Source of the DNA: a virus | Taxonomy: Duplodnaviria; Caudoviricetes | Strand: one strand, 5' to 3' | Virus record (IMG/VR): IMGVR_UViG_3300038393_002467 | Span: 1-59,719 of that record | Length of the DNA stretch: 59,719 nucleotides | Shown here: one piece after another, positions 1 to 59,719 of the stretch | Position numbering within the stretch: the stretch's first letter is position 1 | How the letters are laid out: each line of letters opens with the position of its first letter | Position numbers and translations under genes: made by a program | Notes under the pieces: generated by a model | Database searches by the model: none | Seen by the model: only the letters and a program-made list of their open reading frames with translations | What the model was told of the DNA's origin: nothing

Positions 1-127
1 CCCGCCGAAGTCCGGGAAGACCTCGGCCGCACCAGCAGCGAGCATCTCGCTCACCTGCTGGTCAGTCATCGAGCGGAAGCCCCACGTTGCGACCACCCAT
101 TGGGCGAACCCGTAGCCGCGGCGGATC
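1..127 (+). repeat. Terminal 127-bp overlap (copy 1), assembly circularisation
   Basis: 1-127 identical to 59593-59719; an ORF reads through the junction. Confidence 0.9.
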
Positions 128-198
128 GCGGTCTGCCGCTGGCCGCGCTCGTCCTCGAAGATGACCACGTCGCCGTCGGCGAACTCGTAGGCGCTCAT
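1..198 (-). CDS. Hypothetical protein spanning the circular junction (198 to 1, then 59592 to 59551; 79 aa)
   Basis: MSAYEFADGDVVIFEDERGQRQTAIRRGYGFAQW... is open through base 1 and ends at TGA 59553-59551; starts just after the stop of 202..387. Confidence 0.65.
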   Translation of the reverse strand, partial: MSAYEFADGDVVIFEDERGQRQTAIRRGYGFAQWVVATWGFRSMTDQQVSEMLAAGAAEVFPDFGG

Positions 199-201
199 CG
201 T

Positions 202-387
202 CTAACCCCACCGCTGGAGAACGGTGTGGCCCTTGACGCAGACCGAGGTGCCGACCAGCACACCACCGACCCGCTCGCACTGGTAGTTGCGCTCCATGCT
301 GACGCCGCCGATGAGCCCGAAGACGAGCCCGAACAGCAGCGTGACGCCGACGATGACGAGGACTGCTCCGTCGCCGTCCCGCCCCAT
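202..387 (-). CDS. Small membrane protein
   Basis: MGRDGDGAVLVIVGVTLLFGLVFGLIGG hydrophobic helix then C..GG....C; start overlaps upstream stop. Confidence 0.6.
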   Translation of the reverse strand: MGRDGDGAVLVIVGVTLLFGLVFGLIGGVSMERNYQCERVGGVLVGTSVCVKGHTVLQRWG

Positions 388-965
388 CAGTTCACCGCCC
401 GGTACGGGTGCACCCAGATCTCCGAGAGCGCCGCCGTCGCACACAGCACCTCGCCCCACGGGGCGATGACCTCGACGTGCGCCAGCCGGACCCAGCCGTG
501 CGGCCCCTGCACCGGCTCCTCCTCGTGCCACGTGCTGACCCGCCTGCCCTTGTGGAAGAGCGCCACCTGCTGGCGCGGCTGTGCTTTGGTGACCACCGGC
601 AGTGGTGTCACACCGTGTGACCCGGGCCGGGGCAGCAGCCGCTGCTTGAGCACCGACACCCAGTACCGGCAGTGCCAGCACTCGGTCACCGGCAGGCGGC
701 CGTCGTCCGGGACCCCGAGCATGACGTCGATGTCGTGCAGTGCGTGCTCGCTGACGTGCGAGGAGCCGTCGGCGATGTTAGCGTCCTGCCACTGCAGCAC
801 CGTGTCGAGTGCGGCCTTCATCCCCCGGTTCCGGTCGGCGGTGGTGCCGAGGAAGACGACCGGCGGGAAGTCCGGCGGCGGGTCGACGAACCGGCCGACC
901 CACTGGTCGGCGTCGGCGACGATGCGGAACGCGATGCCGCCCAGACGGGTCGTGACGGTGCTCAT
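387..965 (-). CDS. Hypothetical protein
   Basis: MSTVTTRLGGIAFRIV...; GC-rich third positions, coupled to the next gene; contains a palindrome copy. Confidence 0.6.
   Translation of the reverse strand: MSTVTTRLGGIAFRIVADADQWVGRFVDPPPDFPPVVFLGTTADRNRGMKAALDTVLQWQDANIADGSSHVSEHALHDIDVMLGVPDDGRLPVTECWHCRYWVSVLKQRLLPRPGSHGVTPLPVVTKAQPRQQVALFHKGRRVSTWHEEEPVQGPHGWVRLAHVEVIAPWGEVLCATAALSEIWVHPYRAVN
605..623. repeat. 19-bp palindrome copy (intragenic, 1 mismatch)
   Basis: GTGTCACACCGTGTGACCC. Confidence 0.85.
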
Positions 966-1101
966 GCCAGACCACCTCCGGGCTGCGAGCGGCGGGCCAT
1001 CTCGTCGATCCACGACGCCTGCCGCTGCCGCGCCTTGCGCACGGCGCGGGCCAGTGCCCGGTCGTGACGGGCCGCGGCCCGGCGGTAGGAGGTGCGGCGG
1101 C

Positions 1102-1305
1102 TCATCGGGTGCCTCCCATCCCGTAGAGGTCGTCGGTCTGTGCGGCGGCGAGGGTGACCCCCAGCCGCCGGGTCGGCACCGGCGTGGTGCGCCGGGTGTT
1201 CGTCGTCACGGCGAACAGGCGGGCACGGATGATCCGCTCGTCGAGGTTGCGCCGACGGGGTGCCCGCTCCGCGGCGATGACCTCAGCATTCACGACCTGT
1301 GACAT
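1102..1305 (-). CDS. Small hypothetical protein
   Basis: 67-aa ORF with upstream GAGGAAG RBS and GAGAGGCAC motif. Confidence 0.55.
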   Translation of the reverse strand: MSQVVNAEVIAAERAPRRRNLDERIIRARLFAVTTNTRRTTPVPTRRLGVTLAAAQTDDLYGMGGTR

Positions 1306-1366
1306 GGTCGTCCACTTCCTCTCGTTGTGCCTCTCATGGTGGGCCGAGCGGCCCGCACCGCCGCCG

Positions 1367-1385
1367 GTGTCACACGCTGTGACAC
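1367..1385. repeat. 19-bp palindrome copy
   Basis: GTGTCACACGCTGTGACAC. Confidence 0.9.
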
Positions 1386-1407
1386 CGGGGCGATACGCAC
1401 GGCTCGG

Positions 1408-1968
1408 TCAGCGGTCGCTGCTGCGCCCGATGGCGTAGTCGACGTCCTTGCACCACGAGCAGCGGCGGCCGTCATGCCGCTGCCCCCGGTAGTGCCGCAG
1501 CAGGTTGTCCTCCTCGTCGGACTCCGAGCGCAGGTGCAGGTCGAGGTCCTCCGCTGTGACGACGTGCCGGTCGAGACTCTCGACCGCGTCGAACAGGCGG
1601 GTGGCCGCGATGCTGCGCAGCGCCGTCCGCCGGTTCGGTCCGGTGACGGTCGACGTTCGGTGACCGAGCGCCGGGCCCTCGTCCTCGTAGCCGAGGTCGG
1701 CCATGCTCGCGTGCCGCTTGGCGGGCTGGCAGTCGACCGACTCGATGGTCCACCCGGTCGAGTCGTTCGCCATCTTGGTGAAGATGGCCGAGTGGTCCCG
1801 CGGGTCGACCCGGTGCTCGACGCACAGGAACAGGCGCAGGATGGCGCGCTGCCCCTGCTCGTTGTGCATCGGCACGACGTACCAGTACGCCGACCGGTTC
1901 GGGATGCCGCAGCCGCACTGCTGGGTGGCGACCGGCCGCTCCGGCTGGCCCCACATCCCGGCGGTCAT
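1408..1968 (-). CDS. Hypothetical Cys/His-containing protein
   Basis: MTAGMWGQPERP...CGCG...CSWC; ATG overlaps the stop of 1965..2162. Confidence 0.55.
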   Translation of the reverse strand: MTAGMWGQPERPVATQQCGCGIPNRSAYWYVVPMHNEQGQRAILRLFLCVEHRVDPRDHSAIFTKMANDSTGWTIESVDCQPAKRHASMADLGYEDEGPALGHRTSTVTGPNRRTALRSIAATRLFDAVESLDRHVVTAEDLDLHLRSESDEEDNLLRHYRGQRHDGRRCSWCKDVDYAIGRSSDR

Positions 1969-2162
1969 CGGGCGGTGCCGTTCAGGATGGCGGCCCGCTG
2001 GCGCAGCAGCGCCGCCTCGGTGATGTCGTACTGGTAGGCCGCCTCGTGCATCGCGCGGCCCGTGCTCATCCCGACCGCGATGCAGTCCGCCTCGACGCGT
2101 GCGGCTGCGGCTGCGGCCTGCTGCTCGATCTCTCGGTCGCTGAGAATGACGATGGTGCTCAT
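1965..2162 (-). CDS. Small hypothetical protein
   Basis: MSTIVILSDREIEQQ..., preceded by GAGG RBS and tandem GAGAGGCA motifs. Confidence 0.55.
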   Translation of the reverse strand: MSTIVILSDREIEQQAAAAAARVEADCIAVGMSTGRAMHEAAYQYDITEAALLRQRAAILNGTAR

Positions 2163-2224
2163 CGTCCTCGCCTGCCTCTCTGGTGTGTGCCTCTCTGGTG
2201 GACCGGACGGTCCATGGAGTGGCC

Positions 2225-2243
2225 GTGTCACACGGGGTGACAC
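2225..2243. repeat. 19-bp palindrome copy in extended hairpin 2217-2251
   Basis: GTGTCACACGGGGTGACAC. Confidence 0.9.
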
Positions 2244-2278
2244 GGCCACTCGGATGCACGGTCCGGTGCGGTGGTGAC

Positions 2279-2383
2279 CTACCGCCGCAGCCAGCGGCGG
2301 ATCTGGGCCGGGTCGGCGTCGGCGATGACGCAGATGGCAAGGAACGCCAGTGACACGGCGGTCCATCCGAGGACGAACGTCAT
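2279..2383 (-). CDS. Very small membrane peptide
   Basis: MTFVLGWTAVSLAFLAICVIA..., ATGA overlap with the upstream ORF. Confidence 0.4.
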   Translation of the reverse strand: MTFVLGWTAVSLAFLAICVIADADPAQIRRWLRR

Positions 2384-2562
2384 CGCCACGTCACCTCCGC
2401 CCCCATCGCCGGGCGTGTCGAGACGCCGCCGCAGCGGTAGCACCGGCGGGTCAGCCACGACCCGCGGCCGCTGGTGCTGACGAACATGGGCCGACTCCAG
2501 CGGTGCCGGAACCTGCGGCCGCAACGGCGTGCCGCGATGACGTCGCGCAGCAGCCGGATCAC
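2380..2562 (-). CDS. Small basic Cys-containing protein
   Basis: GTG start overlapping the upstream stop; C..H....CYRC pattern. Confidence 0.4.
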   Translation of the reverse strand: MIRLLRDVIAARRCGRRFRHRWSRPMFVSTSGRGSWLTRRCYRCGGVSTRPAMGAEVTWR

Positions 2563-2891
2563 GACTGCTCGCTCCAGCCATCCGCACAGACGAGGACGCT
2601 GTCTCCGTCGTCGTCCGTGAGCATGACGACGCACCCTCGGTGGATGACGCCGTCCGGTCCGGCGACGTCGCGCGTCGAGTGGATGCTGCGGATGATGTCC
2701 GCGATGACCACCGCTTGGACGCCCGCGTTCTGCACGGCGTCCCGCTGTGCGAGGGTGAGCGACTGCGGCGTGAAAGTGTCGGTTCGGGAAACCGGCACGG
2801 GGTGGTGGTTTGGTGACTGTTCGGACAGTCCGACGACGGTTGCTGCGGTGACCGTGGCGACGAACGCCGTTGCGAGGATGAGCCTGCGCAT
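2559..2891 (-). CDS. Secreted or membrane-anchored hypothetical protein
   Basis: MRRLILATAFVATVTAATVVG signal-like N-terminus; GAGAGGCAC RBS. Confidence 0.6.
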   Translation of the reverse strand: MRRLILATAFVATVTAATVVGLSEQSPNHHPVPVSRTDTFTPQSLTLAQRDAVQNAGVQAVVIADIIRSIHSTRDVAGPDGVIHRGCVVMLTDDDGDSVLVCADGWSEQS

Positions 2892-2911
2892 GATGTGCCT
2901 CTCTGGTTGTG

Positions 2912-2930
2912 GTGTCACACCGTGTGACAC
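2912..2930. repeat. 19-bp palindrome copy (perfect)
   Basis: GTGTCACACCGTGTGACAC. Confidence 0.95.
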
Positions 2931-2948
2931 CGCTTGGTGACCACTGCC

Positions 2949-2967
2949 GTGTCACACCGTGTGACAC
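2949..2967. repeat. 19-bp palindrome copy (perfect), followed by a 12-bp-spacer variant at 2971-2998
   Basis: GTGTCACACCGTGTGACAC. Confidence 0.95.
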
Positions 2968-3122
2968 GTGGTGTCACACACCTGTGCGTGTGTGACACGT
3001 GCCCGTGGGCACCGGAGCCCGCCGCTCCCGTCCGGGAGGAACCGGGAGCGGCGGACACCGCTGCGCGCGGGCAGGGTGACGCGGCCGGGCCCACGACAGG
3101 GGACCGGCCGCGTGGTGACCGG

Positions 3123-3230
3123 TCACGCCTGCTGCGGCGGAGCGACCGGGACGACCGTGTCGCGGACGGCCGCGACAGCGGAGAACAGGCGCGCGGAGGT
3201 GGCGCGCCGGGCGAGGATGGAACGGAGCAT
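3123..3230 (-). CDS. Very small hypothetical protein
   Basis: MLRSILARRATSARLF... directly after a GAGAGGCAC RBS. Confidence 0.35.
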   Translation of the reverse strand: MLRSILARRATSARLFSAVAAVRDTVVPVAPPQQA

Positions 3231-3322
3231 GGCAGTGCCTCTCAGTCGGACGGATGGGACGGGCGTCCCCAGCACTGCCCCGACGCGGGTGCGCCGGGGC
3301 AGTGCGAGCGGGCCCGTACCGG

Positions 3323-4126
3323 TCACGCGGCAGGCGTCGCCTTCCGAGCGCCGGACAGGCGCTCCCGGACCTTGTCCGCGATGCGGTCGACGGCCGCCCA
3401 CTGCTCGGGCGTCACGTCCGACGCGTCGAGCGAGGCGAGGACGTCGGACAGGCGCTCGAAGGCGGACACGAGGTCCTTGCCCGTGTAGACGCGCGCGGTC
3501 GTCTCTCCGGCCGCGTCGGTCACAGGCTTGCCGGAGGGCATCTCCCCGCCCGAGGCGGCGAGCGCGACGAGGTCGACCCGCTCGCCACGGCCGGACGCCT
3601 GCCGGTTGACGGCCGTGAGAGCGGCCGTGTCGCTCACCATGGTGTGCCGCTTGCCGTCGTTGACGGCCTGCCGGGACGCCTCGACGACGTCGACGGCCTT
3701 GCCGAACTTGCTCCAGCGGGTGCGGACGGCCGAGCCGATCTTGCTCGTCCGGGTCTGCTCGGTCTCCGGGGTGCCCTCCACCGCGTACCCGAGCGCCGAC
3801 AGGGAGACCTTCGGGTCGACCTTGCGGGCGGCGCGGATGATCCGCAGCGCGAACGCGGACTGCGCGTCCACAGCGGCGCGCCCCATCTTGGAGAACGAAG
3901 CGGCGACAGCGGACGCGTGCGCCAGTGCGGAGGTGTCCGCGTACAGCGGTCCCGCCTCGGTGCGGACGACGTCCAAAAGGGTGTCCTTGGTCGCTTTGCC
4001 GATAGCCGTCACGGCGGCCGTGCGTGCCTTCGGGTCGGACTCGGGAATGCCGAAGCCAGCGAGCATCCGGGCGGCGTCGGACTCGACGGCCGCGAGGTCC
4101 TTGGTCTGGGTCTGGGTCGTGCTCAT
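3323..4126 (-). CDS. Ala-rich helical hypothetical protein, first gene of the leftward operon
   Basis: MSTTQTQTKDLAAVES..., 267 aa, RBS GAGAGGCAC, directly downstream of the promoter at 4209-4237. Confidence 0.75.
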   Translation of the reverse strand: MSTTQTQTKDLAAVESDAARMLAGFGIPESDPKARTAAVTAIGKATKDTLLDVVRTEAGPLYADTSALAHASAVAASFSKMGRAAVDAQSAFALRIIRAARKVDPKVSLSALGYAVEGTPETEQTRTSKIGSAVRTRWSKFGKAVDVVEASRQAVNDGKRHTMVSDTAALTAVNRQASGRGERVDLVALAASGGEMPSGKPVTDAAGETTARVYTGKDLVSAFERLSDVLASLDASDVTPEQWAAVDRIADKVRERLSGARKATPAA

Positions 4127-4152
4127 GGTGTGTGCCTCTCTGCCTGCCCCGC

Positions 4153-4171
4153 GTGTCACACGGTGTGCCAC
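4153..4171. repeat. 19-bp palindrome copy downstream of promoter
   Basis: GTGTCACACGGTGTGCCAC. Confidence 0.9.
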
Positions 4172-4208
4172 GGTCCGGGGTTCGGGGCATGGTTGCCCCT
4201 GCCCTTCG

Positions 4209-4237
4209 ATTGTACCGCCCGGGGCAGGGGATGTCCA
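4209..4237 (-). promoter_or_regulatory. SigA/HrdB-type promoter TGGACA-N17-TACAAT
   Basis: Near-consensus -35/-10 with 17-bp spacer on the minus strand, upstream of 3323..4126. Confidence 0.75.
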
Positions 4238-4252
4238 GCGGATGAGCAGCCC

Positions 4253-4271
4253 GTGTCACACGGTGTGCCCC
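4253..4271. repeat. 19-bp palindrome copy upstream of promoter (2 mismatches)
   Basis: GTGTCACACGGTGTGCCCC. Confidence 0.8.
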
Positions 4272-4938
4272 CCACCCCCGCCGACCCGCCCGCCCGCCCC
4301 GGACAGGTGACGCTCGACGGCTCTGCAAATGCCCGTGATCCACCCAGATTCCCCGTATACGGCCTATGGGGTGGGGTGGGGGGTGGGGGTCCCCCCGAGA
4401 ATGGCGCGTAAACGGGGCACAGACCGCCCGGCAGGCTGATTCTCGTGCTCTCGGTACCCGCTGCTGCTGCCCACCGGGAGCGGCCCGTATACGTGCGACG
4501 GAGAACGTCCGCTTCGCGCGGGGCGCGAGGGAGGATGACCCGGGCCGGGGGACCTCGTTCGTCACGTTGCAGGGTCCGGGTGGGCGAAGACCCCCCGGAG
4601 AGGCACCAACGGGGGGTCTTCTGTGCCCGGTGCGGGAGTCGCACCCTCGACCGGGCTGGTGGGGGCCCCGCTGTGTCCACGGCGTCGGCTTGAACCCCTC
4701 CGCGCGAGGCCCCCGCAGCGAGGATACGACGCAGCCCCGACGGCGGGGGACCGTCGGGGCTGCAGAGAGTCGCTCATCAGGGGGAGGATGAGGCGCACCC
4801 CACCGTACGGGTCCCACCATGTCCCGCGCGAGTCCCAGAAATCGCCACAAAGTCGGACATCTTAGACATCGCCACCGGCGGGAGACCCCGCCAACACGCT
4901 GATAGCAGCACGTTCCGGGCCTTTGGGGGCCGGAAATG

Positions 4939-4944
4939 TAGTCT
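4939..4944 (+). promoter_or_regulatory. -10 element TAGTCT for a probable leaderless transcript starting at GTG 4951
   Basis: TANNNT 6 nt before the start codon, no SD, start of the rightward operon. Confidence 0.45.
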
Positions 4945-4950
4945 GTATAC

Positions 4951-5142
4951 GTGAACAGGCAGCAGTGGCTCGAAGTCCTGAAGGCCGTCGGCATCTCGAC
5001 CGACCCCGACGTCGCGGTCCGGCCCTACTCCGGCGGCTACGCGGCCGAGGTGATGCTCGACTTCGCCCACGGCGAGTACGGCGCGGGCATCAGCCCGGAG
5101 ACCGGCGAGGCACTCAAGCGGTTCCTGAGAGGAGAGGACTGA
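4951..5142 (+). CDS. Small hypothetical protein
   Basis: First of a chain of translationally coupled ORFs (TGATG/GTGA overlaps). Confidence 0.65.
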   Translation: MNRQQWLEVLKAVGISTDPDVAVRPYSGGYAAEVMLDFAHGEYGAGISPETGEALKRFLRGED

Positions 5143-5354
5143 TGGCAGCGACCGAACCAGAGACGCGCACCGTCACCATCGACGGCATCGAGGTGGTCCT
5201 CACCCTCCACCGGGCCTACACCACCATCTCCGGCTCCCCCATCGTCACCGAGAAGGTGTGGTGGCAGTCCCCGCAGACGATCACCCGGGAACTGAGCCTC
5301 GCGCAGGCCCGTGAGGAGATCGCCGAGCAGTGGGGTCGGGAGGGCCTGCTGTGA
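5142..5354 (+). CDS. Small hypothetical protein
   Basis: MAATEPETRTVTIDG..., GGAGAGGA RBS, TGATG overlap. Confidence 0.65.
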   Translation: MAATEPETRTVTIDGIEVVLTLHRAYTTISGSPIVTEKVWWQSPQTITRELSLAQAREEIAEQWGREGLL

Positions 5355-5542
5355 GCAAGCGACCGATCAAGGGCTTCGAGGAGCAGGACGCCCTCACCGG
5401 CTGGCGTCACGTCCTGTCCTACGTCCAGAAGCCCGGCGTGCGGGCCGCCATCAAGCGCCGGTACCGCCGCAAGGAGCGCCGCGCGGGCAAGCAAGAGAAC
5501 CGCAGCGTCACCCTGACGCTGCGCAACGGAGAGGAAGACTGA
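5351..5542 (+). CDS. Small basic hypothetical protein
   Basis: MSKRPIKGFEEQDALTGWRHV...IKRRYRRKERR, GTGA overlap. Confidence 0.65.
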   Translation: MSKRPIKGFEEQDALTGWRHVLSYVQKPGVRAAIKRRYRRKERRAGKQENRSVTLTLRNGEED

Positions 5543-5814
5543 TGAAACCCGGCTTCACCATCCACATCGAGCGCGTCGAGCGCCGCTTCCGCCGCCGCAC
5601 CCAGTACCGCTGGCGCATCGTCGGACGCAACAACAGGGTGCTCGCCGTCAGCAGCGAGACGTACACCAACCTGTCGGACCTGCGCGACAACCTGCACACC
5701 GTCACCGGCATCGACCGGCAGATCTTCGGCCGTTACGGCGTCGGCGAGATCCGCGTCGAGTGGACCTACGACGGCGGGCGCTCCGCCGTCGGCTTCACCG
5801 GGGAGCGTGGCTGA
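5542..5814 (+). CDS. YegP/DUF1508-like protein
   Basis: YRWRIVGRNNRVLAVSSETYTN resembles the DUF1508 pattern (yRwrl.a.Ng.iia.se.Y). Confidence 0.55.
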   Translation: MKPGFTIHIERVERRFRRRTQYRWRIVGRNNRVLAVSSETYTNLSDLRDNLHTVTGIDRQIFGRYGVGEIRVEWTYDGGRSAVGFTGERG

Positions 5815-6017
5815 TGCTGCAGATCAGCGAGAACGTCTGGGTCGACCCGCGGGCCGTCGACCTCATCGAGTGGATACCGGCCGCGCCCGAGGGCAGCAAG
5901 AAGGGCATGCCCCGGGTCACCGTCAACGGGACCAGCCGACGCGCCGAGTTCTACGCCGGGAAGCGCGGCAAGCAGATGCGCCGCCTCGTCGTCGACCTGT
6001 ACAGGCCGCAGCAATGA
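5814..6017 (+). CDS. Small hypothetical protein
   Basis: MLQISENVWVDPRAVDLIEW..., TGATG overlap. Confidence 0.6.
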   Translation: MLQISENVWVDPRAVDLIEWIPAAPEGSKKGMPRVTVNGTSRRAEFYAGKRGKQMRRLVVDLYRPQQ

Positions 6018-6208
6018 CCGGCCCGAAGCCCGGCGTCCTCATCGGCGACGCCGCCCTGACCAAGGTCATCAACGCCCGGGTCACCGAGAAGGACCACGCC
6101 CTCATCGAGGAAGCCAGCCGCAAGGCCGGGTTCCCCTCCATCGGCAAGTGGCTGCGGGTCCTCGCCATGCGCGAGGCCGAGCGGCTCACCGGAGGAGACC
6201 CGTCATGA
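6014..6208 (+). CDS. Ribbon-helix-helix (MobC/CopG-like) DNA-binding protein
   Basis: KVINARVTEKDHALIEEASRKAGFPSIGKWLRVLA: alternating beta strand followed by two helices. Confidence 0.65.
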   Translation: MTGPKPGVLIGDAALTKVINARVTEKDHALIEEASRKAGFPSIGKWLRVLAMREAERLTGGDPS

Positions 6209-6489
6209 CCGCGCTCGTCGTCGCCACCGACCTGCGTCGCGCCCAGCAGGTCGCCCGCACCCTCAACCTGCCGCTCAACGGGTGGCGCTACGTCATGCGC
6301 CCGGAGCACCTGCGGGGGACCGGCACGGACGCCACCATCTATATCGAGGACACGTGGACGGAGACGCCGCGCTGGCAGACCACGCCGCCCGAGCACGACA
6401 CCGGCCAGTGGATCTACCCCATCACCGAGGAGATCGCGTTCCTGCGCAACGTCGTCGGGGTCAACGTCGTCTACGCGAGGTCCCGGTGA
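6205..6489 (+). CDS. Hypothetical protein
   Basis: GGAGGAG RBS, ATGA overlap. Confidence 0.65.
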   Translation: MTALVVATDLRRAQQVARTLNLPLNGWRYVMRPEHLRGTGTDATIYIEDTWTETPRWQTTPPEHDTGQWIYPITEEIAFLRNVVGVNVVYARSR

Positions 6490-6749
6490 ACCCCGGCGTG
6501 TACTGGGGCGTCGCCGCGTTCATCGCCGGGCTGACCATCCTGTTCATCGTCATCGAGCACGTCGAGTCCGACGACGACGGGACCGACGTCGAGGCCCGGT
6601 TCCGGCGCAACACCCGCATCGTCATCGCGTCGCTGCTCCTCGTCGGCTCCGTCGTCTGGCCGCTGCTCGGCCTCGCCTGCCTCGGGCTGCTGGCCCGGGA
6701 GTTCTTCGAGGTCGTCCGGACCGCGTGGCGGGAGACGGACCGCCGATGA
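6486..6749 (+). CDS. Small membrane protein
   Basis: Two hydrophobic segments; GTGA overlap. Confidence 0.6.
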   Translation: MNPGVYWGVAAFIAGLTILFIVIEHVESDDDGTDVEARFRRNTRIVIASLLLVGSVVWPLLGLACLGLLAREFFEVVRTAWRETDRR

Positions 6750-7015
6750 GATGCAGCGTGCGTGACGGGCTCGTGTCCTACCACGAGCACTGCCCCAACC
6801 CGCCCGAGTTCGTCGTCGAGACGCTGGCGATGGGCTTCCCGTCCGAGCAACTCGTCCCGGTCGCGCAGGACGGGTACTGCGTCATGCACTTCGTCGAGAA
6901 GATGATGGACATCGCCATCGAGCGGGTGCCGACCACCGCCGGGGTCCGGGTCGTGCGGCTGTCGCACTGGAACCAGATCGACCACCGGCCACAGCGAAGG
7001 AGTCTCGGCCAGTGA
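6746..7015 (+). CDS. Hypothetical Cys/His protein
   Basis: MRCSVRDG...HC...CVMH; ATGA overlap. Confidence 0.55.
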   Translation: MRCSVRDGLVSYHEHCPNPPEFVVETLAMGFPSEQLVPVAQDGYCVMHFVEKMMDIAIERVPTTAGVRVVRLSHWNQIDHRPQRRSLGQ

Positions 7016-7173
7016 GCGCCAAGAGGGGCAGGCCGCTGGCCGATGGTGCGCCCCGCACCGAAATCATCAAGACCCGGCTGACCAAGGTCGAGGCCGAGCG
7101 CCTCGACGCCAAGCGGGGCGAGCAGACCCGGGCCGACTGGGTCCGGGCCGCGATCAGGAAGGCACTGCGATGA
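7012..7173 (+). CDS. Ribbon-helix-helix DNA-binding protein (53 aa, below the ORF-track cutoff)
   Basis: MSAKRGRPLADGAPRTEIIKTRLTKVEAERLDAKRGEQTRADWVRAAIRKALR; AAGGAG RBS; overlaps both neighbours. Confidence 0.65.
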   Translation: MSAKRGRPLADGAPRTEIIKTRLTKVEAERLDAKRGEQTRADWVRAAIRKALR

Positions 7174-7466
7174 CGATCCACGCCGAGGACATCTCCTGCA
7201 CCCTGTGCGGGGCCGGGTTGCCGGTGCCGACGACGGCCGTGCCCGGCTCGCCGGGGGCGCTCGCGCTCGACTCGACCTTCGTCGACGAGCACGTCGAGAT
7301 GCACACCACCTGCACCTGCCACTGGGACGGGCTGCTGGGCCTCATGGCCCGGCTCGACACCGACCCGACGTGCCCGCACCACGGCTACGTCGAGCGCCGG
7401 TACGCCGCCGTCTCGGACGGGAACCTGCTCGGGGACATCCTCGCCGACGAGGAGGACACGGACTGA
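7170..7466 (+). CDS. Small Zn-binding hypothetical protein
   Basis: CTLC, CTC, CPHH motifs. Confidence 0.6.
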   Translation: MTIHAEDISCTLCGAGLPVPTTAVPGSPGALALDSTFVDEHVEMHTTCTCHWDGLLGLMARLDTDPTCPHHGYVERRYAAVSDGNLLGDILADEEDTD

Positions 7467-7642
7467 TGCCGACGGTGGAGCGCATCTACTACATCGCCGA
7501 GTGCATCCGCTGCAGCGTCAAGGTCTCGTTCCGGGCCAAGGACGAGCGGGAGGAGTGGATGCGCGAGCACGACCGGCAGCACGTCTCCACGGAGCGCGTC
7601 CCCCCCATGTACGCCTGCTACCTCCAGCCCCGAGGGGAGTGA
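7466..7642 (+). CDS. Small Zn-binding hypothetical protein
   Basis: MPTVERIYYIAECIRC...WMREH...H; GGAGGA RBS. Confidence 0.55.
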   Translation: MPTVERIYYIAECIRCSVKVSFRAKDEREEWMREHDRQHVSTERVPPMYACYLQPRGE

Positions 7643-8178
7643 CCGTGGCACACGCTGTGACACCGATCCCCGACGACGCCGGGATCGAGAGGGCCAACGA
7701 GCACCTGACCGCCAAGGACCGGGCCACCCGCACGCAGGCCGCCGTCGCCATGAAGATCAAGGGTGCGCCGTACAGCAAGATCGCCAAGACGCTCGGCTAC
7801 GTCTCGGCGACGCAGGCCCGGCAGGCCGTCGAGCGGGCGCTGGCCGAGAGCGTCGGGCCCGGCGACCGGCAGCAGCAGCGGTTCTTGGAGAGCCGACGGC
7901 TGGAGCGGCTGCTGCAGTCGGTCTTCAAGAAGGCCACCGACGACGAGGACCCGGAGCATCTGGCGTACGTCCGGGCGGCGCTGGCGATCATCGACCGTCA
8001 CGCCCGGCTCGTCGGCGCGGACGCCCCGCAGGAGATGGTCGTCTACAACCCGAGCCAGCGGGAGATGGACGAGTGGATCGCCACCATGGTCAAGCAGGTG
8101 CACGGCGAGATGCCCGAGGAGTACGACGTCATCGAGGGTGTCGCCATCAACGACGATCCGGTGGGTGACGGCGACTGA
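7639..8178 (+). CDS. Putative terminase small subunit (N-terminal HTH)
   Basis: AVAMKIKGAPYSKIAKTLGY HTH, then RLERL...AIIDRHARLVGADAP as in actinophage TerS-like proteins; GTGA overlap. Confidence 0.6.
   Translation: MTVAHAVTPIPDDAGIERANEHLTAKDRATRTQAAVAMKIKGAPYSKIAKTLGYVSATQARQAVERALAESVGPGDRQQQRFLESRRLERLLQSVFKKATDDEDPEHLAYVRAALAIIDRHARLVGADAPQEMVVYNPSQREMDEWIATMVKQVHGEMPEEYDVIEGVAINDDPVGDGD
7645..7663. repeat. 19-bp palindrome copy in the 5' end of the terS-like gene
   Basis: GTGGCACACGCTGTGACAC. Confidence 0.8.
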
Positions 8179-8537
8179 TGGGTTGGGAGGACGAGGTCCT
8201 CGACGGCGTGGCCCGGACCGCCTCGAAGACGAGGAGGTCCGGGCCCGCTTCGGACTGGACCGGCTACCTGCTGCGGCTGCACCCCGACCTGCTCGCAGCA
8301 CTGAACGAGATCGCACAGAACCGGGGCGTCAGCGTGCAGACCTACCTGCGGCGGCTCATCGCCATGAGCATCGCCAAGGAGAAGGGTCAGCGGCTGCTGA
8401 AGTGGCTCGCCCTCGTGCCGCCAGCATCGCCCTACGGCACGGACCAGACCGCCTCTTTCAGAGCCCGGCCCCCGGAGCGCGGACAGGGGATGCACGGAAT
8501 GTGCACACACCCCGGCTGCGATGAGGTCCACACATAG
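8178..8537 (+). CDS. RHH-type DNA-binding protein with C-terminal Cys/His motif
   Basis: YLLRLHPDLLAALNEIAQNRGVSVQTYLRRLI; ends CTHPGC...H. Confidence 0.55.
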   Translation: MGWEDEVLDGVARTASKTRRSGPASDWTGYLLRLHPDLLAALNEIAQNRGVSVQTYLRRLIAMSIAKEKGQRLLKWLALVPPASPYGTDQTASFRARPPERGQGMHGMCTHPGCDEVHT

Positions 8538-8606
8538 GTCAGAAGCCCTACTCTGGGCACACCGGACACAGGATGCCCGGCAGCCCACGAGTAGAGAGAG
8601 ACCGAC

Positions 8607-9707
8607 ATGACCGAGTACCTCACCATCGAGCAGCCCACGCCTCCCGCGCGCAAGTTCGGCCTCTTCTCCGTGGCCGAGGTCGTCAACGCCAGCGACCACG
8701 AACTGATGGGCATCCAGTACGTCAGCGACAACTGCGACTTCGCCGTCACCGCCACCAGCGACGCCGTCTGCGTCGGCACCCCGGTGGCCCGCACCGCGAC
8801 CTCGACGGAGCGCGGCCTCGTGCAGGCCGTCGGCTTCCCCGTCTACGCCATGGTCGAGTGCAAGGGCGTCAACGAGTTCGGCCGCGCCCAGCAGCGGGCC
8901 ATCAGCATCATGAACTCCGGCGTCGAGCGCGCCATCGAACTGCAGGTCGGAGCCCTGCTGGCCGCCGCCGCCGACGACATCACGCCCGGCACGACCCCGC
9001 CCGCCAAGACCGGCGTCGCCGTCATCGAGGACGCCCTCGACAGCGGCTACCGCGGCGTCGGCACGATGCTGACCTCCCGGTTCGGGCTGTCCATCCTGTC
9101 CTCGCTCGGCTTCGTCGTCGGCCCCAAGGGCCAGCACTTGGAGTCCTCGCTCGGCACCCCCGTCGGCGGCGGGCACAACATCGCCATCGGCCCCGGCGGC
9201 GACGTCCCGGCCGCGAACGCCGAGGCGTGGCTCTACGGCGTCGGCCAGATCACGGTCCGGCTCGGCAAGCAGTTCGCCTCCGAGCCGGTCTTCGTTGGGG
9301 CCGCCGACACCAACGAGGTGCAGAGCCTGACGATCACCGGCTCCCCGACCGGCGGCACGTACACGCTGACCTTCGACGGGCAGACGACCGCGGCCATCGC
9401 CTACAACGCCAACGCCGCCGCCATCCAGAGCGCGCTGCTGGCGCTGTCCAACATCGACGCGGGCGACGTCACCGTCACCGGCACCGGCCCGTTCACCATC
9501 ACCTTCGGCGGCCAGTACGCGGGCGACCCGGTCAGCCAGATCACCGCGACCTCCTCGCTCACCGGCGGCACCGCGCCGGCCGTCACGACCGGCACGACGA
9601 CGCAGGGCTCGGACAACTTCGGCACCAACCTCTACCGGGTCATGGTGCAGCGGCTCGTCGTCGTCGACTGGGACTGCATCGCCGTGGCGACGAAGTTCAC
9701 CGTCTGA
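8607..9707 (+). CDS. Putative capsid pentamer/second capsid protein with an inserted beta-rich domain
   Basis: N-terminal PPARKFGLFSVA, GFPVYAMVEC and C-terminal TN..VMVQRLVVVDWDC resemble cluster-B-type pentamer proteins; NEVQ...PTGGTYTLTF insert. Confidence 0.55.
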   Translation: MTEYLTIEQPTPPARKFGLFSVAEVVNASDHELMGIQYVSDNCDFAVTATSDAVCVGTPVARTATSTERGLVQAVGFPVYAMVECKGVNEFGRAQQRAISIMNSGVERAIELQVGALLAAAADDITPGTTPPAKTGVAVIEDALDSGYRGVGTMLTSRFGLSILSSLGFVVGPKGQHLESSLGTPVGGGHNIAIGPGGDVPAANAEAWLYGVGQITVRLGKQFASEPVFVGAADTNEVQSLTITGSPTGGTYTLTFDGQTTAAIAYNANAAAIQSALLALSNIDAGDVTVTGTGPFTITFGGQYAGDPVSQITATSSLTGGTAPAVTTGTTTQGSDNFGTNLYRVMVQRLVVVDWDCIAVATKFTV

Positions 9708-9763
9708 CCGGTCTCCCCGCAAGGGCATGGAGGGGGGAAGGATTATGGGTCACACTAGTGAGC

Positions 9764-9907
9764 ATGAAGGCCCGCTGGAGAATGCAGTGCGAGTGCTGCA
9801 AGTCGCCGATCATCGTCGGCGACCAGTTCTCGATGCATGCCGGTCGTCCGTGGATCACCAAGCACCTGCTGGAGTACCAGTCGCGCAGGCGGGCCATGAA
9901 GCAGTAA
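9764..9907 (+). CDS. Small Cys-rich hypothetical protein
   Basis: MKARWRMQCECCKSPIIVGDQF; fills the intergenic gap. Confidence 0.4.
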   Translation: MKARWRMQCECCKSPIIVGDQFSMHAGRPWITKHLLEYQSRRRAMKQ

Positions 9908-9920
9908 CCGGGGGCCGCTG

Positions 9921-10226
9921 ATGGACGCCATCCTCGGAGCCATCAGCGTCAAGGACCTCGGTGTCGGCGTCCTGCTCGGCGTGGCGATTCTCATGGTCTT
10001 CAGGGGCCTGCTCGTCCCGGTTCGCTACTACGATCGAATGGAGGCGAACAAGGACGCCCAGATCGCACAGTGGCGAGAGACTGCCGACAACTACAAGGCG
10101 GCATTCGAGGAGGAGCGGCGTCAGAAGAATCTGCTCCTCTCCCGGGATGATCTGGCGATGCACACGCTGACTGAGATCAGAGCGCATGTCCGAGACAGGC
10201 TCGACGAAGGCGGTGAGGAGTCGTGA
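9921..10226 (+). CDS. Membrane protein (holin-associated, TM + coiled coil)
   Basis: LGVGVLLGVAILMVFRGLLVP TM followed by WRET coiled coil, a common actinophage lysis-cassette type. Confidence 0.6.
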   Translation: MDAILGAISVKDLGVGVLLGVAILMVFRGLLVPVRYYDRMEANKDAQIAQWRETADNYKAAFEEERRQKNLLLSRDDLAMHTLTEIRAHVRDRLDEGGEES

Positions 10227-10426
10227 GATTCACCTTCTGGGCCCGTCGACCTCCAGTGCCCGAGCAGGTACCGGATCTTGCCGTCTCGAATCGGGCGAAG
10301 CGGGACGCTTACGACGGACGGGATGTAACACTGAAGTCGATCCAGCGAACGTCCGCCATGAAGCGGCGGAACCACATCGCGGAGGACATCGGGAAGGCGT
10401 ATCTCATCCTGCACGGAAAGGCGTAG
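10223..10426 (+). CDS. Small hypothetical protein (lysis-cassette type)
   Basis: GAGGAG RBS, GTGA overlap, RRNHIAEDI motif. Confidence 0.5.
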   Translation: MRFTFWARRPPVPEQVPDLAVSNRAKRDAYDGRDVTLKSIQRTSAMKRRNHIAEDIGKAYLILHGKA

Positions 10427-10430
10427 GCGC

Positions 10431-10802
10431 ATGGATCTCGACACCCTGAGATGGATGTACCGCAGCATCGTCGTCGTCGCCGCGCTCTCGTCGTGGGCCG
10501 TGTGCGTCACCTACCACGTCCGCGCCGGTGGGCTCTGGCGGGAGTCGCAGTGGGGGCGACACATGATGAGCAGCGACGCGCTGCTCGCCACGCTGCTGAC
10601 GTTCACCATCGTCGCCTCGTTCATCCCCCGCTGGCTCGCGTACAGCATCGGCATGGCGCTGATGCTCGGCTACATCTACGTCCGGCTGGCCCGCACCCGG
10701 CTCATGCTGCGCAGCCAGAGCGAGGGCGAGGAGCGCGACGCCATGGCGGAAGCCGCACAGATGCTCAAGCAGAGCCGAGAGGAAAGAGGCACCACCGCAT
10801 GA
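10431..10802 (+). CDS. Putative holin-like membrane protein
   Basis: Three TM segments, WRESQWGRHMM motif. Confidence 0.55.
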   Translation: MDLDTLRWMYRSIVVVAALSSWAVCVTYHVRAGGLWRESQWGRHMMSSDALLATLLTFTIVASFIPRWLAYSIGMALMLGYIYVRLARTRLMLRSQSEGEERDAMAEAAQMLKQSREERGTTA

Positions 10803-11179
10803 AGGGGAAGTCGCAGCCCATCGCCCTCATCGACGGCATCATCGCCGGTCTGCTGTTCATCTTCGGCGGGATGTCGGCGACGAACCTCGGCGATCAGGCC
10901 AACCACACCGTCCTCGCCCTCGGGGTCTGGGGCAGCCTCGTCGTCACCGGCATGAAGGTCGGACTCATCGCCTACCAGCAGAGCAAGGTGACGCCGTTCG
11001 AGGACGTCGTCACCTTCCGGGACCGGGATGGAAACATCGTCACCGGTCCTCTGGCATCCGACCCGGCTCGCGCCGCACAGGCCGTCCAAGTGCTGACGAC
11101 AGCGCCCGCTGCTGACAGCAACGCACCGGTAGATGCCGCGCCGGGCGAGGATCAGTCCGAGGTCATCCTGAACCCGTAG
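10799..11179 (+). CDS. Putative holin
   Basis: MKGKSQPIALIDGIIAGLLFIFGG..., two TM segments then SKVTP motif; ATGA overlap. Confidence 0.55.
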   Translation: MKGKSQPIALIDGIIAGLLFIFGGMSATNLGDQANHTVLALGVWGSLVVTGMKVGLIAYQQSKVTPFEDVVTFRDRDGNIVTGPLASDPARAAQAVQVLTTAPAADSNAPVDAAPGEDQSEVILNP

Positions 11180-11194
11180 CCCTACCCTTGGGGC

Positions 11195-12694
11195 ATGACG
11201 ATCCCGCAGGACCAGTGGAAGCACTGGACCCCCGCCGCACAGGAGAAGGCGGTCGAGGCGCTGAAGCAGCGGTCCTCGGAGACGTGGCGACCGTTCTACT
11301 GCCCGAACCCGCACTGCGACGGCAACCACCACATCGACACCGAGAGCCCCGTCTGCGCGAAGACGGGGCGTCTCCACGTCTGGGCGGAGACCGACTCGCG
11401 GTGGCAGTGCGTCGACTGCGGTGCGGCTGGCACCCCGCGGGACCGCTGGCTGTGGCGGCACGCCCGGGAGGACCAGCGCCCGCCCGGCGGTGACTGGCTG
11501 ACGTGGTTCATCCGCGGTGGCCGTGGCGGCGGCAAGACCCGCACCGGCTCGGAGTGGACCAACCGGATGGTCCGGGTCGCACCCCGGTTCGCCCTCATCG
11601 GCCCGACCGGCACCTCGGTGCGTGACGTCATGGTCGAGGGTGAGTCCGGCATCCTCGCCACGTCCCGGCCGGAGCAGCGCCCCGCATGGGAGCCCTCGAA
11701 GCGGAAGTTGACGTGGCCCAACGGGGCCATCGCCCACACGTACTCCGGCGAGGAGCCGGACCGGCTCCGCGGTCCGCAGCACCACGCCGCGTGGATCGAC
11801 GAGCCCGCCCACATCCCGCTCATCGACGACGTCTGGTCCAACCTGCTGTTCGGGCTCCGGCTCGGCACCCGGCCCCGCATCTGCGCGACGACGACGCCGC
11901 TGCCGAGCAAGTGGGTCAAGGAGTTGATGGCCGACCCGATGACGGTCAGCGTCGCCGCGTCGACGTACGCCAACCTCGCCAACCTCGCCCCGCAGTTCGC
12001 GGCCACGATCCTGCGCCGCTACGAGGGCACCCGCAAGGGTAAGCAGGAGATCTACGGCGAGGTGCTCGCCGACGTCGAGGGCGCGCTGTGGTCCTTCGAG
12101 GACATCGAGCGGCACCGCATCCTCGACCCCCAGTTCGCCCCGCTGCACTACGACCGGATCGTCGTCGCCATCGACCCGGCGGGCTCGATCAAGCGCAAGG
12201 CCGACGAGACCGGCCTCGTCGTCGTCGCCGTCTCCGGCACCGACTACTACGTCCTCGAAGATGCCAGCGGGAAGTACAGCCCGAATGCATGGGCCACCCG
12301 CGCGGTGAATCTCATGGAGAAGTGGTCAGCGGACTGCCTGATCGTTGAACGCAACTATGGCGGCGACATGGTTAGGACGACGCTGGAGAACGCGGACCAG
12401 CAGGCGCGCATCGTCGAGGTCACTTCCCGGCGCGGCAAGGTCATCCGTGCAGACCCGGTCGTGGCACTCTACGAACGAGGGCTTGTTCACCATGTCGGTG
12501 CCGAGTTGAGCGATCTGGAAGACCAGTTGCTCGGCTGGGTCCCCGGCACCGATTCACCCGACCGCCTCGATGCTCTGGTCCACGGCATCACGGATCTGGC
12601 AAAGATCGTCGAACCTGCAGCAGTCGCGGACCCGCGGTCGCTGCGCAACCAGCAGTTCCAGTCTCCCTTCCGTCACCTGAGGTCTGTTTCATGA
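11195..12694 (+). CDS. terL: Terminase large subunit
   Basis: Walker A GGRGGGKT, Walker B WIDE, LRGPQ, TTTP coupling motif, nuclease AIDPA and SPDRLDA. Confidence 0.95.
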   Translation: MTIPQDQWKHWTPAAQEKAVEALKQRSSETWRPFYCPNPHCDGNHHIDTESPVCAKTGRLHVWAETDSRWQCVDCGAAGTPRDRWLWRHAREDQRPPGGDWLTWFIRGGRGGGKTRTGSEWTNRMVRVAPRFALIGPTGTSVRDVMVEGESGILATSRPEQRPAWEPSKRKLTWPNGAIAHTYSGEEPDRLRGPQHHAAWIDEPAHIPLIDDVWSNLLFGLRLGTRPRICATTTPLPSKWVKELMADPMTVSVAASTYANLANLAPQFAATILRRYEGTRKGKQEIYGEVLADVEGALWSFEDIERHRILDPQFAPLHYDRIVVAIDPAGSIKRKADETGLVVVAVSGTDYYVLEDASGKYSPNAWATRAVNLMEKWSADCLIVERNYGGDMVRTTLENADQQARIVEVTSRRGKVIRADPVVALYERGLVHHVGAELSDLEDQLLGWVPGTDSPDRLDALVHGITDLAKIVEPAAVADPRSLRNQQFQSPFRHLRSVS

Positions 12695-13011
12695 ACCCGG
12701 AGTTCCTCCACGTTGTTGCCGCACTCGTCGGCATCGTCTCCGCTGCCCGCCTGACGCGACTTCTCGTCAACGACTCGTTTCCGCCGCTCGTCTGGGCGCG
12801 CATGAAGTGGGACGACCTGACAGCGGATGACGGCAAGGATGGGAAATGGACCGCACTTCTTCACTGTCCTTGGTGCGCCGCACCCTACATCTCCGCCATC
12901 ATTCTTGCGTGGGCGGTGCTGTCACACCTCCACTGGACGTGGTGGATCTTCAACGGCTGGATGGCCGGATCGTACGCAGCATCATGGATCGTCTTCCACG
13001 ACGAGGACTGA
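12691..13011 (+). CDS. DUF1360-like membrane protein
   Basis: RLTRLLVND and LLHCPWC motifs with TM segments, between TerL and portal. Confidence 0.65.
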   Translation: MNPEFLHVVAALVGIVSAARLTRLLVNDSFPPLVWARMKWDDLTADDGKDGKWTALLHCPWCAAPYISAIILAWAVLSHLHWTWWIFNGWMAGSYAASWIVFHDED

Positions 13012-13021
13012 GAGGTAGCAG

Positions 13022-14785
13022 ATGCCCCGAGTGACGACCGAGGTGGCGGAGACGCCGCTCAGCATGGTCGCGTCCGCCGCGCGGATGACGGGCACCTCCG
13101 TCACCAACCCCCGGCCCAAGCAGTCGTGGCAGAAGGAGGCGTGGCACTTCTACGACACGTGCGGGGAACTGCGCTACGCCGCCAACTGGATGGGCAACGT
13201 CCTGTCCCGCGCGACACTGCGGGCCGTGCAGGTCGATGTCGTCGGCGGCGAGGAGCGCGAGGTCACCAGCGGCCCCGCGTTCGAGGCGCTGGAGGAACTG
13301 TGCAACGGCCGCGAGGGACAGGCCGCCATGCTCAAGAGCATCGGCATCCACTTCTTCGTCGCCGGGGAGTGCTACCTCATCGGCCGCAGCCCCGACCCGA
13401 AGCACGACGAGATGGTCGACGCGGAGGAGACCCTCTGGGAGGTGGCCTCCACCGAGGAGGTCACCCAGAATGGCAAGCAGTGGCAGGTCGACTACCACGA
13501 CGGCACCGGCGCGATCCCCCTCGGCGAGGACGACGTCGTCATCCGGCTGTGGATGCCGCACCCGCGCCGCCACAAGATGGCCGACTCCCCGGTCCGCGCC
13601 CAGTTGGCGAACCTGCGCGAACTGGAACTGCTGTCCCGGCACGTCGCCGCGCAGGCCCGCTCCCGGCTCGCCGGTAACGGCGTCCTCTTCCTGCCCAGCA
13701 GCATCCAGTTCCCCACCCCGCCGAACCCGCCGGAGGGCGTCACCGACTCCGCGTCGCTGTTCCAGTGGCTCCTCATGAACGCGATGATGGAGTCCGTCGA
13801 GGACCCGTCCGACCCGGCCGCCCTCGTGCCGATCATCGTCACGGCCGACGGCGAGTCCATCGCCAACATCGAGCACAAGACGTTCTGGTCCGAGTACGAC
13901 GCCAAGATCAGCGAACTGCGCAGCGAGGCCATCCGGCGGCTCGCGCTCGGCCTCGACATCCCCGCCGAGGTGATGCTCGGCACCGCCGACATGAACCACT
14001 GGTCGGCGTGGCAGGTCGAGGAGTCCTCGATCAAGGTGTCCGTCGAGCCGATGCTCGCCTCCATTGCCCGCAGCCTCACCACCGGCTACCTGCGCCCTGT
14101 CACCGACAACACCAAGGACGCCATCGCCTTCGACACCTCGAAGTTGCGGATGCGCCCGAACCGGTCCCGGGAGGCCATCGAGTTGTCCGACCGGCTCGCG
14201 CTGTCCAACGCCGCGCTGCGCCGCGAGACCGGCTTCGACGAGTCCGACGCGCCCGAGCCCGACGAGTTGAAGCACATGCTGCTGATGCGGATCGCGGGCG
14301 GCTCGGCCACCCCCGAGCAGGTGGCGCAGGCGCTCAACGCGCTCGGCATCAGCGAGGTCACCGGCGAGGGCGAGACGACCCGCCAGTCCCGGCCCTCGCC
14401 GTCGCTGCAGGACCACCCGAGCCGGGACATCCCCGAGCCGCAGGCCGCCGCCGCGTCGCTGCTCGACAAGAGCGAGGTGCTCGTCTTCCGGGCGCTGGAA
14501 CGGGCGGGCAACCGGCTCCGGTCGCTGAAGCAGACCCGGCCGCCGTGCGCCGCCGCCGACACGTACATGTTCGTCAAGACCGACGTCGGCGAACTCGACA
14601 AGGTCCTCGACGACGCGTGGACCTGTCTCGACCGGGTCATCCCGCAGGTGCCGGACTTCCACCGCAAGACCATCGCCAGTGCGCTCGACACGTACTGCCG
14701 CCACCTGCTGCTGCAGCAGGTGCAGTACGACCGGACCGAGTTGCAGCACTACCTGACGACCGTGCCGATGAGGGAGATCGCGTGA
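13022..14785 (+). CDS. Portal protein
   Basis: 587 aa after TerL; WQKEAWHFYDTCGELRY and AIRRLALGLDIPAEVMLG...NHWSAW typical of cluster-B-like portals. Confidence 0.85.
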   Translation: MPRVTTEVAETPLSMVASAARMTGTSVTNPRPKQSWQKEAWHFYDTCGELRYAANWMGNVLSRATLRAVQVDVVGGEEREVTSGPAFEALEELCNGREGQAAMLKSIGIHFFVAGECYLIGRSPDPKHDEMVDAEETLWEVASTEEVTQNGKQWQVDYHDGTGAIPLGEDDVVIRLWMPHPRRHKMADSPVRAQLANLRELELLSRHVAAQARSRLAGNGVLFLPSSIQFPTPPNPPEGVTDSASLFQWLLMNAMMESVEDPSDPAALVPIIVTADGESIANIEHKTFWSEYDAKISELRSEAIRRLALGLDIPAEVMLGTADMNHWSAWQVEESSIKVSVEPMLASIARSLTTGYLRPVTDNTKDAIAFDTSKLRMRPNRSREAIELSDRLALSNAALRRETGFDESDAPEPDELKHMLLMRIAGGSATPEQVAQALNALGISEVTGEGETTRQSRPSPSLQDHPSRDIPEPQAAAASLLDKSEVLVFRALERAGNRLRSLKQTRPPCAAADTYMFVKTDVGELDKVLDDAWTCLDRVIPQVPDFHRKTIASALDTYCRHLLLQQVQYDRTELQHYLTTVPMREIA

Positions 14786-17691
14786 ACTTCACGGCCAGCC
14801 GCGAGGAGTTCGCCGACGCACAGGACAAGGTGCAGGCCAAGGACGAGACGTACCTGATCGGCTCGGCCCGTGCGGCGCTGCGCAACGTCGGCAAGAAGGG
14901 CTGGTACAACGCCCTGCTCAAGCGGGTCGAGCAGGTGGCTCGGACCGCGTACCGGCGCGAGTCTGGGCACGTGTCCTCCGACACCCTGCGGGCCCGGCTC
15001 AAGGCCATGCACGCGGACCTGCAGACCTCCCTCGACAAGACGACCAAGCCGGAGCGCAAGGACATCGAGGCCCGCGCCAAGGCGCTGGCCGCCTCGCTGG
15101 CCGCCTTCGCCAACGCCCTCGGGGTCGAGGCCGCCGGTCAGGACGACGAGGACGAGGTCGGGCTGGAGTGGGTCACCATGCACGACGAGCGGGTCCGGGA
15201 GGCGCACGCCGCCGCCGACGGTCAGGTCCGCCGCCCCGGCGAGAAGTACGAGGTCGGCGGGGTAGAGATGTCCCGACCCGGCGACGTCACCGCCCCCATC
15301 GAGTTGTGGATCAACTGCCGCTGCGCGCTGCGCCCGACCCGGCTGGAACCGGCGGCCATCGCCGCTGCCGCCGCCGAGTACGAGGCGCAGGGCATCGGCG
15401 TCTTCCTGCTCCCGGCCGACGGCGACCCGATCCTCGACATCTCCACGGAGAACCCGCCGCACGTGACCGTCGCCTTCATGGGCATGACCGGCGAGCAGGA
15501 CGTCGACGTCGAGGCGCTGCGCGCGGCCGTCGACCTGACCGCCGCCGAGTTCGGGCCGGTCGAGGTCGAGGTGAAGGGCCGGGACGAACTCGGGCAGGAG
15601 GGCGCGGACGTCGCCTTCCTCGACCGGGACCAGATGCTCGACCTGCGGCAGTCGCTGGTCGAGAACGACGTCATCGCCGAGGCGATGGCGCAGGTGGAGC
15701 AGTACCCGGAATGGCTGCCGCACCTGACGCTCGGGTACCCCGAGACGCCCGCGAACGACGGCGACCTGCCGTCGACCATCCGGCTGGACCGGCTGGCGCT
15801 GTTCGTGGGGAAGGACCACTACGAGTACCCCTTGGGAGGGGAGATGGCTGACACGACCGACGCCGTCGAGCAGGAGGTTGCCGCGGACGACCTGCTCGAC
15901 GAGGAGATCGACGACATCGGCGAGATCGACGACGCCGAGACCGTCATGTGGCACGGTGCCCTCGCCCCCGAGGGGGTCGCCACCGGCGACGGGCGCAAGT
16001 TCGCGCTGAACTCGATGCGCTGGCGGGATCTGCCGCTGCCGCTGGCGTGGCAGAAGGTCAACGAGCCCGGGCACGACGGCTCGGTCGTGGTGGCCCGGAT
16101 CGACCGGGTGTGGCGCGACGAGAACAGCGTGCTGCAGGGCGAGGGCACCTTCGCCATGAGCGCCGAGGCCGACGAGGTCATCGGGCTCATCGCCGACGGG
16201 CACCTGCGCGGGGTGTCCGTCGACGTCGACGATGCGACGATGTCCTTCGAGGACGAGGACGGCAACGAGGTCACCTTCGACTCGGTCATCGACCCGGAGA
16301 CCAAGATCACGCAGGTGCTCACCGACGGCCGGGTCTGCGGGGCGACGATCTGCGCCATCCCGGCGTTCGCCGAGGCGTTCGTCGCGCTCGGCCCGCACCC
16401 GAACCCGCCGCAGGCCGAGGGCATGCTCGCGGCCAGCGGTGAGGAGGAGGAGTTCCGGGACATCTCCGCCGAGGAGCGGGACAAGATGGCGAAGGACGGC
16501 CGGGCCCTGCCGGACGGCTCGTTCCCCATCGACACCGTCGAGGACCTGCGCAACGCGATCTCCTCGGTGGGCCGGGCCAAGGACCCCGCCAAGGCCAAGG
16601 CGCACATCAAGAAGCGGGCCCGGGCGCTCGGCGAGGAGGGCCTGATCCCCGACGGGTGGGCGGCCGTCGCCGAGACGTTCGTCAAGACCGAGGACGGCCC
16701 CGGCTGGCTCACCCACCCGGTCGACACGGAGCGGCTGCGCCGGTACTGGACCAAGGGCAAGGGCGCGGCGAAGATCCGCTGGGGCGTGCCCGGCGACTTC
16801 AACCGCTGCCGGGCCCAGTTGGCGAAGTACATCAAGCCGCAGTACCTGTCCGGCTACTGCGCCAACCGGCACTACGACGCGCTCGGCTTCTGGCCGGGCC
16901 GCCCGGTGTCGGCCGAGACGCAGCCGTTCGGCGGGGAGCCGTTCGCGCTGGTCGCCTCCGCGTCCGGCAACGTCATGCCCGCCGAGTGGTTCGCCGACCC
17001 GCGGCTGCCCGGCCCGACCCGGCTGACGATCACCGACGAGGGGCAGGTCTACGGCCACCTCGCCGAGTGGGACGTGTGCCACATCGGGATCGCCAACGCG
17101 TGCACCACCGCCCCGTCGTCGCTGTCGAACTACCTGTACTTCGCCACCGGCGTCATCGACACGACCGGCGGCGCGATGCCGGTCGGCACCCTGACGATGT
17201 CGTGCGGGCACGCCGGGCCGAACGCCTCGGCCAAGGTGGCGGCGGCGCACTACGACAACATCGGCACCGCCTTCGCCTACGTCACGATGGGCGAGGACGA
17301 GCACGGCATCTGGTTCTCCGGCGGGCTCGTGCCGGGGCTGACCGACGAGCAGGTCGACGCGGTCCGCGCGGCAGGCTCGGTGTCCGGGGACTGGCGGCGC
17401 ATCGGCGAGGGCCTCGAACTCGTCGCGGCGCTGATCGTCAACGTGCCCGGCTTCCCGATCACCCCGACCCAGATCGCGGCCAGCGGCGGCCACCAGACGG
17501 CGCTCGTCGCCAGCGGCATCGTCCTCGACAGCGCCCCGAAGCAGACGCTGAAGGAGATCGTCGCCTCCGCCGTCGCCGAGCACCTCGCCGAGGTCGAGGC
17601 CCGGCAGCGGATGGCGCGGCTGCGCAAGGAGTTGGGCCGTGACCCGCTGTCGCGGATCGAGCGGATCAAGTCCGGGCGGGGGTCGGCATGA
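14782..17691 (+). CDS. MuF-like head protein + 2H phosphoesterase + capsid maturation protease polyprotein (969 aa)
   Basis: GTGA overlap with portal; MuF motif WVTMHDERVREAH...INCRC; HVT and HLT 2H motifs; protease-like EG..TGDGR, HDGSVVVARI, GVSVDVD, GATICAIPAF. Confidence 0.8.
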   Translation: MNFTASREEFADAQDKVQAKDETYLIGSARAALRNVGKKGWYNALLKRVEQVARTAYRRESGHVSSDTLRARLKAMHADLQTSLDKTTKPERKDIEARAKALAASLAAFANALGVEAAGQDDEDEVGLEWVTMHDERVREAHAAADGQVRRPGEKYEVGGVEMSRPGDVTAPIELWINCRCALRPTRLEPAAIAAAAAEYEAQGIGVFLLPADGDPILDISTENPPHVTVAFMGMTGEQDVDVEALRAAVDLTAAEFGPVEVEVKGRDELGQEGADVAFLDRDQMLDLRQSLVENDVIAEAMAQVEQYPEWLPHLTLGYPETPANDGDLPSTIRLDRLALFVGKDHYEYPLGGEMADTTDAVEQEVAADDLLDEEIDDIGEIDDAETVMWHGALAPEGVATGDGRKFALNSMRWRDLPLPLAWQKVNEPGHDGSVVVARIDRVWRDENSVLQGEGTFAMSAEADEVIGLIADGHLRGVSVDVDDATMSFEDEDGNEVTFDSVIDPETKITQVLTDGRVCGATICAIPAFAEAFVALGPHPNPPQAEGMLAASGEEEEFRDISAEERDKMAKDGRALPDGSFPIDTVEDLRNAISSVGRAKDPAKAKAHIKKRARALGEEGLIPDGWAAVAETFVKTEDGPGWLTHPVDTERLRRYWTKGKGAAKIRWGVPGDFNRCRAQLAKYIKPQYLSGYCANRHYDALGFWPGRPVSAETQPFGGEPFALVASASGNVMPAEWFADPRLPGPTRLTITDEGQVYGHLAEWDVCHIGIANACTTAPSSLSNYLYFATGVIDTTGGAMPVGTLTMSCGHAGPNASAKVAAAHYDNIGTAFAYVTMGEDEHGIWFSGGLVPGLTDEQVDAVRAAGSVSGDWRRIGEGLELVAALIVNVPGFPITPTQIAASGGHQTALVASGIVLDSAPKQTLKEIVASAVAEHLAEVEARQRMARLRKELGRDPLSRIERIKSGRGSA

Positions 17692-18830
17692 CCGACAGCG
17701 GTCGAGCCTTCTACGGGCTGGTCCCCTCGCGCCCGACCGGGGTCCGCGTCGTGCCGTGGGGGGACTCGACGACGGCCGCCGACACCGGCCGGTACCCGGC
17801 CACGTCGTGGGGCACCCGGGACTTCTGGGCGTGGGGGCATGTCCTGTCCGGCGGGGCGTTCCGCTACATCCAGAACGCCGGGCTCGCCGGGGACGACAGC
17901 GGGGAGGCGCTGCCCCGGTTCGCCACCGACGTCGCGGCCTACGCGCCGAACGTCGTGCCCATCGCGTTCGGCATCAACGACGCCGTGTCGGGGCTGTCGC
18001 TCGCCACGTTCAAGGCGAACATCCAGCAGATGGTCGCCCTCGTCCGCGGGATCAAGGCGACGCCGTGGCTGTGCACCGTGTCCGGCAACCTCAACAGCGG
18101 CGTGATCCAGCAGCGGATCGCCCAGTACAACCTGTGGCTGCGGACCTACGCCGCCGCCGAGGGCATCCCGCTGCTCGACATCGCCGCGGTCATGACCGAC
18201 CCGGCCACCGGCACCATCCCGACCGCGTACAACCTCGACGGCACCCACCAGAACGCGGCCGGGGCCAAGGCCCTCGGGCAGCAGGTCGCCGCCCTCGTCA
18301 CCCGGTCCCTGCCGGTGTGGTCGCCGCCGCTGCCGGTGTCGAACACCGCCGACTCGCAGAACCTGCTGACCAACGCCCTGTTCCTCACCAACACGGCAGG
18401 CGTCCCGACCGGCTGGCTCAACACCCTCGGCACGCCGTCGATCATCACCGGCGACACCGCCATCAAGGGCAACTGGGCGCGGCTGACCGACAACGGCGTC
18501 GCCACCTCGAACCTGCGGTTCAACTCCGTCACGGGGATCGCCGCCGGGGACGTCATCCGGTTCTGCGGCCGGTACCGGCAGGTGCAGGGCACCTCGGTCG
18601 CCACCTCGTCGCTCTACCTCATGCTCTTCGCGCCGACCAACCGGCAGGCGCTCGTCCTCGGCGCGCAGGCGCAGGACATCGACGGGGCGTTCACTTTCGA
18701 CGTCGTCGCACCCACCGGGTTCACCTCGTGGCAGGTCCAGTTGGCCCGGACCTGCACGACGGCAGGCACCGGCTACTCCCAGATCGCCCAGATGGGCGTC
18801 TACAACCTGACGACGCTGGGCCTGACATGA
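17688..18830 (+). CDS. SGNH/GDSL hydrolase with C-terminal beta-sandwich
   Basis: Blocks WGDSTT, NAGLAG, FGINDA, DGTH. Confidence 0.85.
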   Translation: MTDSGRAFYGLVPSRPTGVRVVPWGDSTTAADTGRYPATSWGTRDFWAWGHVLSGGAFRYIQNAGLAGDDSGEALPRFATDVAAYAPNVVPIAFGINDAVSGLSLATFKANIQQMVALVRGIKATPWLCTVSGNLNSGVIQQRIAQYNLWLRTYAAAEGIPLLDIAAVMTDPATGTIPTAYNLDGTHQNAAGAKALGQQVAALVTRSLPVWSPPLPVSNTADSQNLLTNALFLTNTAGVPTGWLNTLGTPSIITGDTAIKGNWARLTDNGVATSNLRFNSVTGIAAGDVIRFCGRYRQVQGTSVATSSLYLMLFAPTNRQALVLGAQAQDIDGAFTFDVVAPTGFTSWQVQLARTCTTAGTGYSQIAQMGVYNLTTLGLT

Positions 18831-18847
18831 GTGGAGAGGGCGGGAAC

Positions 18848-19396
18848 GTGGCGGACAGCGGACGGACCTTCTACGGGGGCGGGACGACGCCGCCCGACTA
18901 CGTCTACGACCCGGACACCGGGCTGTGGACCGTGACCCCGGGGCAGAACCCGGGGTGCGCCCGGTTCAAGGTCGCGGGTGACAGTTACTCGGACGCGACG
19001 ACGCCGGGCCAGTACCTGTCGATCCCGCTGCAGACCATTCTCGCCAACGAGCAGGTCGCAACCCTGCAGCCCGACGGCTTCAGCCTGAGCCCGGCGGCGT
19101 CGGGCCTGTACCTGATCTCCCTGCACGGCGCGGCGCTCTACGCGGGGGTGGGGACGGCGACGACACCGGAGACGGACCTCGTCCTCAGCACGTCGGGACC
19201 GCAGGGGCCCGCGCAGACGCTCGGCTCCGGCATCGACCCGGAGGTCATGAACAACGACTCGCTGTTCTTCTCCTTCTCGCTGCCGACCCTGTGGGTGGCC
19301 GATGGCAACACCGCCAACGACCTCACGGTGTACCTCTACAGCGCGACCCACCCATGGGCGCTACTGCTCGACCTCACCATCGTCCGCCTCGACTAA
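18848..19396 (+). CDS. Putative virion protein (alternative start 18827)
   Basis: GGAGAGG RBS before GTG 18848; beta-rich; N-terminus matches that of the SGNH gene. Confidence 0.6.
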   Translation: MADSGRTFYGGGTTPPDYVYDPDTGLWTVTPGQNPGCARFKVAGDSYSDATTPGQYLSIPLQTILANEQVATLQPDGFSLSPAASGLYLISLHGAALYAGVGTATTPETDLVLSTSGPQGPAQTLGSGIDPEVMNNDSLFFSFSLPTLWVADGNTANDLTVYLYSATHPWALLLDLTIVRLD

Positions 19397-19408
19397 GGAG
19401 CCCGGCCC

Positions 19409-19684
19409 ATGTCTGCATCACCGACGCACGTCACACTCGTTGCCGCCACCGTCACGACGGTCACACTCGACAAGGACTACAACCAAGTCGAGGTGCTCAA
19501 CGTCGACGGGGCTGCGGCCGTCTACTTCACGACGAACGGTTCGACACCGGCGGTCGGGGCAAATGGCAGCAACGTCATCCCGGCTGCCATCGGTAGTCTG
19601 ACCGTACTCCCGGGCACCACCGGAAACACGGTCGTCAAACTCATCAGCGCAGGCACCCCCACGGTGTCGGTGCGCGGCATCTAG
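19409..19684 (+). CDS. Small beta-rich putative virion/decoration protein
   Basis: AAGGAG RBS; T/V/G-rich 91 aa in the head module. Confidence 0.6.
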   Translation: MSASPTHVTLVAATVTTVTLDKDYNQVEVLNVDGAAAVYFTTNGSTPAVGANGSNVIPAAIGSLTVLPGTTGNTVVKLISAGTPTVSVRGI

Positions 19685-19703
19685 AGGAAGGAACTCCCCA
19701 CCG

Positions 19704-19856
19704 ATGGGCTGCAACTGCGGCGGCAAGAACGCCAAGATGACGTGGATCTACACCGACGAGAAGGGCAAGCAGACTTCCTACAACACCGAGATCGAAGCCA
19801 AGGCGGCGCAGATCCGGAACGCGGGTCGAGGAAGTTACCGGTCCATCCCAAGATGA
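19704..19856 (+). CDS. Small MGCNCG-type protein (50 aa)
   Basis: MGCNCGGKNAKMTWIYTDEKG...EIEAKAAQIR; this type of ORF commonly precedes cluster-B-like capsid genes. Confidence 0.6.
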   Translation: MGCNCGGKNAKMTWIYTDEKGKQTSYNTEIEAKAAQIRNAGRGSYRSIPR

Positions 19857-19857
19857 C

Positions 19858-19876
19858 GTGTCACACGGTGTGACAC
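19858..19876. repeat. 19-bp palindrome copy (perfect), upstream of the major capsid gene
   Basis: GTGTCACACGGTGTGACAC. Confidence 0.95.
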
Positions 19877-20045
19877 GGCAACAGGCATCCGAGTTTTCTC
19901 GGATGCCTGTTGCGTTACGCCCGGCCCATGTACGATTTCCGCCAGAGCCTCCGGGCAACTCGAACCTAGTTCGGTGCCGACAGCCTGCATCTTCCTTTTG
20001 CAGTGCCCTCACCGTACCGACTTCATTCGAGTCAGGAGACCGATC

Positions 20046-21674
20046 ATGGACTTCACCGTGAACGCAGACCTCTCCGGCTACAGCGCCGCAGAGATCGCCG
20101 ACCTCATCACCGCCGGGAACGAGGCGCTCGACGCCCTCTTCGCCGCCGCCGGAGACGCCCCCACCGCTGCGCAGGCCGACGAGGCCGAGCGGATCAGCGC
20201 CGAGATCGCCCGCCTCTCCACCGAGGCCACCACCCGCGAGACGGCCGCCGCCGAGGTCGCCGCCCGCTTCGCCGCCGTCCGCGACGCCCGCGTCACCGCC
20301 TCCACCGAGGAGCCGGAGGACGAGGAGGTCGAAGAGGAGGAGGAGCCCGTCGAGGAGGAGCCCGTCGAGGAGCCGGTCGCCGTCGAGGCCGCCGCCACCC
20401 GCGCGCCCGCCCGCACCTCGGCCCGCGCCAACATCGCCGGTCGCCGCCCCAAGACCCCGGCCCGCCCGGCCCGCCCGGCCATGACGGTCACGGCCGCGCA
20501 GGACGTGCACGGCTTCGCGCTCGGCTCGCAGATCGCCGACATCGACACCCTGTCCCGGGCCGTCGTCAGCCGGATGCGCGGCTTCGGCGCGCCGCAGGGC
20601 GTCAAGGGCGGGGCGATGCAGAACTTCGCCGTCGCCTCGCTGCAGCGCCAGTTCGACGAGGACCTCGTCGTCAACGGCAGCAACGACATGGAGGTCCTGT
20701 CCCGGGCCGCCGACCAGTCCCGCCTGCCGGGCCAGTCCCTCGTGGCCGCCGGTGGCTGGTGCGCCCCGTCCGAGACGATGTACGACTTCTGCGTCAACGC
20801 GACGCCGGAGGGTCTCGTCTCGCTGCCGGAGGTGCAGGCCAACCGCGGCGGTGTCCGGTTCACGACCGGCCCCGACTTCGAGACGGTCTTCGGTGCCATC
20901 GGCTTCACGCAGACCGAGGCGCAGGCCATCGCGGGCACGACCAAAGGCTGCTACGAGGTCACCTGCCCCTCGTTCAACGAGGTCCGCCTCGACGCCATCG
21001 GCCTGTGCATCAAGGTGCCGATCCTGACGAACGCGGCCTACCCGGAGTTGGTCCAGCAGACCCTCTCCTACGGCCTGCTCGCCCACCAGCACCGGGTCTC
21101 CTCGTACGCCATCAGCAAGATGGTCACGGCCTCCGGCTCGGCCTTCGTCCCGGCGACGGTGGGCGGCACGACCGTCAACACCCTCGACGGCCTCGAACTG
21201 GTCGTGCAGGGCATCCGGCAGAAGTACCGGCTGTCCTTCGACGCGCCGGTCGAGGGTGTCGCCCCGTTCTGGCTCAAGGGTGCGATCCGCGCCGACCTCG
21301 CCAACCGCACCGGTGTCGACATGCTCGCCATCTCCGACGCGACCATCGACGGCTACCTGCGCGAGCGGGGCATCAGCCTGCAGTACGTCTACAACTGGCA
21401 GGCGCTGGACCTCACGGACACCGGCTACCCGGCCACCGTGCAGGTCATGCTCTACCCGGCTGGCACGTTCGTGAAGGCCGTCACCGACGTCATCAACCTC
21501 TCGGCCGTCTACGACGCCGCGAGCCTGAACGTCAACACCTACACCGGCCTGTTCATGGAGGAGGGCATCGCGGTCTTCAAGCGGTGCTGGGACTCCACGC
21601 TCGTCACCCTCGCCGTCGACGGCTCCGGCCGCACCGGCTCGGCGAGCCTGTCCGCGACCTTCACCGCCGCGTGA
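20046..21674 (+). CDS. Major capsid (hexamer) protein with N-terminal scaffold-like region
   Basis: AGGAG RBS; acidic/Ala N-terminal region then the SLVAAGGWCAPSETMYD signature of cluster-B-like major capsids. Confidence 0.85.
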   Translation: MDFTVNADLSGYSAAEIADLITAGNEALDALFAAAGDAPTAAQADEAERISAEIARLSTEATTRETAAAEVAARFAAVRDARVTASTEEPEDEEVEEEEEPVEEEPVEEPVAVEAAATRAPARTSARANIAGRRPKTPARPARPAMTVTAAQDVHGFALGSQIADIDTLSRAVVSRMRGFGAPQGVKGGAMQNFAVASLQRQFDEDLVVNGSNDMEVLSRAADQSRLPGQSLVAAGGWCAPSETMYDFCVNATPEGLVSLPEVQANRGGVRFTTGPDFETVFGAIGFTQTEAQAIAGTTKGCYEVTCPSFNEVRLDAIGLCIKVPILTNAAYPELVQQTLSYGLLAHQHRVSSYAISKMVTASGSAFVPATVGGTTVNTLDGLELVVQGIRQKYRLSFDAPVEGVAPFWLKGAIRADLANRTGVDMLAISDATIDGYLRERGISLQYVYNWQALDLTDTGYPATVQVMLYPAGTFVKAVTDVINLSAVYDAASLNVNTYTGLFMEEGIAVFKRCWDSTLVTLAVDGSGRTGSASLSATFTAA

Positions 21675-21688
21675 TCGGAAGGCCCGGC

Positions 21689-21707
21689 GTGTCACACGGT
21701 GTGACAC
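21689..21707. repeat. 19-bp palindrome copy (perfect) in hairpin 21681-21715 after the capsid gene
   Basis: GGCCCGGC-GTGTCACACGGTGTGACAC-GCCGGGCC. Confidence 0.95.
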
Positions 21708-21750
21708 GCCGGGCCGCCCACCATCCAGACACGAGAGAAACGAGCCAGCA

Positions 21751-22095
21751 ATGAGCGAGTCCAAGATCGTCGAGGTGGAGGGTCTGACGTCCGAGAACGC
21801 CACCCTCCTGCTCGCCGCCGCCGAGGAACTCGACCTCGACCAGAGCGTGGTCGCCACCACGTCCTTCGGGCACTTCCTCGTCCCCGAGGAGGTCGCCAAG
21901 AAGGCCGGGGTCGACTACCGGTCCGAGGCCGACGTCGAGAAGGCCGAGGCCGAGGCCGAGGCCCAGCGTCAGGAAGACCTCGAAGTCCTCAAGGGGGACG
22001 CCCAGCGCGAGGCGCAGGCGGACGCCGACGAGGCCGACGAGGCCAAGAAGGCCCCGCGGCGACGCGCGGCCAAGAAGACCGCTGCGAAGGAGTGA
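21751..22095 (+). CDS. Small acidic head-associated protein with basic tail
   Basis: NATLLLAAAEELDLDQSVVATT...KKAPRRRAAKK between capsid and tail tube. Confidence 0.7.
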   Translation: MSESKIVEVEGLTSENATLLLAAAEELDLDQSVVATTSFGHFLVPEEVAKKAGVDYRSEADVEKAEAEAEAQRQEDLEVLKGDAQREAQADADEADEAKKAPRRRAAKKTAAKE

Positions 22096-22098
22096 GAC

Positions 22099-22986
22099 AT
22101 GGCTGACCAGTGCTTCAGCATGGTCCGTGGCCGCGTCATGCGCGTCACGCGACTGGATGGCTGTGGCCGGGTGAAGTCGAGCGGCTGCTCGGCGATCACC
22201 TCGGAGGGCTTCGTCTCGGTCGCCTTCACCGCCAACATCAACGAGGGTGAGTCGATCACCGTCACCAACGCCGCGGGCAAGACCTGCGTCAACGACCCGG
22301 CGGTGGCCCGGATCGAGTCCTACGGCCTCGTCATCACCTTCTGCGAGGTGAGCCCGGAACTGTACGCCATGATGACCGGTCAGGCCGTCGTGTTCGACAG
22401 CGACGGCAACGCCGTCGGCTTCCGGGTCAACACCGACGTCGACCCGGCCGACTCCGGCTTCGCGCTGGAGGTGTGGTCCAACGTGCCGGGTGTCGTCTGC
22501 GGCGACGCCGGGGACGCGGGCACCTTCGGGTACACGCTGACCCCGTTCGTGCAGGGCGGCGTCATCGGTGACTTCACCATCGAGAACAACGCCGTCACCT
22601 TCACCGTCAACAACGCCATCACCAAGAAGGGTGGCGCGTGGGGTGCGGGCCCGTACGACGTGGTCTCCGACGCGGGCACCCCGGGCCCGCTGCTGGAGCC
22701 GCTCGGCCCGGCCGACATCCTGCACGTCCAGTTGACGACCGTCGCCCCGCCCGCCGCGGGCTGCTCGTGCGCCGCCTCCGGCCCCGCCCCCACGGGCGCG
22801 ACCGCCGGGTCGCCGGGCTCGTGGACGCCGGTCGACTCCTACCCGCTGGCCGACCTCGCCGCCCTCGTCGCCAGCAGCGTCACGGCCTCGCCGTCGACGG
22901 CATGGACCGCAGGGCAGTACATCGTTCTGGAGGACGGCTCGTTCGCCCACTGGAACGGCACCGCGTGGGTCGCAGGCATCGCCTGA
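22099..22986 (+). CDS. Major tail (tube) protein
   Basis: RGRVMRVTRLDGCG, GFALEVWS, FTIENNAVTFTV; position in the module. Confidence 0.85.
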   Translation: MADQCFSMVRGRVMRVTRLDGCGRVKSSGCSAITSEGFVSVAFTANINEGESITVTNAAGKTCVNDPAVARIESYGLVITFCEVSPELYAMMTGQAVVFDSDGNAVGFRVNTDVDPADSGFALEVWSNVPGVVCGDAGDAGTFGYTLTPFVQGGVIGDFTIENNAVTFTVNNAITKKGGAWGAGPYDVVSDAGTPGPLLEPLGPADILHVQLTTVAPPAAGCSCAASGPAPTGATAGSPGSWTPVDSYPLADLAALVASSVTASPSTAWTAGQYIVLEDGSFAHWNGTAWVAGIA

Positions 22987-23068
22987 GTCTCACCGAGCCG
23001 CCGTCGGTCCGGATTCGTGGAGGGGTCCGGATCGGCGGCGGCTCTACCCTCGTCCGCAGGAGGTACGC

Positions 23069-23833
23069 ATGAGCACGTTCCCGGAACTGCCCGACATCTG
23101 CTGGGACGTCGACACGTCCTGCGACCCCGGCTTCGAGGACCTCGACCCGGACGTGCAGGACCGGGCCATCGCGCTCGCCACGACGACGCTGTACTCGCTG
23201 ACCGCAGGACGGGTCGGAGGCTGCCCGAAGACGGTCCGGCCGTGCGTCGGCCACAGCGCGTGCGAAACGTCGGTATACGGCCCGTATACGCACGGTTTCT
23301 ACCCCTTGAACTGGAATGGGGCGTGGAGCAACTGCGGCTGCACCGGCGGCTGCGTCCACAACGGGCTGCACCTGCCCCCGCCGGTGGGCCGGATCGACGC
23401 CGTCACCATCGACGGGGCGGCCCTCGACCCGGCCGACTACCGGCTCATCGACGGGCGCACCCTGATCCGCACCGACGGCTCGCCGTGGCCCGCCACCAAC
23501 GACCTTACGCTGCCGGACACCGAGCCGGGCACGTGGTCGGTCACCTACCTCAACGCCTACCCCGTCGACACCAACGGGGCCTACGCCGCCGGGGTCCTCG
23601 CCAGCGAGTACGCCAAGGCGTGCACCACCGGCAAGTGCGAACTGCCGACCGGCGTCACGCAGGTGGCCCGCGCCGGGATCGTCTACACCATGACCGCCGG
23701 GGCCTTCCCCGGCGGCTTCACCGGCATCCGCGTCGTCGACGCCTTCATCCGACAGTGGAACCCCAGCGGGCACAAGTCGATGCCCTCGGTGCTGACGCCG
23801 CAGACCGGGCGAGGGCTGCACGGATGGCGATGA
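23069..23833 (+). CDS. Head-to-tail adaptor
   Basis: GGCPKTVRPC, LPPPVGRIDAVTIDG, AAGVLASEYAKAC...C.LP, TGIRVVDAFI. Confidence 0.75.
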   Translation: MSTFPELPDICWDVDTSCDPGFEDLDPDVQDRAIALATTTLYSLTAGRVGGCPKTVRPCVGHSACETSVYGPYTHGFYPLNWNGAWSNCGCTGGCVHNGLHLPPPVGRIDAVTIDGAALDPADYRLIDGRTLIRTDGSPWPATNDLTLPDTEPGTWSVTYLNAYPVDTNGAYAAGVLASEYAKACTTGKCELPTGVTQVARAGIVYTMTAGAFPGGFTGIRVVDAFIRQWNPSGHKSMPSVLTPQTGRGLHGWR

Positions 23834-24339
23834 CCGACGACACCTTCGTCTTCCCGGCGCTGCTGGCGGCGGCCCAGTGCCTGTCCGAGCAGATCACCGC
23901 CGCCGGGGTCCCGGTGCCGGAGTTCATCGGGATCGTGCCCGGCGACGCGCTGCTGCCGGACTACTGCGCGGGCGGCATGGCGTGGGTCCGGCTCGCCAGC
24001 ATGGGCGAGTGGGTCGAGGGCAGCGGCGACGGTCAGGACCGGTGGAGCGCCTGCACCGGTCCGCTCATCGCCAGCATCGAGATGGGCATCGTGCGCTGCG
24101 CACCCGAGGGCAGCACCGCCAACGGCGAGTTCTGTCCGCCGACGATGGCCGAGCAGTTGGACGCGACCCGGCTGCAGATGGCCGATCAGGCGCTGATGCT
24201 GCGGGCCATCCGCTGCTGCCTGCCCGCCGCATCCGACGGCCGGTACGCCCGGCGGATCGCGGTCACCGGCTACAGCCCCGTCGGTCCGGCCGGGCAGTGC
24301 CTCGGCGGGCGGTGGACCTTCGACCTGACGAGCGTCTGA
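23830..24339 (+). CDS. Tail completion/terminator-like protein
   Basis: AWVRL, EMGIVRC, IRCC, GPAGQCLGG; ATGA overlap. Confidence 0.6.
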   Translation: MTDDTFVFPALLAAAQCLSEQITAAGVPVPEFIGIVPGDALLPDYCAGGMAWVRLASMGEWVEGSGDGQDRWSACTGPLIASIEMGIVRCAPEGSTANGEFCPPTMAEQLDATRLQMADQALMLRAIRCCLPAASDGRYARRIAVTGYSPVGPAGQCLGGRWTFDLTSV

Positions 24340-24737
24340 TGTCCGCCGACGTCGACATCTACATCTATGACGGCAAGATCATCCTGATGTCCCAGCCCGG
24401 TGGGCAGATCTGGCGCTGGGCCTACCAGCGGCGGGGACGCGTCGAGCGGCTCGCCAAGGTGAACGCCCCGATCCGCAGCGGCGAACTGGCCCGCAGCATC
24501 GAGGCGTCCTACGAGCCCGCCGCCCCGCACGACGTCGTCATGGAGGTCGCCGCCACGGCCGACTACGCGCTGTTCGTCCACGAGGGCACCGACGGGCCGA
24601 TCTTCCCGCGGGAGTCCAAGCGCCTGTTCCTGCCAGCGTGGGGCCCGTTCAGACAGTCGTTCCCCCGGTATGTGCGCGGACAGCGGGCTCAGCCATTCCT
24701 CGCCGACGCGCTGCGCGAAGTGATGCGCGACCTGTAG
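24339..24737 (+). CDS. HK97 gp10-like neck protein
   Basis: APIRSGELARSI, YALFVHEGT, RAQPFLADAL. Confidence 0.7.
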   Translation: MSADVDIYIYDGKIILMSQPGGQIWRWAYQRRGRVERLAKVNAPIRSGELARSIEASYEPAAPHDVVMEVAATADYALFVHEGTDGPIFPRESKRLFLPAWGPFRQSFPRYVRGQRAQPFLADALREVMRDL

Positions 24738-24792
24738 GTAGTGCCCGCGGCTATCCTGCGTCTGACACATCTGTCAGAGAGGAACCCTCCGC

Positions 24793-25203
24793 ATGACCAT
24801 CAAGTCGTTCACTACCGCAGCGCGGAACAACACCGACGACGGTGTTCTCGGTGAACCGGTAGACGTCGAAGTGGACGGCAGGACCGTCACCTTCCTACCA
24901 CCGACCACCGGCCAGATCGCCGTCACGCTCGCCGGTTCATCCGAGATGGCGACGGACTCCGAACTCGCCGCCGCGCAGATCAACTTCTTCTTCTCGTTGC
25001 TGGAGAAGCGCGACGCTACATGGTTCCGTCGCCGCCTTTTCGACCGGAGCGACGACTTCGACATCGAGACCATCGGCGAGATCGTCGAGTACCTGATGGA
25101 GCAGTGGTCCGCCCGCCCTACCAAGCAGCCGTCCGACTACTTGCCATCGCAGCGCAGCGGTGGGAAGAAATCGACGGCGGTGCGGCACCGCTCGACCCCC
25201 TGA
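24793..25203 (+). CDS. Tail assembly chaperone (G)
   Basis: Upstream of the tape measure; ends WSARPT plus an S/K-rich tail. Confidence 0.75.
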   Translation: MTIKSFTTAARNNTDDGVLGEPVDVEVDGRTVTFLPPTTGQIAVTLAGSSEMATDSELAAAQINFFFSLLEKRDATWFRRRLFDRSDDFDIETIGEIVEYLMEQWSARPTKQPSDYLPSQRSGGKKSTAVRHRSTP

Positions 25204-25397
25204 GTCTGCGCCCAGATCGGTTCTTCAACTACATCTACGCATGGGCTGTCAGCAGGGTTGAGGACCGTGCACACTGGGACCAGCAGTTGACCGAACCTCT
25301 CCCGGGGGCAAAGGTCCGCAAGCCGACGGTGTCAGAACTCGAGGCCGAGGGTGCGGACTTCATGGACTTCATGGGGAAGATGACCACCGCCAGTTAG
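25116..25397 (+). CDS. Tail assembly chaperone extension (GT), probably reached by -1 frameshift
   Basis: Overlapping -1 frame RPYQAAVRLL...DRFFNYIYAW without a good start of its own. Confidence 0.55.
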   Translation, partial: PYQAAVRLLAIAAQRWEEIDGGAAPLDPLSLRPDRFFNYIYAWAVSRVEDRAHWDQQLTEPLPGAKVRKPTVSELEAEGADFMDFMGKMTTAS

Positions 25398-25406
25398 GAG
25401 CAGCCC

Positions 25407-28274
25407 GTGCCTCGTCGAGGCTCACTCGTCGGTGATGCGTACGTCCGCATCCACGCCGACTCCTCGGCGATGGCGCGGGAACTGCGGCGGGAGGCACGCG
25501 CCGCGGCCAAGGCGGGCGGCGAGGACTCGGCCGACGAGTACCTGAAGAACTTCGACAAGGAGATCCGCAAGGAGGCCAAGGGCCGCCTGAAGGGCTCGAA
25601 CGAGGCGCTCGTCAAGGGCATCGTCGGCGGCAAGAAGGAGTGGGACCGCCAGTTCAAGGCGTCCGGCATGGCCTCCGTCGACGACTTCGTCGCGTCCGCG
25701 CGCAAGCGGCTGCAGAAGATCTCCGACCTGTCCGGCGGCAAGGGCTTCAAGTTGCTGCCGCAGTCGCTGGCCGACCTCGAAGCGTGGGCCGAGGACTCCA
25801 AGGTCGAGGCCACCCTCGCCCGGCAACGCAAGGCCACCACCGATCAGGACAAGGCGTTCCAGTCGTACGCGAAGAACGTCCTGTTCAGCAGCACCCGGAT
25901 GGAGCGCGCCATCCGGGATCAGGAGGCGGCGTGGCAGTCCTACGGGCGCAACGTCCAGTTCTCCATGACCCGGCAGGACCGGGTGCTGCGCGAGCAGGAG
26001 AGGGCGTGGGTCACCTACGGGCGCAACGTCCAGTTCTCCCTCGACGCGCCGAAGCGGGCGCTCGCCGCGCAGGAGAAGGCCTTCGCCACCTACCAGAAGA
26101 ACATCACCTTCTCGATGCACGAGGCCGAGCGGCGCGTGAAGGATCAGGACATCGCGTGGAACACGTACGCCTCTAACGTCAAGCACGTCATCGACCGGGA
26201 ACTGGAGCCCCGGTGGAAGAAGTTCAACCGCGGCTGGAACAACGTCGCCCGTAAGTTCGAGATCGACTCGAAGAAGATGGGCAACGTCATGGGGAAGGTC
26301 TTCGGCAAGGGCAGCCGGAACAACTTCTTCAACTTCACCGGTGAGGCCGCCGAGGGCATCACCCGGGTCACCGTCTCCATGTCGAAGTTGCCGCTGAAGG
26401 CCGTCTCCGGCGGGTTCAAGACCGTCGTCTTCTTCGGCGACATGGCCTACGAGACGATGAAGGGCATCGGCCAGTTGATGTCCGGCGGCGGGGCCGGTGG
26501 CCTGCTCGACGTCTTCAACCAGTTCAAGACCGTCTCCGGCGAGGCCATGTCCGGCTTCGCCGCGTCGCTGGGCAGCCTCGCCAAGACCGGCCTACCGGCC
26601 CTCGTCGCCATCGTCGCCGCCGTCACCGGGCTGGCGTTCATCCTGCCCGCCGCGCTCGCCCTCATCGGCAACGCCGTCGGCATCCTCGTCGCCCTCGCCG
26701 GGACCATCGGCATCGGTCTCATCGGGGCCGCGCTCGCCGCCGCCCCGATCCTCGCCGCCCTCGCCGGAGGCATCGGCACCGTCGCGCTCGCCAGCGGCGA
26801 ACTCAACGACAAGGCGGGCAAGGTCGGCAAGGCCATGGCCCCCATGCGCAAGGCATGGGGCGAGATGCTCAAGGCGTTCAAGGACAAGGGCGTCGTCACC
26901 ATCGCCAAGGCGCTCGGCGACCTCGCGCCGCTGCTGAAGACCATCGTCCTGCCCGCCCTCAACGGGTTCGCCGACGCCGCCGGTGCGGTCATGGAGCGGC
27001 TGTCGGTGATCTTCTCCTCCAAGCAGATGAAGCCGTTCATCGACGCGTGGAACAAGGCGCTGCCGGAGATCTTCCGCAAGACCGGCACCGGACTGGCCGA
27101 CCTGCTCGGGGCCATCTTCGCCTTCTTCAAGCCGATCATGCCGTTCGCGGACCGGCTCGCCGGGCTGTTCGAGCGGCTCATGTCCCGCTTCCTCGACTGG
27201 ACCACCAGCGCCGAGGGGCAGAACTCCATCAAGGACTTCATGGACCGGGCGTGGACCGCCGGGAAGAAGTTGTGGGACATCATCTACGGCCTCGGCGAGA
27301 TCCTCGGCACCTTCTTCGACGAGGGCGACAAGGGGGCCGGGAGTTCTCTGTTCGACGACATGCTCGCCAAGGTGCAGCAGTTCGTGGACTACCTCAAGAC
27401 GCCGGAGGGCAAGAACGCCGTCGCCGACTTCTTCTCCAACGCCAAGGACACCGCCGAGGCGCTCGGCCGCGGCATCTCCACCATCGCCGTCGCGCTGGGC
27501 ACCATCGACTGGAAGGAGGCCGGGGAGACCGCCAACACGATCCTCACCGGCATCTCCGACGCCATCGCCCTGATCCTGCTGGCGCTCGGCTACTGGAAGT
27601 TCCAGATCGACCTCGTCGGCAGCGCGTTCTCCGGGATCGGCTCCGTCTTCACCAGCGTCTACAACGCCGTGATCGGCCCGGTCCTCGACATGATGCTCGG
27701 GGCGCTGTCCGGGGTGCTGCGGACCATCGCCGGGATGCTCGACGCGTTGAGCAACGTGCCCGGCTTCGAGTGGGCGAAGACCGCCGCCGACAAGTTGCGC
27801 ACCGCCGCCGACATGGCCGACCGGCTCGGCGACAGCATCCGGCACATCCCCGACGGGAACGTCACGATCAAGGTCGGCCTCGCCGGTGAGGGGGCCCGCC
27901 TGCTGCGCGCCGGGTCCGGCAACAAGTTCGCCCAGCACCGCACCGACGTCCTGTTCGGTGCGGCCTCCGGCGGCATCCTCGACAGCCCCACCTTCGTCCG
28001 GCGCAACGTCATCGCCGGTGAGGCCGGACGGGAGGCCATCGTCCCGCTCGACCGGCCGCTGTCGCAGGTCGACCCGAGCGTGCGGGCGCTGGCCGCCGTC
28101 GCGCAGGGCATGGACCGGGTCACCCGGCTCGGCGCGGGCTCCGTCATCAGCGGCGGCGGCGGCTCCTCGGTCCTCGTCGAGTCCGGGGCCATCAACGTCA
28201 TCGTCCCGAACTCTGACCCGGCCAACGTCGCGGAGGCTGTGCTGGACCGCCTCGCCGTCGCGGCCCTGCGATAG
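25407..28274 (+). CDS. Tape measure protein
   Basis: 955 aa Ala/Gly-rich helical; VGDAYVRIHAD start; hydrophobic centre; C-terminal AGEAGREAIVPL. Confidence 0.9.
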   Translation: MPRRGSLVGDAYVRIHADSSAMARELRREARAAAKAGGEDSADEYLKNFDKEIRKEAKGRLKGSNEALVKGIVGGKKEWDRQFKASGMASVDDFVASARKRLQKISDLSGGKGFKLLPQSLADLEAWAEDSKVEATLARQRKATTDQDKAFQSYAKNVLFSSTRMERAIRDQEAAWQSYGRNVQFSMTRQDRVLREQERAWVTYGRNVQFSLDAPKRALAAQEKAFATYQKNITFSMHEAERRVKDQDIAWNTYASNVKHVIDRELEPRWKKFNRGWNNVARKFEIDSKKMGNVMGKVFGKGSRNNFFNFTGEAAEGITRVTVSMSKLPLKAVSGGFKTVVFFGDMAYETMKGIGQLMSGGGAGGLLDVFNQFKTVSGEAMSGFAASLGSLAKTGLPALVAIVAAVTGLAFILPAALALIGNAVGILVALAGTIGIGLIGAALAAAPILAALAGGIGTVALASGELNDKAGKVGKAMAPMRKAWGEMLKAFKDKGVVTIAKALGDLAPLLKTIVLPALNGFADAAGAVMERLSVIFSSKQMKPFIDAWNKALPEIFRKTGTGLADLLGAIFAFFKPIMPFADRLAGLFERLMSRFLDWTTSAEGQNSIKDFMDRAWTAGKKLWDIIYGLGEILGTFFDEGDKGAGSSLFDDMLAKVQQFVDYLKTPEGKNAVADFFSNAKDTAEALGRGISTIAVALGTIDWKEAGETANTILTGISDAIALILLALGYWKFQIDLVGSAFSGIGSVFTSVYNAVIGPVLDMMLGALSGVLRTIAGMLDALSNVPGFEWAKTAADKLRTAADMADRLGDSIRHIPDGNVTIKVGLAGEGARLLRAGSGNKFAQHRTDVLFGAASGGILDSPTFVRRNVIAGEAGREAIVPLDRPLSQVDPSVRALAAVAQGMDRVTRLGAGSVISGGGGSSVLVESGAINVIVPNSDPANVAEAVLDRLAVAALR

Positions 28275-28286
28275 GAGCACCTGCCC

Positions 28287-30596
28287 ATGTACGACGGCTG
28301 GCTCACGACTTTCGGCACCGAGGTCGTCAACGCGGCCCGGCTGCACGCCTACCAGTCGGCGCTGCTGCCGGGGCTGCCGCTGCGGGACTGCACCGAGTGC
28401 TACGACCTGACGGCCGCCGTCGAGGACGACCCGTACACCACGCCGACCGCCGACGACGCCCCGTGGGTCGACGTCGACACCCCCGACTCGGGGCTGTTCA
28501 TCGGCTTCATGGCGAACACCCTGACCGGCTTCGAGGACTCCACCCGGACCGCGCCCGTCATCGAGTCGCTCTTCGACGGCGGCACCGTCGGCCGGACCCG
28601 GCGCAACAGCCGAGAGATGCGGGTCGTGCTGACCGGGTTCGGCCAGACCCACGCCGCCGTCATGGCCGGGCTGGCGTGGCTGAAGTCGGCCCTCAACGGC
28701 AACCTGTGCAACACCTGCGACGACTCCGACGACGTGTGCTTCTTCACGGCGTGCCCGCCACCCGGTGCCGACGCCGACGCCTTCATCCGGCACCTGCGCC
28801 GGGTGAAGTGCACCGCCGGGCCGACGGTCCTCATCGAGCGGGAGATGAACTCCTGCGGGGCATGGATGGTGCAGGTGGAGTTCACCCTCGTCGCGGGCTC
28901 CCCGTTCATCTACGGCGAGCCGAACGACGTCGCCTACGCCACCGGCTCGGAACTGACGGCGGTCCACCCGGACGCCGACGTCTTCCCGCTGACCCACCCC
29001 ATCGAGTCCTGCTGGTCGTGGCTGGACAAGCCGAAGTCGGTGCTGCTGCGCGACCCGGACTGTCCGCCGGTGCCGCCGCCGCCGACCGCCCCGGCGATCA
29101 CCGAAGCGTGCAAGCCGGTCGTCTTCTCCGGCTACTCCTACTACCCGTCCGCCGACAGCGGGCGCAAGAACGTCGTCGTCGCCCTGCCCGGCTACTCGGC
29201 CCGGCCGGTGCTGGCGCAGAAGGCCGGGACGTGGGTGACCGCCTACAGCCAGAACAGCGTCTCCGGGATCACCGCCTCCAGCGTCATCAAGGGCAAGGTG
29301 TCGACGACCTCGGGCACGACGTGGGGCGCGGAGTACACCGTCTACGACGAGGGCTCGGGTACCCGCGGGCTGGAACCGGCCGGGATGACGTACGCCGCCG
29401 ACCTCGACAAGTTCATCCTCGGGGTCAACAACCGGGACCTGAGCAGCGGCAAGATGCGCGGCGAGATCCTCACCTCGGCGACCGGGCTGTCCGGCTCGTG
29501 GTCGGTCATCGCCAACCTCGACGCGGTGATGAGCGGCTGGGGGGCCTCCTCCTACTACCTGACCGACGTCGAGCACCACGAGAACGGCACCCCGGGCGGC
29601 ATCATGTACGCGGCCGTGCACGCGATGCGCCGCAAGATCGGCACCACCCCGGCGACGGTCAAGCCGGTGGCCGTCATCCTGCGCTCCTTCGACGGCGGCG
29701 TCACGTGGCAGGTGCTGTCGCTGCCGTGGGGGGCCTCGACGGTCAACTCGTACACCTACCCGCAGTTGGCGCTGTGGCCCACCGGCGAGATCGGGGTGCT
29801 GGTCAACGTCCCGGAGAACCGGCAGATCTTCTGGAAGCGGTCCACCACCGGCGGCTCGTCGTGGACCGCAGGCGTCGTCGCGGCCACCGCCGCCGGAGGC
29901 ATCCCCGCGCCGGTCATCACCAACGACGGCGGGGTCATGTTCCTCTACCGGGACACCCGCGACCCGGGCAGCACCGGGCTCGGCCGGTTCAACTACCGGT
30001 GGTCCAAGGACCACGGCCGCCGCTGGTTCGCCGGGACGAACTTCACCAAGAGCACCGGCGGGATGCAGGGCGGCGACTGGGCCGTCGGCAGCACCGGCGA
30101 CCTCGGTGTCGTCTTCGGGCTCGCGTACTCCAGCACCGACGCGAATGTGTACTGGAACACCTTCTGGCAGAAGGAGAACTACCTCTCGTACGCCATCTAC
30201 GTCCCGGACAGCGCGCTGCGGGCATGGGCCGACGGCGTCCTCATGCTGCAGATCCGCACCGGCGCGCGGGCCAGCCGCAACATGCGCATCCGGTTCATCC
30301 CCCGGCCGCTGCCGGACCAGATGCCCGAGGACCTCGACCCGTGCTCGGTGTGCTCGGAGTTCACCATCGACTACGCGCCCGCCAACACGCTCGTCTACAT
30401 CGACGGGATGACGGAGCGGGTGACGATGCGGGTCGGCAACGGGGTGCCGCAGCCCGCCGACCACCTCGTCTCCGGGCCGAGCGGCGGCATCTTCTCGTGG
30501 CCCACCTTCACCTGCGGCCTCGGCTACTTCGTCATCGTCGATGTGGATGTCGCCACCGTCACGAGCCTCGCGCTGGCCGTGGCGAACCGCGAGTAG
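28287..30596 (+). CDS. Minor tail protein (distal-tail-like) with inserted Asp-box beta-propeller
   Basis: Follows the TMP; MYDGW..FGTEVVN start; SFDGGVTW, STTGGSSW, SKDHGRRW Asp boxes. Confidence 0.75.
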   Translation: MYDGWLTTFGTEVVNAARLHAYQSALLPGLPLRDCTECYDLTAAVEDDPYTTPTADDAPWVDVDTPDSGLFIGFMANTLTGFEDSTRTAPVIESLFDGGTVGRTRRNSREMRVVLTGFGQTHAAVMAGLAWLKSALNGNLCNTCDDSDDVCFFTACPPPGADADAFIRHLRRVKCTAGPTVLIEREMNSCGAWMVQVEFTLVAGSPFIYGEPNDVAYATGSELTAVHPDADVFPLTHPIESCWSWLDKPKSVLLRDPDCPPVPPPPTAPAITEACKPVVFSGYSYYPSADSGRKNVVVALPGYSARPVLAQKAGTWVTAYSQNSVSGITASSVIKGKVSTTSGTTWGAEYTVYDEGSGTRGLEPAGMTYAADLDKFILGVNNRDLSSGKMRGEILTSATGLSGSWSVIANLDAVMSGWGASSYYLTDVEHHENGTPGGIMYAAVHAMRRKIGTTPATVKPVAVILRSFDGGVTWQVLSLPWGASTVNSYTYPQLALWPTGEIGVLVNVPENRQIFWKRSTTGGSSWTAGVVAATAAGGIPAPVITNDGGVMFLYRDTRDPGSTGLGRFNYRWSKDHGRRWFAGTNFTKSTGGMQGGDWAVGSTGDLGVVFGLAYSSTDANVYWNTFWQKENYLSYAIYVPDSALRAWADGVLMLQIRTGARASRNMRIRFIPRPLPDQMPEDLDPCSVCSEFTIDYAPANTLVYIDGMTERVTMRVGNGVPQPADHLVSGPSGGIFSWPTFTCGLGYFVIVDVDVATVTSLALAVANRE

Positions 30597-30623
30597 CCTT
30601 CCACCACCTGAGAGGGAGGGTCC

Positions 30624-33383
30624 ATGCCGTTCACTGACCTCGGCACGAACATCCTCGCTGGCGGCAACGTCAGCGAGGTCTTCACGCTCGTCACCGGTCA
30701 GCGCCTGCTGGCATCAGCCCGGAACTCGTACATCAACTTCCACAACCCGCACGACGACCACCCGCTCAGCGGTCCCAACCAGAGCGGGTGGTCCACGGCC
30801 TACCCGACCATCGTGCCGTTCAACGACGGCTTCCTGTCGATGCAGGCGTGGACGTACAACCGCCCCGACCCCGACTACTCCCCGGTCGCCAGCATCATCT
30901 ACAAGTTCACGGCCATCGACCAGAGCGGCAACATGCTGTGGGAGAAGGACGCCTCGCTCGCGGACCTCGACGTCACCATCTACGACCCGACGCCGACGTA
31001 CACCACCGACATCGGGCAGACCCGCGCCGCGTCCGCCATCGCCGGGAACATGGGCTCGCGCATCCTCTACCGCGTCGACGCCCACCACAGCCCCGACGGC
31101 GGAACGACCTTCATCGACCGGTACTTCCACCTCGACTTCGACGCCTTCGGCAACTTCACCCGGACGTTCGCCTTCGACGTGCAGAGCACGCCGAGCCCCG
31201 GCTACGCCTACTCGATGAACTACATGCCGATGACCCAGAAGCGGGTCGGCAGCGGCTGGGTGGCGTGGGGACGGCAGGCCCTCTTCTTCGGCAGCCAGCC
31301 GGTCAAGTTGTTCTTCCTCACCGACGACCTCGACCTCGTCGACAGCCCCGCCCTACCCGCCGCGTCGAGCAGCGGCGACACGTACTACCTGCGCGAGATC
31401 GTGCAGGACTGGGACGGCGACGGGCTGTGGCTCGTCGACAGCCGCGTCCCGTACGGCAGCGGCGACAACACCCGCTGGGCCAAGATCCCGATCACCTTCG
31501 ACGGGGTCAACCCGGCCGCCTACGGCACGACCCAGTTCGGCAACTCGACCCTCGCCAACTACCCGGCGACGAGCCCGCGGACGGCGCGCGGCTTCGGGCA
31601 GGTCAACAACTGGTCCACCGGGTCCGGGCCGAAGCCCGCCGACTACTGGAACCCGGCCGACGGCACGAGCGCCTTCGTCATGCCCAACACCAACAACATG
31701 GAGTGGGCCCTCGCCAACGACGTGGACAACGGCGAGTACGGTCCCACCGGCCTCGTCGCCAGCATCGTGACGGACTGGTACGGCGGGCACACCGGGGCCG
31801 ACCCGTACAACGGCGACACGTTCTCGAACAACAACTTCGTGCTGCGGCTCAACGTCGGTCGCTTCGACACGAAGACGGCCGGGTTCATCGACCTCAAGGT
31901 GCTCTACCCGGTGCCCGCCGCGCAGTCATTCTCGTGGGGCACCGGCTACCGGGACGCCGACTTGGACGAGGCCGCCTACTCGTTCGTCCACCCGATCAAC
32001 GGGCGCGTCCTCATCCTCGCCTACCACTACTGGACGTTGCTCGGTCCGGCCGTCGACGACGGCGGTGTCGACTACGGGCAGTCATGGATGTCGGCGTTCT
32101 GGATCGGCCAGATGGGTCCGGCTGACATCCCACCGGCCCCGTCGATGCCCGCGTGGTACAACGCGTTCGGCTCCTCCGGCTCCTCCGGCGGCGGGGTCGC
32201 GCCCGCCTCCGAGGGCGACTGCATCCGGCTCGGGCAGGGCACCAACGACGTGTACCTCTACGACCGGGGCGGCGCGCGCCAGATGGCGAAGTTCCCGCTG
32301 GTGGACATCACGATGCTGCGCTGGACCCGCAAGCGCGACGACATCTCCGAGTGCACGATGCGCCTCACCTCGCCCGGCTCGGACTGCTGCCAGATCGTCC
32401 GGCAGATGCAGGTGGGCCGTCACGAACTCGTCGTCTACCGCGACGGCGTCCGCTCGTGGGAGGGTCCGATCACCCGCATCTCGTACGGGGCGGACTGGGT
32501 CGAGGTCGAGGCCCACGACATCTGCCACTACCTGACCCGCACCATCATGCGGGCGGCCTACGACAACCGGTACCGCAAAAAGGGCTCCCGGGTCGGGCCG
32601 ATCACCAAGCGCCTGCAGACGATCCTGCAGCACGAGATGATCCGCAAGGAACGGCTCAACCCCTCCTACAACATCCTGAAGTTCCTCGAAGTGCGGACCC
32701 ACGCCAAGACGACCCGGACGTCCCGGTACACCCCGCAGTACTACTCCTCGGTGTGGGAGGAACTCGACTACGCCGCCGCGAAGTTGAGCCTCGACTACAC
32801 GGTGATCGGGCGGCGGCTGCTCATCAACGACGTGCACGACGTCATCGGGCGGCTGCCGCAGTTGACCGACAAGGACTTCACCGACGAACTCATCGTCACC
32901 TCCTACGGGATGGAGTTGGCGACCCGCTCGGCGGTCACCGACGGCGAGGGACACTGGGCCGCGGTCGGCACGAGCAGCGATCCGTACTACGGCGAGGTCG
33001 AGTTGCTCAACACCACGTACGGGGAGGCGGCCAAGCCGGTCGCCACGACGAAGCCGACGAAGGAGGAGTTGAAGGCGCTAACGAAGGAGATGACCTCGCA
33101 GGCGCAGCGCAACCTCGCCGGTCGCTACCCGATCCCGACCGTGGTCCGCATCCCCGACAACACGCAGTTGAGCCCGGAGGCTCCGCTGAAGATCACCGAC
33201 CTCGTGCCGGGGGTGCGGGTGCCGATCCGGGCCACGCTGTCCTGTCTCGAACTGGAGCAGGAGCAGAAGTTGGACTTCATGCAGGTCGAGCAGAGCGGCT
33301 CCGGCGAGAAGATCACGATCACCCTGTCCCCGGCCCCGGGCACGACGCCGTGGGACGACAGCAGCGAGACGGGGGAGGACTGA
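30624..33383 (+). CDS. Minor tail protein (hub/Tal-like C-terminal half, long N-terminal extension)
   Basis: C-terminal LRWTRKRDDISE, HELVVYRDGVRSWEGPITR, DLVPGVRVPI; aromatic beta-rich N-terminal half. Confidence 0.75.
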   Translation: MPFTDLGTNILAGGNVSEVFTLVTGQRLLASARNSYINFHNPHDDHPLSGPNQSGWSTAYPTIVPFNDGFLSMQAWTYNRPDPDYSPVASIIYKFTAIDQSGNMLWEKDASLADLDVTIYDPTPTYTTDIGQTRAASAIAGNMGSRILYRVDAHHSPDGGTTFIDRYFHLDFDAFGNFTRTFAFDVQSTPSPGYAYSMNYMPMTQKRVGSGWVAWGRQALFFGSQPVKLFFLTDDLDLVDSPALPAASSSGDTYYLREIVQDWDGDGLWLVDSRVPYGSGDNTRWAKIPITFDGVNPAAYGTTQFGNSTLANYPATSPRTARGFGQVNNWSTGSGPKPADYWNPADGTSAFVMPNTNNMEWALANDVDNGEYGPTGLVASIVTDWYGGHTGADPYNGDTFSNNNFVLRLNVGRFDTKTAGFIDLKVLYPVPAAQSFSWGTGYRDADLDEAAYSFVHPINGRVLILAYHYWTLLGPAVDDGGVDYGQSWMSAFWIGQMGPADIPPAPSMPAWYNAFGSSGSSGGGVAPASEGDCIRLGQGTNDVYLYDRGGARQMAKFPLVDITMLRWTRKRDDISECTMRLTSPGSDCCQIVRQMQVGRHELVVYRDGVRSWEGPITRISYGADWVEVEAHDICHYLTRTIMRAAYDNRYRKKGSRVGPITKRLQTILQHEMIRKERLNPSYNILKFLEVRTHAKTTRTSRYTPQYYSSVWEELDYAAAKLSLDYTVIGRRLLINDVHDVIGRLPQLTDKDFTDELIVTSYGMELATRSAVTDGEGHWAAVGTSSDPYYGEVELLNTTYGEAAKPVATTKPTKEELKALTKEMTSQAQRNLAGRYPIPTVVRIPDNTQLSPEAPLKITDLVPGVRVPIRATLSCLELEQEQKLDFMQVEQSGSGEKITITLSPAPGTTPWDDSSETGED

Positions 33384-33841
33384 TGGCCGGGTCGTGGCTG
33401 CCGCGGGACGGCCGGGAGTTCTTCGTCCACCTCGCCCGGGAGGCCCGGATGCAGGGCCGCCGCCCCAGCGGGCAGCCCGCCTTCGAGGACGACACCGCCA
33501 TCGACCCCTCGACCGCGCCGGACACCGACCCGCTCGACTACTACGTCGACGGGCAGGACGAGGACTACCCGATGCCGGTCGTGCCGACGGCCGATGACCT
33601 CGTCGTCGACGTCGCCGACAGCGGCGGCATCTACGACGAGCCGGACGACACCGGTGAGACCGACACGTCCGCCGAGGAGGAGCCGCTGACTGCGCCGATC
33701 ATGCTGCCGGAGTTCCCCACCGACCTGCGGCCAGATCCCGCCGTCTCCGGCAGCGGTGCGGTCATCATCGACACCACGCTCGGGTTGCCACTTTTCTCCG
33801 ACGGTACGAACTGGAAGACCTTCGCTGGAGTCATTGCGTAA
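33383..33841 (+). CDS. Minor tail protein, acidic
   Basis: TGATG overlap; C-terminal IIDTTLGLPLFSDGTNW fibre-like motif. Confidence 0.6.
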   Translation: MAGSWLPRDGREFFVHLAREARMQGRRPSGQPAFEDDTAIDPSTAPDTDPLDYYVDGQDEDYPMPVVPTADDLVVDVADSGGIYDEPDDTGETDTSAEEEPLTAPIMLPEFPTDLRPDPAVSGSGAVIIDTTLGLPLFSDGTNWKTFAGVIA

Positions 33842-33848
33842 CCTGCTG

Positions 33849-33867
33849 GTGTCACACCGTGTGACAC
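33849..33867. repeat. 19-bp palindrome copy (perfect), upstream of the amidase
   Basis: GTGTCACACCGTGTGACAC. Confidence 0.95.
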
Positions 33868-33884
33868 CGCTGAGAGGGAGTGGC

Positions 33885-34859
33885 ATGTCGACGTATCCAC
33901 CGGCTGACGCCAAGACGCAATGGTTCGACGACGACTTCGGCTGGGACGTCATCGTTCCGAACGTGCTCGTCTGGCACACCACCGAGACGATGAACTGGCC
34001 GGGCTACGACGGCGGTGCGAAGGCCCCGCACATCACCGTCCGGCCGGACATCCCCAACAAGCGGCTCCAGTTCCGCCAGCACTTCGCCAGCGAGCACTCC
34101 TCGCGCGCCCTGCAGAACCTGCCTGGCGGCGTGGCGACGAACACGAACAACGCCTTCCAAGTCGAACTCGTCGGCACCTGCGACGACGCGTACGCCAAGG
34201 CGTGGGGCACCCGCAAGGCCGGGGTTGACTACATCCACTGGCCGACCGCGCCGGAGTGGGCGCTCGCCGCGCTCGCCGACCTCGTCAAGTACCTCGACAC
34301 GCGCTTCGACGTGCCGCTGCGCAGCACCGTGACGTGGGCGGACTACAAGAGCCCGGACGGGCTGCTCGCCGACGTCCGACTCTCCGGCGCGCAGTTCCAG
34401 ACGTACACCGGGCACCTCGGCCACCAGCACGTGCCGGAGAACAACCACGGCGATCCGGGCAAGTTCCCGATCCAGAAGGTGCTCGACTACGCCACCGCCG
34501 CCCCGACGCCACCGGCGTTGCAGACCACCGAGTGCGTCGTCACGACGTATCCGACGGTCGTCGCCTCCGGGATGGAGTTGACCCTCACCGCCACGGTGAA
34601 GCCCGCCGTCCCGGGCCGGGTCCAGTTCCAGTGGTACACCGCGGGCGGGTTCCGCAACTTCGGGCCGCAGGTCGCTGTCAGCAACGGGCGGGCCAGCATC
34701 GTCAACAAGCCGTCCGCCAGCGTCATCTACCGCGCCATCTTCTACCCGACGGACACCGCGAAGTACAAGGGCGACTACAGTCCGAACCTGCCCGTCGAGG
34801 TCGTTGACCTCGGTGCTCTCGTTGACCGCGTCGAGAAGTTGGAGAAGCAGTCGGGCTGA
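33885..34859 (+). CDS. N-acetylmuramoyl-L-alanine amidase (endolysin) with Ig-like C-terminus
   Basis: VWHTTE, PHIT, QVELVG, GHQHVPENNHGDPG Zn-amidase motifs. Confidence 0.85.
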   Translation: MSTYPPADAKTQWFDDDFGWDVIVPNVLVWHTTETMNWPGYDGGAKAPHITVRPDIPNKRLQFRQHFASEHSSRALQNLPGGVATNTNNAFQVELVGTCDDAYAKAWGTRKAGVDYIHWPTAPEWALAALADLVKYLDTRFDVPLRSTVTWADYKSPDGLLADVRLSGAQFQTYTGHLGHQHVPENNHGDPGKFPIQKVLDYATAAPTPPALQTTECVVTTYPTVVASGMELTLTATVKPAVPGRVQFQWYTAGGFRNFGPQVAVSNGRASIVNKPSASVIYRAIFYPTDTAKYKGDYSPNLPVEVVDLGALVDRVEKLEKQSG

Positions 34860-34970
34860 AGATGTCGCTGAGGTGGCTCTGCTGGCCGTACATTGGTCGC
34901 AGCATGACGACCACTCCCCAACGAGGAGCGGAGCCACAGGCCGTGTGAACCGGCAGGAAGCGAGTCTCGA

Positions 34971-35771
34971 ATGGCCCGGTGCGGATGCAGCGGAACCTCA
35001 TGTTCATGCTTGATCGTCGGCGAAGGCTCCATCACCGTCACCGGTTCTGGCTCTGGTGCATCGCCCTACGTCATCACCGGTGGCGGCGAACTGAGCGTCC
35101 TCGACAGTGACACCGTCGACCTGACTCTGACCGGAGACGGTTCCACCGGTACGCCATACGTCCTCAGCGCCGACGCCGTCGTCGAGATGGAGGAGTTGAC
35201 CAACTTCGACCCGACCGGCGGCAGCCCCGGCGACGTCGTCGCCCTCAACCCCGCCGGGGACGGCTACGTCCTGCAGCCGCCGTCCACGGCCACCCCCGGT
35301 GCGCTCGTCACCGGCGCGGGCCTGTCCGGGGATGGCTCCGGCGGTGACCCGCTGCGGGTCGACTCGACGACGAGCACGTACGTGCCGGACTGGACGGCCA
35401 CGACGACCAACCCGGACATCGGCTCCGGCTCCATCGACGGGCGGTACACCGTCTGGGGCAAGTGGGTCGACCTGTCGGTGCAGATCGTCCTCGCCGCCGA
35501 CACCGCCAAGGGCTCCGGCACCTACGGGATCACGCTGCCGGTCGACGCCCTCGCTGGGCGCGCCCAGATCATCCCGCTGCTCGTCACGTATCCGAACGGC
35601 ACGATCCGCACCGGGGTGGCGCTGACCAACGGCGGCTCCAGCCTCGTCCGGCTCTACATCAGCAACCCGACCAGCGCCACCGGGTCCACCGTCGCGTCCT
35701 CCTCGACACTGTCGACGCTGAGCAGCGGCGGCCGGATCATCCTGACCGGCCGCTACGAGATGGAGCCGTGA
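34971..35771 (+). CDS. Minor tail protein
   Basis: MARCGCSGTSCSC start, DSDTVDLTLTGDG, G.G.Y.ITLPV fibre-tip motif. Confidence 0.7.
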   Translation: MARCGCSGTSCSCLIVGEGSITVTGSGSGASPYVITGGGELSVLDSDTVDLTLTGDGSTGTPYVLSADAVVEMEELTNFDPTGGSPGDVVALNPAGDGYVLQPPSTATPGALVTGAGLSGDGSGGDPLRVDSTTSTYVPDWTATTTNPDIGSGSIDGRYTVWGKWVDLSVQIVLAADTAKGSGTYGITLPVDALAGRAQIIPLLVTYPNGTIRTGVALTNGGSSLVRLYISNPTSATGSTVASSSTLSTLSSGGRIILTGRYEMEP

Positions 35772-36148
35772 TGGAGCCCGGGGTCTACCACCTGCGGATC
35801 AGCCCGCGCGGCTCCGTCCGCACCCTCTTCGCATTCGCCGAGCCGGACGCCACCCCGGTCGACTTCACCGGGGCCGAGGCCCGCGTCGAGGTCCGCAACG
35901 CCCCGGACGGCGGCACCCTCTACCTGTCGATCAGCGAGACCCCCAGCGCCGACGGCTACATCACCGTCGGGGCCACCCCGGGGCAGATCGCCCTGTTTTT
36001 CACGGCCGAGTCGACAGACCGGCTGGCCGGAGTGCGCCGCGCGTACTGGGACCTGTTCGTCGAGTTCCCGAACGGAGAGGACGTCGTGAAGATGATGAAG
36101 GGCCGGGTCCTGATCGACCCCAGCGTGACGGACCCGACCCATGACTGA
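35771..36148 (+). CDS. Fibre-associated/baseplate upper-like protein
   Basis: [14 protein letters not shown]...YWDL...[11 protein letters not shown] precedes the collagen fibre. Confidence 0.65.
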
Positions 36149-38501
36149 GGTCACCGTCACCGAGGACGTCGTCAACGTCGTCGTGTCCGAGATGGGTGCG
36201 GCCGGTCCGCTGGGCCCGGCCGGTCCCGCCGGACCCAAGGGCGACCCGGGCGACCCGGGCCCCACCGGCGAGCAGGGGCCCGCGGGTGTCGACGGCGACC
36301 CGGGCCCGGTCGGCCCCGCTGGCCCCACCGGTCCGGCTGGCACGGCCGGGGCCACTGGTCCGGCAGGCCCGGCCGGTGCGCAGGGCCCCGCCGGTCCCGC
36401 GGGCGCGGACGGCGCGGACGGCGCGGAGGGCGTGCAGGGCCCGGCCGGTGAGGCCGGTCCGGCGGGCCTGACCTTCGCCGGGGCGTGGTCGGCGGGCACG
36501 ACCTACGCCGAGGCGGACCTCGTCACGTATAACGGCAGCGGCTACTACGCCACGGCCGCCATCGCCTCCGGGGGCGCGGCACCCGACAGCAACGCGCTGT
36601 GGCAGGCGCTCGTGCTGCAGGGCGCGCCGGGACCGCAGGGACCGACCGGACCGCAGGGGCCCACCGGGGCCACCGGCCCGGCCGGTGCTACCGGGGCCAC
36701 CGGCGCGACCGGTGCCACCGGACCGCAGGGGCCCACGGGTCCGACGGGGCCACAGGGTGCGACCGGTGCGACCGGTGCGACCGGTGCGACGGGCCCGGTC
36801 GGACCGGCGGGTCCCTCCGGCGGCGGGGCCATCTCGGCCCGGCTCGTCTCCTCGATGACGGCGCTGACGACCACCGGCACCTTCGAGGTGGGCCCGGAGT
36901 GGCCGACCGGGGCCACGAACATCCTCGTCCTGCTCGACAACGAGTTGCTCCGGGTCACGAACATCGCCGTCGCCGGGTCGAACCGCACCTTCACCGTGCA
37001 GCGCGCCCAGTACGGGACGGCCGCGGCGACCCACAACGCGAACCGCACCGCCTACGTCCGGCACCCGATGCAGCCGGTGGAAGGCGCGACCGGTCCCGCG
37101 GGTCCGGCGGGTCCGGCTGGGCCCGCCGGGCCTGCGGGTGAGCAGGGACCGACGGGGGCGACCGGCCCGGCGGGTGCCGACGGTGCCGACGGCGAGCCGG
37201 GCCCGGTGGGACCTGCTGGCCCTGCGGGGGCAACCGGTCCGCAGGGTCCCGCGGGGGCGACCGGCCCTGCCGGTCCGGCCGGGCCGCAGGGTCCATCAGG
37301 TGCGGTGGGCCCTGCGGGTCCGGCCGGGGCCACCGGTCCAGCGGGTCCGACGGGTCCGGCCGGTGCGGACGGTGCGACCGGGGCCACCGGAGCAGCCGGG
37401 GTCGGGGTGCCGACCGGCGGTACGACCGGGCAGGTGCTGAAGAAGTCCTCGAACGCCGACTACGCCACCTCGTGGGGCGACCTGCCGGTGGCCCTGCCGA
37501 CCGGCGGCACGACAGGGCAGGTGCTGACGAAGCAGAGCGCCACCAACGGCGACGCGACGTGGCAGACACCCGCCACCCCGTCGGCGGACCCGTGGGCCAA
37601 GCGCCTCGACCTGCCGCTGACGACGCTGACCGGGTGGACCGTCGGCACCGGGACGTGGACCGCGGACGGGGTCGGCATCCACCAGACCGATGCCTCGGCC
37701 AACAACCGGCGGCTGCGCTACACCGCCTCCCGGGAGCCCGGCTCGATCCTCGTCGCCGAGGTCGAGGTCCGGCTCGACGGCACCGGCGGCGGTGCGGGCA
37801 ACGCCGGGCTCGTCTTCCACACCGGGCCGGGGGACAACACCAACGGCCTGCGCGTCGACCTGCGTGGCAACGGCACGAACATCACCGCCGTCGGCATGGA
37901 GTCCGACGGGGTGACGGCGCGCGGCACCTACAACCTCGACGCGAACATCGCCTACGGCACGTTCGTGAAGTTGCGGGTCTACGTCAGCGACGAGGCCGCC
38001 GACGTCTACATCAACGACGTCTTCCTCTTCTCCGCCAAGGTCATCTACGTCAACGACGGCAACACCCTCGGGCTCGTCACCTACACCGCCTCGGCGACGT
38101 TCCGCAACCTCAAGGTGTGGACGCTGCTGACGCCGGGCGAGACGACGACCCCGACGGTGGGCGTGTCCAGCGGCACCTACACGGTGCCGGGGGCACTCGC
38201 GGTCAGCACCGGCACGGCCCGCATCTACAACGACACCGGCGTCACCCGGGTCATCACGAAGATCCGCGCCTCGGTGGGCACCGCACCCACCGGTGCCTCC
38301 GTCATCGTCGACGTCAAGAAGAACGGCACGTCGCTGTTCCCGACCTCCGCCAAGCCGACCATCGCCGCCGGGGCCAACACCGGCACGGCGGTGCCGGACA
38401 CGGTGACGTGGGGCGACGGGGAGTACCTCACCCTCGACATCACGCAGGTCGGCTCGGGAGTGCCGGGCGCGGACCTGACGCTGACCGTCACCACGAGGTG
38501 A
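36141..38501 (+). CDS. Collagen-like tail fibre
   Basis: Three long Gly-X-Y blocks, two [10 protein letters not shown] repeats, beta-sandwich domains. Confidence 0.9.
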
Positions 38502-38505
38502 GCGC

Positions 38506-39660
38506 GTGTCGTACCTGAGCGAGTGCCTCGCCGACAGCCCGGCGCTGCTGATCCCCGGCGTCGAGCAGCCGGTCTACGCCACCGCGGCCACCGCCTCCAC
38601 GCAGTTCGCCTCCGAGCCCGCCTCGCAGGCCATCAACGGCGAGGTCAACGCGGGAGGCGGCTGGACAACGAACGGGGTGTCGACCGGCTGGCTGCGGGTC
38701 CAGTTCGCCACGGCCCAGACGCTGACGTACTACGCGATCCGCCGCCGCGACGACATCCCGGCCCGCAACCCGAAGGACTGGACGTTCGAGGGCAGCAACG
38801 ACGGCACGACCTTCACCGTCCTCGACACCCGCACCAACCAGACGTGGCCGACAGCCGGGGCGACGCAGGAGTACACCTTCGCCAACTCGACGGCCTACCT
38901 CTACTACCGGCTCAACATCACCGCCAACAACGGCGACGTCTACCTGTCGGTCATCGAGATCTTCTTCGGCCGGTTCGCCGACGTCAGCGGCAACAACCGG
39001 CACCTCAACGAGTTGCGCCGCACGCCGACGGCCGACTCCTCCAACCTTGTCCTGACCGACCCGCGCGGCTCGGTGCTGTTCACCGGCACCGGCAAGTGCT
39101 ACCGGCGCAACGCCGAGTCGTGGATGTACGCCAGCACCTCCTACACCGTCGAGGCGCTCATCAAGACGACGACGGCGGGCTCGATGCAGATCATCACCCT
39201 CGACGACGCGGGCGGCACCCCGACCGAGACCCGCCGCAGGTGGGCCCTTGGCACGACGACAGGCACGCTGCCGTTCTTCCAGATGTACGCCACCGGCGGT
39301 GCCCAGTTCTTCGCCGCCATCGGCACCGTCGCGCTCAACGACGGGGCCGTGCACCACGTCGCCGGGGTCTGCGACGGGGTCGCCAAGACGGCCACGCTCT
39401 ACACCGACGGGGCGCAGGCGGGCCAGATCGCGTGGAGCGGCAGCCACACCGGTGCCGTCGACATCCGCAGCCCGCTGACAGTCGGCACGGGCTACAACAA
39501 CAACTACGAGGCCGGGCAGTTCCAGCCGTTCGCGGGGAACGCCGGATGGCTCGGCTACTACATGACGGCACTGAGCCCGACCCGGATCGCCGCGCACGCC
39601 GCGGCCCGCACCTTCATGCCCAACACCACCGGCGCGTACTGGGGCGCGCGGCTCGGATGA
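38506..39660 (+). CDS. Discoidin (F5/8C) + LamG/ConA-like receptor-binding protein
   Basis: WLRVQF...PKDWTFEGSNDG...YYRLNIT; YTVEALIK...LNDGAVHHVAG...LYTDG. Confidence 0.8.
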   Translation: MSYLSECLADSPALLIPGVEQPVYATAATASTQFASEPASQAINGEVNAGGGWTTNGVSTGWLRVQFATAQTLTYYAIRRRDDIPARNPKDWTFEGSNDGTTFTVLDTRTNQTWPTAGATQEYTFANSTAYLYYRLNITANNGDVYLSVIEIFFGRFADVSGNNRHLNELRRTPTADSSNLVLTDPRGSVLFTGTGKCYRRNAESWMYASTSYTVEALIKTTTAGSMQIITLDDAGGTPTETRRRWALGTTTGTLPFFQMYATGGAQFFAAIGTVALNDGAVHHVAGVCDGVAKTATLYTDGAQAGQIAWSGSHTGAVDIRSPLTVGTGYNNNYEAGQFQPFAGNAGWLGYYMTALSPTRIAAHAAARTFMPNTTGAYWGARLG

Positions 39661-39664
39661 GGAG

Positions 39665-40060
39665 ATGACGATGACCGCACCGAAGAAGGCAGCAGCGAAG
39701 AAGACGACGGCCCCCCGCAAGCGGGCCCCGAAGAAGGTGACGGCCCGCCCGCAGGACGTCATCGCCGGACCGGACGCCGACGTCGCCCCGGACGGCAGCA
39801 CCGTTTACGCGGCTGGAGCGCCCGTTTACGGCTTCCCGCTGGCCGAGGACGGGTACTTCAGCGTCCCGGTCACCTCGCGGCGCTCCACGAGCCGCGGGGC
39901 CAAGGTCATCTTGCTGCGGCACCGGCTCGGGCTGACCCCGCGGGGGGAGTTCGACGAGGAGATGGCCGAGGCCGTCGGGCGCTACCAGCGCGAGCACGAC
40001 CTGCCCTACACCCGGGTCGTGGACCGGGCCACGTGGGAGCACCTGTTCGCCGAGGACTGA
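39665..40060 (+). CDS. Stand-alone peptidoglycan-binding-domain protein with Lys/Ala-rich N-terminus
   Basis: GEFDEEMAEAVGRYQREHDL..TRVVDRATW fits PG_binding_1. Confidence 0.65.
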   Translation: MTMTAPKKAAAKKTTAPRKRAPKKVTARPQDVIAGPDADVAPDGSTVYAAGAPVYGFPLAEDGYFSVPVTSRRSTSRGAKVILLRHRLGLTPRGEFDEEMAEAVGRYQREHDLPYTRVVDRATWEHLFAED

Positions 40061-40063
40061 GCG

Positions 40064-40082
40064 GTGTCACACCGTGTGACAC
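40064..40082. repeat. 19-bp palindrome copy (perfect), upstream of the peptidase
   Basis: GTGTCACACCGTGTGACAC. Confidence 0.95.
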
Positions 40083-40100
40083 GACGATGAGGAGCCCGAC

Positions 40101-40805
40101 ATGGCCGATGCCGACCTGACCATCCAGACCGTTCCGCAGACCAGCCCGCTGCTGGGACGGCACTTGGTGCACGACCGGCGCAGCCGCGCCTTCCCCTTCG
40201 AGATCGCCGTGGACCGCTCGACGTGGCGCACGCGCAATGTGCGCGTAATCGACCCGCGGCCCAACCCGCGGCAGACCGTCGGCAACTGCACGACGTGCGC
40301 CAAGGGGATGCAGATGAACGCCGTCGGCAACCGCAGGCTTGGGCAGGTGCTCGGGATGGACTGGGCCCTCGACGCCTACGTCTGGGAGACCGCCAACGAC
40401 GAGTTCCCCGGGCAGTGGAACCGGGACGGCAGCGGCGATGACACCGGCTCCTCCGGCCTCGCCTCGTGCAAGACGGCCGAGCACCTCGGCATCGGCGGGG
40501 ACTACCGCTGGCTGTTCGGCGGGGCCGACGAGGTGGTGCAGGCCATCATGAGCGGCGAGGTCATCAGCGTCGGCACGTGGTGGCACAACAACATGTTCAG
40601 CCCGGACGCCGACGGGCGGCTGCACCTCGGCGGCGGTCTGGCCGGTGGGCACCAGTACGTGGCCCGCGGCTACGACGTGCGCCGCGACTGGGTCCTCATC
40701 CGGTGCTGGTGGGGGCCGGAGTTCCGGGACGCGTGGCTGGCCCGCGCCGACCTGCAGACCCTGCTCATGGACGGCGGCGACGCGCACTGGCAGCGGCGGC
40801 TCTGA
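40101..40805 (+). CDS. Papain-like cysteine peptidase
   Basis: QTVGNC (Gln...Cys), GGHQY (His), IRCWWG in place of NSWG. Confidence 0.65.
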   Translation: MADADLTIQTVPQTSPLLGRHLVHDRRSRAFPFEIAVDRSTWRTRNVRVIDPRPNPRQTVGNCTTCAKGMQMNAVGNRRLGQVLGMDWALDAYVWETANDEFPGQWNRDGSGDDTGSSGLASCKTAEHLGIGGDYRWLFGGADEVVQAIMSGEVISVGTWWHNNMFSPDADGRLHLGGGLAGGHQYVARGYDVRRDWVLIRCWWGPEFRDAWLARADLQTLLMDGGDAHWQRRL

Positions 40806-40819
40806 GCCCGGGCATGACA

Positions 40820-40867
40820 AAGGCCCCGCACCTCCCGGAAGGACGGAAAGAGGAGGTGCGGGGCCTT
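40820..40867. terminator. 16-bp stem hairpin where the two arms converge
   Basis: AAGGCCCCGCACCTCC / GGAGGTGCGGGGCCTT between convergent genes. Confidence 0.75.
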
Positions 40868-40896
40868 CGGCACTCCTGACGCAGACGGTCAGGGTG

Positions 40897-41100
40897 CTAC
40901 TCGGATGGAGGCGGCGGACATCCGAGGGTCTTGCAGTACATCTGCCGGTGCAGCGAGGTGGCCGTCGCGTGCTGCGCGGCCTTCTCGTGCTTGCGGGCGG
41001 CGAGGTCCACGTGCTGCGCGAGCGCGGCGGGTCCGGTCTGCTCGTGCCGCCACGCGCACGCGCTGTTGGCGCAGTGCGCGGCGGCGTGCCATGTGCTCAT
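40897..41100 (-). CDS. Small Cys/His protein
   Basis: MSTWHAAAHCANSAC...; ATGA overlap. Confidence 0.5.
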   Translation of the reverse strand: MSTWHAAAHCANSACAWRHEQTGPAALAQHVDLAARKHEKAAQHATATSLHRQMYCKTLGCPPPPSE

Positions 41101-41330
41101 GTCGACCGCCCCTCGGCGGCGTCGGCGATCTGCGCCTTCACCCGCTCGACGCCCCACTCCAGCGCGGCCAGCGCCTTCTCGTGGTCGCCGAGGTCGAACG
41201 TCACCTCGATGTCGACGCTCGGGGTCCGGAGCCGGAACCCGCCGCCCGGCGTGCCGATGTCGACGGTCTCCATGGCGGCGGTCGCCACTACCCGCGGCTT
41301 GCCGACGAACCGGTCAGTCACCGTACTCAC
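41097..41330 (-). CDS. Small hypothetical protein
   Basis: GTG start, MSTVTDRFVGKPRV... Confidence 0.5.
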   Translation of the reverse strand: MSTVTDRFVGKPRVVATAAMETVDIGTPGGGFRLRTPSVDIEVTFDLGDHEKALAALEWGVERVKAQIADAAEGRST

Positions 41331-41661
41331 CTCCGCAGCAGCCGTCGCAGTCGTGCTCGGCGATATCGAGCAGTACCTCCGGGGCGCTGAAGGACGCCAT
41401 GAACTCCAGCGAGTCCGGGTCCGGGTGCATGTTCCCGTGCCCGCAGACCCGGGAGAACAAGCCCTGACGGTCCAGTCGCAGGATGACCGGCCAGTCCCGC
41501 ATCCCGTGCGTGCTCGGGTTGTGGATGGTGCACCGCTCACCCTCGCACTTACCCGGGCCGTGCACGAACACGTCCGTGGTGCGCGGCCCCGGCACCGGCA
41601 TGACGAGCATCGTCACCCGCTCGTAGCCCATCTGCGCGGCCTCCTCGTCAGACAGGGGCAT
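41314..41661 (-). CDS. Cys/His-rich hypothetical protein
   Basis: CTIHNPSTH, RVCGHGNMHPDPD, HDCDGCC. Confidence 0.65.
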   Translation of the reverse strand: MPLSDEEAAQMGYERVTMLVMPVPGPRTTDVFVHGPGKCEGERCTIHNPSTHGMRDWPVILRLDRQGLFSRVCGHGNMHPDPDSLEFMASFSAPEVLLDIAEHDCDGCCGGEYGD

Positions 41662-42100
41662 CGGGCACCTCCGGCCTGTGCATCGGGTCCTCGCACCGGC
41701 ACAGCGAGATCTCGTCGCGACCCTCGTCCCACGCGGTGCCGTCGCAGTTGCCGTGCTTACCCTGCTGGCACTCCGGGCAGACTGGCTTGGCCGTGGTCAC
41801 AGCGGCGATAGCCTCGGCGACCTCCGGGTCGAAGCCGCTGCGGATCAGCAGGTCCGCGGCCGTGATCTCGCCGCGCCGCAGCGCGAGGAAGTCGTTGGCG
41901 TAGCGGACCATCGGGCCCTCCTGCGGTGTCACACCGTGTGACACGTCCCAGTCCTCGCCGCCCTCGCGCAGCGCCCCGGTGATCTGGGCGAAGTTGAGCG
42001 TCAGCGCGTCGTCGTCCAGACCCAGCCGGGTCATCGTGCGGGTCTGGTCCATCAGCCGCTTCAGTGCCGCGATCTGTGCCGCCTCCCTGCTGTCGGTCAC
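41648..42100 (-). CDS. Hypothetical protein, possibly a two-gene fusion with an internal start at 41911
   Basis: GGAGG RBS at GTG 42100; internal palindrome, then GGAGG and ATG; C-terminal CPEC...HGNC. Confidence 0.6.
   Translation of the reverse strand: MTDSREAAQIAALKRLMDQTRTMTRLGLDDDALTLNFAQITGALREGGEDWDVSHGVTPQEGPMVRYANDFLALRRGEITAADLLIRSGFDPEVAEAIAAVTTAKPVCPECQQGKHGNCDGTAWDEGRDEISLCRCEDPMHRPEVPDAPV
41926..41944. repeat. 19-bp palindrome copy (perfect, intragenic)
   Basis: GTGTCACACCGTGTGACAC. Confidence 0.95.
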
Positions 42101-42369
42101 GATGCCTCCTCCATCAGCGCGGCGAGGTCGCCGTCGCTGGTCTCGATGAACCGGCCGGTCATCCGGATCAGCCGGTAGCCGGGGTCGACGGCCCGGCAGT
42201 CGCCGCACAGGCTCAGCCCGTCCGCGGCCGTGCCGCGCTTGCCCTTGCGCCGCAGCGTCCGGCCGCACCGCTCACAGAACTTGCCGAACGCCTCCTCCGG
42301 CGAGGACTTGAACGCCGTCGCCCGCGTCAGGTCCGCGTCGGTGTGGTACTTGATTCCGTTGGTGCTCAA
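42097..42369 (-). CDS. Small Zn-finger protein
   Basis: CERC...CGDC. Confidence 0.55.
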   Translation of the reverse strand: MSTNGIKYHTDADLTRATAFKSSPEEAFGKFCERCGRTLRRKGKRGTAADGLSLCGDCRAVDPGYRLIRMTGRFIETSDGDLAALMEEAS

Positions 42370-42584
42370 CGGTTCCCCCTTCCGATGATCTTCCAGCGCC
42401 GGGAGAAATCCCGGACGCCGATGATGGCCCCGACCTCAGTGATGTCCCAGCCGTGGTCGAGCGCGTACTGCACCGTCTCCCTGAACTGCCTGCCCTCGGG
42501 GGAGTGCCAGTCGAAGACCGTCACCTCCCGCCGGGGCACCCGGTCGAACGCGGCCGTGACCGCGCGGTGAATCATCCGCTCCAT
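42366..42584 (-). CDS. Small hypothetical (possible HTH) protein
   Basis: ALDHGWDITEVGAIIGV; GGAGG RBS. Confidence 0.5.
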   Translation of the reverse strand: MERMIHRAVTAAFDRVPRREVTVFDWHSPEGRQFRETVQYALDHGWDITEVGAIIGVRDFSRRWKIIGRGNR

Positions 42585-42847
42585 TTCCGTTGCCTCCGGT
42601 CCTCCGCCTTCTGGATGACGGTGTGCTCGGCACAGAAGTACCGCCGCTCGCCGTTCTCGTCCCGCACGTTCGACGCCGGAGTCGGCGCGAACGTGACCTC
42701 GTGGCGGTGGAGCGCCATGATGCACGCGTCGCAGGAGGTGATCCGGCCCGCGTGCTTTCGCCATGCGACACCGGGCTTGCGAGACCGTTGAGACTTGTAC
42801 TTCTCAGGGATCTCGAACATCGGCTCGGTGCCGTACGGGTCAGCCAT
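42572..42847 (-). CDS. Small Zn-binding protein
   Basis: CDAC...CAEH. Confidence 0.6.
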   Translation of the reverse strand: MADPYGTEPMFEIPEKYKSQRSRKPGVAWRKHAGRITSCDACIMALHRHEVTFAPTPASNVRDENGERRYFCAEHTVIQKAEDRRQRKWSG

Positions 42848-43847
42848 CGCCCTCGACCTTCCGGCGGCGGGAGGCCCGGGTCCGGATCGGTCGGATGTCG
42901 AGGCGGGAGTAGGCCGACCGGGTGGTGGCCGGGACCTCCGAGGCCCCGACCTCGATCCACCGGACCGAGTGCGTCTCGGTGCGGCCCTCGGCCCCGCGCA
43001 GCGCCGACGAGGCGGACTTGCGGTCCTTCTCCAGCGCCTTGATCTGCTCGCTGGAGGTCAGGTACACGTCGATGGCTTCGAGGTAGACCGGGTCGTCGAT
43101 GAGCCCGCTGACGTCGGAGTCCTGCTCGCCGCGGCACTGCGGTGCGAACGGGCAGCAGGCCCAGCACCATTCGCGGGCCGGGTCACGCATGGCGAACTCG
43201 TCCATCTGCACGGCGTACAGGACATCGTCGAGCCACTCGATGGCCTGCGCCACGATGGCCTCGTCGTACGGCTCGGAGAACACCACCGGCGTGGACGTGA
43301 CCGCCGACCGGTCGATGTAGACGTTGTGCAGCCAGCAGTCCTTGCGGTCCATGTCGCCGCGTTCGATGAGGGCCTTGGCGTAGAGCGCCTTCTGGAACCG
43401 CTCCTGATCGGAGGGTCCGGTGCGGCGCACCACCGCCAGCCCGTCACGGCTCTTGAAGTCGATCAGGTGCCGCCGGTTGTGCAGGTCCGGGTGGCCGGGG
43501 ATGTTCAACTCGAAGCCGCGGACGTGCAGTTGCACCGTCACCTCGGCCTGCTTGACCCAGCCGTCACCGGGGAACATCGCCACCATCGCAGCCTCGATGT
43601 GGTCGCCGATGGCGGTGCCGATGAAGGCGGCGAGGTCGTAGCGGTCGACGTCCTGCGACGGCTCCTCGTTGACGATCATCCGCCGGACGTACTCGTGGCA
43701 GTTGCCGATGTCGCTGACGCCGAGGACGTTCGTGTTCGACTGGCGGCTGCGGTCGCTCTCGTTGGTGGCGCGCCGGAAGGCGGTCTCCACCTTGGCGGCG
43801 AGGTCGTCCTGCAACTCCACCGCCTCCACGCTGTGCGGTTCGATCAT
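42840..43847 (-). CDS. Cas4-like PD-(D/E)XK exonuclease
   Basis: GVSDIGNC, GTAIG, HPD...IDFKS, Q..LYA, CWACCPFAPQC. Confidence 0.8.
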   Translation of the reverse strand: MIEPHSVEAVELQDDLAAKVETAFRRATNESDRSRQSNTNVLGVSDIGNCHEYVRRMIVNEEPSQDVDRYDLAAFIGTAIGDHIEAAMVAMFPGDGWVKQAEVTVQLHVRGFELNIPGHPDLHNRRHLIDFKSRDGLAVVRRTGPSDQERFQKALYAKALIERGDMDRKDCWLHNVYIDRSAVTSTPVVFSEPYDEAIVAQAIEWLDDVLYAVQMDEFAMRDPAREWCWACCPFAPQCRGEQDSDVSGLIDDPVYLEAIDVYLTSSEQIKALEKDRKSASSALRGAEGRTETHSVRWIEVGASEVPATTRSAYSRLDIRPIRTRASRRRKVEGDG

Positions 43848-44059
43848 GGTCTGTCCCCCGTGCTGTAGATGGTCTGTGGCTCGCGCTCGATCCGCTCGTC
43901 GATGTCTCGGTCACGGCGCTCACCCACCTCCGCCCCGTAGTGCAGGACCCAGAAGGCGGCGGCGGTGAGACCGGTGGCGATGGCCGCGCCGCGGTGTTCC
44001 GGCAGGCAGAAGTTCGCCACGAGGGCGAGGAAGACGACGACCTCGTAGATGCGCCTCAT
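43844..44059 (-). CDS. Small membrane protein
   Basis: MRRIYEVVVFLALVANF..., two hydrophobic stretches, ATGA overlaps. Confidence 0.55.
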   Translation of the reverse strand: MRRIYEVVVFLALVANFCLPEHRGAAIATGLTAAAFWVLHYGAEVGERRDRDIDERIEREPQTIYSTGDRP

Positions 44060-44805
44060 GCCTGCGGCTCCTCTCCGGCGAGGGCCTGCCGCTGCTCGTC
44101 GGTCAGCGGCCGACCGCCGAGGGCCCGGGCGATGTGCTCGTGCCCGGCCGGGGGCTGCGGCGGCTGCTGGGCCGCTGCCGCGGCGGCCTCGGCCTGCAGT
44201 GCCGCGAGCATCGCCGCCTGCTCCGGCTGGTAGAGCCGCCGGATGATGTCGCGGGTGGCCCCGTTGTCGTAGAGCGACAGGCCGAACTGGGTGCCGAGGT
44301 AGATGGCACACCGCTTCAGCGCATCGGAGGCGGCGGTCTTGATGGCGTTGTCGGCGGTCTCGCCGATGTCGGCCCCGCTGTTGGCCCCGATGGCCGTCTC
44401 CGAGTAGACGGCGTCCTCCCCGCGCGGGCCGATCCCGAAGATGGTCAGCCGGACGGTGGCCTGCGCGATGACCTGCGGGGCCTTGTCCTTGCCCGCGTTC
44501 TGCCCGCCGGTGTACTGGCCCTGCCGCCCGCCCTCGCGGACGTCGACGATCTTGCTGTCGACCACCTCGGCGGAGAACCCGCCGAAGCCGAAGACCCGGA
44601 TGAGGGTGGCCTTGATGTCGTACGCCTCAACGTAGGACAGGTTCTTGCCGCCCTGCGACCGGTGCGCGACCCGCGCCTCGTGCAACGGGCTCATCAGGAA
44701 CCCGACCTGTTCCTTGGTCAGTTCCACTCGTGGGCGGGTGTCGACCAACTCCAGTGCCTGCGCCCCGAAGACCGCCTCGGCCTCGCCCTGCTGCTGTTCC
44801 GTCAT
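44056..44805 (-). CDS. Rad52/Sak-like single-strand annealing protein
   Basis: LSYVEAYDI...RVFGFGGFS, KTAASDALKRCAIYLGTQFGLSLYD. Confidence 0.85.
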   Translation of the reverse strand: MTEQQQGEAEAVFGAQALELVDTRPRVELTKEQVGFLMSPLHEARVAHRSQGGKNLSYVEAYDIKATLIRVFGFGGFSAEVVDSKIVDVREGGRQGQYTGGQNAGKDKAPQVIAQATVRLTIFGIGPRGEDAVYSETAIGANSGADIGETADNAIKTAASDALKRCAIYLGTQFGLSLYDNGATRDIIRRLYQPEQAAMLAALQAEAAAAAAQQPPQPPAGHEHIARALGGRPLTDEQRQALAGEEPQA

Positions 44806-44827
44806 GCTGCCGTCCCTTCCCTGTGCC

Positions 44828-44846
44828 GTGTCACACCGTGTGACAC
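44828..44846. repeat. 19-bp palindrome copy (perfect), upstream of the Sak-like gene
   Basis: GTGTCACACCGTGTGACAC. Confidence 0.95.
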
Positions 44847-44891
44847 GGGCGGTTGCGTATCCGCGGGGCCACTCCCCCCATTCTACCTTTT

Positions 44892-45272
44892 TTAGGTCCC
44901 GTAATCCAGCGTTCGCAGGACCGGGCCCCCTTCTGCGACAACGAGATCCGCCTCGTCGACGTCGTCGAAATCGCCGTCGCAGTCGTGCCGCCACCACATC
45001 CCGTGCGCCCGGATCGGCACGTCCTGCGGGCGCAGGTGGCTGGGCACGATGAAGCCCGAGGCGCGGGCCGCCTCCGGGTTCGCGTGCGCCCAGCGGTGGC
45101 ACGTGCTGCACAGTCGGACACCATTGCACGGGCAGTGCCGGTGCTCGACGATCCGGCGGCGGCGGCGGTGGTGCCAGTCCGAGCCGGGGCCGCCGCACCG
45201 TTCGCAGCGCCCGTCCGAGCGCCGGGCCACGATCTCCCGGCTGCGGGTCGGGATGCGGGTCGGGTCACTCAT
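44892..45272 (-). CDS. HNH endonuclease
   Basis: CERC, HHRRRR, NGVRLCSTCHRWAH. Confidence 0.8.
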   Translation of the reverse strand: MSDPTRIPTRSREIVARRSDGRCERCGGPGSDWHHRRRRRIVEHRHCPCNGVRLCSTCHRWAHANPEAARASGFIVPSHLRPQDVPIRAHGMWWRHDCDGDFDDVDEADLVVAEGGPVLRTLDYGT

Positions 45273-45588
45273 CGCGCACCTCGTGCATCTCGACGACGGT
45301 CATCCCGAGCCACTCGGCGATCTGCCGCTCCATGACCGCACCCTGCGAGGTCTTCCAGCCCGGCAGCAGCACGATGCTCTGGCACCGCAGCAACTGGGCG
45401 AACCCGGCCCGCAGGTAGAACTCGTACGGCATCTCGACGTCGGGCACCTCGTTGACGACAGGGTTCTCGACGGCGACGTGGCCGCTGGCCCGCAGCGTCC
45501 ACTCCATGTCCGCGAACGCCTTGCGGTTCTTGTCCGGCAGGCCGGTCATCGGGCCCGCGATGTAGACCGGCTCGGGCAGGCGGTCCAT
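45265..45588 (-). CDS. DUF4406 (nucleoside deoxyribosyltransferase-like) protein
   Basis: VYIAGPMTGLPDKN, ENP, LLPGWKTSQGAVME. Confidence 0.8.
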   Translation of the reverse strand: MDRLPEPVYIAGPMTGLPDKNRKAFADMEWTLRASGHVAVENPVVNEVPDVEMPYEFYLRAGFAQLLRCQSIVLLPGWKTSQGAVMERQIAEWLGMTVVEMHEVRDE

Positions 45589-45881
45589 CACGGCACCGCC
45601 GCCTCGAAGTCGGCGAGACAGTCCCGGCACCGTGGCCCATCGGCGGTCTGCACCAGCGCCTCGGCCACGTCCCCGCACTCGCTGCACCGGTGCGCGTCCG
45701 CGTGCTCCGGGCAGAACGTCAGCCCCGAGGGCAGGACGATCCCCTCGCTGTTGTCCCAGTCCTCCAGCGCCAACGACACATCGGCCCACGCCGCGTAGTC
45801 GCCGCCCAAGTCGGACGTCGTCACCTCACAGCCCGACGCGTCGCACCGGACCCGGTAGAAGTCCGCTCGCTCCACTGCCAT
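45588..45881 (-). CDS. Zn-binding hypothetical protein
   Basis: CDASGC, FCPEH, CSEC, CRDC. Confidence 0.65.
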   Translation of the reverse strand: MAVERADFYRVRCDASGCEVTTSDLGGDYAAWADVSLALEDWDNSEGIVLPSGLTFCPEHADAHRCSECGDVAEALVQTADGPRCRDCLADFEAAVP

Positions 45882-46257
45882 CGCCTGCTCCTCTCTCGAA
45901 TCGAATGGTCCAGATGCCCGCCTTCTCGGCGAGCCCGGCAGTGTGGGACGCGCCCGGGCTGCCGTTGTAGATGAAGGCCATGCACACCTGCGCCCCGAGG
46001 TTGACCATCTCCTCGTTGCGGATGAAGCCCGCCCGCTTGCCGTAGCGCTGCCAGTCCGCCGGGTGCCGCTCGACCTGCATGCCGTGCGCCTCCGCCGCCT
46101 CCTCGCACATCCGGTCTGCCCCGGTCGGGCAGGCCCCGGAGACGACGACGATGTCGTGCGGGTCGACGTCGGGAAACCGGCGGCGCAACTCGCGGAACTG
46201 CTCCCAGATGAACTGCTTGTGCGGCCATTTCCGTGACCCGGTGATGAGCACCCTCAC
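45826..46257 (-). CDS. SLOG-family (YspA/DUF2493-like) protein
   Basis: RVLITGSR, VVVSGACPTGAD, ADWQRYGKRAGFIRNEEM, GSPGA. Confidence 0.85.
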   Translation of the reverse strand: MRVLITGSRKWPHKQFIWEQFRELRRRFPDVDPHDIVVVSGACPTGADRMCEEAAEAHGMQVERHPADWQRYGKRAGFIRNEEMVNLGAQVCMAFIYNGSPGASHTAGLAEKAGIWTIRFERGAGDGSGASGLLPGPVRRVGL

Positions 46258-46517
46258 GAGAACTTCACCGTCTGCACGTCGAGGCTGGGCTCCTCCTCCT
46301 CGGTGCCGACCAGCCGCGGGCCGGTCAGCACCGAGTCGTGCCGCTTGCCGGAGCCGGTGAGGCTGACCGCGTGCGCGTAGGGCAGCAGCCCGAGCGCCTG
46401 CCCGATCTCGGCCACGTCGGCGGAAAGCGGCGACCCCGGCACGTAGCCGGGGTCGAGGTGGGCGAGCACTGCTCCGAGCGCCCGGGTCGCCTTGCTGCGG
46501 GTCACCGTCAGTCTCAT
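46254..46517 (-). CDS. Hypothetical protein
   Basis: Coupled overlaps on both sides. Confidence 0.5.
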   Translation of the reverse strand: MRLTVTRSKATRALGAVLAHLDPGYVPGSPLSADVAEIGQALGLLPYAHAVSLTGSGKRHDSVLTGPRLVGTEEEEPSLDVQTVKFS

Positions 46518-46705
46518 GTCGGCTCACCGCCCCGCTGCGCCGACGCCGCGAAGTTCGCGGCAAAGTAGAGCGCCTGCTCGACGGTGAATCCCTGTGCGGT
46601 GAGCCCGTCCACCATGAGCCGGACCATCGTGGCGAACTCCACGATCCCGCTCGGGTCACCCACGCCCGCGGTGATGGCCGCGAAGCCGTCGTCGTTACCT
46701 GCCAT
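46514..46705 (-). CDS. Small hypothetical protein
   Basis: GLTAQGFTVEQAL; GAGGAAG RBS. Confidence 0.6.
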   Translation of the reverse strand: MAGNDDGFAAITAGVGDPSGIVEFATMVRLMVDGLTAQGFTVEQALYFAANFAASAQRGGEPT

Positions 46706-46795
46706 TCGTGCTTCCTCTCGATGCCCGCCCGCAGATCGCGCACGGTGCGTTGCGTAACCAGATCATTGCCGTGCACAACCGGCACAGGGCGGTGC

Positions 46796-48406
46796 TCACG
46801 CACCGCCGCCGAAGTTGCCGACCGTCACCGAGCCGCGCACGTCCGGCACGAACTCCCACGGCCACTCGTTGCTGTTCGGCGAGCCCCAGCGCAGGTCGGT
46901 GGGCCACGCCCGACTGCGGACCCGAGCCCCACGGAACGGGGCCAACTCGAACTCGCCCGGCTCCTGCTTGGGCTGCAGCCCGTAGCCGAAGTCGGGGAAC
47001 CGGCGGAAGACGCTGCTGCCGTACGGGCGCATCTCCCGGGTCTTGTCGCCCTGCATCCGGTGCGGGGAGTGGTGCTCGACGACGAACGCCGTGCCGCAGA
47101 TGGCCCGGGCCCGGTACAGCGCCCGCTTGAACTTGCGCACGACGTCGTCGTCGGACAACTTCCCGTCGACGAGGTCGGACACCGGGCCGAGGAAGCAGAT
47201 GTCGGGACGGAAGGCGGTGACCCGCTCGTTGAACCACGCCTCACCGTTGGGCGAGACGAGGTTCGGGGCGTCCTCCCACGCGGCGATGATCGTCAGGTTC
47301 TCGTCCGGCACCTCGATGCCGTTGCGGTGCCGCCGGGCGAGGTAGTCCAGCCGGACCCAGTCCAACTTCTGCTGGTGCTCGGGGTTCTCCCCGTCGACGT
47401 AGAGCACCTTGAGCGGCTCCATGTCGGCGGAGGTGAACGGGTTGATCCCGGCCGCGCACTGCATCGCCATCTGCCGCATGAACAGCGACTTGCCGAAGCC
47501 CTCCGGCCCGACGAGCAGGCAGATGTTCGCCTCGGCGAAGTGTCCCGGGATGATCTCCCGGCCCGCGCTGAAGTCGGTGTCGATCATGGTGCGGATGCCG
47601 TACGCCGGGCGGGTCTCCCGGGCCCGCTCGCTCTTGGCCGTCACGACGAGGCTGCTCATCGTGCCGCCCGCGGACCGGTGGTCGTAGTAGTCCTTGCACC
47701 CGGCCAGCGTCGTCTCGGCGATCATGACGTTGCAGTCGGCCGCTTCGAGGGAGGCCATCACCTGCCGGGCGTGCTCCTGCCCGACCGGGTCGTTGTCGGC
47801 GACGATGACGACGTTGCCGCCGCGCAGGTACTCGGCGTACTCGTCGAGCCACTTGCCCGCCCCCATCGGCGAGGTCGTCCCGCAGTAGCCGTCCATGACG
47901 GCCGCCTCGGCGTCCTTCTCGCCCTCGAAGATGTAGACGGTGTGCCCGTCACGCACCGCCCGCAGCACCGCCGGGAGCCGGTAGAGGACGCGCTGCACGC
48001 CGGTGAGGTTCCATGCCCACTTGCCGTTCTCGGCGTCCCAGCGGCGCTGGAAGAAGGTCTTCTTGCCGTTGGGCTGCGGCACCCGCAGGGCTTGGAAGAT
48101 CTCGGTGCCCTCGGCGTCGGTGTACGAGTAGACGTGGCTGGCCGGTCCGGCCGGGGTCCACTCGTTCTGCGGCCGGGTGACGGTGACCCGCTCGGCGCAG
48201 AGCACGTCCCAGTCGATGCCCGACGCGGCGATGATGTCGGTCGTCTCGCAGTCGGCGTGGCACTTCATGACGACCGGGTGCTCCTGCCCCGGCGTGACGT
48301 GCAGCGAGGCGCTGCCGTCGTCGTGGGCCGGGCACTTCGTCATGCTGTCCCGGCCCCGCTTGGCCCACTCGATGGCGGTCGTGATGTCCGGTGCCTGTGC
48401 GCTCAT
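46796..48406 (-). CDS. Primase-helicase (Zn finger + TOPRIM + RecA/AAA_25-like ATPase)
   Basis: CPAHDD...CHADC, IFEGEKDA, ADND, Walker A GPEGFGKS, LYVDGEN, HHSPH...GSS. Confidence 0.9.
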   Translation of the reverse strand: MSAQAPDITTAIEWAKRGRDSMTKCPAHDDGSASLHVTPGQEHPVVMKCHADCETTDIIAASGIDWDVLCAERVTVTRPQNEWTPAGPASHVYSYTDAEGTEIFQALRVPQPNGKKTFFQRRWDAENGKWAWNLTGVQRVLYRLPAVLRAVRDGHTVYIFEGEKDAEAAVMDGYCGTTSPMGAGKWLDEYAEYLRGGNVVIVADNDPVGQEHARQVMASLEAADCNVMIAETTLAGCKDYYDHRSAGGTMSSLVVTAKSERARETRPAYGIRTMIDTDFSAGREIIPGHFAEANICLLVGPEGFGKSLFMRQMAMQCAAGINPFTSADMEPLKVLYVDGENPEHQQKLDWVRLDYLARRHRNGIEVPDENLTIIAAWEDAPNLVSPNGEAWFNERVTAFRPDICFLGPVSDLVDGKLSDDDVVRKFKRALYRARAICGTAFVVEHHSPHRMQGDKTREMRPYGSSVFRRFPDFGYGLQPKQEPGEFELAPFRGARVRSRAWPTDLRWGSPNSNEWPWEFVPDVRGSVTVGNFGGGA

Positions 48407-49425
48407 GGGCGCGTTCCTCCCTCTCCGACGCCGGACCAGTCAGGGGTGGCGGTGAGCGACCTGAGCGCCCATGCCTCTCCCCCGTCTGCCGACTGCTCCA
48501 TGTCCAGCCGCCGCTTCTGCGCATCCAGAGCGGCTTGGTGTTTCTTCCGGTCCTCGATCAGGAACCTGAGCCAGAGGCTCGGGCTCGGATCGCGCTTCTG
48601 CTCGTGACACCGGGTGAGGTAACCGACCAGATGTGCCTGCGGGTCGTAGTCGGTTGCCACGTTTGCGGCCGTCCTCCACGCGGCCTGCCATGACTGAACT
48701 CTCGACGCCTCGTTAACGCCGAACCACGTCCTCAGCAGGTGCACCTCGGTCCACGGAATCTGGTCCGTGGCACACGGTGTGACACCGGCGGCGGCTGCGG
48801 TGAGAGCATCATCGGTCGTGACAGCGGTTCCGTCAAGCCGCGCAGAATCGCCCCCATCTCTTACTTCTAGAGCAGCAGCATCATCTTTAGATGATGCCTC
48901 CCCTACTACGTAGGGGAGGGTGTCGGAACCTGAAAACCCGGTTCCCGTGGGAACCTGAAAAGACGGTTCCGACACACCTTCGACAGAGTCGGAACCTGAA
49001 AAGCCGGTCCCCATGGGAGCCTGAATATCCGGTTCCCACGCAGGGTGGGAGCCTGAAAAGACGGTTCTCACGTACAGCCGGTTGCCGTGCCGGACGACGA
49101 ATCCGACGCTGCGGAGTTCGCCCAGCGTGGCCCGCAGCACGTCACGCCCACCGAGTCCGTGCGCGACGAGATCGGCCGCCGTCACGGCCTGACCCGCGGG
49201 CCAGTTGGACAGCAGCCACGCCGCCAGCCCCAGCGCGCGGAGGCTCACCCTGCGGTCGCGAGCCAGTTCCCCCAAGACATCCACCCGATGCTTCCTCTCA
49301 CTCGTCGGCGCGAGTCTGTAGTCTGGCAGCAGAGCCGAATCCAGCCCGCTGCTCCGAGAAGCCCCGGTCGCGTCCCTCGTTAGCGACCGGGGCTTCTTGT
49401 ATCCAAATCCAGACATGCCGTACAC
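48403..49425 (-). CDS. Replication initiator (winged-HTH, lambda O-like architecture; alternative start 49416)
   Basis: DRRVSLRALGLAAWLLS...GRDVLRATLGELRSVGFV; internal DNA iterons; upstream of the primase-helicase. Confidence 0.7.
   Translation of the reverse strand: MYGMSGFGYKKPRSLTRDATGASRSSGLDSALLPDYRLAPTSERKHRVDVLGELARDRRVSLRALGLAAWLLSNWPAGQAVTAADLVAHGLGGRDVLRATLGELRSVGFVVRHGNRLYVRTVFSGSHPAWEPDIQAPMGTGFSGSDSVEGVSEPSFQVPTGTGFSGSDTLPYVVGEASSKDDAAALEVRDGGDSARLDGTAVTTDDALTAAAAGVTPCATDQIPWTEVHLLRTWFGVNEASRVQSWQAAWRTAANVATDYDPQAHLVGYLTRCHEQKRDPSPSLWLRFLIEDRKKHQAALDAQKRRLDMEQSADGGEAWALRSLTATPDWSGVGEGGTRP
48767..48785. repeat. 19-bp palindrome copy inside rep, near the origin
   Basis: GTGGCACACGGTGTGACAC. 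Confidence 0.9.
48855..49068. other. Putative replication origin: five 21-bp iterons, AT-richer tract and two hairpins
   Basis: GGA[A/G]CCTGAA...CGGT[T/C]C at 48925, 48950, 48991, 49016, 49048; inverted repeats at 48878-48897 and 48897-48919. Confidence 0.75.
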
Positions 49426-49483
49426 GTCAAGGATGTGGTGTGTGCACGTTATGCCAGCCTTTTGGGCAGCCGTTGTGCAGCAG

Positions 49484-49502
49484 GTGTCACACGCTGTGAC
49501 AC
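49484..49502. repeat. 19-bp palindrome copy upstream of rep
   Basis: GTGTCACACGCTGTGACAC. Confidence 0.9.
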
Positions 49503-49503
49503 C

Positions 49504-49812
49504 TCATCGGTGCCTGTTGTCCCACTCAGCGACATCCATGACAAGGGCTCGTGAAGGACGCAGCGAACCGCCGCCACCGACGACGGCGTAGCCGCACTGG
49601 ATGAGGGCACGCTCCTGCTCGAACGAGAACGGAGGCAGCCATGTGCGGTAGCCGTAGTCATCGTCGTAGGTCTGTGCGAACCGGCGGAGGAGATTCATCT
49701 CCACCTTCACCCGGCGCGCGTTCCACATGATCTGCACATGCTGCACCGGCTCGGTGATCGTCAGTACGACGTTCTCACCGAGCCGGTCATCGGGTCCTGC
49801 GGTGATGGTCAT
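49504..49812 (-). CDS. Hypothetical protein
   Basis: GGAAGGA RBS; MTITAGPDDRLG... Confidence 0.55.
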   Translation of the reverse strand: MTITAGPDDRLGENVVLTITEPVQHVQIMWNARRVKVEMNLLRRFAQTYDDDYGYRTWLPPFSFEQERALIQCGYAVVGGGGSLRPSRALVMDVAEWDNRHR

Positions 49813-49957
49813 GATCCGTTCCTTCCCTGCGGTGAACGATGGAGCAATGACTCCTGCCTGCGGCGGGCGAGTGCTCCGGTGGGAACAGTGTCGTCCCGCC
49901 AATGACGACATGGGCGGAGAACGTGCGAAAGAGTCCGATGTTGACCGAGGTGACGGA

Positions 49958-50479
49958 TCAGTCGGACTTGACCGGGCCGGGTTCGGGACCGGCCAGCGGG
50001 TGTGGATGCCCGGTGCCGCGGCAGTCCCAGCACATGCCCTCGGAACCGAACCCCGTCCCCTCGCAAGTTGCGCAGCACCCCGGAGTCTCGCCGTGCTCGC
50101 AGCCTTTCAGCGCGGCCAGCAGGTCGCGGATGCAGCACTCCACGGCGCGCACGGCGGTGGAGTGCTGATAGTCCTCCTGCGCACCAACCTCACCGTCCCA
50201 CTGATCGACAAGCGCCTCGACTCGCGCCACCTTGGCCCGCTCGACGGCCAGCGCACGCTCGGCAGCCCGTAGCCGGTGATCCAGCGACGCGGAGTGCGCA
50301 CTCACCTCCGCGAAGTCCCTGTATGTGGCCTTCACCTCGGCCCGCAGTTCGGCCTGCTCGGCGTCCGCCACGGCCATGACGGCGCGGACAGCATCGAAGT
50401 CGCTTCCCAGAGAGTCCCATCCCAGAGAGTCCCAGCGCATCGCCTCGGCGTATCGCTGGACCCGCTCATCCTGTGTCAT
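49958..50479 (-). CDS. Mosaic coiled-coil/Zn hypothetical protein
   Basis: VMAVADAEQAELRAE and WDGEVGAQED modules, CATC...CWDC. Confidence 0.6.
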   Translation of the reverse strand: MTQDERVQRYAEAMRWDSLGWDSLGSDFDAVRAVMAVADAEQAELRAEVKATYRDFAEVSAHSASLDHRLRAAERALAVERAKVARVEALVDQWDGEVGAQEDYQHSTAVRAVECCIRDLLAALKGCEHGETPGCCATCEGTGFGSEGMCWDCRGTGHPHPLAGPEPGPVKSD

Positions 50480-50889
50480 GGGCGCTCCCTGAGTCGACGT
50501 TCAAGTTCTCGCTCCTGCGCCACCTCGGAGTCATAGACCAAGGCTGCCGTCGTCTCCTCGTCGGTCAACTCCTCCTCGCTGCCCTCAGTCTCGGCCCAGT
50601 ACTTGCAGTCCGGGCATTCGACGGCATCGCCAATGATGTCCAGCAGGACCTTGGTGCGGATGGTCTGGCGTATCCCGTTCTCGGGTGTCTCGCGGATTTG
50701 TGATGCGTCGTGGAGTTCGGCGAGCACTCGTTGCAGGATGTCCCGCAGTCGGTCTGCCTCGGCGCGCAGTTCGGCCTGCTCGGCGTCCGCCACGGCCATG
50801 ACACGGCGCGCGGCAGCGGTGCGCGTCTCGGTGTTGTTGGCGAGCCCCACAGCGTCGGCGTAGCGCAGTTCGCGCCCGTGGTCGGTCAC
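50476..50889 (-). CDS. Hypothetical protein, partial paralog of 49958..50479
   Basis: Shares RYA and VMAVADAEQAELRAE. Confidence 0.6.
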   Translation of the reverse strand: MTDHGRELRYADAVGLANNTETRTAAARRVMAVADAEQAELRAEADRLRDILQRVLAELHDASQIRETPENGIRQTIRTKVLLDIIGDAVECPDCKYWAETEGSEEELTDEETTAALVYDSEVAQERELERRLRERP

Positions 50890-51362
50890 AGCGAGTCATC
50901 CCTTTCGATGGCGTCGGCGATCTGCGCGTAGGACTGCGGCTCGACGGCGTCGAGATGCTGTGCCGCGTCCCGACCGTCATTGCGTTCGATGGCGGTGATG
51001 CCGAGGATCAGCGGGTTCGCGGACGACAGCCCGGCCCAGTGCTCCACCTGCAGCGGGAGGTCGCCGTCGTCGTGGACCTCCCACTCGTCGGTCCAGACGG
51101 GGTTGCCGTCGTCGTCCTCGTTCCAGATCTCGTACTCGTAGACGCCGGGCCGCCCCTCCGCCCGACGGATGTGCGGCGCACCGGCCTCGCAGGCAAGGTC
51201 GGTGAGGACGGCGAGGCAGCAGTGCCGCACCTCCTCCACCTCCTCGCCACCCGGCCCGACATGTCCGACCGGGACGACCTCGGTGAACTCGTGCCGGGCC
51301 TGCGTGAACCGGTCGCTGCGCAGTGCCGCGGCCCAGTCCCTCTTGATCTGGCGGTCCATCAT
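50886..51362 (-). CDS. Phage hypothetical protein
   Basis: WAAALRS..F.Q, CCLAVL, ND, SYAQIADAIE pattern. Confidence 0.7.
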   Translation of the reverse strand: MMDRQIKRDWAAALRSDRFTQARHEFTEVVPVGHVGPGGEEVEEVRHCCLAVLTDLACEAGAPHIRRAEGRPGVYEYEIWNEDDDGNPVWTDEWEVHDDGDLPLQVEHWAGLSSANPLILGITAIERNDGRDAAQHLDAVEPQSYAQIADAIERDDSL

Positions 51363-51550
51363 GGCGATTCCTCTCTGTCGAGCATGGTGATGATGGCGGC
51401 GGACGCCTCGCGCGCCAGCGCCTCGGTGGGGTAGCGGGCGGTGACCTCCCGCAGCGCGACGAGCGCGTCACAGGTGGGGTCCTCGCAGTCGACCTCCCAC
51501 TGGCCGTCCTCGTCCCGCTCCGCGCCCGGTGTGTGGGTGTGCTCGGTCAT
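51359..51550 (-). CDS. Small hypothetical protein
   Basis: MTEHTHTPG...; overlaps on both sides. Confidence 0.5.
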   Translation of the reverse strand: MTEHTHTPGAERDEDGQWEVDCEDPTCDALVALREVTARYPTEALAREASAAIITMLDREESP

Positions 51551-51867
51551 CTCGTCCACGGCAGTGCCTCGTCGTTCAGGGTGAGCACCGCGGTCAGGTC
51601 CTTCAGACACGCTTCGAGAACGCGGAGTGCCACCGCGGACGCCTCGTCCTCCTGCGCACCGATCTCCCCATCCCACCAGTCGGCGAGGTCGCGGGCGCGC
51701 TCGGCGATCATCCGGGCCCGGCAGTTCCTGCAGGTCACGTTCTTCGGCATCAGCACGCCGGTGCCTTCCGCCTCGCACAGCAGCCGCCCGGCGTACGGCT
51801 CCTCCTCGGACGGGATCACGAGCAGGTGCAGCGGCTCCGGGCTGATCGAGAACTCAGGGCGCGTCAT
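51547..51867 (-). CDS. Hypothetical Zn-binding protein
   Basis: LLC...VTCRNC, then the WDGEIGAQED module. Confidence 0.55.
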   Translation of the reverse strand: MTRPEFSISPEPLHLLVIPSEEEPYAGRLLCEAEGTGVLMPKNVTCRNCRARMIAERARDLADWWDGEIGAQEDEASAVALRVLEACLKDLTAVLTLNDEALPWTR

Positions 51868-52256
51868 GCGTCGCACACCTCCGCCCAGAAGTCCGGCTCG
51901 GCGTGCGCGCCCTGCGGCTCGGACCAGAACTCGTCGTCGACGCTGACCCGCTGCAGCACGAGGTAGGCGTCGCCGACGATGAGCCCGTCGTGGACGCCGG
52001 AGCGGTACAAGGTCGTGGCCCGCGGGTTCGGCGGCAGGTTGTAGATGAGCCCGTTCTCGTCGACGAGCATGACGACCATGGCGTCACCGTCGGTGAACGG
52101 GACGACCCGGTTGCGCTCGTCGGCCCTGCCGAACCGGACCCGCTCGGTGATGCTGCCCGGGAACAGCGAGTCCATCCCCTGCCACGTCGACAGGTCACCG
52201 ACCTCGCGCAGGGTGATGGGCTCGGCCGGGTCGGCCGGAATGTGGATGGCTTTCAT
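51864..52256 (-). CDS. DUF3846-like protein
   Basis: MKAIHIPAD, VDENG, LPPNPRAT, IVGDA. Confidence 0.7.
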   Translation of the reverse strand: MKAIHIPADPAEPITLREVGDLSTWQGMDSLFPGSITERVRFGRADERNRVVPFTDGDAMVVMLVDENGLIYNLPPNPRATTLYRSGVHDGLIVGDAYLVLQRVSVDDEFWSEPQGAHAEPDFWAEVCDA

Positions 52257-52380
52257 GGGGCACTACCTCCTGTAGCGTTTCTCTCGGCGCGAGTTGCTTC
52301 CTCTCCTCGCGCCGTCTTCCTGAGTGGGAGACGGGGTGGGTCGCAGCCTGCGGTGCGGCCCACCCCACCCCACCGGTGGG

Positions 52381-52920
52381 TCAGTCGAGCCCGTCGACGC
52401 TCGTGGAGACGTGCTCGATCTGGATGTCGCGGAAGTCGTCGTCGAGGCCCCACGAGAACCGCTGCGACACCGGTCCGTTGCGGGTGTCGTCGTGGTCGGT
52501 GTACGTGTCGTCGTCGATGTCGACGGACTGTGAGTCGCGGACGAACGACGGGGTGAGCACCCGCCCGCCCGCGGCCCGCTTCGCGCTGACGTCGAGGGTG
52601 ATCGTGACCGTGAAGTGCTTGCTTTCCGCGGGCCACGTCATCCCGAGGTCGGTGATGAGGTTCTCCGTGACCGCGCACCAGTCGTGCTCCTCCGCGGCGT
52701 CGAAGGCGGCCTGCGCCACCCGGGCCTTGAAGTCCTCCATCTCTTGCTCGCCGCGCTCCCGCTCGGCGACGATGGCCTTCCGGACCGCCTCGGCGACGGC
52801 CGCCTCCCGCTGCTCGACCGCGTCCGCGATGAGCATGTGCTCGCTCGGGTCGAAGGCGCGGACCTCGGTGATGACGGTGCTCTGCTCGGTGGCGAGCATC
52901 TTGACGTCCTCGAAACTCAT
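52381..52920 (-). CDS. Hypothetical protein
   Basis: AAAGGA RBS after a palindrome copy; AEEHDWC motif. Confidence 0.7.
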   Translation of the reverse strand: MSFEDVKMLATEQSTVITEVRAFDPSEHMLIADAVEQREAAVAEAVRKAIVAERERGEQEMEDFKARVAQAAFDAAEEHDWCAVTENLITDLGMTWPAESKHFTVTITLDVSAKRAAGGRVLTPSFVRDSQSVDIDDDTYTDHDDTRNGPVSQRFSWGLDDDFRDIQIEHVSTSVDGLD

Positions 52921-52940
52921 GGTGCTGTCCTTTCCTCTCG

Positions 52941-52959
52941 GTGTCACCCGGTGTGACAC
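52941..52959. repeat. 19-bp palindrome copy
   Basis: GTGTCACCCGGTGTGACAC. Confidence 0.9.
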
Positions 52960-53235
52960 TCAGCCCTGCTGCTCGGTGTCGCCCTGCTCGGCGACCCACT
53001 TCTCGTACAGCGGCTTGGCCGACTGCGCCGCCTTGAAGAGGCTGTCGCCGATGGTCTCGGCCAGCGCCGGGACGACGACGAAGTCCTCGACGATGGAGAC
53101 CTTGCCCTCGTCGTCGTGGTTGCCGACCTGCATGTGGATGAGGCCGTAGCCGTCCACGACCATGACCACGTGCGGCCGGTCCAGCACCCGGGGGACGACG
53201 ACCGTCTCCTCCGGGGTCTCGTCCGCGCCGCTCAT
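52960..53235 (-). CDS. Hypothetical protein
   Basis: 91-aa ORF ending immediately before a palindrome copy. Confidence 0.6.
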   Translation of the reverse strand: MSGADETPEETVVVPRVLDRPHVVMVVDGYGLIHMQVGNHDDEGKVSIVEDFVVVPALAETIGDSLFKAAQSAKPLYEKWVAEQGDTEQQG

Positions 53236-53298
53236 CGGGTCACCGCGCTGAGGTTCTTGACGTGCATACTGATGTCCTTCCTTTCGGTGGGAGAAACT

Positions 53299-53337
53299 GC
53301 TGCGGCCGGACCCCTTAGGCGGGGGCCCGGCCGCAGC
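53299..53337. terminator. GC-rich hairpin after 53350..53631
   Basis: GCTGCGGCCGG / CCGGCCGCAGC arms, followed by TTTC on the minus strand. Confidence 0.5.
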
Positions 53338-53349
53338 GGCGTGGGTGCG

Positions 53350-53631
53350 TCAGAGCCCGAGAGCGGCCCGCAGGTCGGGGTTGCCGACGAGGTCCGGGTG
53401 TTCCTCGATGAGACGCTTGATCTCGGCTGTGGCCTTCTCGCTCGCCGTGGGGCGTGGCCTCCAGTCGATGTGCCGGGCGGCCATCTCCTCGGCGATGTAG
53501 CCGTTGAGTTCGGCCCGGTGCGCGTCCTTCAGACGCGAGGTGGCGGCACCGTAGGCGTCGCTCTTGGCTTTCTTCAGCGCCTCAGCCTCGGTCAAGGCGG
53601 GGGCCCCTGCGGTACGGTTCGTCACTGCCAT
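53350..53631 (-). CDS. Hypothetical protein
   Basis: AYGAATSRLKDAHRAE...WRPRPTASEKA; follows a palindrome copy. Confidence 0.7.
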   Translation of the reverse strand: MAVTNRTAGAPALTEAEALKKAKSDAYGAATSRLKDAHRAELNGYIAEEMAARHIDWRPRPTASEKATAEIKRLIEEHPDLVGNPDLRAALGL

Positions 53632-53649
53632 GGCTCTCTTTCGGTTCGG

Positions 53650-53668
53650 GTGTCACACGGTGTGACAC
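53650..53668. repeat. 19-bp palindrome copy (perfect), after ssb
   Basis: GTGTCACACGGTGTGACAC. Confidence 0.95.
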
Positions 53669-53675
53669 CGGGGGA

Positions 53676-54308
53676 TCAGAACGGCGGCTCGCCCCACGGG
53701 CTGTCGGCCCCACCCCAAGGGCCCTGTCCCGGCGGAGGCTGCTGCCCCTGTTGACCCCAGCCCGGCTGTGCCGGGGGCTGACCGGCAGGCTGCTGAGCCT
53801 GCGCGGGAGCCTGTGCTGGGGCCTGCTGCTGCGCCTGCTGCTGCTGGCCCTGCGGCGGCGTGGCCCACGGGTCGTCGCCGCCCTGCGTGCCGTAGCCCGT
53901 CCCCCACGTGGGGGCCTGCTGCTGACCGCCGCCGGACTGGCCGGTCCGTTCGGTGCGCTGGGCCCGGGCGGTGGCGTTGCGCAGCGACGGCGCGACGTTG
54001 TTCGCGTCGATGCACACCGCGAGCCCCTCGCCGCCCTCGCGGCGCTGGAACGTCTCGGTGTACAGCCGTCCCGTGACGACGACGGCGTCGCCCCGGCGCA
54101 GCGACTCGGTGACGTTCTCCGCCATCTCCCGCCACGCCGTGACGCGGAACCAGATCTGGCGGCCGTCCTCCCACTGCTGGGTCTGCTCGTTCTTCTTGCG
54201 CTCGGTGCAGGCGACCCGGAAGTTGCACACGGCCGCGCCGCTGGGCGTGAACCGCAACTCCGGGTCGGCCCCGAGATTGCCCTCGATGGTGATGGTGGGC
54301 AGAACCAC
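53676..54308 (-). CDS. ssb: Single-stranded DNA-binding protein
   Basis: ITIEGNLGADPELRFTPSGAAV, AWREMAENV, G/Q-rich tail ending EPPF. Confidence 0.95.
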   Translation of the reverse strand: MVLPTITIEGNLGADPELRFTPSGAAVCNFRVACTERKKNEQTQQWEDGRQIWFRVTAWREMAENVTESLRRGDAVVVTGRLYTETFQRREGGEGLAVCIDANNVAPSLRNATARAQRTERTGQSGGGQQQAPTWGTGYGTQGGDDPWATPPQGQQQQAQQQAPAQAPAQAQQPAGQPPAQPGWGQQGQQPPPGQGPWGGADSPWGEPPF

Positions 54309-54577
54309 TACGCCTTCTCCTGTCCGGACTTGGTCGCCATCAGGTAGATGTCGGCCTTCGTCCCGTTGGTGTTGCGGCTCACCGCGCTGTAGGCCCACTC
54401 GTCGGTGGGGCGCATGGCGCTCATGTCCCCCCGACGGATGGCGGCGGCGAGCCCCCGGTTGACCTGCTTCAGGGCGGGCACGAGGACCCACTCGTCAGGC
54501 TTCTGGTGCAGGCGACGCTTGATCGCCTCCCAGTCATATCGGCCCACTACAGGTGGGCCGCCGATGTGCTTGGGCAT
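54308..54577 (-). CDS. Hypothetical protein
   Basis: GRYDWEAI...KPDEWVLV; GGAG RBS. Confidence 0.65.
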   Translation of the reverse strand: MPKHIGGPPVVGRYDWEAIKRRLHQKPDEWVLVPALKQVNRGLAAAIRRGDMSAMRPTDEWAYSAVSRNTNGTKADIYLMATKSGQEKA

Positions 54578-54668
54578 CGGTCTCCTCTCGCCTTCCGGAG
54601 GTGCGCTGGATGTGCACCCAAGGCTCAGTCTATGTATTGGTTGGTGGACCGGTGCTGCGACTGTCCGG

Positions 54669-54932
54669 TCAGGTCGGTCTCCTCTCTCGCTCTCGGTGGT
54701 CGAGGAACGCCTGCACGTCCTCGGCGTGCTCCTCCCGGTAGGCGATGGCGTCGGCCACGGCGGCCTCGTACGCCTCGTCGGAGCCGGTCGGCAGCCCGCG
54801 GATGATGGCCCAGTGGTGGGCCCGGATGTAGACCCGGTGCCGGTCGATGTCGAGGGTGTCCGAGGCGGACTCGCTGACCACCCACGCCACCCCGGCCCGG
54901 CGCAGGTTGTCCGGCAGGTGGGTCAGGTTCAC
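54669..54932 (-). CDS. Hypothetical protein
   Basis: GTG start right after the upstream stop. Confidence 0.55.
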   Translation of the reverse strand: MNLTHLPDNLRRAGVAWVVSESASDTLDIDRHRVYIRAHHWAIIRGLPTGSDEAYEAAVADAIAYREEHAEDVQAFLDHRERERRPT

Positions 54933-54933
54933 G

Positions 54934-56328
54934 TCACTTCTCGCTTTCTTCCGAGAGCAGGTCGCGCAGGGCGCGCCGCTCCTCACGCAGCCGTTCGATC
55001 TCCGCCTCGGCGGTGCTGAGGCGCTCGGTCAGGTCGGTGATCTCGGCGCGCATCTGCGGGATGGCGTGCCCCTCGATGATCGTCACGGCCAGTGCGACCC
55101 GCTCTGAGTGCGGCAGCGACAGGACGTCGTGGCTCACCTTGACGGCGGTGTCCTCCGGCACGCCGCTGGCGGTCAGCCGGGCGTACAGGGTCAGGCCGTG
55201 CCGCTCCGCGGTCACCTCGCCGCCGGTGTGCACGACGCCCGGGTCGGGCTCCGGCCGGTGCTCGCCGCGCCGGTACGTCACGGTGTCGGTGACCCGGGTG
55301 TTCGGTTTGCCGTTGGCGGTGCCGTGGATCTTGGCGTGACTGGACACCGAGCGGACCCGGTTGCTCATGAACCCGCAGTACCGGCAGCCGTAGGCGATGA
55401 GGTTGTTGTCGAAGATCACCTCGTCCACCATCTCCGACTCGTACGCCTGACCGGTGCGGTTTGCGATGTACGCCCGCCGGGTCCGCACCGACAACTTGCC
55501 AAGGTGCAGCATCTCCTCGATGGTCTGCGGCCCGACATTGAGGACCACCTGTACCCCCTCCTGCTGGGCCTGCTCGGCCTGCTCGGTGATCCGCTCCTGC
55601 CCGAGGGAGATGACGTCGGACCGGTACACCAGCCGCAGCGGCCTGCCCCCGCCGGGCCGCGGTTGCTTGTCGGCGCGCAGCCTGCCGATCTTGATGTAGC
55701 GGTAGATGGATTTGCGGTCGACGTCGAGGTACTCGGCCGCCTCGTCGGCGGTCATCGTGGCGAGCGGCTCGGGTGCCGGGTCCGGCGTCATCTCGGGCTC
55801 CGACTCGGCTTTGACCTCCGGCTCCGGCTCCGGTGTGGGTTCCGGTGCGGGCTCCCGCTGCGGCTCGGGTTCTGTGCGCTCGGCGAGGACGGCGTCGGCC
55901 TCCCGCAGCGCGTCGGCAAGTCGCTGCCCGGCTTCGGCGAGCCGGGCCTCCGCCTCGTCGCGCAGCCACTGACTGAACGACGCGCCGAGATTGCGCTGCA
56001 GCAGCACCCGCATCCGGACCATGTCCGGGTCCATGTGGGTGACGTCGGTGGTGCCCTCCAGCAGGCTGCGCACCTCGTCGACCCCGACGTAGCGCAGCAC
56101 CTTCTTCAGCGTCGACTTGGCGCGGTTGCTGTTGAGGTTCGTTGTCGGCACGTTGACCGACACCTCGGTGTGCGGCGGCGGCGCGGTGAGCATGATGACG
56201 TTGCGGGCGGCGTTGTGCCAGCGACCTTTCCAGCCGAGGGCAATGGCGGTGGCGACGACCTCTTTGCCACCGGAGGAGAACGCCTTGAGGTCCTTCTCCT
56301 CGAAGTACGGTCCGTTGATGCGCGGCAT
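54934..56328 (-). CDS. Multidomain DNA-binding protein (HicA-like N-terminus, Xis/MerR-type HTH, C2H2 finger, coiled coil)
   Basis: MTADEAAEYLDVDRKSIYRYIKIGRL HTH; YGCRYCGF...SHAKIH; C-terminal heptads. Confidence 0.75.
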   Translation of the reverse strand: MPRINGPYFEEKDLKAFSSGGKEVVATAIALGWKGRWHNAARNVIMLTAPPPHTEVSVNVPTTNLNSNRAKSTLKKVLRYVGVDEVRSLLEGTTDVTHMDPDMVRMRVLLQRNLGASFSQWLRDEAEARLAEAGQRLADALREADAVLAERTEPEPQREPAPEPTPEPEPEVKAESEPEMTPDPAPEPLATMTADEAAEYLDVDRKSIYRYIKIGRLRADKQPRPGGGRPLRLVYRSDVISLGQERITEQAEQAQQEGVQVVLNVGPQTIEEMLHLGKLSVRTRRAYIANRTGQAYESEMVDEVIFDNNLIAYGCRYCGFMSNRVRSVSSHAKIHGTANGKPNTRVTDTVTYRRGEHRPEPDPGVVHTGGEVTAERHGLTLYARLTASGVPEDTAVKVSHDVLSLPHSERVALAVTIIEGHAIPQMRAEITDLTERLSTAEAEIERLREERRALRDLLSEESEK

Positions 56329-56360
56329 GGATCAGACTCCTGTCATGGGTGTAGGGGGCC

Positions 56361-56379
56361 GTGTCACAGGGTGTGACAC
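56361..56379. repeat. 19-bp palindrome copy in hairpin 56354-56386
   Basis: GGGGGCC-GTGTCACAGGGTGTGACAC-GGCCCCC. Confidence 0.9.
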
Positions 56380-56398
56380 GGCCCCCCTCGGTGATGTG

Positions 56399-57520
56399 TC
56401 AGGCCGACAGCATCGGGTTGACGGCGGGCTCCTCGATGCGGGCGGCGGTGCAGCGGACGTTGCTGTAGGAGAAGTGGTCCCAGACCCCCCGGTCGAGCAA
56501 GTCCTCGGCGGTGATGCGGCCGGTCGCCTCCACCTCCATCGTCATGATGACTCGCCGCTTCCCCTGCCGGGGCGCGAGCCCCATGCTGTCGAGGATCGGG
56601 TCGAACTCCGTGCACCACGAGCGGTGCGTGCCCTCGGCCACCATCCGCCGGTGCATGGCGTCACGGATGCGGTCCATCTGCCACTGCAGCCGGTCGGCCC
56701 GGTCCTCCGGGCTCTCCGTCGCCGGGTTGATGATCGGCACGCTGATCCCGAGGTGGTTCAGCGCGATGGTCGTCGAGGCGATCTCGTCCCCGCTGACGAC
56801 GGCGTGGATGTTGGAGTAGCGGGCGATCTTGCCCCGCTTGCCCGACAGCCGGGAGTTGTTGACCGTCGGCAGCACGATGACGTTCTCGTGCTTGGTGCCG
56901 TAGACGACGGCGATGATGGCCTCGACGCGGTGGTGGTCGTAGGGGTTGCCGTCGACGAGCACCTTGCCCTTGGCGTCGAAGCCGTCGAAGTGGCCGAACT
57001 TGTCCCCGTTGACGAGGACGAACGCGCCGACGGTGGGCACGATGGCCCGCACCTCCAGCCACCGCTCGGCTGCCGCCTTTCGCGCGGCCAGCGGCTCGGT
57101 CACCTGCTTGATGACCTCCTCCGGCCAGTCGGCGTAGAGCCCCCGGGCGTAGTCGGACGGGGTGTTCCGGGCGTTCGCGTACCCGAGGTGGAGCCGGTCC
57201 CGGCTCACGCAGTACGTGCACATCGAGAACGTCGCCTCCAGCGGGGCCCCGCTCTCGTCCTCGATGATGACCCGGTCGTGGACGTACCGCTGCTCGATGA
57301 AGTCGGTCAGCGAGACGTCCTCGTCGGGCGTCCACCACGTGGAGTAGGCGCATGCGGCGCACGTCCCCTTGAAGAGCAGGTCGAGGGTCCTGCCCATGTA
57401 CGTGATCCGCTGCCAGCGGCGCTCGACGCGCGGCAGGGCGCTGCCGATGCTGGCGAAGTTGTCGTAGTGCACCGGCTCGGCGGGGAACTGCAGGCCGTTG
57501 CGGTTGATGGTCTCGGTCAT
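56399..57520 (-). CDS. Hypothetical protein
   Basis: 373-aa ORF with CAAC/CTYC; bracketed by two palindrome hairpins. Confidence 0.7.
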   Translation of the reverse strand: MTETINRNGLQFPAEPVHYDNFASIGSALPRVERRWQRITYMGRTLDLLFKGTCAACAYSTWWTPDEDVSLTDFIEQRYVHDRVIIEDESGAPLEATFSMCTYCVSRDRLHLGYANARNTPSDYARGLYADWPEEVIKQVTEPLAARKAAAERWLEVRAIVPTVGAFVLVNGDKFGHFDGFDAKGKVLVDGNPYDHHRVEAIIAVVYGTKHENVIVLPTVNNSRLSGKRGKIARYSNIHAVVSGDEIASTTIALNHLGISVPIINPATESPEDRADRLQWQMDRIRDAMHRRMVAEGTHRSWCTEFDPILDSMGLAPRQGKRRVIMTMEVEATGRITAEDLLDRGVWDHFSYSNVRCTAARIEEPAVNPMLSA

Positions 57521-57586
57521 GGTGGTGGTGCCTTCCTGTGATTTCGGTGGGATTGCAGAGTGGCGCGGATGCGCCGGGGAGGGCGG

Positions 57587-57605
57587 GTGTCACAGGGTGT
57601 GACAC
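57587..57605. repeat. 19-bp palindrome copy in hairpin 57582-57610
   Basis: GGCGG-GTGTCACAGGGTGTGACAC-CCGCC. Confidence 0.9.
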
Positions 57606-57627
57606 CCGCCCATGGTGTGCCGGTCGG

Positions 57628-58125
57628 TCAGCCGCGGTAGCCCTTGGACTTGGCGAAGTCGACGAGCGACTCGACCTTGGCGGCGAGACGACGCAGCAGC
57701 GTCGAGTCGTCCTCGACCTCCGGCTCCGGCTCGGGCTCGGGCTCCGGCTCGACGAGCCCGGCGTCGGACAGGATGCCGCGGACCGTCGTCTCGTCGGTGT
57801 ACGCCGACGCCGCCGCGACGATGGCCGTGACCTGCGCGTCGGTCAGGTACGGCACCGCCTCCGGGGTGTCGGACGGGCGGTCCTGCGCCTCGGCCGGGGC
57901 GTCGGGGTTCGCGGACGAGGCCGCGGCGACCTTGGCGGCGACCGCGGCGAGGACCGCGCCGTCGAGGTAGCCGGAGCCGACCAACTGGATGACGACCGCC
58001 GGGTCCTCGCCGGCGTCGATGCGGCTGGCCGCACCCTCGATGCGGGTGCGGTAGCCGTCGAGGCTGTAGCGGCTGTAGCCCTGCTCGACGAGGGCGTCGG
58101 TGATGACCTGCGTGGTGTTCGACAT
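57628..58125 (-). CDS. Hypothetical Ala-rich protein
   Basis: MSNTTQVITDAL..., AAGGGA RBS, EPEPEP linker. Confidence 0.7.
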   Translation of the reverse strand: MSNTTQVITDALVEQGYSRYSLDGYRTRIEGAASRIDAGEDPAVVIQLVGSGYLDGAVLAAVAAKVAAASSANPDAPAEAQDRPSDTPEAVPYLTDAQVTAIVAAASAYTDETTVRGILSDAGLVEPEPEPEPEPEVEDDSTLLRRLAAKVESLVDFAKSKGYRG

Positions 58126-58278
58126 GTGGTTGTTCCCTTCGGTGGGTTTCCTTGTGCCGCAACGGGATTCGCTGCGGGTCGCGCTATCGGTGGCGCGGCC
58201 ATGGCGTCGGGCAGGGGGAGGCACGACCCCTTGGGTGCCCGACGCCATGACCTCTCCCACCGAGGGCAAGAGAAGTGC

Positions 58279-58297
58279 GTGTCACACGGTGTGACAC
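58279..58297. repeat. 19-bp palindrome copy (perfect)
   Basis: GTGTCACACGGTGTGACAC. Confidence 0.95.
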
Positions 58298-58304
58298 GGG
58301 TCGG

Positions 58305-58664
58305 TCAGAGCAGCAGTGCTGCCCTGCGGCTGCGGACGACCTCGGTCCACAGCGCGTTGAGGACCTCGAACTGGCCCAGCCCGGGCATGTTCGAGTCCAT
58401 CGAACAGGTGAAGCCGAGGTCGCCGAACATCGGCCCGTCGCAGTGGTCGAGCAGTGCCTGCGCGAAGCCGGTCGTCACCTGCTCGCTTGTCACCGGGACG
58501 ACCTGACCGAGCACGCACCGGTCCGGCGTCTCCATTCGGATGCGGCCGGTGACCCGGTCCACCCAGCCCGGGTAGTGCTGGTCGAGCCACGCCTCACCGG
58601 CGCGGACCGCCTCGACGAGGACCGGGTCGGTCAGCGGCGGGAACGCCCGCTTGCGCAGGTTCAT
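58305..58664 (-). CDS. Hypothetical protein (WLDxHYPGW family), paralog 1
   Basis: AGEAWLDQHYPGW...CVLGQ. Confidence 0.7.
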   Translation of the reverse strand: MNLRKRAFPPLTDPVLVEAVRAGEAWLDQHYPGWVDRVTGRIRMETPDRCVLGQVVPVTSEQVTTGFAQALLDHCDGPMFGDLGFTCSMDSNMPGLGQFEVLNALWTEVVRSRRAALLL

Positions 58665-59011
58665 CCCGCCTCCCGACGTTCGGTGATGAGCCGCTTCCAC
58701 GCCTCGTTGAGCGGCTCGTAGTCGTACGCGGCGTTGAAGCCGAGCAGCCGGGTCCGTGCGACGAGCCCCTCCTCGGTCTGGATCTCAGCCTTGAGCCAGT
58801 CCGCGTGCGGCGACTCCGGCCCACGCAGCCAGTCCCATGCGAAGTGGCCGTCGCGCTCGGCCTTCGGGACGGCGTAGGCCAGCACGTCCCGGTCGGCGCT
58901 CGCCATGTTGAGCACGTCGAGGTTGACCTCGTCGTCCCAGCCCGGGTAGTGCTCGTCGAGCCAGCGTGCGCCGTCGTAGACCCGGTCCTGCAGGATCTCC
59001 TCCGGGGTCAT
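58661..59011 (-). CDS. Hypothetical protein (WLDxHYPGW family), paralog 2
   Basis: DGARWLDEHYPGW...LNM; AAGGAGG RBS. Confidence 0.7.
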   Translation of the reverse strand: MTPEEILQDRVYDGARWLDEHYPGWDDEVNLDVLNMASADRDVLAYAVPKAERDGHFAWDWLRGPESPHADWLKAEIQTEEGLVARTRLLGFNAAYDYEPLNEAWKRLITERREAG

Positions 59012-59071
59012 CGGTCCTCCTTCATCGGGTCGAGCCCGGTCTGTGCGACCGTGCGGTCGTAGATGGGTGTG

Positions 59072-59377
59072 TCACTCGGCGGCGACGGTGGCGGCTTCGG
59101 CTGCGACTGCTTTCGCGTCGCGTTCTGCCGCGTCGTGCTGCTGCGTCTGCGGGTCGGCAAGGTTCCTCACCTCCTCGGGCATGTGGTCCATCGGCAGGAT
59201 GCCCTCCATCCCGAAGGCGAGGGCGGCGAGGACGGCGTCCTCGTGCTCGGCGAACTGGCCGATGACGGTGAAGCACATCGTCTGGCCGTTCTTCCACGGA
59301 ACGGTGAGCAGCGCCTCCCCGGTCTCGTTGTCGGTGACGACGGCGTAGCCCTCACGCGACGTGATGCTGAAATCCAT
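59072..59377 (-). CDS. Hypothetical protein, first gene after the strong promoter
   Basis: MDFSITSREGYAVV..., AAAGG RBS. Confidence 0.65.
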   Translation of the reverse strand: MDFSITSREGYAVVTDNETGEALLTVPWKNGQTMCFTVIGQFAEHEDAVLAALAFGMEGILPMDHMPEEVRNLADPQTQQHDAAERDAKAVAAEAATVAAE

Positions 59378-59444
59378 GAACGTGCCTTTCATGAGGACGG
59401 CCGGTGAGCGGAAGGAGGACCGCTCACCGGCCGTGGTTCGGGAT

Positions 59445-59463
59445 GTGTCACACGGTGTGACAC
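59445..59463. repeat. 19-bp palindrome copy (perfect), downstream of the strong promoter
   Basis: GTGTCACACGGTGTGACAC. Confidence 0.95.
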
Positions 59464-59498
59464 ACCGGGAGGAGGGCATGGCTCAACCCCGGATAACC

Positions 59499-59528
59499 AT
59501 CCTACCACAGATGTGTACCGTTTGTCAA
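59499..59528 (-). promoter_or_regulatory. Strong SigA/HrdB-type promoter TTGACA-N18-TAGGAT with extended -10 TG
   Basis: Perfect -35; a second TTGACA at 59549-59554. Confidence 0.75.
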
Positions 59529-59558
59529 GCCTATGTGCAGCGGATGTGTGTCAAGTGT

Positions 59559-59594
59559 GGCGACCGGCCCCGCCCCTCCGCGGGGCCGGTCGCC
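59559..59594. terminator. 15-bp perfect hairpin upstream of the promoter
   Basis: GGCGACCGGCCCCGC-ccctcc-GCGGGGCCGGTCGCC, inside the 3' end of the junction-spanning ORF. Confidence 0.45.
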
Positions 59595-59719
59595 CGCCGA
59601 AGTCCGGGAAGACCTCGGCCGCACCAGCAGCGAGCATCTCGCTCACCTGCTGGTCAGTCATCGAGCGGAAGCCCCACGTTGCGACCACCCATTGGGCGAA
59701 CCCGTAGCCGCGGCGGATC
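59593..59719 (+). repeat. Terminal 127-bp overlap (copy 2)
   Basis: Identical to 1-127. Confidence 0.9.

Follow-up and report, generated by a model that had tools for sequence, protein, structure and literature searches.

The palindrome array of an uncultured soil phage

The window, meaning here the whole stretch of DNA analysed (59,719 nucleotides), is the complete, circularly assembled genome of an uncultured soil phage (59.6 kb, 70% GC). A gene call based on its own codon usage yields 93 genes and leaves 10.9% of the genome non-coding. The Arthrobacter phage Tank is a distant relative by homology comparison, and the terminase, portal, capsid, tail, exonuclease, Rad52, HNH, primase-helicase and SSB genes are held in common with relatives at 31-50% identity. 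The phage encodes a bifunctional primase-helicase (zinc ribbon, Toprim and AAA_25 domains), as well as an exonuclease and a Rad52-family annealing protein. A Pfam scan of 76 window ORFs brought up no integrase, CI-like repressor or ParAB, in agreement with the sequence-only reading of this DNA.

That reading had listed 22 copies of a 19-base palindrome, and all 22 are present, 15 with exact arms and 7 with one or two mismatches. The exact pattern GTGTCACA-N3-TGTGACAC matches 15 times (mean 0 and maximum 0 in 100 shuffles). With up to three mismatches allowed, the count rises to 24 matches (shuffle mean 0.25); 22 of them, with 0-2 mismatches, are the copies already listed, and the other two (2959 and 2961) overlap copy 2949. 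Eleven copies are the perfect GTGTCACAC[C/G]GTGTGACAC, as had been claimed, six with CCG and five with CGG at the centre. The copies and one variant are the following (no strand assigned):

605..623: one mismatch; within CDS 387-965(-)
1367..1385: exact arms, centre CGC; 22 nt past a stop codon; an imperfect flank extension makes a long imperfect hairpin (fold -44.6 kcal/mol)
2217..2251: copy 2225-2243 with flanks; one mismatch adjoining the loop; complementary 8-bp flanks, unrelated in sequence, on both sides
2912..2930: perfect; start at 2891 is 20 nt on
2949..2967: perfect; 37 nt from copy 2912
2971..2998: variant with the same 8-bp arms 12 nt apart; alternatively 11-bp arms and a 6-nt loop
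4153..4171: one mismatch (position 16); in a 5' leader, 37 nt downstream of a leftward promoter -10; start at 4126 is 26 nt on
4253..4271: two mismatches; 15 bp upstream of a -35
7645..7663: one mismatch (position 4); 2 nt past a stop codon, at the start of a TerS/HTH-like gene (7657-8178), overlapping its called start
19858..19876: perfect; 1 nt past a stop codon; next come a generic 15-bp hairpin, a promoter-like -10 and the conserved leader of the capsid gene
21681..21715: copy 21689-21707 with 8-bp complementary flanks; perfect; directly past the major capsid gene
33849..33867: perfect; stop codon 7 nt before, start codon 17 nt on
40064..40082: perfect; stop codon 3 nt before, start codon 18 nt on
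41926..41944: perfect; within CDS 41648-42100(-), coding by frame analysis (GC3 0.92), translated VSHGVT
44828..44846: perfect; Rad52-like gene start 22 nt on; a -10-like hexamer, TAGAAT (44880-44885(-)), 33 nt upstream
48767..48785: one mismatch (position 4/16); adjoins an iteron array, within a possible initiator ORF, 48403-49425(-)
49484..49502: exact arms, centre CGC; 1 nt past a stop codon
52941..52959: one mismatch adjoining the loop; touches a stop codon; start codon 20 nt on
53650..53668: perfect; SSB gene stop 7 nt before, next start 18 nt on
56354..56386: copy 56361-56379 with 7-bp complementary flanks; centre GGG; HTH_17 gene start 32 nt on
57581..57611: copy 57587-57605 with 6-bp complementary flanks; centre GGG
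58279..58297: perfect; the only copy with a T-rich tail (terminator-like by scan)
59445..59463: perfect; 35 nt downstream of the -10 of promoter 59528-59499(-)

Placement between genes

By the gene call used here, 19 of the 22 copies are wholly non-coding (P = 6e-16 for at least 19 of 22 at 10.9% non-coding). The exceptions are copy 7645, which overlaps a called start, and copies 605 and 41926, which lie within CDSs; the earlier split of 18 intergenic and 4 coding copies is recovered if ORF 48403-49425, which contains copy 48767, is real. A called stop codon lies 0-45 nt before 14 copies (within 22 nt for 12), and the next start codon follows 13 copies at 17-66 nt, a placement in favour of a transcribed junction element. 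Mean spacing is about 2.7 kb, with the highest density of copies among small orphan early genes. Copies do stand on either side of the major capsid gene (20046-21674), whose homologues are Gordonia phage capsid genes and the Tank head gene. Two further gene labels are weakly checked: the amidase said to follow one copy (33885-34859) has an Amidase_2 match below cut-off (E 0.0033), and the peptidase said to follow another (40101-40805) is without a family match.

The motif occupies 14 of the 33 same-strand gaps of at least 20 nt. Generic hairpins of 15-22 bp fill several of the motif-free gaps, such as the one behind the major tail gene, and L137, the nearest relative, shows a plain GC hairpin at the place of copy 21689. 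Gaps with the motif and gaps with generic hairpins thus appear to be the same niche, which favours reading the palindrome as a hairpin. Since a T-rich tail follows one copy in 22, the palindromes are not canonical intrinsic terminators, and this weakens the hairpin reading to some extent.

Symmetry, promoters and a possible operator

Is the palindrome read as a hairpin or as duplex DNA? Its dyad symmetry continues through the centre, positions 9 and 11 being complementary in 17 of the 22 copies. The 8-base half-sites are almost absent as single sites (the sole extra pair is the variant at 2971/2991), and half-site centres are 11 bp, one helical turn, apart. All seven imperfect copies retain one perfect half: their changes are one-sided and stem-breaking, none is compensated or wobble-compatible, and in four of them the change is an identical T-to-G at position 4/16. 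The loops, compared on the sense strand (CCG 9, CGG 8, GCG 2, CCC 2, CGC 1), reveal no strand bias among the 22 copies. Each of these observations is what would be expected of a double-stranded DNA operator, with a dimeric phage protein on a 9-1-9 palindrome at about 22 sites. This is the main rival to the hairpin and a possible explanation, if a rather less probable one. The hairpin reading is weakened by the lack of strand bias, by the symmetry at positions 9/11, which could not pair across a 1-nt loop, by the uncompensated stem-breaking changes with their shared position 4/16, and by a stem of only 50% GC in a 70% GC genome.

The surroundings of some copies also bear on the operator. Two sigma-70-like promoters are relevant:

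4209..4237, minus strand: TGGACA-17-TACAAT, bracketed by copies 4153 and 4253
59499..59528, minus strand: TTGACA-18-TAGGAT, with TG upstream

Copies 4153 and 4253, which have an identical 18-mer in common and lie 100 bp apart, bracket the best promoter, and a looped pair of sites would enclose this main leftward promoter. Copy 4253 precedes the promoter, and the leftward transcript probably does not include it, which again weakens the hairpin reading. Three copies are found 33-37 nt downstream of -10 elements and therefore inside 5' leaders, a position that suits a transcribed hairpin and equally an operator that works at a step beyond initiation, serving as roadblock, insulator or DNA organiser. 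Such a role has been proposed for Cluster O repeats, and the L5 stoperators are protein-bound sites that act after initiation. Furthermore, an unrelated phage contig of 55% GC (G001) carries these arms seven times, around a T-W-A centre and in several cases beside -10-like hexamers, but this match could be coincidence. In IMG/VR the 16-base pattern has single matches in 20 stretches on 16 contigs, estimated to be about the number expected by chance.

The binder would be a small protein that escaped detection or the first of two candidate readers:

54934..56328, minus strand: 464-aa protein with a Xis/MerR-type HTH_17 domain; candidate reader
6014..6208, plus strand: 64-aa protein with a weak NikA-like (ribbon-helix-helix) match below cut-off; second, weaker candidate reader

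The HTH_17 domain is the only clear DNA-binding domain found, and its gene lies directly downstream of a copy. Against this assignment, the search returned no homologues of the 464-aa protein, and neither Tank nor MellowYellow has an HTH_17-like protein at the equivalent position, despite having the same kind of array.

Flanks and a possible hairpin form

Four of the 22 copies (2225, 21689, 56361 and 57587) are lengthened by 6-8 bp of flank that is complementary across the palindrome and unrelated between copies (null 8e-4 per site, binomial P ~3e-9); at copy 1367 the extension is imperfect. This covariation, at four or five copies, would have no role in duplex binding and counts against the operator. 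Spacing is also variable. Besides the 12-nt variant in the window, L137 carries two copies of its own palindrome with spacers of 2 and 3 nt, and the repeats of phage MellowYellow mix spacers of 1 and 2 nt. A hairpin would tolerate such variable spacers, which a rigid dimer bound to duplex DNA would accommodate poorly; they therefore favour the hairpin.

Copy 21689 looks like the 19-mer inserted in the loop of a GC hairpin, which is plain in L137. This appearance would fit a selfish or neutral element that uses template switching or gene conversion to reach gene gaps and the loops of hairpins, without benefit to the phage. The copies within CDSs of both the window phage and SilentRX, and the single dominant family in each lineage, point the same way. 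We nevertheless consider such spread improbable: the arms are nearly invariant and the GGGTCGG stem described below is kept in three separate records (Tank, SilentRX and BruhMoment), which implies purifying selection, and the scanned proteins include neither a transposase nor a RAYT-like protein.

Equivalent repeats in Arthrobacter phages

Arthrobacter phages carry junction repeats of their own, newly found here in Tank, SilentRX, BruhMoment and MellowYellow. The repeat is GGGTCGG-N4-CCGACCC in Tank/Wilde, SilentRX and BruhMoment and GCCGGT-N1-2-ACCGGC in MellowYellow, and the phages have 29 (Tank), 36 (SilentRX, up to one mismatch), 26 (BruhMoment) and 30 (MellowYellow) copies. The layout is that of the window phage: stop codon, repeat, ribosome site, start. 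A word search of the text covered of Klyczek et al. (2017; PMC5513430) returned no mention of these repeats, and a literature text search gave no match to their sequences as strings. They resemble the window palindrome in lineage, placement, copy number and the dominance of one family per genome. They differ in sequence, in their GC-richer stems and in their sense-biased loops or flanks, the window element being fully symmetric.

Among 91 GGGTCGG-type copies the sense-strand loop is G..A in 42 and T..C in 4, with the bias present on both arms, and the MellowYellow flanks are sense-oriented (AACC...AGTAA). Such bias in the equivalents argues against an operator and, being suggestive of function, against selfish spread. 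It is evidence about the relatives, and would carry over to the window phage by placement only.

The bias also bears on a role in replication, where the palindrome would be a single-stranded DNA hairpin used, for instance, by the T7 gp4-like primase-helicase to prime synthesis or to load the helicase. The phage encodes this bifunctional enzyme, the mean copy spacing would suit it, and five iteron-like repeats (48918-49070) lie between copies 48767 and 49484, so that the earlier claim of two copies flanking the replication origin is plausible. In addition, the first five bases of the window motif and of the Tank motif appear to coincide with two of the three preferred recognition pentamers of T7 primase. 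However, this resemblance was noticed only after the fact, and a primase could not reach a site enclosed in a stem. Nor does a replication role account for the close association with stop codons and ribosome sites, and the loop bias in the relatives tracks the direction of transcription on both arms. A replication role thus seems very unlikely, the least probable of the explanations considered.

Repeats at gene boundaries could instead serve as recombination joints at which the exonuclease and Rad52-type system of the phage swaps or loses cassettes. The density of the array among small orphan early genes and one junction repeat present in Wilde and missing from Tank are consistent with this, as is the shuffling documented in T4-type phages, according to the part of Arbiol et al. 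(2010; PMC2839356) covered. However, none of six indel breakpoints between the right arms of Tank and Wilde falls at a repeat (the nearest is 34 bp off), contrary to the suggestion that gene gain and loss would break at the motif. Fragmentary contigs of near-identical strains from four other soil/rhizosphere runs give no clear rearrangement at copies, 19 bases is short for efficient homologous exchange, and the authors of the Cluster O study, in the section covered, saw few or no such events (PMC4351075). Recombination joints are accordingly an improbable explanation. The sequence-only reading had proposed either the site of a dimeric protein or a hairpin delimiting swappable cassettes; the hairpin gains support, the swapping finds none where breakpoints were compared, and the dimer site stays as the main rival.

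Comparison with known systems

The RNase III hairpins of T7 early genes are conserved between cistrons of long transcripts, and cleavage leaves a protective 3' stem. The window palindrome is likewise intercistronic, but its 8-bp stem is probably too short for RNase III, and the T7 sites are much longer, imperfect hairpins. The conserved inverted repeat (CIR) of Streptomyces phage phiC31, with many highly conserved intergenic copies, is also comparable as a multi-copy intergenic element. It is a repressor operator, however, in a temperate phage with a known repressor.

Elements of this kind are already known from Cluster O dyad repeats and T4-type PeSL cassettes, and to call the array an undescribed system was an overstatement. 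As far as the available text of Cresawn et al. (2015; PMC4351075) goes, Cluster O mycobacteriophages carry a 17-bp dyad repeat, TGTTCGG-N3-CCGAACA, which shares with the window palindrome the short inverted form, 3-bp centre, invariant arms, tens of copies (many intergenic), greater density in the leftward early arm, lack of clear orientation and undescribed function; those phages, too, are without integrase or ParAB. The sequence differs, the arms are 7 bp against 8-9 bp, the phages are unrelated, about a third of copies lie within genes (3-4 of 22 in the window) and flank-extended hairpins, present in the window phage, are not reported in that text.

The PeSL (promoter-early stem-loop) combines a strong sigma-70 promoter with a G/C-tract stem-loop and drives gene shuffling. 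It has the same order of stop codon, stem-loop, Shine-Dalgarno and start codon at junctions of small early genes, and its stem-loop terminated transcription in a reporter (Arbiol et al., 2010; PMC2839356, in the part covered). Differently to the PeSL, promoter-like -10 elements are near only 3 of 22 window copies, the core is one fixed sequence, and the Tank-Wilde comparison reveals no shuffling at repeats. Stoperators of Cluster A mycobacteriophages and Cluster CA Rhodococcus phages (PMC13313380, in the passages covered) are similarly 20-30 short dispersed sites, mostly intergenic or at gene ends in transcribed DNA, with sequences that vary by phage group. However, they are 13-14 bp, asymmetric, oriented with transcription and serve a lysogenic repressor. 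The window motif is symmetric and without orientation, and no repressor or integrase was found, so the earlier conclusion that it is neither stoperator nor SAS stands.

A proposed transcribed junction hairpin

The explanation that we tentatively prefer, at somewhat short of an even chance, is a transcribed junction hairpin whose conserved core is recognised by a putative phage factor and which serves as an attenuator, a 3' protector or a processing signal. The hairpin component is supported by the complementary unrelated flanks, the long-spacer variant and the sense-biased equivalents in relatives. The palindrome would be transcribed within the long leftward and rightward messages, where the RNA is predicted to fold into an 8-bp stem with a 3-nt loop, extended by unrelated flanks to 14-20 bp at five sites. 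Lying directly past the upstream stop codon and before the next ribosome-binding site, it would most likely attenuate read-through, protect the 3' end of the upstream message or mark a processing site. To account for the invariant core a sequence-specific reader is needed, putatively a phage-specific factor recognising the stem. Copy number, placement, flank covariation and the strand-biased equivalents in relatives are observed, whereas the hairpin in vivo, its effect on the transcript and the existence of the reader are inferred. The palindrome would then be the standard punctuation between the genes of this phage, and since related Arthrobacter phages have versions of their own in the same places, punctuation of this type recurs among phages.

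The palindrome array and its genomic setting

All 22 coordinates that the sequence-only reading gave for the 19-bp palindrome (two 8-bp arms around a 3-bp centre) are correct: 15 copies have exact arms and seven carry one or two mismatches, against 0 to 0.25 copies in shuffled sequence. Eleven copies form the perfect 9-1-9 palindrome, as was also claimed. The centres are CSG, CGC or GGG, and the junction repeat family of this phage can be described as the GTGTCACA type. Half-sites never occur alone, with the exception of one pair (2971/2991) separated by a 12-nt spacer. Only 10.9% of the genome is non-coding, yet 19 of the 22 copies lie outside gene calls (P = 6e-16); copies 41926 and 605 are within genes.

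The window, 59,719 bases long, is an entire IMG/VR virus record with a GC content of about 70%. Bases 1-127 are identical to 59593-59719, a "direct terminal repeat" that is probably the overlap from a circular assembly, and one leftward gene crosses the join of the ends. Our own codon-usage gene call over the whole window gives 93 genes, which fall into two arms:

4951 to 40805, + strand, rightward arm: small genes, then large terminase, portal, head, tail and lysis genes
4126 leftward across the record ends to 40897, - strand, leftward arm: orphan early genes and a replication/recombination block

Copies are spread over both arms and are most closely packed over the initial 3.7 kb of the leftward operon. 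Pfam and PHROGs assign identities to the large terminase, the portal, an SGNH/GDSL hydrolase, a collagen-repeat tail protein, SSB, a primase-helicase (zinc ribbon, Toprim and AAA domains), a Rad52-family protein, a Cas4-like exonuclease and a 464-aa protein with an HTH_17 domain. The gene at 7657-8178 has no Pfam family and is homologous to gp12 of the cultured Arthrobacter phage Tank (45% identity); annotations of its homologues range over small terminase, HTH DNA-binding protein and, in RefSeq Tank only, RNase E. A tRNA scan of the window found none, and Rfam returned no match at gathering score over the whole window and chance-level matches only at E up to 5 over 52900-59500. The sequencing runs listed as containing the window sequence are five soil or rhizosphere DNA runs, with no RNA run among them. 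Five iteron-like repeats (consensus near GGAACCTGAAAAGNCGGTTCC) are found at 48918-49070 within ORF 48403-49425 (- strand). This ORF, directly upstream of the primase-helicase, occupies the position at which relatives have an annotated RepA-like or HTH initiator; the repeats probably represent an origin embedded in the initiator gene.

Oriented by local transcription, 14 copies begin 0-45 nt past a stop codon (12 of these within 22 nt), and 13 copies end 17-66 nt ahead of the start codon that follows, separated from it by a GAGAGG-type ribosome site. The promoter scan identified two strong candidates:

4237-4209, leftward strand, strong sigma-70-like promoter
59528-59499, leftward strand, strong sigma-70-like promoter

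At both of these, and at a TAGAAT hexamer upstream of copy 44828, the start of a copy follows the -10 element at 33-37 nt downstream, which in these three cases places the copy within the leader. An identical 18-mer, with the same half altered, is common to copies 4153 and 4253; these are 100 bp apart and bracket the promoter at 4237-4209, copy 4253 lying upstream of it.

Comparison with known elements

The sequence-only reading had separated the motif from stoperators, rightly so, since the Cluster A/CA site is an asymmetric, oriented 13-14-bp sequence, whereas the motif is a palindrome without orientation bias. Stoperators also go with a cognate immunity repressor and a temperate lifestyle. 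Neither a repressor nor an integrase nor ParAB was found among the 76 ORFs scanned, many of which are without any family. The motif does resemble the Cluster O repeat of mycobacteriophages (TGTTCGG-N3-CCGAACA; PMC4351075), which is likewise a short inverted repeat whose arms are invariant and whose 3-bp centre varies, present in tens of genome-wide copies, many of them intergenic and unoriented to transcription. It differs in sequence, and the nearest isolates of the window phage are Arthrobacter phages; the motif is an analogue of the Cluster O repeat and not a member of that family. In the promoter-early stem-loop (PeSL) cassettes of T4-type phages (PMC2839356) a strong sigma-70-type promoter is physically joined to the stem-loop; here promoter-like elements are near only three of the 22 copies, 33-37 nt upstream and non-overlapping. 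The array itself is confirmed, but it is not an undescribed kind of system, since the Cluster O repeats and the PeSL cassettes are of this kind. Published accounts of short palindromes dispersed over the gene junctions of phages go back to at least 2015 (PMC4351075) and assign them no function.

Could the motif belong to the host? The exact 19-mer has five single matches in the 185,579 species genomes scanned, and with one mismatch allowed 11 of 401 sampled Actinomycetes genomes match, with at most two sites per genome. Because such matches are single or rare, without many chromosomal copies, the motif is not a host element, be it REP-like or a host regulon site.

Several other classes were considered and rejected. 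An intrinsic terminator, in which a U-tract follows a GC-rich stem-loop, would apply to copy 58279 only, which has a T-rich tail; the five extended hairpins have none. The motif contains GTGACA, yet no -10 element follows at 16-19 nt in the copies inspected, and a promoter is rejected for that reason. CRP/FNR sites have the consensus TGTGA-N6-TCACA with half-sites facing inward; the window order is TCACA...TGTGA with a 5-bp gap, and that of the related IMG/VR contig L137 is TGTGA-N8/9-TCACA. Integron attC sites combine a tyrosine recombinase with imperfect palindromes whose outer boxes are conserved. The ORF scan yielded no recombinase, and the motif has a conserved core and variable outer parts, the reverse of attC.

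Junction repeats in cultured Arthrobacter phages

By protein similarity, the nearest isolates are Arthrobacter phages (primase-helicase 45-50% identity, exonuclease 31-35%, Rad52 45%, SSB 42-45%, large terminase 49%, portal 39%, capsid 39%). These cultured phages carry lineage-specific junction inverted repeats of their own, in 26-36 copies each:

Junction inverted repeats of cultured Arthrobacter phages (handles in brackets)
Tank (L140/L141): GGGTCGG-N4-CCGACCC, 29 copies
SilentRX (L144): GGGTCGG-N4-CCGACCC, 29 exact copies and 36 at one mismatch or fewer, in 45 kb
BruhMoment (L145): GGGTCGG-N4-CCGACCC, 26 copies in 31 kb
Wilde (L143): GGGTCGG-N4-CCGACCC
MellowYellow (L142): GCCGGT-N1-2-ACCGGC, 30 copies in 45 kb

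Most repeats of Tank, SilentRX, BruhMoment and MellowYellow are intergenic or at gene ends, and context listings place them between stop codon and ribosome site. On the sense strand, the four-base loop of 91 GGGTCGG-type copies reads G..A 42 times versus T..C four times, on both arms, and 21 of the 29 loops in Tank are GNRA. As the copies are non-independent events, the binomial p of this bias (5e-9) sets an upper limit to how strong this evidence is. The MellowYellow repeats have flanks oriented to the sense strand, and their spacers are a mixture of one and two bases. Sense-biased loops and flanks argue that the element of these relatives acts on one strand, most simply as RNA.

No description of the Arthrobacter junction repeats was found in the literature searched. 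A word search of an Arthrobacter phage paper (PMC5513430) returned none of the words "terminator", "inverted", "hairpin" and "palindrome"; neither the window motif nor those of its relatives, taken as full strings, had a match among the papers searched, and the window motif used as a search string gave primer-type matches only.

Do the repeats define swappable gene cassettes, as the sequence-only reading had offered? None of the six right-arm indel breakpoints between Tank and Wilde falls at a repeat, the nearest being 34 bp away. This comparison, which concerns relatives only, speaks against the proposal and is a further difference from the PeSL cassettes, between which recombination leads to genes being gained and lost. 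The repeats do not mark the gene-content changes seen between these two phages, and the Cluster O authors reported likewise (PMC4351075). Short contigs of near-identical strains from four soil or rhizosphere runs showed no clear structural difference at copies among the differences listed. One junction repeat of Wilde is missing from the same junction in Tank, so the repeats come and go singly. A recombination joint is a minor alternative, and so is selfish spread. A replication hairpin is a third: the window phage and Tank both encode a T7 gp4-like primase-helicase, and the first five bases of their motifs are, in a match made post hoc, two of the three preferred T7 primase recognition pentamers.

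Palindromes on other IMG/VR contigs

The closest structural relative is L137, with 64-78% identity in head and proximal tail proteins and 34-47% in distal tail proteins. A capsid scan of IMG/VR gave three relatives, in structural regions only, and a primase-helicase peptide scan of IMG/VR gave no match. The counterpart of window copy 21689 in L137 is a plain GC hairpin. L137 also carries a palindrome of its own, TGTGACTG-N2/3-CAGTCACA, at two places (3543-3560 and 8397-8415), one matching the place of window copy 19858 and the second at the next-but-three gene junction, where the window (24768-24785) has only a small hairpin, CTGACA-CATC-TGTCAG. The L137 palindrome and the window motif share the hexamer duplex GTCACA/TGTGAC with the loop on the opposite side, for which the chance estimate, made after the fact, is roughly 1 in 250. 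In both phages (window 19877-20045, L137:3560-3736) the major capsid gene comes with a separate unit, made up of a 15-bp hairpin, a -10-like hexamer and about 130 nt of leader; conservation extends to the leader sequence and not to that of the hairpin.

The exact 19-mer occurs on no other IMG/VR contig, and a 14-base core pattern gave mostly single matches among the matches listed. A 16-base pattern matched 20 stretches on 16 contigs, more than once only in G001, an unrelated phage contig (seven in the whole record), and in one 83-kb contig of 40% GC (two); the other matches are by our estimate roughly at chance level. In G001 (52 kb, 55% GC) the seven copies have the same 8-bp arms with a T-W-A centre, are mostly intergenic, and in several cases adjoin -10-like hexamers. 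By tblastn and blastp, an endolysin-like segment is the only protein match common to G001 and the window, and no DNA-binding protein common to both could be named. The arm match may be a coincidence among very many phages with such arrays. Alternatively, both phages may have putative readers, proteins recognising the motif, with a similar recognition surface.

Hairpin or duplex

Is the motif read as a hairpin in RNA or as duplex DNA? Copies 2225, 21689, 56361 and 57587 are extended by 6-8 further base pairs, the extension sequences differing between copies; random positions give such an extension at 8e-4 per site, so that at least four in 22 corresponds to P = 3e-9. The extension of copy 1367 is longer and imperfect, and the variant at 2971-2998 is readable as 11-bp arms with a 6-nt loop. 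The motif occupies 14 of the 33 same-strand gaps of at least 20 nt, and several other gaps contain generic hairpins 15-22 bp long. Our best, tentative reading is a transcribed junction hairpin with a putative sequence-specific reader.

Its serious rival is a duplex operator or roadblock, a possibility that we consider less likely and to which several signals point. Positions 9 and 11 are complementary in 17 of the 22 copies, a dyad symmetry extending to bases that a one-base loop would leave unable to pair in a hairpin. The seven imperfect copies all lack compensating or wobble-compatible changes, and four of them carry the same T-to-G change at position 4/16. The loops in the window show no strand bias (sense loops CCG 9 versus CGG 8), and copy 4253, as given above, lies on the upstream side of its promoter.

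Generic hairpins in motif-free gene gaps include those in 22987-23068 (22 bp, directly after the major tail gene), 3231-3322 (15 bp) and 53236-53349 (16 bp). Of two further hairpins separately noted from the sequence, at 4586-4621 and 59400-59440, one carries the ribosome-site word GAGAGGCAC in its loop and the other has a loop that is the complement of a ribosome site on the leftward RNA.

The putative reader and its implications

The search for a reader covered 76 window ORFs with Pfam and 10 with PHROGs, and no reader could be named from it. HTH_17, in the 464-aa protein (54934-56328), is the sole clear DNA-binding domain; an extended copy lies 32 nt upstream of the gene for this protein. 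No homologue of the protein was found, its Atlas model is poor (pTM 0.32) and the matches of the model are leads only, and no family was assigned to the genes in the corresponding position of Tank and MellowYellow. A 64-aa protein (6014-6208) has a sub-threshold NikA-like/ribbon-helix-helix match.

A wider and distinctly doubtful proposal concerns the Tank-like actinophage lineage, the window phage included. Each sub-lineage would use a private punctuation code, made of one junction hairpin and a co-evolving phage-encoded reader, which would define cistron boundaries on the long early and late transcripts. The reader would be an RNA-binding or RNA-cutting orphan early protein, in a logic comparable to mitochondrial tRNA punctuation or Cas6-type hairpin processing.

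What is new is that the lineage of the element includes cultured relatives with equivalent arrays (Tank, Wilde, SilentRX, BruhMoment and MellowYellow), and that the sense-strand loop bias of these relatives points to a role at the RNA level. If a sequence-specific reader exists, the system would be a compact and portable means to insulate or process cistrons in high-GC bacteria. The main value of the finding lies in the cultured relatives: as their Arthrobacter hosts are laboratory hosts, the question of motif function becomes testable at the bench.
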